From a virus (lineage: Duplodnaviria > Caudoviricetes), in IMG/VR virus record IMGVR_UViG_3300011423_000033, positions 1-24,243 of that record: a stretch of 24,243 bases of DNA; one strand, given 5' to 3'. Under the pieces are notes generated by a model. It did not search any database. It saw nothing but the letters and a program-made list of their open reading frames with translations, and had not been told where the DNA came from. A program made the translations under genes and the position numbers. Positions 1-24,243 of this stretch are shown here, in pieces (the stretch's first letter is position 1; the number at the start of each line of letters is the position of its first letter).

Positions 1-2167
1 CGTCGAACTCATTACCTTCAGCAGCAGGTTGCATCGGTGCCATAGGACTGCTATACCGACTATCATACTCACTACCCGTAGCAGGCGGCATGATAGGTGC
101 AGTCATCTTAGGCGGTCCACTATCGAACTCGCTAGCTGTAGCAGCACCACGCATAGGACCGAGCGAACTAGTACGCGACTGCATACCGCTGCCTACTTGC
201 TTGTCAAGCGGCTGCGAACTGAAGTATGCATCACGTCTGCTAGGATTAGCTATCGCTTCTGATGGCTTCACACCAAACATCGCGGCTGTAATAGACGCCT
301 TCTGTGGCGTATCCTCCATAGGTGTAGGCACGAATGGCTCTGGCGCAGCGGCTTGCACTTGTGGTGCAGCAGCGGGAGGTGTAGTAGTAGTTGCAGGCGC
401 AGCAGCTACAGCCTTAGACGAAGCAGTAGTTTGATCACTCACGATAGGCGCAACACCGCGCTGATGATTGATAGCTACACGTCTAAACCACGGTGCTGTT
501 TGTGGTAATGACTCCTTCGACTTATCAGGCCCCCATGCAGCTATAGGCCCAGGTCGCCAATCAGCGTGCACACTAGCACCACCGTAGTTACCTATGCCAC
601 GCGCACCACGTTGACGTAGACGCTCCATCACGTCTGTCTTCTCAGCATCGCTCAGCTTACTCAAGTCCAAATCAATAGCAGTACCCATACCGGGCTGTGA
701 ATGCTGCGAACCGGGTCGATACAACCTATGCCCTTGTCCTCTATACCCAGAGATAACTTCGATCTTAGGATACAGCGCTTGCACTTCATTGACAGCACGC
801 ACAGCAGCAGGCACTACCTTCTCGATGTTAACATGACCCTGCACACGCGGCCAGCGTTGTGTGCCTTGTAGTGTAGTACTGCCTACGTCAGCAGGCGGCC
901 TCGGTGGCTGATCCTCAGTAGTACCATGTGCGTCAGGATCACCCATGATCTTCAAGCCAGCGGTGTGATAACCAGTGCCACGAGTTGATTGATCCTTAAT
1001 AGTATCAGCTATCGTAACATTCGGATCGAGCTTATTCAGCTTCAAGATAGCACCGCGATCACGCGGACTACCATCAGCGTTCTTGCTAATCATTACATCC
1101 CTAGCATACATATGACCACTGCCACGTAGCGCAGCAGTCACAACACGTATGCCATCACCCTCACCCCACTGATGTAGTGCTGTCCAATACGGCATCCATT
1201 CAGCAGTGTTACCTAGCTTCTGACCCATGTTGAGCTTGCTAAACTTATCAGCGTTATACCTCAAGTTCTCTGCTGTCTTTGGTATCATAACAGCAGGGTT
1301 CATTGCATCTTGATCGCTAATGCCATATCTATCGCGTAGTTGTTTAGTAAATTGGAACATGCCGTATGCTTTACTCGGATCATTTCCAAAGTATTTACCG
1401 CCACCATTCTCCATGCCATAGAGTGTAAGTAACGTCCCCTGCGGCAATCCGTTCTTCTTCTCCTCCGCAGCCATCATATCCAGCCACTCACGACGAATAG
1501 GCTGAAACTCTGCTAGCTGCACCTTCTTCGGCTGTGATGGCAATCGCTGCGTATCACGTGGCGCTGCTGTACTCGGTCGCACAGTGCCGACCTTACCGCG
1601 CTCGGGTCGCGGCTCTTGTGGCCCTGTTGTCACTGACTGTGCACTGAAATCAGTATGATCAGCACCCCATGCTTGTGGTGCTTGTGCATATGAATTAGCA
1701 GCTTCATCACTTAGCGACGAGAAGTTCCTGCTGCTGCTACCTTGTGGGGTGAAACCACGACTACCCGGCGCTTGATTGCCCAAGTTAGGCCCACCACCAC
1801 GGTATGCGGGAGGCACATTCGGCGGTGGAGCAGCTTGGGGCGCAGTAGTAGCAGGAGCAGGAGCAGCAGCAGGAGGCTGTTGGCGTGGATGCGCGTTAGC
1901 ACCACGTCCTAATGGGTTGTCTGGAAGTGCAGCAGTGTCGCCAGCTTTACGTTCACGATACAAGCGCTCACGTTCTGACAACATATCCCATTGATGTTGT
2001 CTATTCGTAGCGCTCTCACCACTACGAAACTCTTGTGCAGCTAGACGCTCATGGTAACGTGCAAGCAACTGCGCATACATACGCGCCATCGCTTCATTAC
2101 CTTGCGCCATCTGCCTAATGAATGCGCCTGTTTCATCGCGTATAGCGACAGGCATATACTTTGCCAT
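1..2167 (-). CDS. Large internal virion (ejection) protein with lytic transglycosylase (SLT-like) and peptidase M15 domains; 3' end runs off the window
   Basis: Hand translation from ATG at 2167 (MAKYMPVAIRDETGAFIRQMAQG...) stays open for about 722 codons to position 1, so it is absent from the ORF track. SLT motifs: LYGMENGG (Glu codon 1409-1411), AYGMFQF, ALHQWGEG. M15 motifs: ISGYR (SGYR 740-751), SQH...GTAID, GIGNY, VHADWR. Pro/Ala-rich linkers; follows two other ejection-type genes. Confidence 0.85.
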   Translation of the reverse strand, partial: MAKYMPVAIRDETGAFIRQMAQGNEAMARMYAQLLARYHERLAAQEFRSGESATNRQHQWDMLSERERLYRERKAGDTAALPDNPLGRGANAHPRQQPPAAAPAPATTAPQAAPPPNVPPAYRGGGPNLGNQAPGSRGFTPQGSSSRNFSSLSDEAANSYAQAPQAWGADHTDFSAQSVTTGPQEPRPERGKVGTVRPSTAAPRDTQRLPSQPKKVQLAEFQPIRREWLDMMAAEEKKNGLPQGTLLTLYGMENGGGKYFGNDPSKAYGMFQFTKQLRDRYGISDQDAMNPAVMIPKTAENLRYNADKFSKLNMGQKLGNTAEWMPYWTALHQWGEGDGIRVVTAALRGSGHMYARDVMISKNADGSPRDRGAILKLNKLDPNVTIADTIKDQSTRGTGYHTAGLKIMGDPDAHGTTEDQPPRPPADVGSTTLQGTQRWPRVQGHVNIEKVVPAAVRAVNEVQALYPKIEVISGYRGQGHRLYRPGSQHSQPGMGTAIDLDLSKLSDAEKTDVMERLRQRGARGIGNYGGASVHADWRPGPIAAWGPDKSKESLPQTAPWFRRVAINHQRGVAPIVSDQTTASSKAVAAAPATTTTPPAAAPQVQAAAPEPFVPTPMEDTPQKASITAAMFGVKPSEAIANPSRRDAYFSSQPLDKQVGSGMQSRTSSLGPMRGAATASEFDSGPPKMTAPIMPPATGSEYDSRYSSPMAPMQPAAEGNEFD

Positions 2168-2171
2168 TGTG

Positions 2172-3227
2172 CTACCCTAGGTTCTCACCGACTGTGTACA
2201 TATCACTGTAGCTACCACCACCGCTACCACCGAAGCCTTGTACACCGCTTTGCTGCTTGTTGCGATTGTCGTATGCGTTTTGTCCACCGAACTTGCTCAT
2301 AGCACTACTGATACTGCTACCTAATCCAGCTAGCGCATTGCCATAGCCAAGGTTAGGTTGCACGTAGTCAAACTCACCACCTTGCTTAGCGAACATCTTC
2401 GTGATGTCTTGTCCAGCTATCAGACTATTGCGAGCAGCTTCACTAGACTTATCACCAGCGAGCGGATCGGTTGGCTTATACTCAGCAGTAGCACCTTGAC
2501 CAGCACGTGTTGCGAACAAGTTATACAAGTTAGCGAGCGGCATACGTTGTTCGTTCTTCTCACGTGCACCCATACCGCGTGACATCAGCTTCGACTGCAA
2601 CGCTGCGTTAGCATACGCCTTATTAGTCTTATCCTGCATAGCACCAGCCGCTGCCGCTATGTTGCTACTACCGGCACCAGTGCGGAACAACTGCTGGAAT
2701 GCTGCACTACCCGCAGCACGTTCAGCATCTTGCAAGCCAGTCACTTGCGCACGATACAAGTCATTCTCATAGCCAGCATCACCGCGTGCTGGTGTTGCTT
2801 CTAAGTTAGCTAGCTTACGTCGATAAGTATCAGCTATCGCTTCCTCACCTAACCCACGCTTATAATTCCGCTCACGCACAGCGCGAGCCATCGGCAGGTC
2901 TTTAGTGAGTACGTTAAGCTGCTCAGCTTCTTGCAATTCAAACAGACGCTTCATCGTATCTGACGGCGTACTAACCCATCCCTGACCTGGGACGAACTTA
3001 GTACGCATACCACGTGCGTCAGTGTAACCTAGCTTCTGTTCCGCTTGCAGCTTCTTAGCCATCGCAATGGCTTCTTGCCGCTCACGTTCACGCATCGCCA
3101 TGTTGGCGTAGTTGAAGTCCATGTTGGCGCGTGTTGCATCACGCTGAGCATCAGCTTGCTCCATCGCGCCCATATAGCCGAGTACGCCACCAGCAATAGC
3201 GCCGATGCCGCCCATCATGTCCATCAT
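2172..3227 (-). CDS. Internal virion / DNA pilot (ejection) protein, 351 aa
   Basis: Gly-rich hydrophobic N-terminus (MMGGIGAIAGGVLGYMGA) followed by Ala/Gln-rich helical sequence, typical of podovirus ejection proteins; GGAG RBS upstream; lies downstream of the tail genes. Confidence 0.7.
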   Translation of the reverse strand: MMDMMGGIGAIAGGVLGYMGAMEQADAQRDATRANMDFNYANMAMRERERQEAIAMAKKLQAEQKLGYTDARGMRTKFVPGQGWVSTPSDTMKRLFELQEAEQLNVLTKDLPMARAVRERNYKRGLGEEAIADTYRRKLANLEATPARGDAGYENDLYRAQVTGLQDAERAAGSAAFQQLFRTGAGSSNIAAAAGAMQDKTNKAYANAALQSKLMSRGMGAREKNEQRMPLANLYNLFATRAGQGATAEYKPTDPLAGDKSSEAARNSLIAGQDITKMFAKQGGEFDYVQPNLGYGNALAGLGSSISSAMSKFGGQNAYDNRNKQQSGVQGFGGSGGGSYSDMYTVGENLG

Positions 3228-3257
3228 AACGATTACTCCGTATCTACTAGACGCTTA

Positions 3258-4376
3258 CTAGAAGATACCCTCATTCGCTTTGACGTTCTGATTAGTCTGC
3301 TGTGCTTCGTTAGCAAACGTATCGAGCAACGCACTAGAGCCAGTATCAGCACCCGGTGCAGTTGGCGTACCTACACGTGCGCGTGCCTTACCGAGTAGTC
3401 CTGTTGGATCGAAGAACTGCTTACCACCCACTGCGCCACGGATGTCACCTTCAAGCTGTGCACCGCGCTCGCCAGCGTAGTTACGAATACGCTGTGCTTC
3501 CTGCGTTGGGTCGTAAGTAGAGCCGAAGTCCCACGCTGCTGCACTATCGAGTGAGCCTTGACGACGCGTGTTAATATCACCCACGACATCTTCAAGCACA
3601 CCGCGACCGATACCTTGTAGCTCTGTGTTAGCCGTAGCTTTACCAGTCTCAAGGTCACGCAACGCACGCTCATAGACAGTTGACGTAGCCTGCCCACGGT
3701 CACGTGCTGACTGCAAGTCGGTCAACGCATCACCGTACTGCGTATCAAGTATCGACTGCAAGATAGCATCATCACGCGTCGAGCCGAACTCGTCCTCTGC
3801 ATAATAGGGATTGATCTGTCCGCTGAACGCAGTGGCGTACTTGTTACGCTGACCAGTACGTGCACTGCCGATTTCTTCCTCATACACATTCGGACTGAAT
3901 GCGCCACTATAATCAGCACCCTGTTGTAGCGCTTGGTTAGCAGTATCATACTTACCCATGATGTTGCTATACAACCCGTACTCGTCACCGGGCTGAATAC
4001 CGAGCGCGTTCAACCTATTACGTGCGCCAGACTGTGCGCCGCTGTAGGCTGCGTTCTTACTTGACAACCAAGCAGCATCTTGTGCTTGCTTATCAATCGC
4101 AGCCTTCGCGTCGATAGCCTCTTGACGTTTCTGCTCGCGTTCAAACTCTTTCTGCGCTTCCCAATCACGCGCCGCTGCCTGTTCTTGTGCAGTAGGCTGC
4201 GGTGGTGGCATATATCCGCCGCCACCTTTAGTATTAAGCACACGCTCTTGCTTACTTGTGCGTGGCTTCTTTACCGACGAGATAGATGTGGCAACAACCG
4301 CAGCCACACCTTCGTTGTTACTGTGACGCTGTTTGTCTTTCGCCAGCGCCCACTGTGCGATGTGTGGAGCGATCAT
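3258..4376 (-). CDS. Internal virion (ejection) protein, 372 aa
   Basis: AAGGA RBS before ATG 4376; KGGGG-x-x-PPP motif then a coiled-coil-like A/Q/E-rich region; follows the GNAT gene as in other podovirus ejection modules. Confidence 0.65.
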   Translation of the reverse strand: MIAPHIAQWALAKDKQRHSNNEGVAAVVATSISSVKKPRTSKQERVLNTKGGGGYMPPPQPTAQEQAAARDWEAQKEFEREQKRQEAIDAKAAIDKQAQDAAWLSSKNAAYSGAQSGARNRLNALGIQPGDEYGLYSNIMGKYDTANQALQQGADYSGAFSPNVYEEEIGSARTGQRNKYATAFSGQINPYYAEDEFGSTRDDAILQSILDTQYGDALTDLQSARDRGQATSTVYERALRDLETGKATANTELQGIGRGVLEDVVGDINTRRQGSLDSAAAWDFGSTYDPTQEAQRIRNYAGERGAQLEGDIRGAVGGKQFFDPTGLLGKARARVGTPTAPGADTGSSALLDTFANEAQQTNQNVKANEGIF

Positions 4377-4872
4377 TGTTAGTGTCCTTGTTAGAGTTGT
4401 AAGTAGGCACTTTCACAGCGATATAGCCTTGAGTTTTATAACCTAAGCGAGACATTAGCTGTAGTATACGCCGCACTAAGTTGTCATCATTATCATGTTC
4501 GACTTGCATGTAGATGCGCTCAACACGATGAAGCACAGCCCAACGCTCAAATTGTAAAAGTAATTCGATTGACGCTCTAGTTCCTCTAGCTCGCGGTACA
4601 ACGAACCACATCTCTTGTACAGCGTAATCCCGATTGCTATAAAAACTGTTACGAATAGTACCAGCAATGTAACCAACAGGCTTGCCATCGTCATCGTATG
4701 CCACCCAACAATTTAGATACTTGCGCGCTTTATCTTGGCAACACTGGAAGCAAGCACGACCAACAGCGTTACGATCAAACTCACGACTAGTGCCGAACTC
4801 GTCGTGATGCTGCTGCGCTAGGTCTTCAACGTCAACAGCATCACGCGGCGTTTGTATCTGTTCTACTTTCAT
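4318..4872 (-). CDS. GNAT-family acetyltransferase-like protein
   Basis: GNAT hallmarks: CWVAYDDDGKPVGYIAG, EMWFVVPRARGTRASIELL (motif A-like), RLGY. Start placed at MKVEQ (ATG 4872), just after the upstream stop. Confidence 0.8.
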   Translation of the reverse strand: MKVEQIQTPRDAVDVEDLAQQHHDEFGTSREFDRNAVGRACFQCCQDKARKYLNCWVAYDDDGKPVGYIAGTIRNSFYSNRDYAVQEMWFVVPRARGTRASIELLLQFERWAVLHRVERIYMQVEHDNDDNLVRRILQLMSRLGYKTQGYIAVKVPTYNSNKDTNNDRSTHRTVGAGERQTASQ

Positions 4873-4873
4873 A

Positions 4874-5068
4874 TCAATCCAAACATGCATCCGTTCTTAT
4901 CGTCGTATTCCTAACACGCCCACCGATGAACGTATCAGTGATACGCTTCTCCGTGTTGATCACGCCACCACGGCATCGCTTGACATCATCCTCTACCCAT
5001 CTGCCACCAGTAACGCGACACCCGCTGAATAGAAGTATACACAGTATACACACAACTACACGCATCAT
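4874..5068 (-). CDS. Small predicted lipoprotein, 64 aa
   Basis: 3' part of ORF 4874..5284: MMRVVVCILCILLFSG-C is a type II signal peptide with lipobox FSGC; ATGA overlap with the upstream stop; GAGG RBS. Confidence 0.65.
   Translation of the reverse strand: MMRVVVCILCILLFSGCRVTGGRWVEDDVKRCRGGVINTEKRITDTFIGGRVRNTTIRTDACLD
5035..5049. repeat. GTATAC-N3-GTATAC dyad, copy 1 (inside the lipoprotein gene)
   Basis: GTATAC ACA GTATAC read directly from the sequence. Confidence 0.9.
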
Positions 5069-5268
5069 AGCCTCACAGGTGATACTACTCCCAACAGGCT
5101 TGCAATGATCCACACGACGACAAGTACAACCACGACGGTGATCAACACGTTGATGATCAACCCAAGTGGATGCGGCAGTGGTACGAGTGGCAACAACTGT
5201 TGAACAGCCCACAGGATTACACCTAGGACGATCAACATCAAGATGACAGATATAATCGTTCCAATCAT
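5065..5268 (-). CDS. Small two-TM membrane protein (Thivi_2564-like; holin candidate)
   Basis: Two long hydrophobic segments separated by LLPLVPLPHP; AGGAG RBS and TGATG overlap with the upstream gene. Confidence 0.65.
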   Translation of the reverse strand: MIGTIISVILMLIVLGVILWAVQQLLPLVPLPHPLGLIINVLITVVVVLVVVWIIASLLGVVSPVRL

Positions 5269-5492
5269 CACTCTCTCCTGTCAAGTCGCTTTCGTATGCT
5301 ATCGCACGTTTCGACTACCGAGAAGAACCTGCCATCTGTAGTGTAGATGACACACTGTACTGCATCCGTTACTAACTTACCTTTCGTCGTAGTAGTACTA
5401 ACAATGTGCGCCGGGTTGACATGGATAGTACGTCCATCTAGCGTCGTTAGTACAAGATACTGCACCGTCGCAATGACGATAACCTCTATCAT
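5268..5492 (-). CDS. Small FlbD/SwrD-like protein, 74 aa
   Basis: Pattern [18 protein letters not shown]...[20 protein letters not shown] resembles FlbD-family proteins (TRLNG..F.LN...IE...T.I.L.NG....V.ES); ATGA overlap with the upstream gene. Confidence 0.55.
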
Positions 5493-5869
5493 GGCGGCGG
5501 CGGATCAGGTGGTTGTCCAGCGTTAGCTTGTGCTTGTAACATGTTCACAAACGCATCCATCGTGATCTTCATCTGCGCGAGTAGTGCGTTGAAGTTAGTA
5601 GCGTTGAACTGCTGTGGTATAGAGTGTATGATAGTAGATGCTGCAACAGCGGTCACAAGCGATGCTGCTATACCTGCGTCGATACGCGTGTTAGCATCCG
5701 GCTGCGGTGTGAATGGTGGTACTACTACAGCAGGATCAGGCACATTACCTGGCACTAGCAACCATGCTTCATACTCCATGCGATCCGTGTTGAGTGGATC
5801 ATTCGGAATGTACGCATCGTCATATGTGCGTATGACTGCATCTGTGCTTGTGAGTTGATAAGCAGCCAT
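5489..5869 (-). CDS. Tail fibre-associated protein / putative assembly chaperone, 126 aa
   Basis: [24 protein letters not shown] is a motif common in small genes directly after phage fibre genes; start MAAYQL (ATG 5869) has a GAGG RBS. Confidence 0.6.
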
Positions 5870-5873
5870 TACA

Positions 5874-7142
5874 CTACATCCTCGAACTAGCGATATGATT
5901 GAAAGTGTACATACAGTTCCCCGCAACGCCCGCTGTCATAAAAAGATCATTATGTGTAGGCATTGGATTATCTTGTGTTGATGCTATGTTAGTCTCTCCT
6001 GCGGACTGACGTACTATTGCTGGTGTTGTTCTCATTGTGACAGGAAAAGCAATCCGATAAGTACCTCCATAGCCACCAGTACCAGGAGCTGAAAAGACGA
6101 AGTAAACTTGCATTCTGTGCCAATATCGCAGACACCTTCTCAACTCGTGTGCAAGATCAGGTATCTCCCACTTAGGAGGCACACCTACATTGTCTGCATC
6201 TAGATACAAGCCGACATCGAATAGCTCGAACGTGTTGTTAGTAGCAGCCATACCGTTGCTGTTAGTTGCTGTAGTTGTAACATTGCCTGCTTGCCATCCG
6301 AGCACACCATGAGAGTTCGTTCCAGCACCAAAGCTGATACTAATTATCATGGAACGCGCTTCATTGACATTCCACGTACCTATCGTATCACCGGGAATGA
6401 CAATAACTTGTTCTGTATCTGTATTAGCTTGACCTGCTGTGATCGTGAAGTTTGCTAGATAACTGCGATCTGGTGTGGTGTTTCGTATAGCAAGCGTATA
6501 AGTACCAGCAGGCCCTCTAAAGCCAAAGCGTATTATGACTTGTTTAGCTTGTGCTGTGCCCCACATGAAGTCCGCAGTAATGTTTCCTTCCATATGCTGT
6601 GATATATTTATATAGTCTCCTGCTGTTAGCGTTGTCTTTGCTGCTGCTACTACAAATCGAAGTCTATCTATTGAACCCTTTGGTGTGCGCGATTGCACGC
6701 GTTGTGTTGATACCGTACCGGGACTTGTAGAGGATAGAGCAATCCACTGATCTGCGGGATAGTATGCAAGTGTTGCAGTAGGTCCACTAAGTGTATTCCC
6801 CCACTCCTGACTAATCTGCATCGCACCGTTGACTATACGATTGCGTAGTCTGCTCTCCTTCGTTGCGAAGTTGCTAGTATCAACAGCAGGCACAGAGCTA
6901 GTAGCTACCCACTGCGTAGTGCTCACATCCTTGTAGTTGATAAACAACACACCGCTATCAGTGTCCCACCATAGTGCGTTAACTGGCGCACCTACTGGCG
7001 CACTATCTTGTGCATAGAACGCAGGCGGCGCTAACACTGTAGTCCACACAGTGCCGTTCCATGTGTACTGCGGAACACCAGCTACGGCAGGATTAGGCCA
7101 CAGTGTACCTATCGTGGGTGAAGGAGGGAAGTTGATGCCCAT
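5874..7142 (-). CDS. Tail fibre / receptor-binding protein 3, 422 aa
   Basis: N-terminal FPPSP..GTL....AVAG.PQY.WNGT.W module, [11 protein letters not shown] module, then an [12 protein letters not shown]...ELRRCLRYW...FPVTMRTTP body typical of phage fibre proteins. Start MGINF at 7142 (TAG-CT-ATG junction). Confidence 0.75.
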
Positions 7143-7144
7143 AG

Positions 7145-7879
7145 CTACAGCCACTCCAAACTGATGTAACTACCATTAGCCCAGATACCGCCAGATGTAG
7201 CCAGCATTCGTAAAGCTAGTATACTAAGTCCTGAAGCCGGCGTGATGAAGTTGAAGTATTGACCGCTAGCTCCACCGCCTGCGTTGATCACTCCGCTATT
7301 AAATCTGCTTGTGAATTGGTAGCCAACCGCAGGCCGCGTTAGTGCGACTGTACCATCAGCCATAGCAGGAATTGTTGGATGTTCGCAGCTTGTGCAGAAC
7401 AGCATACCAGCCAACGAGTTTGTGGCGTGGTTTGCTGAGATTACGTTTGTTGATGATGCGTGTGTAAGTCCGTATAGGAGGTATGATCCAGGGCTACTTA
7501 GAAATACACCGGGAGCTACGCTTATCTGTAATAGCGAAAGAGAAACCGCAGCACTACTCGGTATTAAAACTACGCTCATTCGTAGGAGTACAGCACCGGC
7601 AGGCACTGTGAAATCAACTGTTTGTATGCCTCCTAGTGAAATGCGCTGTCTCTGTGCATCTATATACTGCTTCGGTACAGCATGTAGTGCTTGCGTAGGA
7701 TTGCCTGCTAGTGATAAGTCACCTGTCATAGCATCGCCGCTCTTACGCACATAACCAGCAGGATCAAATATAGCTGCTGTCCATTCTGTGCCGTTCCACC
7801 GATATTGCGGCGTACCTGCTACAGCAACAGCAGGATACAACGTGCCAACAGCAGGCGATGGAGGGAAGTCGAAAGCCAT
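7145..7879 (-). CDS. Tail fibre / receptor-binding protein 2, 244 aa
   Basis: N-terminal FPPSP module; YVRKSGDAMTGDLSL...PTQALHAVPKQYID fibre shaft motif; C-terminal domain paralogous to that of the upstream fibre. Start MAFDF at 7879 (TGATG overlap). Confidence 0.75.
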   Translation of the reverse strand: MAFDFPPSPAVGTLYPAVAVAGTPQYRWNGTEWTAAIFDPAGYVRKSGDAMTGDLSLAGNPTQALHAVPKQYIDAQRQRISLGGIQTVDFTVPAGAVLLRMSVVLIPSSAAVSLSLLQISVAPGVFLSSPGSYLLYGLTHASSTNVISANHATNSLAGMLFCTSCEHPTIPAMADGTVALTRPAVGYQFTSRFNSGVINAGGGASGQYFNFITPASGLSILALRMLATSGGIWANGSYISLEWL

Positions 7880-9897
7880 CACAGCCACTCCACATGTAGA
7901 TAGCTATCAGCAGCCCACGGAAAACTTCCAGCAAAGCGGAATGCTAATATATTGAGTGCAACACCAGCAGCAGCATTCTGCATAAAGTTGGTGTAGTATG
8001 CATGAAGAAGATCACCACCAGAGAAGTAACTAGTGGTGCTTTTGCAGCCGAAGAAGTGCGAGGCGTCAGGTCGCACGAGAGTAAGTAGAGCGTCAACGTG
8101 TATTGCTTGTCCTGCATTGTTGGGTGACGCCAAGTGCATGTACGACATGGGAGAACCATTCACATTAGTAATAGTAGCGCCAGAAGCTGTGTTAGCGAAA
8201 CCATATAAATTGTAATCACCGGCAGTACCTCTAAACACTCCCGGTGCCACACTCATAAATAAACTAACAGCAGTCGGTATCGACGTAGGATAAAGCATAG
8301 CTGTTAATCGTGCTTGCTTTGCACCAACGGGTACTTGTGCATCAATGGAACTAACACCGCCAAGCGGGAAGCGCTGATACCTAGGTACTTCTTGCCACGT
8401 TAAGTCTCTGCGTGCATATGTACGAGCGTCAACAGGAGCTTCAGCAGCTTTGCCGTCTGCATACAGCTTCGTAGCTGCGTGTAGATCAGCACTAGGAGCG
8501 CCGCTAAGTGTAAGCAGTCCACTCATAGCGTCGCCGCTCTTAGCAACATAAGCAGCTAGATTAGGACTAGGTATAGCAACAGCTTGCACCCATTGCTTAC
8601 TATCACCATCGTCGTACAACACATACAGCATGCCTGCATCGCTCTCCCACCAAAGAGCGCCTGCTGCTGTAGTCACGGTTGACGGTGGTGTATCCGCGAT
8701 GATTAACGATGCAGAGCCATCAACGTATTGCTTAGTAGCAACGTGATCATCCTGCGATGGTTGATTGATTACTCTAACTTGCGTGAATTGTGGTGTATCG
8801 GTAGTACCTAATCCTAGATTAGTGCGCGATGTTACAACACTTTGCACATCGCTCAAGTTGTTAGCTCTAAGCATATCGCCACTACCGGCACCACTCGCGC
8901 CAGTGTTGCCAGTGCGCGAGAATGAAACAGACAGAGCATCGCCAGTAGAGAATGCGCCTAACTTCGTAACAAACGCAACAGGCACTTGCAACCATGTGCC
9001 GTTGTCAGTCAACGCACCTATGATGTTGAAGACGACGAAGTTCTGTGGCTCGCTAGCTTCTCGTATATACAGTGTACCACGTTGATCTGGATTGGTGCTA
9101 TCATCCCATGATGCAACCCAATCACTAACGTCAGGATTGCCGGGATCGGCAGTCTGTGCGCTGACAGCTATCAACGTAGTTAGTGACCAGTTAGCACTAT
9201 TAAACTGAATATCAGCAATACCGGGATCAGCCATCGCTGTGTTGATGTCGAAGTTCCACCTAAATGCGCCCTGCGAACTACTCGCTATAAACGCGCTATC
9301 AGCAGCGTCGTCGGCTGAAGCATCAGCAGCAGCGGCGCTAGCAGCAGCATTATTAGCTGACGTGAATGCACTACTCGCACTACCGGCAGCAGCATCTGCT
9401 GCATCTGTGGCGTCACTGACTACTTCAGTAGCATCGAAGATAGTCTGCCACTCAGGGCCGTTACCTGGGAATGTACCGCCAGCAATGTGTGCAGTGGTGC
9501 ACAGGAAGTATTCATATTCATTAACAACTACAATGTCGCCTGTTGAATACGATGAACCGGGCGACCAATCGCCACGGAACACAGGCACACCGCCTAGTTG
9601 CAATGACCAGAATGTAGGATGTGCTGTACGATCATCAGCGAATGTGCCAGTTGCTCTACTAGTGTGCTGTACTAAGCAACGGTAAATCAATCCATTCGTA
9701 CCATCAAATACACGTTCGCCAATCAAGTACTCAGTACTATTTATCCACTCGCCACGAATGCCGCTCGCACCAAATTGCAAGAACATACTATCAAGCTGCG
9801 ACCAGTTAGCATACTCAAGAGTATGCCAACGCGGCGTATCGAAGTTGATCAGCTTGAAGCCGTAGTTAGGAGTATAACCACGAATGTTGGCTACCAT
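7879..9897 (-). CDS. Main tail fibre protein, about 672 aa
   Basis: N-terminal YTPNYGFKL anchor-like segment, two W-x4-Y-x2-G carbohydrate-binding-like modules, Ala-rich coiled coil, GDMLRANNLSDV..SRTNLGLG and KSGDAMSG..HAATKLYAD fibre motifs. Confidence 0.8.
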   Translation of the reverse strand: MVANIRGYTPNYGFKLINFDTPRWHTLEYANWSQLDSMFLQFGASGIRGEWINSTEYLIGERVFDGTNGLIYRCLVQHTSRATGTFADDRTAHPTFWSLQLGGVPVFRGDWSPGSSYSTGDIVVVNEYEYFLCTTAHIAGGTFPGNGPEWQTIFDATEVVSDATDAADAAAGSASSAFTSANNAAASAAAADASADDAADSAFIASSSQGAFRWNFDINTAMADPGIADIQFNSANWSLTTLIAVSAQTADPGNPDVSDWVASWDDSTNPDQRGTLYIREASEPQNFVVFNIIGALTDNGTWLQVPVAFVTKLGAFSTGDALSVSFSRTGNTGASGAGSGDMLRANNLSDVQSVVTSRTNLGLGTTDTPQFTQVRVINQPSQDDHVATKQYVDGSASLIIADTPPSTVTTAAGALWWESDAGMLYVLYDDGDSKQWVQAVAIPSPNLAAYVAKSGDAMSGLLTLSGAPSADLHAATKLYADGKAAEAPVDARTYARRDLTWQEVPRYQRFPLGGVSSIDAQVPVGAKQARLTAMLYPTSIPTAVSLFMSVAPGVFRGTAGDYNLYGFANTASGATITNVNGSPMSYMHLASPNNAGQAIHVDALLTLVRPDASHFFGCKSTTSYFSGGDLLHAYYTNFMQNAAAGVALNILAFRFAGSFPWAADSYLHVEWL

Positions 9898-9960
9898 CGC
9901 ATTGCCCACTTATTGCAAGTGGCGATGTAGCCAGTGCGACCTTCTTGTGTAGAAAGTGTG

Positions 9961-9989
9961 AAACTAGCATAAATACACAAGTTTGTCAA
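9961..9989 (-). promoter_or_regulatory. Sigma70-type internal promoter for the tail fibre module
   Basis: Minus strand reads TTGACA (9989-9984), 17 nt, TAGTTT (9966-9961), with TG-n before the -10; lies in the only ~110-bp intergenic gap of the tail region. Confidence 0.7.
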
Positions 9990-9993
9990 TAGT

Positions 9994-10008
9994 GTATACT
10001 GTGTATAC
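9994..10008. repeat. GTATAC-N3-GTATAC dyad, copy 2 (4 bp upstream of the -35 box)
   Basis: GTATAC TGT GTATAC read directly from the sequence. Confidence 0.9.
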
Positions 10009-10009
10009 A

Positions 10010-12499
10010 TCATCCGCGCACCTGTGATCCGCGCTGATACATGAACGACATACCGCTAATGCTCAATGGCTCTGTACTACCGCCACTAACACGTGTCTTG
10101 ATTATCTTAAACTTAACCGGCATCTGCCACAGCTTCTGCTCACGTGTGCGCCTACCTGCACCGTAGACTTGTTGTCCGCTGCCATAAGCGCCTGCATCAT
10201 TCGGCACGAACTCTAGCGAACGCGCAGGTGTTAGTTTACCTGTCGCAGCATTGCGATAGATGTTGTCATCAAACAGATCAAGCGTGAAACGTGCACTACC
10301 GTTGGCGTCTATGTGTACGAAGCGCAACGACTTCGTGTTCTGCCGCATACCGAAGTCACTCCACGGTAGCTCCCATGCGAACTGAATAGGCTCACCTTTA
10401 TATTCTTCCCAACTATCAGGCGATGCATTACGTGCAGCTAGAAAGTTAGCTGCCGTTGTAGTAACATTAGCGATGCACTTATACACTAACCCATCGCTGT
10501 TATCATACACGCGCTGTCCTACTGTGTACGTTTGCCCGCTAGTCCACGCGACGAAATCATACATGCCATACCAATCGCCGTGCACTTTATGATCAGGGCT
10601 ACCGTAGCGCATCATGTAGCCATCAGGTGTGAACAGGAAGGCGCGACCTTCTACTGTGCCGCAGCCACAGTTGAACAGCAGCCCTTCAGGCGTTATAAAG
10701 CGCGACCATGCGAATAACTTAAGCTGCGGCACGTAGTGATATATGTAGCCAATGCTAGCATCATTAACTGGCTGTATCTGCACAGTAGAGCCACCACCGC
10801 CGATGTCTGTCGGCGTAGTAATAGGCAGATCAACGTCGATTTGTATTAGTACGTAGTTTTCATTGAGCACGCCAACGACACGCCTGCGTCCGTTGACATC
10901 GCTCGCTAGTAGTGTGCCAAAGCCAGTAGCACCGATAATATCAATGTTATCGTTTTGCTCTAGCTGATGATCATCATGGCGCATAATCAGCGTGCGTTTA
11001 GTCGCTTCGTTAGTTGCCATATCGCTGTCGAAGTAGAACGGATCAGTCGTCAGATTACGCGGATCAACTACATCGTACTTCGGCAGATAGAAGTGCACGC
11101 ACTTGTTCTTAGCATCATAGAAGCCAAATGCATGCAAGCGCATTGTCTCTTTGCGTAATCTGCCGATGTGCTTCGACATCATGCTTTCGATGTAATTGCT
11201 AACGCGCTCAGCTTGCACGGCGTTACTAACGCTTGATAGCTTCGCACTAGGCACACCGTTGAAATCTACAAAGAACACATCGCTGCCTATCTCTACTATC
11301 GTGCGCGGCGCGTTCGTACCGAAGCCATTAAGTGTATCAACAGGGACAGGATCATGCTTAGGTTGCTCGTTATCAACTGGCACCATGTTACCATACTTAA
11401 TCATCGTCGTCGCTGTAGGCGTGATGACTAGAATAGTATCTTTGATAGTTGCAAATCCACGCACTGTTTGCTCTGGACTAGCAACAATCTTGCTCATATC
11501 AAGATCGAGCGCATTGTTGATAGCACCAGCGCTACCAGAGTAAACAACAGCAGTATCTTGCGACGAGATACGTATCGACGTTAGCCGCTCGTTAATAGGC
11601 AGCAACTCTGTATCGTGTATAGTGAAGAACCTGAATGCTGACTTACACGCATCAAACGCTGGTATGTTGACGTTAGTTGAACCATCCAGTAGTACGTCAA
11701 CTAGATTAGCCTGCGTGAAATCAATCCTCAGTGGCTTATCGCGCCCATTGCTACAGATCAGCGCACTGCCGAATATGTCGTGTGCAACCATATCCGTAGC
11801 TGACCACGCAATAGGCCCACCGGGACGTGCTGCTGTAATTGCATTGCTCCAAATGCGTTGTACAGTTTCTTCTCTATCAATGCGTAGTATCTCACCGATG
11901 CTTGTCCATAGGATGACATAGTTAGCAAAGTAACGACACTCGATAGGCTCACCACCTATTGCATGCGTGTCGCGTATCAAATTGCCCGCAGCTATATTAT
12001 CTGTTTCAGACGCAGCGCTAGTAGCACGATTGCTTACTACAATCTCAAAGTTGTTTGCATCTATAACACGTCTCACGCCATGTGTGCGATTAATCATTTC
12101 TGGCACAATGCCAGCCCACGATTTAGTCCATCCTTTGATTGTAATATGACTATTAGCAATGACGCCGTGTGCTGTCCAATTAACTACAATAACACGCTCT
12201 GTGTTGGCAACTACGTTAGTCGTAAGCATCAGGCTTACAGTCGCAGCGTTACTAGTTTCTACGCCTGCCTTCAACTTAGTCCACATCTCGTAGCCGTAGC
12301 GCGGACCTACGCGACGATCAGTATAAGTCACCATGTTGTCAAACACAGGAGAGAACTTGCTAGTCAAGTTCTGTTCACTATCAACGACGTTCAACCCGCC
12401 GCCGAAGTCTCTAATCGTAGTATTCTGTAGCTTCGCCGTAGGACGTGGCTGCTTCGGCCTTCCGAGTGGCTTCAGCGCACGTGATAACATCTGCACCAT
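10010..12499 (-). CDS. Tail tubular/nozzle protein (P22 gp10 / T7 gp12 position), about 829 aa
   Basis: Starts with the DFGGGLN motif, is beta-rich, has the expected size, and follows the adaptor gene with a TAATG overlap at 12497-12501. Confidence 0.7.
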   Translation of the reverse strand: MVQMLSRALKPLGRPKQPRPTAKLQNTTIRDFGGGLNVVDSEQNLTSKFSPVFDNMVTYTDRRVGPRYGYEMWTKLKAGVETSNAATVSLMLTTNVVANTERVIVVNWTAHGVIANSHITIKGWTKSWAGIVPEMINRTHGVRRVIDANNFEIVVSNRATSAASETDNIAAGNLIRDTHAIGGEPIECRYFANYVILWTSIGEILRIDREETVQRIWSNAITAARPGGPIAWSATDMVAHDIFGSALICSNGRDKPLRIDFTQANLVDVLLDGSTNVNIPAFDACKSAFRFFTIHDTELLPINERLTSIRISSQDTAVVYSGSAGAINNALDLDMSKIVASPEQTVRGFATIKDTILVITPTATTMIKYGNMVPVDNEQPKHDPVPVDTLNGFGTNAPRTIVEIGSDVFFVDFNGVPSAKLSSVSNAVQAERVSNYIESMMSKHIGRLRKETMRLHAFGFYDAKNKCVHFYLPKYDVVDPRNLTTDPFYFDSDMATNEATKRTLIMRHDDHQLEQNDNIDIIGATGFGTLLASDVNGRRRVVGVLNENYVLIQIDVDLPITTPTDIGGGGSTVQIQPVNDASIGYIYHYVPQLKLFAWSRFITPEGLLFNCGCGTVEGRAFLFTPDGYMMRYGSPDHKVHGDWYGMYDFVAWTSGQTYTVGQRVYDNSDGLVYKCIANVTTTAANFLAARNASPDSWEEYKGEPIQFAWELPWSDFGMRQNTKSLRFVHIDANGSARFTLDLFDDNIYRNAATGKLTPARSLEFVPNDAGAYGSGQQVYGAGRRTREQKLWQMPVKFKIIKTRVSGGSTEPLSISGMSFMYQRGSQVRG

Positions 12500-13140
12500 T
12501 ACGACCACCTATTAACAGTGCTACGCGTTGGTTGAACGCTATCCTGTGGAATGTTATGTTGCTGCCTGTTGAATTGTGCTAATGCATCTTGAAACAGCAC
12601 GCGGAATTTATCGCTCGCACCTGGGTTAGTGCCATCGTCTTCTAGAACATCCCAACACGTGCCTAGTATCAGCAACTGCGTATCTATGAATATCTGATCG
12701 CCGTCTTCTTCAAAGTCGTCAGGCTTAGTCCTGAAGCTGACCCATATCCTGCCTGTTGTAGTAGTCGGCAATATCTTAAACCACTTCGTCGTGTTAGTGC
12801 CAAACTGACGAATGCTTGGATAGTTAATGTCACCATCGCGCACGCCTAGCGGTGCCATAGGCAACGGCTTGTGTGCACCTTCCCAGAATATACTATGCAA
12901 GTCGCGGAAGTCTTTAATACGTGTTGACAAATCAGCAGTAACTAATCCAGTAGTGCCATCGAGTACAAATTCCTCTTGCCACGTTGTGTACTCAGGTATC
13001 CAATACTCACGAAACAATAGATCAAACTTATGTTGCACTGCTAGCTGTATACGCGGCTCAGCGTATATCTGCGCGTCTAATCCTTCAACTAGCGCTAGCC
13101 GCTGTAGTACTTTAGTAACAATCTGCCCGAATGTTATCAC
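12499..13140 (-). CDS. Head-tail adaptor / tail tubular protein A, about 213 aa
   Basis: GTG start at 13140 with GGAGG RBS at 13146-13150; TFGQIVTKVLQRL N-terminal helix; size and position directly before the nozzle. Confidence 0.65.
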   Translation of the reverse strand: MITFGQIVTKVLQRLALVEGLDAQIYAEPRIQLAVQHKFDLLFREYWIPEYTTWQEEFVLDGTTGLVTADLSTRIKDFRDLHSIFWEGAHKPLPMAPLGVRDGDINYPSIRQFGTNTTKWFKILPTTTTGRIWVSFRTKPDDFEEDGDQIFIDTQLLILGTCWDVLEDDGTNPGASDKFRVLFQDALAQFNRQQHNIPQDSVQPTRSTVNRWS

Positions 13141-13150
13141 AGCAACCTCC

Positions 13151-13189
13151 AAGCAAAGGTGGCCTGCATAGTGTTAGCCATGCAGGCCA
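13151..13189 (-). terminator. Rho-independent terminator after the capsid gene block
   Basis: Minus strand TGGCCTGCATGG-CTAACA-CTATGCAGGCCA (12-bp stem with one G-U pair) followed by CCTTTGCTT. The imperfect U-tract fits partial read-through into the tail genes. Confidence 0.7.
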
Positions 13190-13215
13190 AGTTGGGGCAG
13201 TCGGTCAGTCAACAA

Positions 13216-13443
13216 TTACTTCTTAGGATTAGGAGCAGCGTAGCCAGCCTTCGTACCTGCTGCACTAGCAGGTGCATTGCTAGTCAACTGATCCTTCTTG
13301 AGTGTCACCACAGTGCCGTCTGCCATCGTGCACACAACCTGATCACCGCCTTCCTCATAGCCGGGATCAGTCGCACAGGCATCACGCACAGCGACGACAT
13401 TCTGTCCTTTGTACTGCTGAGCATACTCTGTTTCTTCTGGCAT
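13216..13443 (-). CDS. Hypothetical protein, 75 aa
   Basis: Strong AGGAGG RBS; co-oriented within the operon. Confidence 0.7.
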   Translation of the reverse strand: MPEETEYAQQYKGQNVVAVRDACATDPGYEEGGDQVVCTMADGTVVTLKKDQLTSNAPASAAGTKAGYAAPNPKK

Positions 13444-13481
13444 TCTAACCTCCTATTGCTAGTTGTTGGTACTATACGCAA

Positions 13482-14123
13482 TTACACAGTAACGTGAGCA
13501 CTACCGTGCAAGTTACCACGATCCACAACGCACGTGAAGCGATAACTCGTAGTACCGTTAGGTGCCGCTGCTGGCGTGTAAGCACCACGCGGATCACCGC
13601 TAGTGAGCGACTGTGTAACTACGCCAGCAAGCAACGCGCCCGCAGCCGCAGTAACATCGTTGGCAAGCTCACCATACAACGCAGTGTGCAGTACTTTGTA
13701 AGGCACACCCAAGATGACACCGACGCCGATGCTAATCGTCGCTGCAACAGGCACGATAACATGCGACACGTCCTTGAACATCTTCTTGCCAGTAACAGCA
13801 CCAGCAATGAGTGTAACGCTCTCGCGCATTGCCTGACCGAGATAGTCATAACCCACAATCGTACCAGCACCACCAACAGTGCTAGTGACCGTGATGTTAC
13901 GACCATAACGACCCATGATAGCGTCGGTCTGCACTACCGCAGGCACGGCATTGCCAGCAGCAGCAAGCACCAGTCCGTTGAGCAGCACTCCTGCACCCGC
14001 CGCAACGCATGCAGGAATGTCAACAGTAGTATGTCCATCCACACTCACATCGGCGGCATACATCATGTCCGCGACACGATGGCTGACGCGACGAGTGCTA
14101 GGAACAGCAACTTGTACGGCCAT
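13482..14123 (-). CDS. Probable capsid decoration / minor head protein, 213 aa
   Basis: Ala/Val/Gly-rich beta-type sequence downstream of the MCP and before the terminator; GAGG RBS. Confidence 0.55.
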   Translation of the reverse strand: MAVQVAVPSTRRVSHRVADMMYAADVSVDGHTTVDIPACVAAGAGVLLNGLVLAAAGNAVPAVVQTDAIMGRYGRNITVTSTVGGAGTIVGYDYLGQAMRESVTLIAGAVTGKKMFKDVSHVIVPVAATISIGVGVILGVPYKVLHTALYGELANDVTAAAGALLAGVVTQSLTSGDPRGAYTPAAAPNGTTSYRFTCVVDRGNLHGSAHVTV

Positions 14124-14125
14124 AG

Positions 14126-14587
14126 CTATTTATCCTCTTTGTCTGTGTGCTCAGTACTCGCAAGCAGCATCTTGTCTAGTAACTGTGGGTCTTTCTCAAG
14201 TAGCTGCGTGAGAACATCGAGCGTTTGTTTCTGCTTGTTCGATAATGCAGCATTCTGCTGCTGCACTCCAACTACTGTGTCGTCGCCGCCTTCCATGTAT
14301 AGCGGCACCAAGTTCTTATCGAGCCGCATCCTCACAAGGTCATCGTGAGTGACGAACACACTATCACCACGTAGAGTGCGAACCATGTATCCATCAATCT
14401 CAACATCAGTAGGCACAACACGGAAGCCAATCTCGTCTTTCACTGTGCGATTAACAACAGTGTGACGTTTCATAGGCTCTACAGTGTATGCAGGCACAGC
14501 CTTCTGCTTCTGCTCCATGCTAAACGCTTGCTGCGTCTGCGTGGGCTTGTTCTCGAAGCTGACTACTGGTGTTGGCTCACTAGCCAT
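14126..14587 (-). CDS. Hypothetical protein following the MCP, 153 aa
   Basis: GGAG RBS (embedded in a GTATAC-N3-GTATAC dyad); co-oriented. Confidence 0.7.
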   Translation of the reverse strand: MASEPTPVVSFENKPTQTQQAFSMEQKQKAVPAYTVEPMKRHTVVNRTVKDEIGFRVVPTDVEIDGYMVRTLRGDSVFVTHDDLVRMRLDKNLVPLYMEGGDDTVVGVQQQNAALSNKQKQTLDVLTQLLEKDPQLLDKMLLASTEHTDKEDK

Positions 14588-14591
14588 TGTT

Positions 14592-14606
14592 GTATACTCC
14601 GTATAC
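14592..14606. repeat. GTATAC-N3-GTATAC dyad, copy 3 (intergenic after the MCP, over an RBS)
   Basis: GTATAC TCC GTATAC read directly from the sequence. Confidence 0.9.
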
Positions 14607-14608
14607 TT

Positions 14609-15559
14609 TTAGTCGTTCACTACAGCGTGAGTGCGGTATTGCTTCCACGTTGCGAACTGACATTGCGTGATGACACGCTGTCCGTAGCCGTCGATAGTCC
14701 ACGGTGCTGTCAGATCAACATTCTTCATGTTGTTGTCACCGAGGATATGCAGGCGCAGATACGTGTCGTTGAGGAAGTAGCTACGATCAACCGGGCAGCT
14801 TTCATCATAGATGATCGGCACACCGTTGTGCGACACACCGTCGAAGCCCAAGTCCATCATGCGCTTGCCGCTCGACGTGTTGTTGAGCGGAATAGTGAGC
14901 TTGCTACGCACCGCAGCACGATACAAGCGATACTGATTGCGTCCAGTGATGATAACCTTTGGACGTTCCGTACCTTGCTTGAGGTCAAGAAGCACATCAT
15001 CGTAGGCTTCCTCGATATTCGTCGCGTTAAGAGTACCCGCGAAGTCGTATGAGGAAGAACGCCACTGCACTTCCGTAGCACGATCAACACCAGCGAGCGA
15101 TCCAACAGTAGGATCGTCAGGAATAAGTAGCGCAAGTCCATTCGGATCATTGCCACCACCAAGCCCGTAGAGGTAAGCGCTGAACTTCTCTTTGATTGAG
15201 AGTTCGAGTGCTTCCAACTTACCTTGGAGTAGCTTAACAGCCGCCTGCTCACCTTTGTTCTCGTCTTCTTCCTGATTGCTGATGATTACTGTACCAGCAA
15301 TACGGCTCCAACGATATTCGAGCTTGATGAACTCTTGCGTCTGCACGACAGGCAAGCTGTCGTAATAGCTATAGCTGCCGACTGTCGGATTGCGTCCAGT
15401 CAGCAACGGGTTAGTAATGTTGTAACCGCTGCTTTCATTCTCGATGCGGTCACGTGCAAAGCACCACGCCATGAGCGCATTGCTCTGCATAGCTGCCACG
15501 ATGAGCTTCTTACGCGAACGCTCAATCGTAGTAGCCAGTACGTTCTGGAGTACAGGCAT
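14609..15559 (-). CDS. Major capsid protein (HK97 fold), 316 aa
   Basis: Follows the scaffold; motifs GSYSYYDSL, EYRWSRIAGTVIIS..EE..N.G, LYGLG..NDPNGL, GFDGVSHNGVPIIYDESCP are typical of a widespread MCP family. Confidence 0.85.
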   Translation of the reverse strand: MPVLQNVLATTIERSRKKLIVAAMQSNALMAWCFARDRIENESSGYNITNPLLTGRNPTVGSYSYYDSLPVVQTQEFIKLEYRWSRIAGTVIISNQEEDENKGEQAAVKLLQGKLEALELSIKEKFSAYLYGLGGGNDPNGLALLIPDDPTVGSLAGVDRATEVQWRSSSYDFAGTLNATNIEEAYDDVLLDLKQGTERPKVIITGRNQYRLYRAAVRSKLTIPLNNTSSGKRMMDLGFDGVSHNGVPIIYDESCPVDRSYFLNDTYLRLHILGDNNMKNVDLTAPWTIDGYGQRVITQCQFATWKQYRTHAVVND

Positions 15560-15574
15560 AGTCTGTGTGTCCTA

Positions 15575-16636
15575 CTATTTGTTGTTGAGTTCTGTGAACA
15601 CTGCCGCTGCTATGTCTTTCCACGGAGCATTAGCGCGGAAGTCTCCACGCGAGTTAGCGCCATTGTTGTGAGTAGGCAGACCGCCGTTTGGCTGTACACC
15701 GCGCATACTGCCCGGTGTGCTTCTACTTCTACTATTGCCATTACCACCGCTGCGTTGGCGCTGCATAGCTGCCTCAATTTGCGGCTTCAATGGAGAAGTG
15801 AAGTCAAAACCACGACGCTCAACCCAACTACGTAGTTCATAGTACGCTTTCTCCGGTGTTAAACCGTGCTGCTGTACTAGATTGCTGATTTCTACCCCAT
15901 GCGTTTCAGAATGAGGATGATTTTGTACAAACTGCTCCATCTGCACTTGGGCGCGTTCTTCAATCTGCGCTTGTTGCTGACGTGCTTGCGTTTGTTTCTC
16001 TAACGGACCTAATCTGCGGTCAAGCTCGTTAGTAATAACACGCGCATTGATGTGCGGCACTGCATCTGTGCCGAATAAGTCTTCCATAGTGACGCCAGTA
16101 GCTAATACGCGAGCAACTATGTCGCGTACTGCCATAACCGGATCACGTTCAGCCATTGCGCGCAGTTGTAGCGCCTCTTGTGCCGATTGCATCGACAAGT
16201 TATTCTGTTTTAGTATCTGATCGAACGCAGCATACTGCTGAATGTGCTGCTGCATAGCACGCATCTGCCTGCTAGCTTGATTAGCAGCGTACTGAGCGCG
16301 ATTTAGGTTGTAAGCTAGCTGCTTCTCACGCCGCGATGCTGCGACTACGTTGCCCTTGGCGTCTAATAGCTCACCTTTCGGCCCTTTGCGCGGTTTATCA
16401 GGGAATAACTGATCATCTTTAGCACCTTTATCGGGCTGATGACGATCGCTACCTGTTTCTACGCGATCTTCGCCACCTTCAGTGCGTTGTTCGCCACCTT
16501 CAGCTTGCTGCGGTGACAACTGCGGGTCAAGTTGACCTTCATTATCACTTCCACCGTCTTGCTGACCACTCTGTGCATCATCTTTAATGCCGAATGTATC
16601 ACCTACAGCGCTCATTAGGTCTTTTTCTTCAGGCAT
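15575..16636 (-). CDS. Capsid scaffolding protein, 353 aa
   Basis: Acidic disordered N-terminus, Gln-rich coiled coils, short C-terminal helix (WKDIAAAVFTEL); lies between portal and MCP; AGGAGG RBS. Confidence 0.7.
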   Translation of the reverse strand: MPEEKDLMSAVGDTFGIKDDAQSGQQDGGSDNEGQLDPQLSPQQAEGGEQRTEGGEDRVETGSDRHQPDKGAKDDQLFPDKPRKGPKGELLDAKGNVVAASRREKQLAYNLNRAQYAANQASRQMRAMQQHIQQYAAFDQILKQNNLSMQSAQEALQLRAMAERDPVMAVRDIVARVLATGVTMEDLFGTDAVPHINARVITNELDRRLGPLEKQTQARQQQAQIEERAQVQMEQFVQNHPHSETHGVEISNLVQQHGLTPEKAYYELRSWVERRGFDFTSPLKPQIEAAMQRQRSGGNGNSRSRSTPGSMRGVQPNGGLPTHNNGANSRGDFRANAPWKDIAAAVFTELNNK

Positions 16637-16648
16637 TGTAGCCTCCTA

Positions 16649-18985
16649 TTAAGCAGCGGCACCTTGCTGCATCTGTTGTATCATCTGTGTAGCAATGTCA
16701 GCTACACTCTTGCCGCGTGCTAGTTGCACACCTAGTGATTGCTTGATTTCCGGCGGTAGACCGTCGATTAGTCCTGCTACTTGTTGCACAATTTCGGCTA
16801 TACCGTCAACATCTAGACCCCCGCCAGCGCCACCAGCACCGCCACCGGCTTGCTGCGGTGCACCCGCGCCCGATTGCGCCTGAACGCGGGCTTTTAACGC
16901 TTCCTTGACCATTTCCTGCCGACGATCAGCACCTTGTTGCTCACCTTGTTGTGCTTGCTGCTCTTGTTGAGCTTCTTCAGGCGTGGGACCGCTAGTTTCC
17001 TTGATGATACCCTTGTAGATTAGCTCCCAATCCTCCTGACGTATAACTACGTTGTCGAACGCTTGCGCGAGTACTTTGAGAGCAACAACAGCAGCGATGG
17101 GTGTTGCACGTGTGAACTGACCGATGATTTGACTAATCTGTAGCGCCTGTTCCTTCTTCGCGCGTGATGTCGGCTTGAGTGTGCTTCCACCAACGACGCG
17201 AGGGGTGAATGTGGAGCGGATTGTCTGTGCATCCATCTTCTCCCAATCAGCGGCGAATTGTTTGCCTAGTAGTATGCTTACTTCATCCTGCTCCATGAAC
17301 TGCATACACATCTGCGCAGTAAGCCATAGTACAGTGCCCACGCTATCTTCGATAGCATCCATCTTTTCATCTGCACGTGTCTGTATCTGCGACTCATAAC
17401 TCTCAATAGCTTTGTTCGTTGTGTTTGTCTTGTATTCAACACCACGTTGAACTGATGCAACTCCTGATAAGCGATCAATGGCTTCAAGTATTGGCTTCTT
17501 ATCGAAGAATTTAATTGCTTCAGCGCTAGGAGGTAGGAGAGGTCCGAGTACATCTGCTATCTTCTTGCCTTCAGGCAAATCGACGCCGATACAGTTAGTA
17601 TCCATCGTGCCAGCTATAAGCGCTTCAAGTAGTGATGTGTCTTTGAGTGAGTTCTTATCATATACTACTTTACCCGCTGCGAACTTACGCACCTTGGCCC
17701 ATTCGTTGTTGATGACGTTGACATCATCCTGTTGATCAAGGTAGTAAGTGACTTCTCCTTTAGCGTACATCGTGATTGGATCAGTATGGAACTCCATTGG
17801 AACAACGGTGAAGAATTGATCCAATGAATATGGATCATCCCACACCCAAAGTGGGTAACACCAGTCGTTGCAGTTGTAGAGTTCAACACGACGTGTGACT
17901 TTATCCCACACATATACTACCTTCGTCATCTGCGCCGCGAGAAATGAGTTTTGATCCGCATAGCCATACTTGGTGTGCTCAGCACTCGAATAACTGAATA
18001 GCTGGAAGTTGTCGGTCTGCCCTCTATCACCTTGGTCTGGCGACACTCCAGCTTTGATGACGTTAGACGGACTGAACACAGACTCCCATTCTTCACTGTT
18101 TGGCTTCTTTCGCCCAAACTTGGCACGTAGAAGTGAAGTGTACATGAGGTCTTCAATCATCACCCAATTGCAGGGACCGCTAAGGTCTAAGTCGGTTGAA
18201 GTAGGATCGACGATGATTTGATCTGGCCTGCGTACTTTCACCCACGGACCTGATGGCGTTAACATGTCGATAGTCTGCTCAAGTGCTAGCAACTTGCCTT
18301 CAATCTCTTTAATGAGCTTCTGACTATCTGCCTTCTCTAGTTGCGCGCTAAGTGATGTTATTTCTTCTAGCGCTGCTTCACTCGATTGCTCGCGTAGTGT
18401 GTAGCCAACTTCAAACCAACCGATGTTAGTTAGCGACGTGCTAACAATGTTGCGCTTCACCTTACGTTTAAGATTAAGACCGGGTGATGTTTTCTTGCTA
18501 GCTAACACGTTGACTAACTTCTCAACTACACGCGCTTTAGGTTCATCTTCTTTGTCTTCACACGTGAACTCTGCGTCGGGGTTCTTAGTAAAGAGTAGTG
18601 GAACGAGTGCGCTAACATTCGCAAACACGATATTCTCTGTGCTATTGTAAGAGCCTTGTAACGGCGTGCCTGCTGCTGAGTTGTCTTCCTCATGGCGGCT
18701 ACTCGCATTGTGCTTCGTGTGATCATGCCTGTAGTAGCGATAGGCTTCATTCCACGCGTCGGTGTTCTTGCTCATTGCCGACTTGCCCTGATCATAGCGC
18801 GAACGCCACAATGGGCCGCGATGCTTGCTAACAGGTATCTTACTCTCACCTATCATGCGATAGATAGGTTGCTGATCCTCTGGTGGCGTGTCAGGTGACA
18901 TTACACCTTCGTAGGTGTTCACGTCTTCTGCTGGACGCTCGCTAGTACGATTGTATTCTTCGCCGGGTTCATATTCACTAGCCAT
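16649..18985 (-). CDS. Portal protein (P22-like), 778 aa
   Basis: Directly after the large terminase; NIVFANVSAL.PLLF..NP, DQQDDVNVI and LSGVASVQRG...T segments; long Gln/Gly-rich C-terminal tail. Confidence 0.8.
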   Translation of the reverse strand: MASEYEPGEEYNRTSERPAEDVNTYEGVMSPDTPPEDQQPIYRMIGESKIPVSKHRGPLWRSRYDQGKSAMSKNTDAWNEAYRYYRHDHTKHNASSRHEEDNSAAGTPLQGSYNSTENIVFANVSALVPLLFTKNPDAEFTCEDKEDEPKARVVEKLVNVLASKKTSPGLNLKRKVKRNIVSTSLTNIGWFEVGYTLREQSSEAALEEITSLSAQLEKADSQKLIKEIEGKLLALEQTIDMLTPSGPWVKVRRPDQIIVDPTSTDLDLSGPCNWVMIEDLMYTSLLRAKFGRKKPNSEEWESVFSPSNVIKAGVSPDQGDRGQTDNFQLFSYSSAEHTKYGYADQNSFLAAQMTKVVYVWDKVTRRVELYNCNDWCYPLWVWDDPYSLDQFFTVVPMEFHTDPITMYAKGEVTYYLDQQDDVNVINNEWAKVRKFAAGKVVYDKNSLKDTSLLEALIAGTMDTNCIGVDLPEGKKIADVLGPLLPPSAEAIKFFDKKPILEAIDRLSGVASVQRGVEYKTNTTNKAIESYESQIQTRADEKMDAIEDSVGTVLWLTAQMCMQFMEQDEVSILLGKQFAADWEKMDAQTIRSTFTPRVVGGSTLKPTSRAKKEQALQISQIIGQFTRATPIAAVVALKVLAQAFDNVVIRQEDWELIYKGIIKETSGPTPEEAQQEQQAQQGEQQGADRRQEMVKEALKARVQAQSGAGAPQQAGGGAGGAGGGLDVDGIAEIVQQVAGLIDGLPPEIKQSLGVQLARGKSVADIATQMIQQMQQGAAA

Positions 18986-20573
18986 AGCGATGACCTCTAG
19001 GATTGTCAGCCTTCTTATCTTGCTCTTGCCACAGCATGTAGCTAGGTACGCGCTTCTCTGCGGCGATCTTATACACGCCTATATCTGGCATATCGCCTAG
19101 CAAGTACTTCGTAGTATCCATTGCGTGATCGTTACGGTCAATCGGTTTATCAATACGCTCTCCTGATGTGGATTGTTGCCAGAAATAGCCTGCAACTTCG
19201 TCGGTCCACCAATCGAGCTTAGCATTGACGAACAATCGCGGCGAACCTGCAACACGCTTGATAGGATGTAGCAGGTTACGGTTAATGTTAAGATAGCTAC
19301 CAACCTTGACGATGCCGTTGTTGATGTCACTGTTGCCTCGCTTCATGTAGATGCCGTCATCTTTGAACATGTCAGCGATTGTCTTGCCTACTGTGCGTTT
19401 GTTGACTGTTTTCCTGCCGAATATGCTAGGATCGGCGTTGATCTTGTGCATATCGCCAACATCGACGCTCCATTCTTCACGTATACGGCGTATACTTGAA
19501 ATCTGCTCGTCTAATGACATTTCTTTCTTATAAAACCCGTCGCATATGATAACATGCGACTCCGGTGTGACAAACGCGAGCATATAGCACGAAGCCTGCG
19601 CTTGTCCGTAGTCATATGCCTCAATCCAGTTCGGCACGTAGTGGCTTTCTATGTACATATCAAGTTGCGCACTAATCTCACCTTCCTGCAACAAGTGCAC
19701 GCTGCTATCGTACTGAGGATATACAAGTCCTTCGTAAGCCACCCACTTTCCAAGTAGAAAACGATCACGCTGTTGTCCTTGATACATCGTTTCGAGTGTT
19801 TGAATGAAGTCTCCACCCTCTGCCTCATGGACGTGACGAAGTTCATAGGTGCTGCCCTCTACTACGTCGATTAGTAGTTGTGGCTTGCCATCATGTAGTA
19901 TAGGCTTGCGATCTATATCGCGTGCGCAGATTAAATCATCGACAATGTAACCGCCTTGTTGATATTGCTTAAGAGGGCGCACTAATTTGGTGTAGACCCA
20001 ATTGCCTGTTGGATTACAGGTCAACATCATCCACCTTGGTCCTGTTGGTGGCATCGTTGGATCATCGCCAGAATAGCGCGCTCTCCCTCTCAAGCGGCCA
20101 AACAAGTCAAGGAAGTCCTTATATGTGATTTCAGGGTCTTCAACTTGATCCACTATCACCCAGTCGAACGTCGCGCTTAACAAATTTGAAGAACTGCTCT
20201 CCGTCTTCGTACCCTGCTGCGCGATATACCTGAAGTAGATAGTTGTACCGTTCTTCAGGTGACATATGTTGTCGCCGTTCTGACCAACTGCGAAGCTCAC
20301 TATCCAACTCGGAGGACACCATTTCTGGAACTCCTTACGTATAGTGTCGTTCAGCTTAGGATACGTCGAACGCGATATAAGACCCGTACTACCTGGATAC
20401 ATGTCACTAAGCTGGATGGCTTTAATAACCGCAGCAGTAGTTTTACCGTTGCCAAAGCCACCGCCATAGACTTGTACCTTAGCTTTGCTACGCAGGAAGC
20501 GATCCTGCAAGCTGCCTTCCTTAAGAAGCAGCTCAGGACGCTCAGCGACGTTGATAGTACGTGTACGTGCCAT
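18978..20573 (-). CDS. terL: Terminase large subunit, 531 aa
   Basis: Walker A GGGFGNGKT, Walker B-like WVIVDQVED, coupling motif LTCNP, RFLLGKW, and RNase H-like nuclease motifs YDYG, ADPS and NDHAMD. Confidence 0.92.
   Translation of the reverse strand: MARTRTINVAERPELLLKEGSLQDRFLRSKAKVQVYGGGFGNGKTTAAVIKAIQLSDMYPGSTGLISRSTYPKLNDTIRKEFQKWCPPSWIVSFAVGQNGDNICHLKNGTTIYFRYIAQQGTKTESSSSNLLSATFDWVIVDQVEDPEITYKDFLDLFGRLRGRARYSGDDPTMPPTGPRWMMLTCNPTGNWVYTKLVRPLKQYQQGGYIVDDLICARDIDRKPILHDGKPQLLIDVVEGSTYELRHVHEAEGGDFIQTLETMYQGQQRDRFLLGKWVAYEGLVYPQYDSSVHLLQEGEISAQLDMYIESHYVPNWIEAYDYGQAQASCYMLAFVTPESHVIICDGFYKKEMSLDEQISSIRRIREEWSVDVGDMHKINADPSIFGRKTVNKRTVGKTIADMFKDDGIYMKRGNSDINNGIVKVGSYLNINRNLLHPIKRVAGSPRLFVNAKLDWWTDEVAGYFWQQSTSGERIDKPIDRNDHAMDTTKYLLGDMPDIGVYKIAAEKRVPSYMLWQEQDKKADNPRGHRYG
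19481..19495. repeat. GTATAC-N3-GTATAC dyad, copy 4 (inside terL)
   Basis: GTATAC GGC GTATAC read directly from the sequence. Confidence 0.9.
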
Positions 20574-20815
20574 TACTTATTCGCGGTTGCTGCCTTCACT
20601 GCCCACATAGCTGCGACTTCATAGTGTGTCATAGCGAGTGAGTAACAACGACCTATCTCGCCGTCTTCGTGTTTGTCGTTCTCACTGTTACATATGTCGA
20701 TCAAATCGGCTGTGTGGCGTTTAATCTTGTCAACTAAGTTATCACCGCTAGGGTTGAAGCTCTCACGCACGCGCTCTGCACCGATACTGCCATGTTTTTG
20801 TTTATGTTCACCCAC
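20573..20815 (-). CDS. Acb2/Tad1-like helical-hairpin protein (putative cyclic-nucleotide sponge, anti-defence)
   Basis: FNPSG..VDKIK...ADLID...GRCYSLAMTHYEVAAMWAVKAAT matches the R-x2-SLA-x-T-x2-E-x-A-x-MWA-x-KA pattern of this family; GTG start with GGAG RBS; TAATG overlap with terL. Confidence 0.65.
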   Translation of the reverse strand: MGEHKQKHGSIGAERVRESFNPSGDNLVDKIKRHTADLIDICNSENDKHEDGEIGRCYSLAMTHYEVAAMWAVKAATANK

Positions 20816-20824
20816 TTGTAACTC

Positions 20825-21043
20825 CTATCTGATGTTTGTTTCAGCCCAACGTGTAGTGCCTGCTGCTAACGAGCGATACACAGAGCCATCAGCGGTGTTG
20901 ATGTACATCTGCGATGCGTATGCTGATGCAGTAGCAGGGAAGACTGCGCCAGTCATAGTAGGCATGTCGTAGCTAGGATCGACTTCACCGTAGAAGCCGT
21001 TAGCTTTGATACCTTGTCCGTCTTTATTCGGAACTATCGCCAT
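20825..21043 (-). CDS. Hypothetical protein, 72 aa
   Basis: GGAG upstream; overlaps the end of the previous gene; co-oriented. Confidence 0.65.
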   Translation of the reverse strand: MAIVPNKDGQGIKANGFYGEVDPSYDMPTMTGAVFPATASAYASQMYINTADGSVYRSLAAGTTRWAETNIR

Positions 21044-21698
21044 CTTTCTTCTCCACTACTTGCGATGTTATATCACGCGCATCTATATCGACTGTAGGCA
21101 TCTGCTTCGGCTGTGCTATCTCACGAATATGACGAATAACAAGCCCGCCTTCTAGTGAATGTCTATGCTCCATGACTTGTTTGGGGGAAAACCCGCCACG
21201 GTCTAGCATGTTCATCAGAACGCGAGCTTTAGTAGCTGGTCGAGTTTCTTCGTCTTCTAGTAAGTTCTCAAGTCCGTCGAGTGCGCTTGCAGATAGTGCA
21301 TCAATTCGCTTCTGTACGCTATCTGATTGCAGTGCGGCGAGATTATCTTTCAGTAGTATGTCAAGTTGCGTGAATAACTGTAGTCCCTTGATCATGTCTA
21401 CTTGAGAAATCTTCAAGCCTGTAGCTTCTGCTATCTCCGCGTCGTTGATACCGAGATTGAAGTACAACCAAACTACTCCGCAAGTTGTAACAGCCTTGCT
21501 GTCAGCAGGTAGATCAACAAGACCACGCCTAACAGCGCGGTTGTTCCTATCACGACCTCGCGTAGAAGCTGCCGACGCACTCTGGCGATGACGCGCTGTC
21601 TGCTGCTGGATAACGGCATCGGGCGACGTGTTAGGCAACATTGCCTGACCCGTTGTAGTATCAATGACAAGACCATTGGCGAGTGGAAGGTCAGGCAT
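21024..21698 (-). CDS. HTH-containing protein, probable terminase small subunit, 224 aa
   Basis: HTH GINDAEIAEATGLKISQVDMIK, followed by helical ALDGLENLL...KARVLMNMLDRGG and H.LEGGL.I segments typical of TerS; upstream of terL. Start MPDLP at 21698 overlaps the previous stop (ATGCCTGA). Confidence 0.6.
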   Translation of the reverse strand: MPDLPLANGLVIDTTTGQAMLPNTSPDAVIQQQTARHRQSASAASTRGRDRNNRAVRRGLVDLPADSKAVTTCGVVWLYFNLGINDAEIAEATGLKISQVDMIKGLQLFTQLDILLKDNLAALQSDSVQKRIDALSASALDGLENLLEDEETRPATKARVLMNMLDRGGFSPKQVMEHRHSLEGGLVIRHIREIAQPKQMPTVDIDARDITSQVVEKKDGDSSE

Positions 21699-22350
21699 TA
21701 GCTCGCTTGCTCTTTGACTTCTTGCTACCAGCACCTTGCTTGCGGAATATATCTGCAATCATCTGCTGCTGCGGATTACCGCCGCCACCTTGACGTGATT
21801 GTGGGATAGCTGGTCGTTGCTGTCTGCCAGCTTGCATGCCTGTAGGAACAGGTGCATTAGGATTGCCCACTGCACGACCCATCATTTCTGCGCTGATTAG
21901 GTCATCAATAGAGCCAGCGCTACTAGGCATCTGCCCCTGCGCTTGTGCATTAGGTGGCATCGGTCGCTGCGGCATAGCACTAGCCTCCATCGTGTTAGGT
22001 GCACTCTCGTCTGGTGCTTCTACTGGCTCACTGCCTTCTGACATAGGCTCAGCTTCTTCTACTTCTTCGCCTTCATCAACAGGAACGTCAGCAGTAGCTT
22101 CTTCATTAGGCGGTAGTGATGCAGTCTGCATACTATCTTCAGCAGCTTCATCAGGCCATTCAGCAGTCATGTCAATTAGCTCTTGCGCGTTGGTGTCTAA
22201 GCCAGCGTGCTTCATCACCTCTGCAAGTAGCTCTGGATTTTGGCCGACGACTTGCAACATCTGCGGATTTTGATTGATCTGCTGAAATAGCGCATCCATT
22301 TCTGGTGTGCCAGCGTAAGGTAGCTCCTGGCCTTCTTCTGTTTCAGGCAT
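21691..22350 (-). CDS. Acidic, largely disordered hypothetical protein, 219 aa
   Basis: E/P/A/Q/M-rich with a basic C-terminus; TAG-CT-ATG junction with the upstream gene. Confidence 0.7.
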   Translation of the reverse strand: MPETEEGQELPYAGTPEMDALFQQINQNPQMLQVVGQNPELLAEVMKHAGLDTNAQELIDMTAEWPDEAAEDSMQTASLPPNEEATADVPVDEGEEVEEAEPMSEGSEPVEAPDESAPNTMEASAMPQRPMPPNAQAQGQMPSSAGSIDDLISAEMMGRAVGNPNAPVPTGMQAGRQQRPAIPQSRQGGGGNPQQQMIADIFRKQGAGSKKSKSKRANA

Positions 22351-22352
22351 AG

Positions 22353-23591
22353 CTACTGCTCCGCTGCTTGTTGTTCTGTGAAACCACTCATAGTGCCAGC
22401 GCCAATAGCACCGCCTCCGTATAGTTTGTCGCGTATGCTAAGTAACGAAGGATCGTTCACATCGTAGATGTGTGTATCTGGATTGTTGTTGAAATGTTTG
22501 CCAGTCAATCGGCGTGTTTCATTACCGCGTGATATACTATCAACGCGACGTGTACCGGGGATACCGTAGCGAGCTAATTCTTCCATAGCGCCAGTGAGCG
22601 CTTGATTAGCTTCGCCAACGTCTAATGCTTTATGACGCGGTTGATTGATTGCGTCGTAACCTAGCAAGTCGAACAATTGCTTGCCAGTCATATTCGCGCC
22701 GTAGTGCTCATTTGCACCCATCGAGACTACAGGTCTTTCATGCATCATCTGGCTTATTGCTTCAAATATCTTTTGATCTTTAACACGCTGTCCTAGATGC
22801 ATGAAGTCTTCAGGATTAGCGTTGATAGCTACTTCATATGTATTAGGACCGGGACGTGCGCCCTGTTGATATAACGACTTAATTAGTTCTTCTTCACCTA
22901 ATGCTTTTCTTACTTCGTTGTAATTTGTATCAATGTTACGTATGTTGCTATCTAGTGCCTCACGTCCAGGCTTAATGATGTTTGCTGTTTCAGCTATAGC
23001 TCTGTTCTGATCGAATTGATTAGCGTATAGGCGTTCAGCCATCGTTCGCTCTCTATTAGAGTAAACAGGCTTACCTTCTGTGTTCTTCCAGTTGTGTAAG
23101 TAGTTCTGCCAGTGTTCACCACCGGGGCCGCCTATGTGTCTGTTCTCGATGATCGGTATAGCGCCGCCCATGTCTTTGTGTTGTTGTCCAAACTTAGTTA
23201 CTGTGTTTGGTGTAGTGTAGTAGCCACGCACGCCAGTAGCAACTTTAGGTGCTTGTTTAGCGCCGGGGAATGGTATGACATTAGCAGCACTAGCAGCTAC
23301 AGCAGCGCCAATAGCGTTGCCGTAGTCACCTTGTTGTATACCTTCGCTTATGTCTTGTAACTCGTCAAAACCTGTAGCTGTTACTGCGCCTTGTGCTATT
23401 GATTGCTGTGCTTGTTGCTGTCCGCTAGGATCAAATGAGCGCGGCATATTGCGCTCTATAATACCTTTACGTGGCGGTGCTGGTGCTATGTTAAAGCGAG
23501 GGTCGCGTGCTATTACTGCTGCCGGATTATCTAATCCTAGCATATCCTCAATGCTACGTGCGTCAGCTTCTGCGCTGAGTTCATCAGGCAT
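22353..23591 (-). CDS. 412-aa protein with a diverged ADP-ribosyltransferase-like (ART-PolyVal-type) domain
   Basis: Segments RGYYTTP..V.KF, TYEVAINANPEDF, LARYGIPGTRRVDSISRG and THIYDVNDPSLLSIRDK align by eye with the recurrent phage pattern AYHGSP..FDKF / YEV.I....FLDWD / GIPGIKYLD..SR / NYVVFD...I.I..K. Confidence 0.5.
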   Translation of the reverse strand: MPDELSAEADARSIEDMLGLDNPAAVIARDPRFNIAPAPPRKGIIERNMPRSFDPSGQQQAQQSIAQGAVTATGFDELQDISEGIQQGDYGNAIGAAVAASAANVIPFPGAKQAPKVATGVRGYYTTPNTVTKFGQQHKDMGGAIPIIENRHIGGPGGEHWQNYLHNWKNTEGKPVYSNRERTMAERLYANQFDQNRAIAETANIIKPGREALDSNIRNIDTNYNEVRKALGEEELIKSLYQQGARPGPNTYEVAINANPEDFMHLGQRVKDQKIFEAISQMMHERPVVSMGANEHYGANMTGKQLFDLLGYDAINQPRHKALDVGEANQALTGAMEELARYGIPGTRRVDSISRGNETRRLTGKHFNNNPDTHIYDVNDPSLLSIRDKLYGGGAIGAGTMSGFTEQQAAEQ

Positions 23592-23602
23592 AGTTAGTAC
23601 TA

Positions 23603-24007
23603 CTACGACTTGTTGACAGTACCCAAGAAGCCACCGCCGCTGTTGCCTGACTTCTCAACAGGATACGGATTAGGTGCCCATGTTGGTGTCATCTGTGCTT
23701 GGAACACTTCGCGGTCTTGAATAGTAGTTACACGTGGAGCGAAGATGATGTAATCAGCAAGAGGACGTTGACCACCTTGGTTCATGCCGTCAGCTTGAAT
23801 AGCTGCAACTTGCTTGAACTTCAAATCTACTTGAGACACACCAATAGCGCCAGCAGCGAGTGCGCGACCTAATTCACCGAAGTACTGACCACCTACGGAG
23901 TTTGTAAGTCTAGCAGTACTACGCATCGTAGCAGTACCTTGTAGCTGCAATGCGTGTGGCTGTGGATTGCTGATTGCGCCGTCCCATCCGCCTGCCCATG
24001 ATGGCAT
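23603..24007 (-). CDS. Hypothetical protein, first gene of the late operon, 134 aa
   Basis: Perfect AGGAGGT RBS at 24014-24020; downstream of the predicted promoter. Confidence 0.75.
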   Translation of the reverse strand: MPSWAGGWDGAISNPQPHALQLQGTATMRSTARLTNSVGGQYFGELGRALAAGAIGVSQVDLKFKQVAAIQADGMNQGGQRPLADYIIFAPRVTTIQDREVFQAQMTPTWAPNPYPVEKSGNSGGGFLGTVNKS

Positions 24008-24048
24008 AGTAGTACCTCCTATATTATAGTAATATAAGCTCTATATTG

Positions 24049-24077
24049 GCTGTAGCATATTATACGCATGTTGTCAA
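24049..24077 (-). promoter_or_regulatory. Sigma70-type promoter at the head of the morphogenesis operon
   Basis: Minus strand TTGACA (24077-24072), 17 nt, (GC)TACAGC. Shares TATTGACAA and TATGCTA at identical spacing with the 9961-9989 promoter. Confidence 0.6.
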
Positions 24078-24079
24078 TA

Positions 24080-24094
24080 GTATACAGCGTATAC
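24080..24094. repeat. GTATAC-N3-GTATAC dyad, copy 5 (2 bp upstream of the -35 box)
   Basis: GTATAC AGC GTATAC read directly from the sequence. Confidence 0.9.
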
Positions 24095-24096
24095 AT

Positions 24097-24113
24097 CCGG
24101 CCCGAAGGGCCGG
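24097..24113. other. GC-rich perfect hairpin CCGGCCC-GAA-GGGCCGG (terminator-like or DNA hairpin)
   Basis: 7-bp perfect inverted repeat with a 3-nt loop; no clean U-tract on either side. Confidence 0.55.
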
Positions 24114-24243
24114 TTAGCTGCTTTGCTTGTATACACACCCCCCTATAGTAATACTAATACTCATATAGCGCTCGGGGGGAGTACCTCCTTATTCGCGGCA
24201 ATTTGATTAGTTCATACAGTGGGTGATGACGCTCGCGCACGAA

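Follow-up and report, generated by a model that had tools for sequence, protein, structure and literature searches.

Introduction

Cluster O mycobacteriophages carry a 17-bp repeat, TGTTCGG-NNN-CCGAACA, with 34 copies in 'Corndog', and the study of these phages predicts the repeats to be binding sites for a dimer, leaves their function unexplained and judges regulation of promoters unlikely (PMC4351075). In the Microbacterium Cluster EG phages, an 18-bp inverted repeat occurs in 8-10 dyad copies, and neither a repressor nor an integrase was identified (PMC7302621). The stoperators of mycobacteriophage L5 and the dispersed operators of phiC31 are described as 18-30 binding sites spread over the genome, and those of L5 as blocking elongation away from promoters (PMC4557955; PMC4351075). 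On plasmid RK2, the KorB operator OB is reported to serve long-range repression (PMC11790492).

An earlier note on a viral DNA of 24,243 nucleotides (IMG/VR record IMGVR_UViG_3300011423_000033; hereafter the window) had pointed out a double palindrome, GTATAC-N3-GTATAC, recurring every 4.6-5.0 kb, and had stated that no system with this motif was known. The literature searched (few subscription papers, main texts without supplements) held no publication on this motif in a phage; the statement thus stands for the sequence itself, although dispersed dyads of the same architecture have been described for Cluster O (PMC4351075). The window is the virion-gene (late) arm only of a ~44-kb podovirus, one of a family of uncultured soil and sediment phages whose cultured relatives are distant (best capsid matches below 30% identity, polymerase below 27%, terminase 27%). 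Here we describe the dyads of this family, their placement relative to genes and promoters, and the proteins that may bind them.

Dyad sites in the window

All five exact copies of the 15-mer were recovered (Table 1), with the N3 spacers ACA, TGT, TCC, GGC and AGC and gaps of 4959, 4598, 4889 and 4599 bp, and their contexts (two promoters, one RBS, two coding regions) were as the earlier note had described them. Their rarity by chance was also borne out, exact matches occurring in none of 100 dinucleotide shuffles of the window. Lone GTATAC hexamers number five rather than the four that had been counted, the one at 7219 having been missed. No copy with one mismatch, whether of the 15-mer or of the 13-bp core, is present anywhere in the window, and hence none near positions 100-450, where an exact copy had already been found absent. 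Four of the five sites read identically in contigs from runs without a source flag (X3 records 10, 13 and 15; X4 record 16), and the fifth site is identical in locus L001.

Sites 2 and 5 are directly followed by TTGACA boxes (at 9989 and 24077, respectively). The promoter form of the first, TTGACA-N14-TGCTA, is kept in relatives with or without a dyad site, and the GC hairpin upstream of the first late gene is retained in relatives with changes on both arms. The sole recognisable DNA-binding candidate encoded in the window is the likely terminase small subunit, which shows a weak link to motif variation.

Table 1. Dyad sites, genes, predicted promoters and hairpin in the window
Feature	Position	Strand	Remarks
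Dyad site 1	5035..5049		Within signal-peptide codons (CILCIL) of the 64-aa lipoprotein-like ORF
Dyad site 2	9994..10008		1 nt past the stop of the 832-aa tail gene; centre 12 bp upstream of TTGACA box
Dyad site 3	14592..14606		2 nt past the major capsid stop; spacer supplies GGAG before the next ATG
Dyad site 4	19481..19495		Within terminase large subunit, ~residue 360, SIRRIR
Dyad site 5	24080..24094		Between GC hairpin and TTGACA box of first late gene; centre 10 bp upstream of box
Lipoprotein-like ORF, 64 aa, hosting site 1	4874..5068	-	Lipobox-like LFSGC; no Pfam hit
Predicted sigma70-type late promoter before fibre genes	9961..9989	-	Consensus match only; missed by generic promoter scan
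Tail gene, 832 aa	10010..12508	-	Tail tubular protein B by position (gene order); no PHROG hit
Major capsid protein	14609..15559	-	phrog_9953, E 4e-54
Terminase large subunit	18978..20573	-	phrog_10250, E 1e-14
Likely terminase small subunit	21024..21758	-	Helix-turn-helix-like stretch; no Pfam or PHROG hit
First late-arm gene, 134 aa	23603..24007	-	No function assigned
Predicted late promoter of virion-gene arm	24049..24077	-	Consensus match only
GC hairpin, 7 bp, 3-4 nt loop	24097..24113		Upstream of first late gene

The conserved unit and selection at the DNA level

Comparison with relatives showed that the conserved unit is a single 13-bp dyad with the core TATAC-N3-GTATA. The exact core is present in 13 of 15 related records at 2-23 copies each (0-1 for the reversed control), the remaining two records carry shifted versions of the dyad, and a de novo search ranked TATAC-N3-GTATA as the top dyad in every one of the nine sequences, out of 11 tested, that hold the core. 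Across 88 sites the arms are invariant and the 3-bp spacer is variable (19 spacer classes); except for the spacer the site is a perfect dyad, without the asymmetry of L5 stoperators. Since the outer G/C is lineage-specific and the dyad is centred on the N3, the double GTATAC that had been proposed as the unit is not supported. Each lineage has its own flank and its own spacer, and shifted cores were found in G007 (GTATA-N5-TATAC, nine copies) and in L416 and L440 (TGTAC-N3-GTACA). The flavour of the motif tracks six early-arm proteins (Mantel rho 0.45-0.63; -0.01 to 0.25 for virion proteins), a signal that is confounded because most sites sit in the early arm. Common spacers of the early arm are mixed in orientation to transcription (AAT 17:12, ACT 8:9, TCA 5:4), and only AAC (16:3) and AGC (6:0) are skewed.

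The dyads are under selection at the DNA level. The proteins and codon use of the window predict 0.038 coding sites, and two are observed; the whole set holds 60 coding sites across 17 genes. Intergenic DNA, 8.5% of the bases, holds 46 of 88 sites; 23 of the 88 are located at a stop codon, and many lie deep inside genes, far from any predicted promoter. Copying of a longer repeat was rejected as the origin of the sites, because their flanks are no more alike than random. We also dropped an argument from rare codons, as ATA makes up 121 of the 379 Ile codons in the window. The proposal that these are sites of a dimeric protein keeps its core, a selected and family-conserved dyad being most simply read as a dimer-binding site, and loses the double GTATAC unit and the genome-wide periodicity.

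Link to promoters and a possible damper of transcription

We next compared the sites with predicted promoters. Fifteen predicted early promoters, CTTGCATGTG promoters among them, served as the early set; they are orthologous and hence not independent. A site falls in the first ~150 transcribed bases of 10 of the 15 (random 15%, P 1e-5) and within 125 bp upstream of seven (random 12%, P 1e-3), and only two promoter cores are overlapped by a site, both by 1-mismatch sites. Among 37 late-slot promoters, a count that leaves out 24 other pattern hits set aside by eye, the centre of a site precedes TTGAC by 8-40 bp in 21, a site lies between the boxes in one, and 15 of the same sequence form have none. 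The distances from site to late -35 box (8-12, 19-21 and 40 bp) were suggestive of helical phasing, but we rejected this idea since the test statistic was driven by ten orthologous 12-bp cases.

We consider it an even call that the dyads form a dispersed network of operators or roadblocks for a phage-encoded dimeric protein and so act as a genome-wide damper of transcription. To the observed sequence, conservation, distribution, link with predicted promoters and lineage-specific variants of the dyads, this model would add binding by a protein, a phage origin of that protein, and repression. In the early arm, protein bound 40-150 bp after the strong early promoters, or flanking them on both sides, would block transcription or form loops; its places in the late arm would be next to the -35 box of the two late promoters and at gene ends. 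The lineage-specific flanks and spacers, the shifted cores and the tracking of early-arm proteins favour a phage origin of the binder. Against the model stand the late-slot promoters that lack a site, the scarcity of overlapped early promoter cores, the sites deep inside genes, the mixed orientation of the common spacers and the verdict on promoter regulation reached for the comparable Cluster O repeats (PMC4351075).

Scans with Pfam and PHROG recognised no repressor-type protein among the conserved genes. No integrase was found among the conserved gene clusters, with no unassigned ORF longer than 135 aa outside the tail region (G011, G012), and no capsid relative was found in the bacterial genome set searched; there is thus no known lysogenic state that would explain a global repressor. 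If the binder is a repressor, the dyads would be a genome-wide brake in a seemingly non-integrating phage and could bear on persistence in slow-growing soil hosts.

Candidate binding proteins

The binder was not found among the conserved genes, and the candidates are the orphan product of the first early gene and a protein that joins an HNH domain to a helix-turn-helix. The latter gives rise to another reading, which we regard as unlikely: this HNH endonuclease, fixed in the phages and with its helix-turn-helix at the C terminus, would have the dyads as its targets. Its gene is syntenic and present in all ten checked records spanning its position, all 35 copies retain the catalytic motif, and its predicted structure resembles I-HmuI (Z 6.6, rmsd 2.7, 82 residues) and a helix-turn-helix (Z 7.1, rmsd 2.4, 48 residues), both middling scores for a model with pLDDT 65. 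By nicking the DNA at many sites it would provide primers for strand-displacement synthesis by PolA/Dda/SSB, initiate recombination or label virion DNA. Neither a primase nor a DnaB-type helicase was recognised among the conserved genes, and an endonuclease with these targets would account for intragenic sites. However, motif flavour tracks the HNH protein poorly (rho 0.27), the HNH beta-hairpins of G005 and G006 are near-identical although the dyad cores differ, some dyad sites fall within the HNH gene itself, and clustering at promoters is not predicted. Furthermore, the phage nick sites of T5, tf and phiKMV are asymmetric, which counts against an HNH reading of symmetric dyads.

An extension of the endonuclease reading, which we think distinctly improbable, sees the dyads as a self-marking lattice cut by a domesticated HNH-helix-turn-helix nickase, with many nick-primed replication origins and a drifting site that gives specificity for own DNA. 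Primase not being recognised, origins primed by nicks would lie about 1 per kb in the early arm and about 1 per 4-5 kb in the late arm, and drift of the site between lineages would let each phage act only on its own kind of DNA. Such a nickase as binder would represent a new scheme of replication or self-recognition.

As for the other proteins, the orphan c27 (model pLDDT 79) has unnamed atlas neighbours and no fold match, and no Pfam family was found in the 22 of 52 relatives scanned. For c20 there was no atlas hit at 0.9 or more, and ParB gave zero hits in the Pfam and PHROG scans of conserved genes. Both c33 and a GHKL-like protein were rejected because records rich in sites (L419 with 16, G011 with 23) lack them, and c40, c41, c47 and a small HTH-like ORF of G011 for their patchy distribution. 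DUF932, for which no solved relative was found, was rejected as a general dyad binder, distant homologues occurring in 25 unrelated contigs of at least 3 kb with no exact core. A scan for residue-to-motif association, with an uncalibrated null, gave no decisive column.

Spacing of the sites

Among the suggestions of the earlier note was a ruler by which the genome is organised, packaged or ejected; on this reading one site would fall about every 4.7 kb. Gaps in the window are indeed even (CV 0.040, P = 7e-5 against uniform placement, a post hoc value for one window of a large scan), and only two of 1140 gene-end triples in the window reach a CV of 0.15 or less. In relatives, late-arm gaps are often near 4.6-5.0 or 9.4-9.9 kb. 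Late-arm slots are more even than random (P 0.02, 0.03 and 0.09 in three genomes; 0.001 for pooled slots). Against a ruler, the periodicity expected across relatives was not found: in near-complete genomes, early-arm gaps run irregularly from ~0.1 to 5 kb, the whole-genome gap CV is 0.87-1.7, and the genomes tolerate gaps that reach 7-21 kb at their longest. Site density in these genomes is 0.44-1.11 per kb in the early arm and 0.10-0.21 per kb in the late arm, the former being 3.8-6.7 times denser, and in one relative that has the exact 15-mer, 10 copies lie 136-2351 bp apart within 12.7 kb of early arm.

Nor does spacing prevail over gene context, as had been suggested, since late-arm positions follow genes and are optional. 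The slots lie at gene ends, just before two promoters and in one terminase codon run, ~4-5 kb apart, and are filled in 18 of 30, 10 of 25, 16 of 23 and 10 of 19 distinct sequence types. In the lineage of the window every late-arm slot is occupied, and this, with the distance between slots, explains its even spacing. Additional late sites in relatives yield gaps of 1.4-2.5 kb, and the first late gap is 3.3-3.6 kb in most relatives against 4.6 kb in the window, where a 412-aa gene is present. The recurring gap lengths stem from one inherited gene layout and are non-independent samples. A strict ruler is thus largely refuted, and the 4.6-5 kb spacing of the window does not hold as a rule of the family; a weak residual evenness of the late arm survives, and we rate a ruler of any kind as a long shot.

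Host regulator and hairpins

Binding by a host regulator, such as a GntR-type or SOS-type repressor, could couple phage development to the state of the host. This is very improbable, although a phage repressor was not recognised among the conserved genes and the GntR/FadR protein DipR is described as binding a GTATAC palindrome (PMC11472048). The conserved unit differs from GTATAC itself, and phages with 92-100% identity in their capsid proteins have drifted apart in the motif. In bacterial genomes one common variant of the motif was found in ~440 stretches across 596 Gb against ~1,100 by equal-base arithmetic, so that this variant is unenriched, and there was no clade enrichment among the 80 bacterial loci listed for it.

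A role of the sites as hairpins in RNA or in single strands, serving as signals for processing or translation, is hardly credible: every site can fold as a 6-bp stem with a 3-nt loop and many lie at stop codons or ribosome-binding sites, but the fold is weak (-2.7 kcal/mol), the stem is fixed in sequence without covariation, loops occur in both orientations, and two window sites precede -35 boxes and are not part of the transcript predicted downstream.

Comparison with known systems

For the damper model, the L5 stoperators provide the working analogy, in that the podovirus dyads may act in the same manner. In L5, a temperate phage whose repressor is known, a monomer binds asymmetric sites that are aligned with the direction of transcription (PMC4557955; PMC4351075), whereas the podovirus dyads are symmetric and mostly unoriented, with no repressor or integrase recognised among the conserved genes. 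OB of RK2 also spans 13 bp, is palindromic about an odd centre and occurs both close to promoters and at a distance from them; KorB is a clamp of the ParB family, and no ParB-like gene was recognised among the podovirus conserved genes (PMC11790492). The Cluster EG phages likewise have multiple dyads and no identified repressor or integrase, but their sites are start-associated and intergenic with a 2-bp spacer, whereas about half of the podovirus sites are coding (PMC7302621).

Cluster O offers the closest likeness: there too the arms of the dyad are invariant around a 3-bp spacer that varies, copies are numerous and denser toward one genome end, and sites fall in intergenic as well as coding DNA with little orientation bias (PMC4351075). 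Cluster O has no integrase, and among the conserved gene clusters of the podoviruses none was found. Sequence, host and virion type differ, and the arms are 5-6 bp here against 7 there. Lineage drift, fixed short distances to late -35 boxes and enrichment just downstream of early promoters set the soil podoviruses apart from Cluster O as described in that text. Because the core TATAC-N3-GTATA is unlike TGTTCGG-N3-CCGAACA, we regard the dyads as the same kind of element as in Cluster O, of a different family. The podoviruses represent an independent case of dispersed dyads, and their dozens of genomes, the shifted variants and the few core candidate genes make the question of the binder directly testable.

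The dyad and its distribution across the family

The window contained five exact copies of GTATAC-N3-GTATAC where the earlier note had placed them, and none of 100 shuffled window sequences contained the 15-mer. Four of the five sites were also covered, with zero differences, by contigs of runs that did not carry the source flag, so the sites are not an assembly artefact. The observation that GTATAC occurs mostly in pairs held for 10 of 15 hexamers, with five lone copies rather than the four counted by eye. However, the double GTATAC is not the unit: alignment of the same positions in relatives revealed a single dyad with the core TATAC-N3-GTATA, the outer base of which is lineage-specific. 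Of the 80 capsid loci kept from 119 capsid relatives in IMG/VR, 20 contained the exact 15-mer, and the scan of related phages proposed in the earlier note found the core in 13 of 15 records at 2-23 copies each (reversed control, 0-1). The two core-less records carry shifted forms (nine GTATA-N5-TATAC in G007 and five TRTAC-N3-GTAYA in G006), and TGTAC-N3-GTACA occurs three times each in the loci L416 and L440. Spacer preference also differs by lineage (TCA, AAT, ACT, AAC or AGC).

Because the site flanks are dissimilar, the sites are not fragments of a longer repeat. Two coding sites were observed in the window versus 0.038 expected, and the 60 coding sites of the whole set are spread across 17 genes; coding sites are under selection. 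Across 596 Gb of prokaryote genomes, the common variant GTATACTSAGTATAC gave approximately 440 stretches, nearly all single and fewer than equal-base arithmetic predicts, and the multi-copy viral loci among the 80 matches listed all belonged to this podovirus family.

Genome organization

All assigned window genes lie on the minus strand, and the window is a podovirus virion arm whose genes encode terminase, portal, capsid, tail and fibre proteins, an acetyltransferase and products that probably act in ejection, genes without a PHROG match being named from gene order. Capsid identity was 92-100% in 79 of the 80 loci and below 30% for the best matches in cultured phages, and the bacterial genome set yielded no confirmed capsid relative. 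Freshwater sediment, soil and groundwater were the sources of the runs with the stretch. Near-complete relatives measure 43.5-44.8 kb, and their late arm is oriented opposite to an early arm encoding c27 (an orphan), DUF932, the conserved proteins c33, c34 and c20, a GHKL-like protein, an HNH protein, three coiled-coil proteins, Sak4, SSB-like DUF669, a Dda-like helicase, UDG-PolA and a protein that we take to be nuclease-like. Integrase, repressor, ParB, primase and DnaB were not recognized in the scanned protein clusters.

Coordinates of the sites and accompanying features
Feature	Record	Position	Remark
Exact 15-mer (starts)	window	5035, 9994, 14592, 19481, 24080	
Palindromic hexamers	window	1-24243	strongly avoided (30 of 64 absent), yet GTATAC occurs 15 times
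Predicted late promoters	window	9961-9989, 24049-24077	final T of -10 box absent; kept in early promoters
7-bp GC hairpin	window	24097-24113	upstream of first late promoter
Same-slot hairpin	G001, G003, G005, G007, G013 (relatives)	1661, 6341, 35213, 1168, 4495 (respectively)	
412-aa gene	window	22353-23591	no family match; in 1 of 10 other clustered records (G008)
80-aa ORF	window	20573-20815	just before terminase; Pfam Acb2/Tad1 hairpin domain (E 6e-12), likely anti-defence; homologues at different genome positions in relatives
UDG-PolA gene	G002 (relative)	L084:1531-4056	with orthologues, family A DNA polymerase with N-terminal uracil-DNA-glycosylase-like domain; adjoins Dda-like helicase and Sak4
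c33 gene	G005 (relative)	L094:997-1944	316-aa early protein, conserved C-terminal HFRHY...WIEPHYRGDP; may resemble AcrVA2-like proteins; PF26125 precomputed match in 1 of 57 relatives, not reproduced by Pfam scan

Promoter context and candidate binders

Two recurrent promoter forms were predicted, an early one of the CTTGCATGTG type, whose -10 is good, and a late TTGACA-N14-TGCTA. Although intergenic sequence makes up 8.5% of bases, 46 of 88 sites were intergenic; 23 of the 88 lay at a stop codon. Among 15 early promoters, which include orthologues and hence are not independent and none of which was matched in G002, 10 had a site 36-185 bp past the -35 start (random, 15%), an upstream site no more than 125 bp away was present for seven (random, 12%), and a site overlapped the core in two. 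Among 37 late-slot promoters chosen by eye out of 61 pattern matches, an upstream site was centred 8-12, 19-21 or 40 bp away in 21, a site lay between the boxes in one, and 15 had no site. Late promoters thus do not require the site, an argument against obligate activation; a repressor fits the abutting and between-box positions.

A -10 box without the last T is typical of Alphaproteobacteria, and the late -10 form is a weak hint to such a host. The GC hairpin occurred in 13 of 16 sequences by pattern scan, with both arms changed, a loop of GAA, GCA, GAAA, GATA or similar on one strand, and no clear T-run; candidate roles are termination, priming on a single strand and marking for packaging.

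The leading reading, held at about even odds, is that the phage encodes a dimer that would bind the dyads and so damp transcription by the host polymerase. In the early arm the dimer would lower transcription via roadblock or looping, and in the late arm it would occlude late promoters. Motif flavour correlated with the early-arm proteins DUF932 (0.63), PolA (0.59), GHKL (0.56), c36 (0.54), nuclease (0.47) and c25 (0.45), and less with the virion-arm capsid and small terminase (0.15 each); the value for c27 was 0.38, and all values are confounded by linkage and kinship. The first early gene, c27, has sites on either side, diverges fast and encodes a lysine-rich tail; no family or fold matched it. 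Both c33 and the GHKL-like protein were rejected as binder because they are missing from site-rich records. An unrelated DUF932-bearing contig, L476, carries 24 copies of another dyad, GTTCC-N9, possibly a repeat array.

Among the core early proteins, a recognizable DNA-binding build was seen only in the HNH protein, whose front half is like I-HmuI and whose C terminus has an HTH; its catalytic motif was intact in all 35 copies. The dyads might instead be its nick sites, but motif flavour correlated with HNH at only 0.27, and we consider nicking unlikely.

Spacing of the sites

The regular spacing reported in the earlier note held within the window (gap CV 0.040, P = 7e-5 versus uniform placement) but not as a rule: in five near-complete genomes, the gap CV over the whole genome was 0.87-1.7, the longest gaps were 7-21 kb, and site density was 0.44-1.11/kb in the early arm versus 0.10-0.21/kb in the late arm (binomial P 0.03 to 7e-5). 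The early arm L439, which does not overlap the window, holds ten exact 15-mers in 12.7 kb with gaps of 136-2351 bp. Late-arm sites recur in slots, which were filled, window counted, in 10 of 19 distinct sequence types before the first late gene, 16 of 23 at terminase residue 360, 18 of 30 at the capsid end and 10 of 25 at the tail-gene end; further slots lie in the lipoprotein/acetyltransferase region and at ejection-gene junctions. The window has every slot filled and zero extra sites, and its first interval, 3.3-3.6 kb long in most relatives, holds the 412-aa gene. Counting against this view, late slots were evener than random (P 0.02 in G011, 0.03 in G009 and 0.09 in G012; 0.001 pooled), and 2 of 1140 gene-end triples reached a CV of 0.15, but this evenness is a hint only because the slots are one inherited layout. 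Given the irregular whole genomes, a spacing ruler seems improbable. Somewhat less credible still is that the dyads are sites of a host regulator, and RNA hairpins are very improbable.

Comparison with known systems

No description of TATAC-N3-GTATA or GTATAC-N3-GTATAC in a phage was found in the literature searched. Dispersed repressor sites include the L5 stoperators and phiC31 operators (PMC4557955, PMC12266134), KorB represses from distant palindromes (PMC11790492), DipR binds GTATAC (PMC11472048), and 8-10 dyads are present in Microbacterium phages of Cluster EG (PMC7302621). In Cluster O mycobacteriophages, which lack an integrase, a 7-N3-7 dyad occurs in 34 copies, some of them in genes, with a higher density toward one end; the paper leaves its function unexplained, the authors judging promoter control unlikely (PMC4351075). 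The present dyads resemble those of Cluster O in being N3-centred, numerous, denser in one arm and partly coding. The dyad is real and family-wide, a further version of a kind of phage element that has been described but not yet explained.
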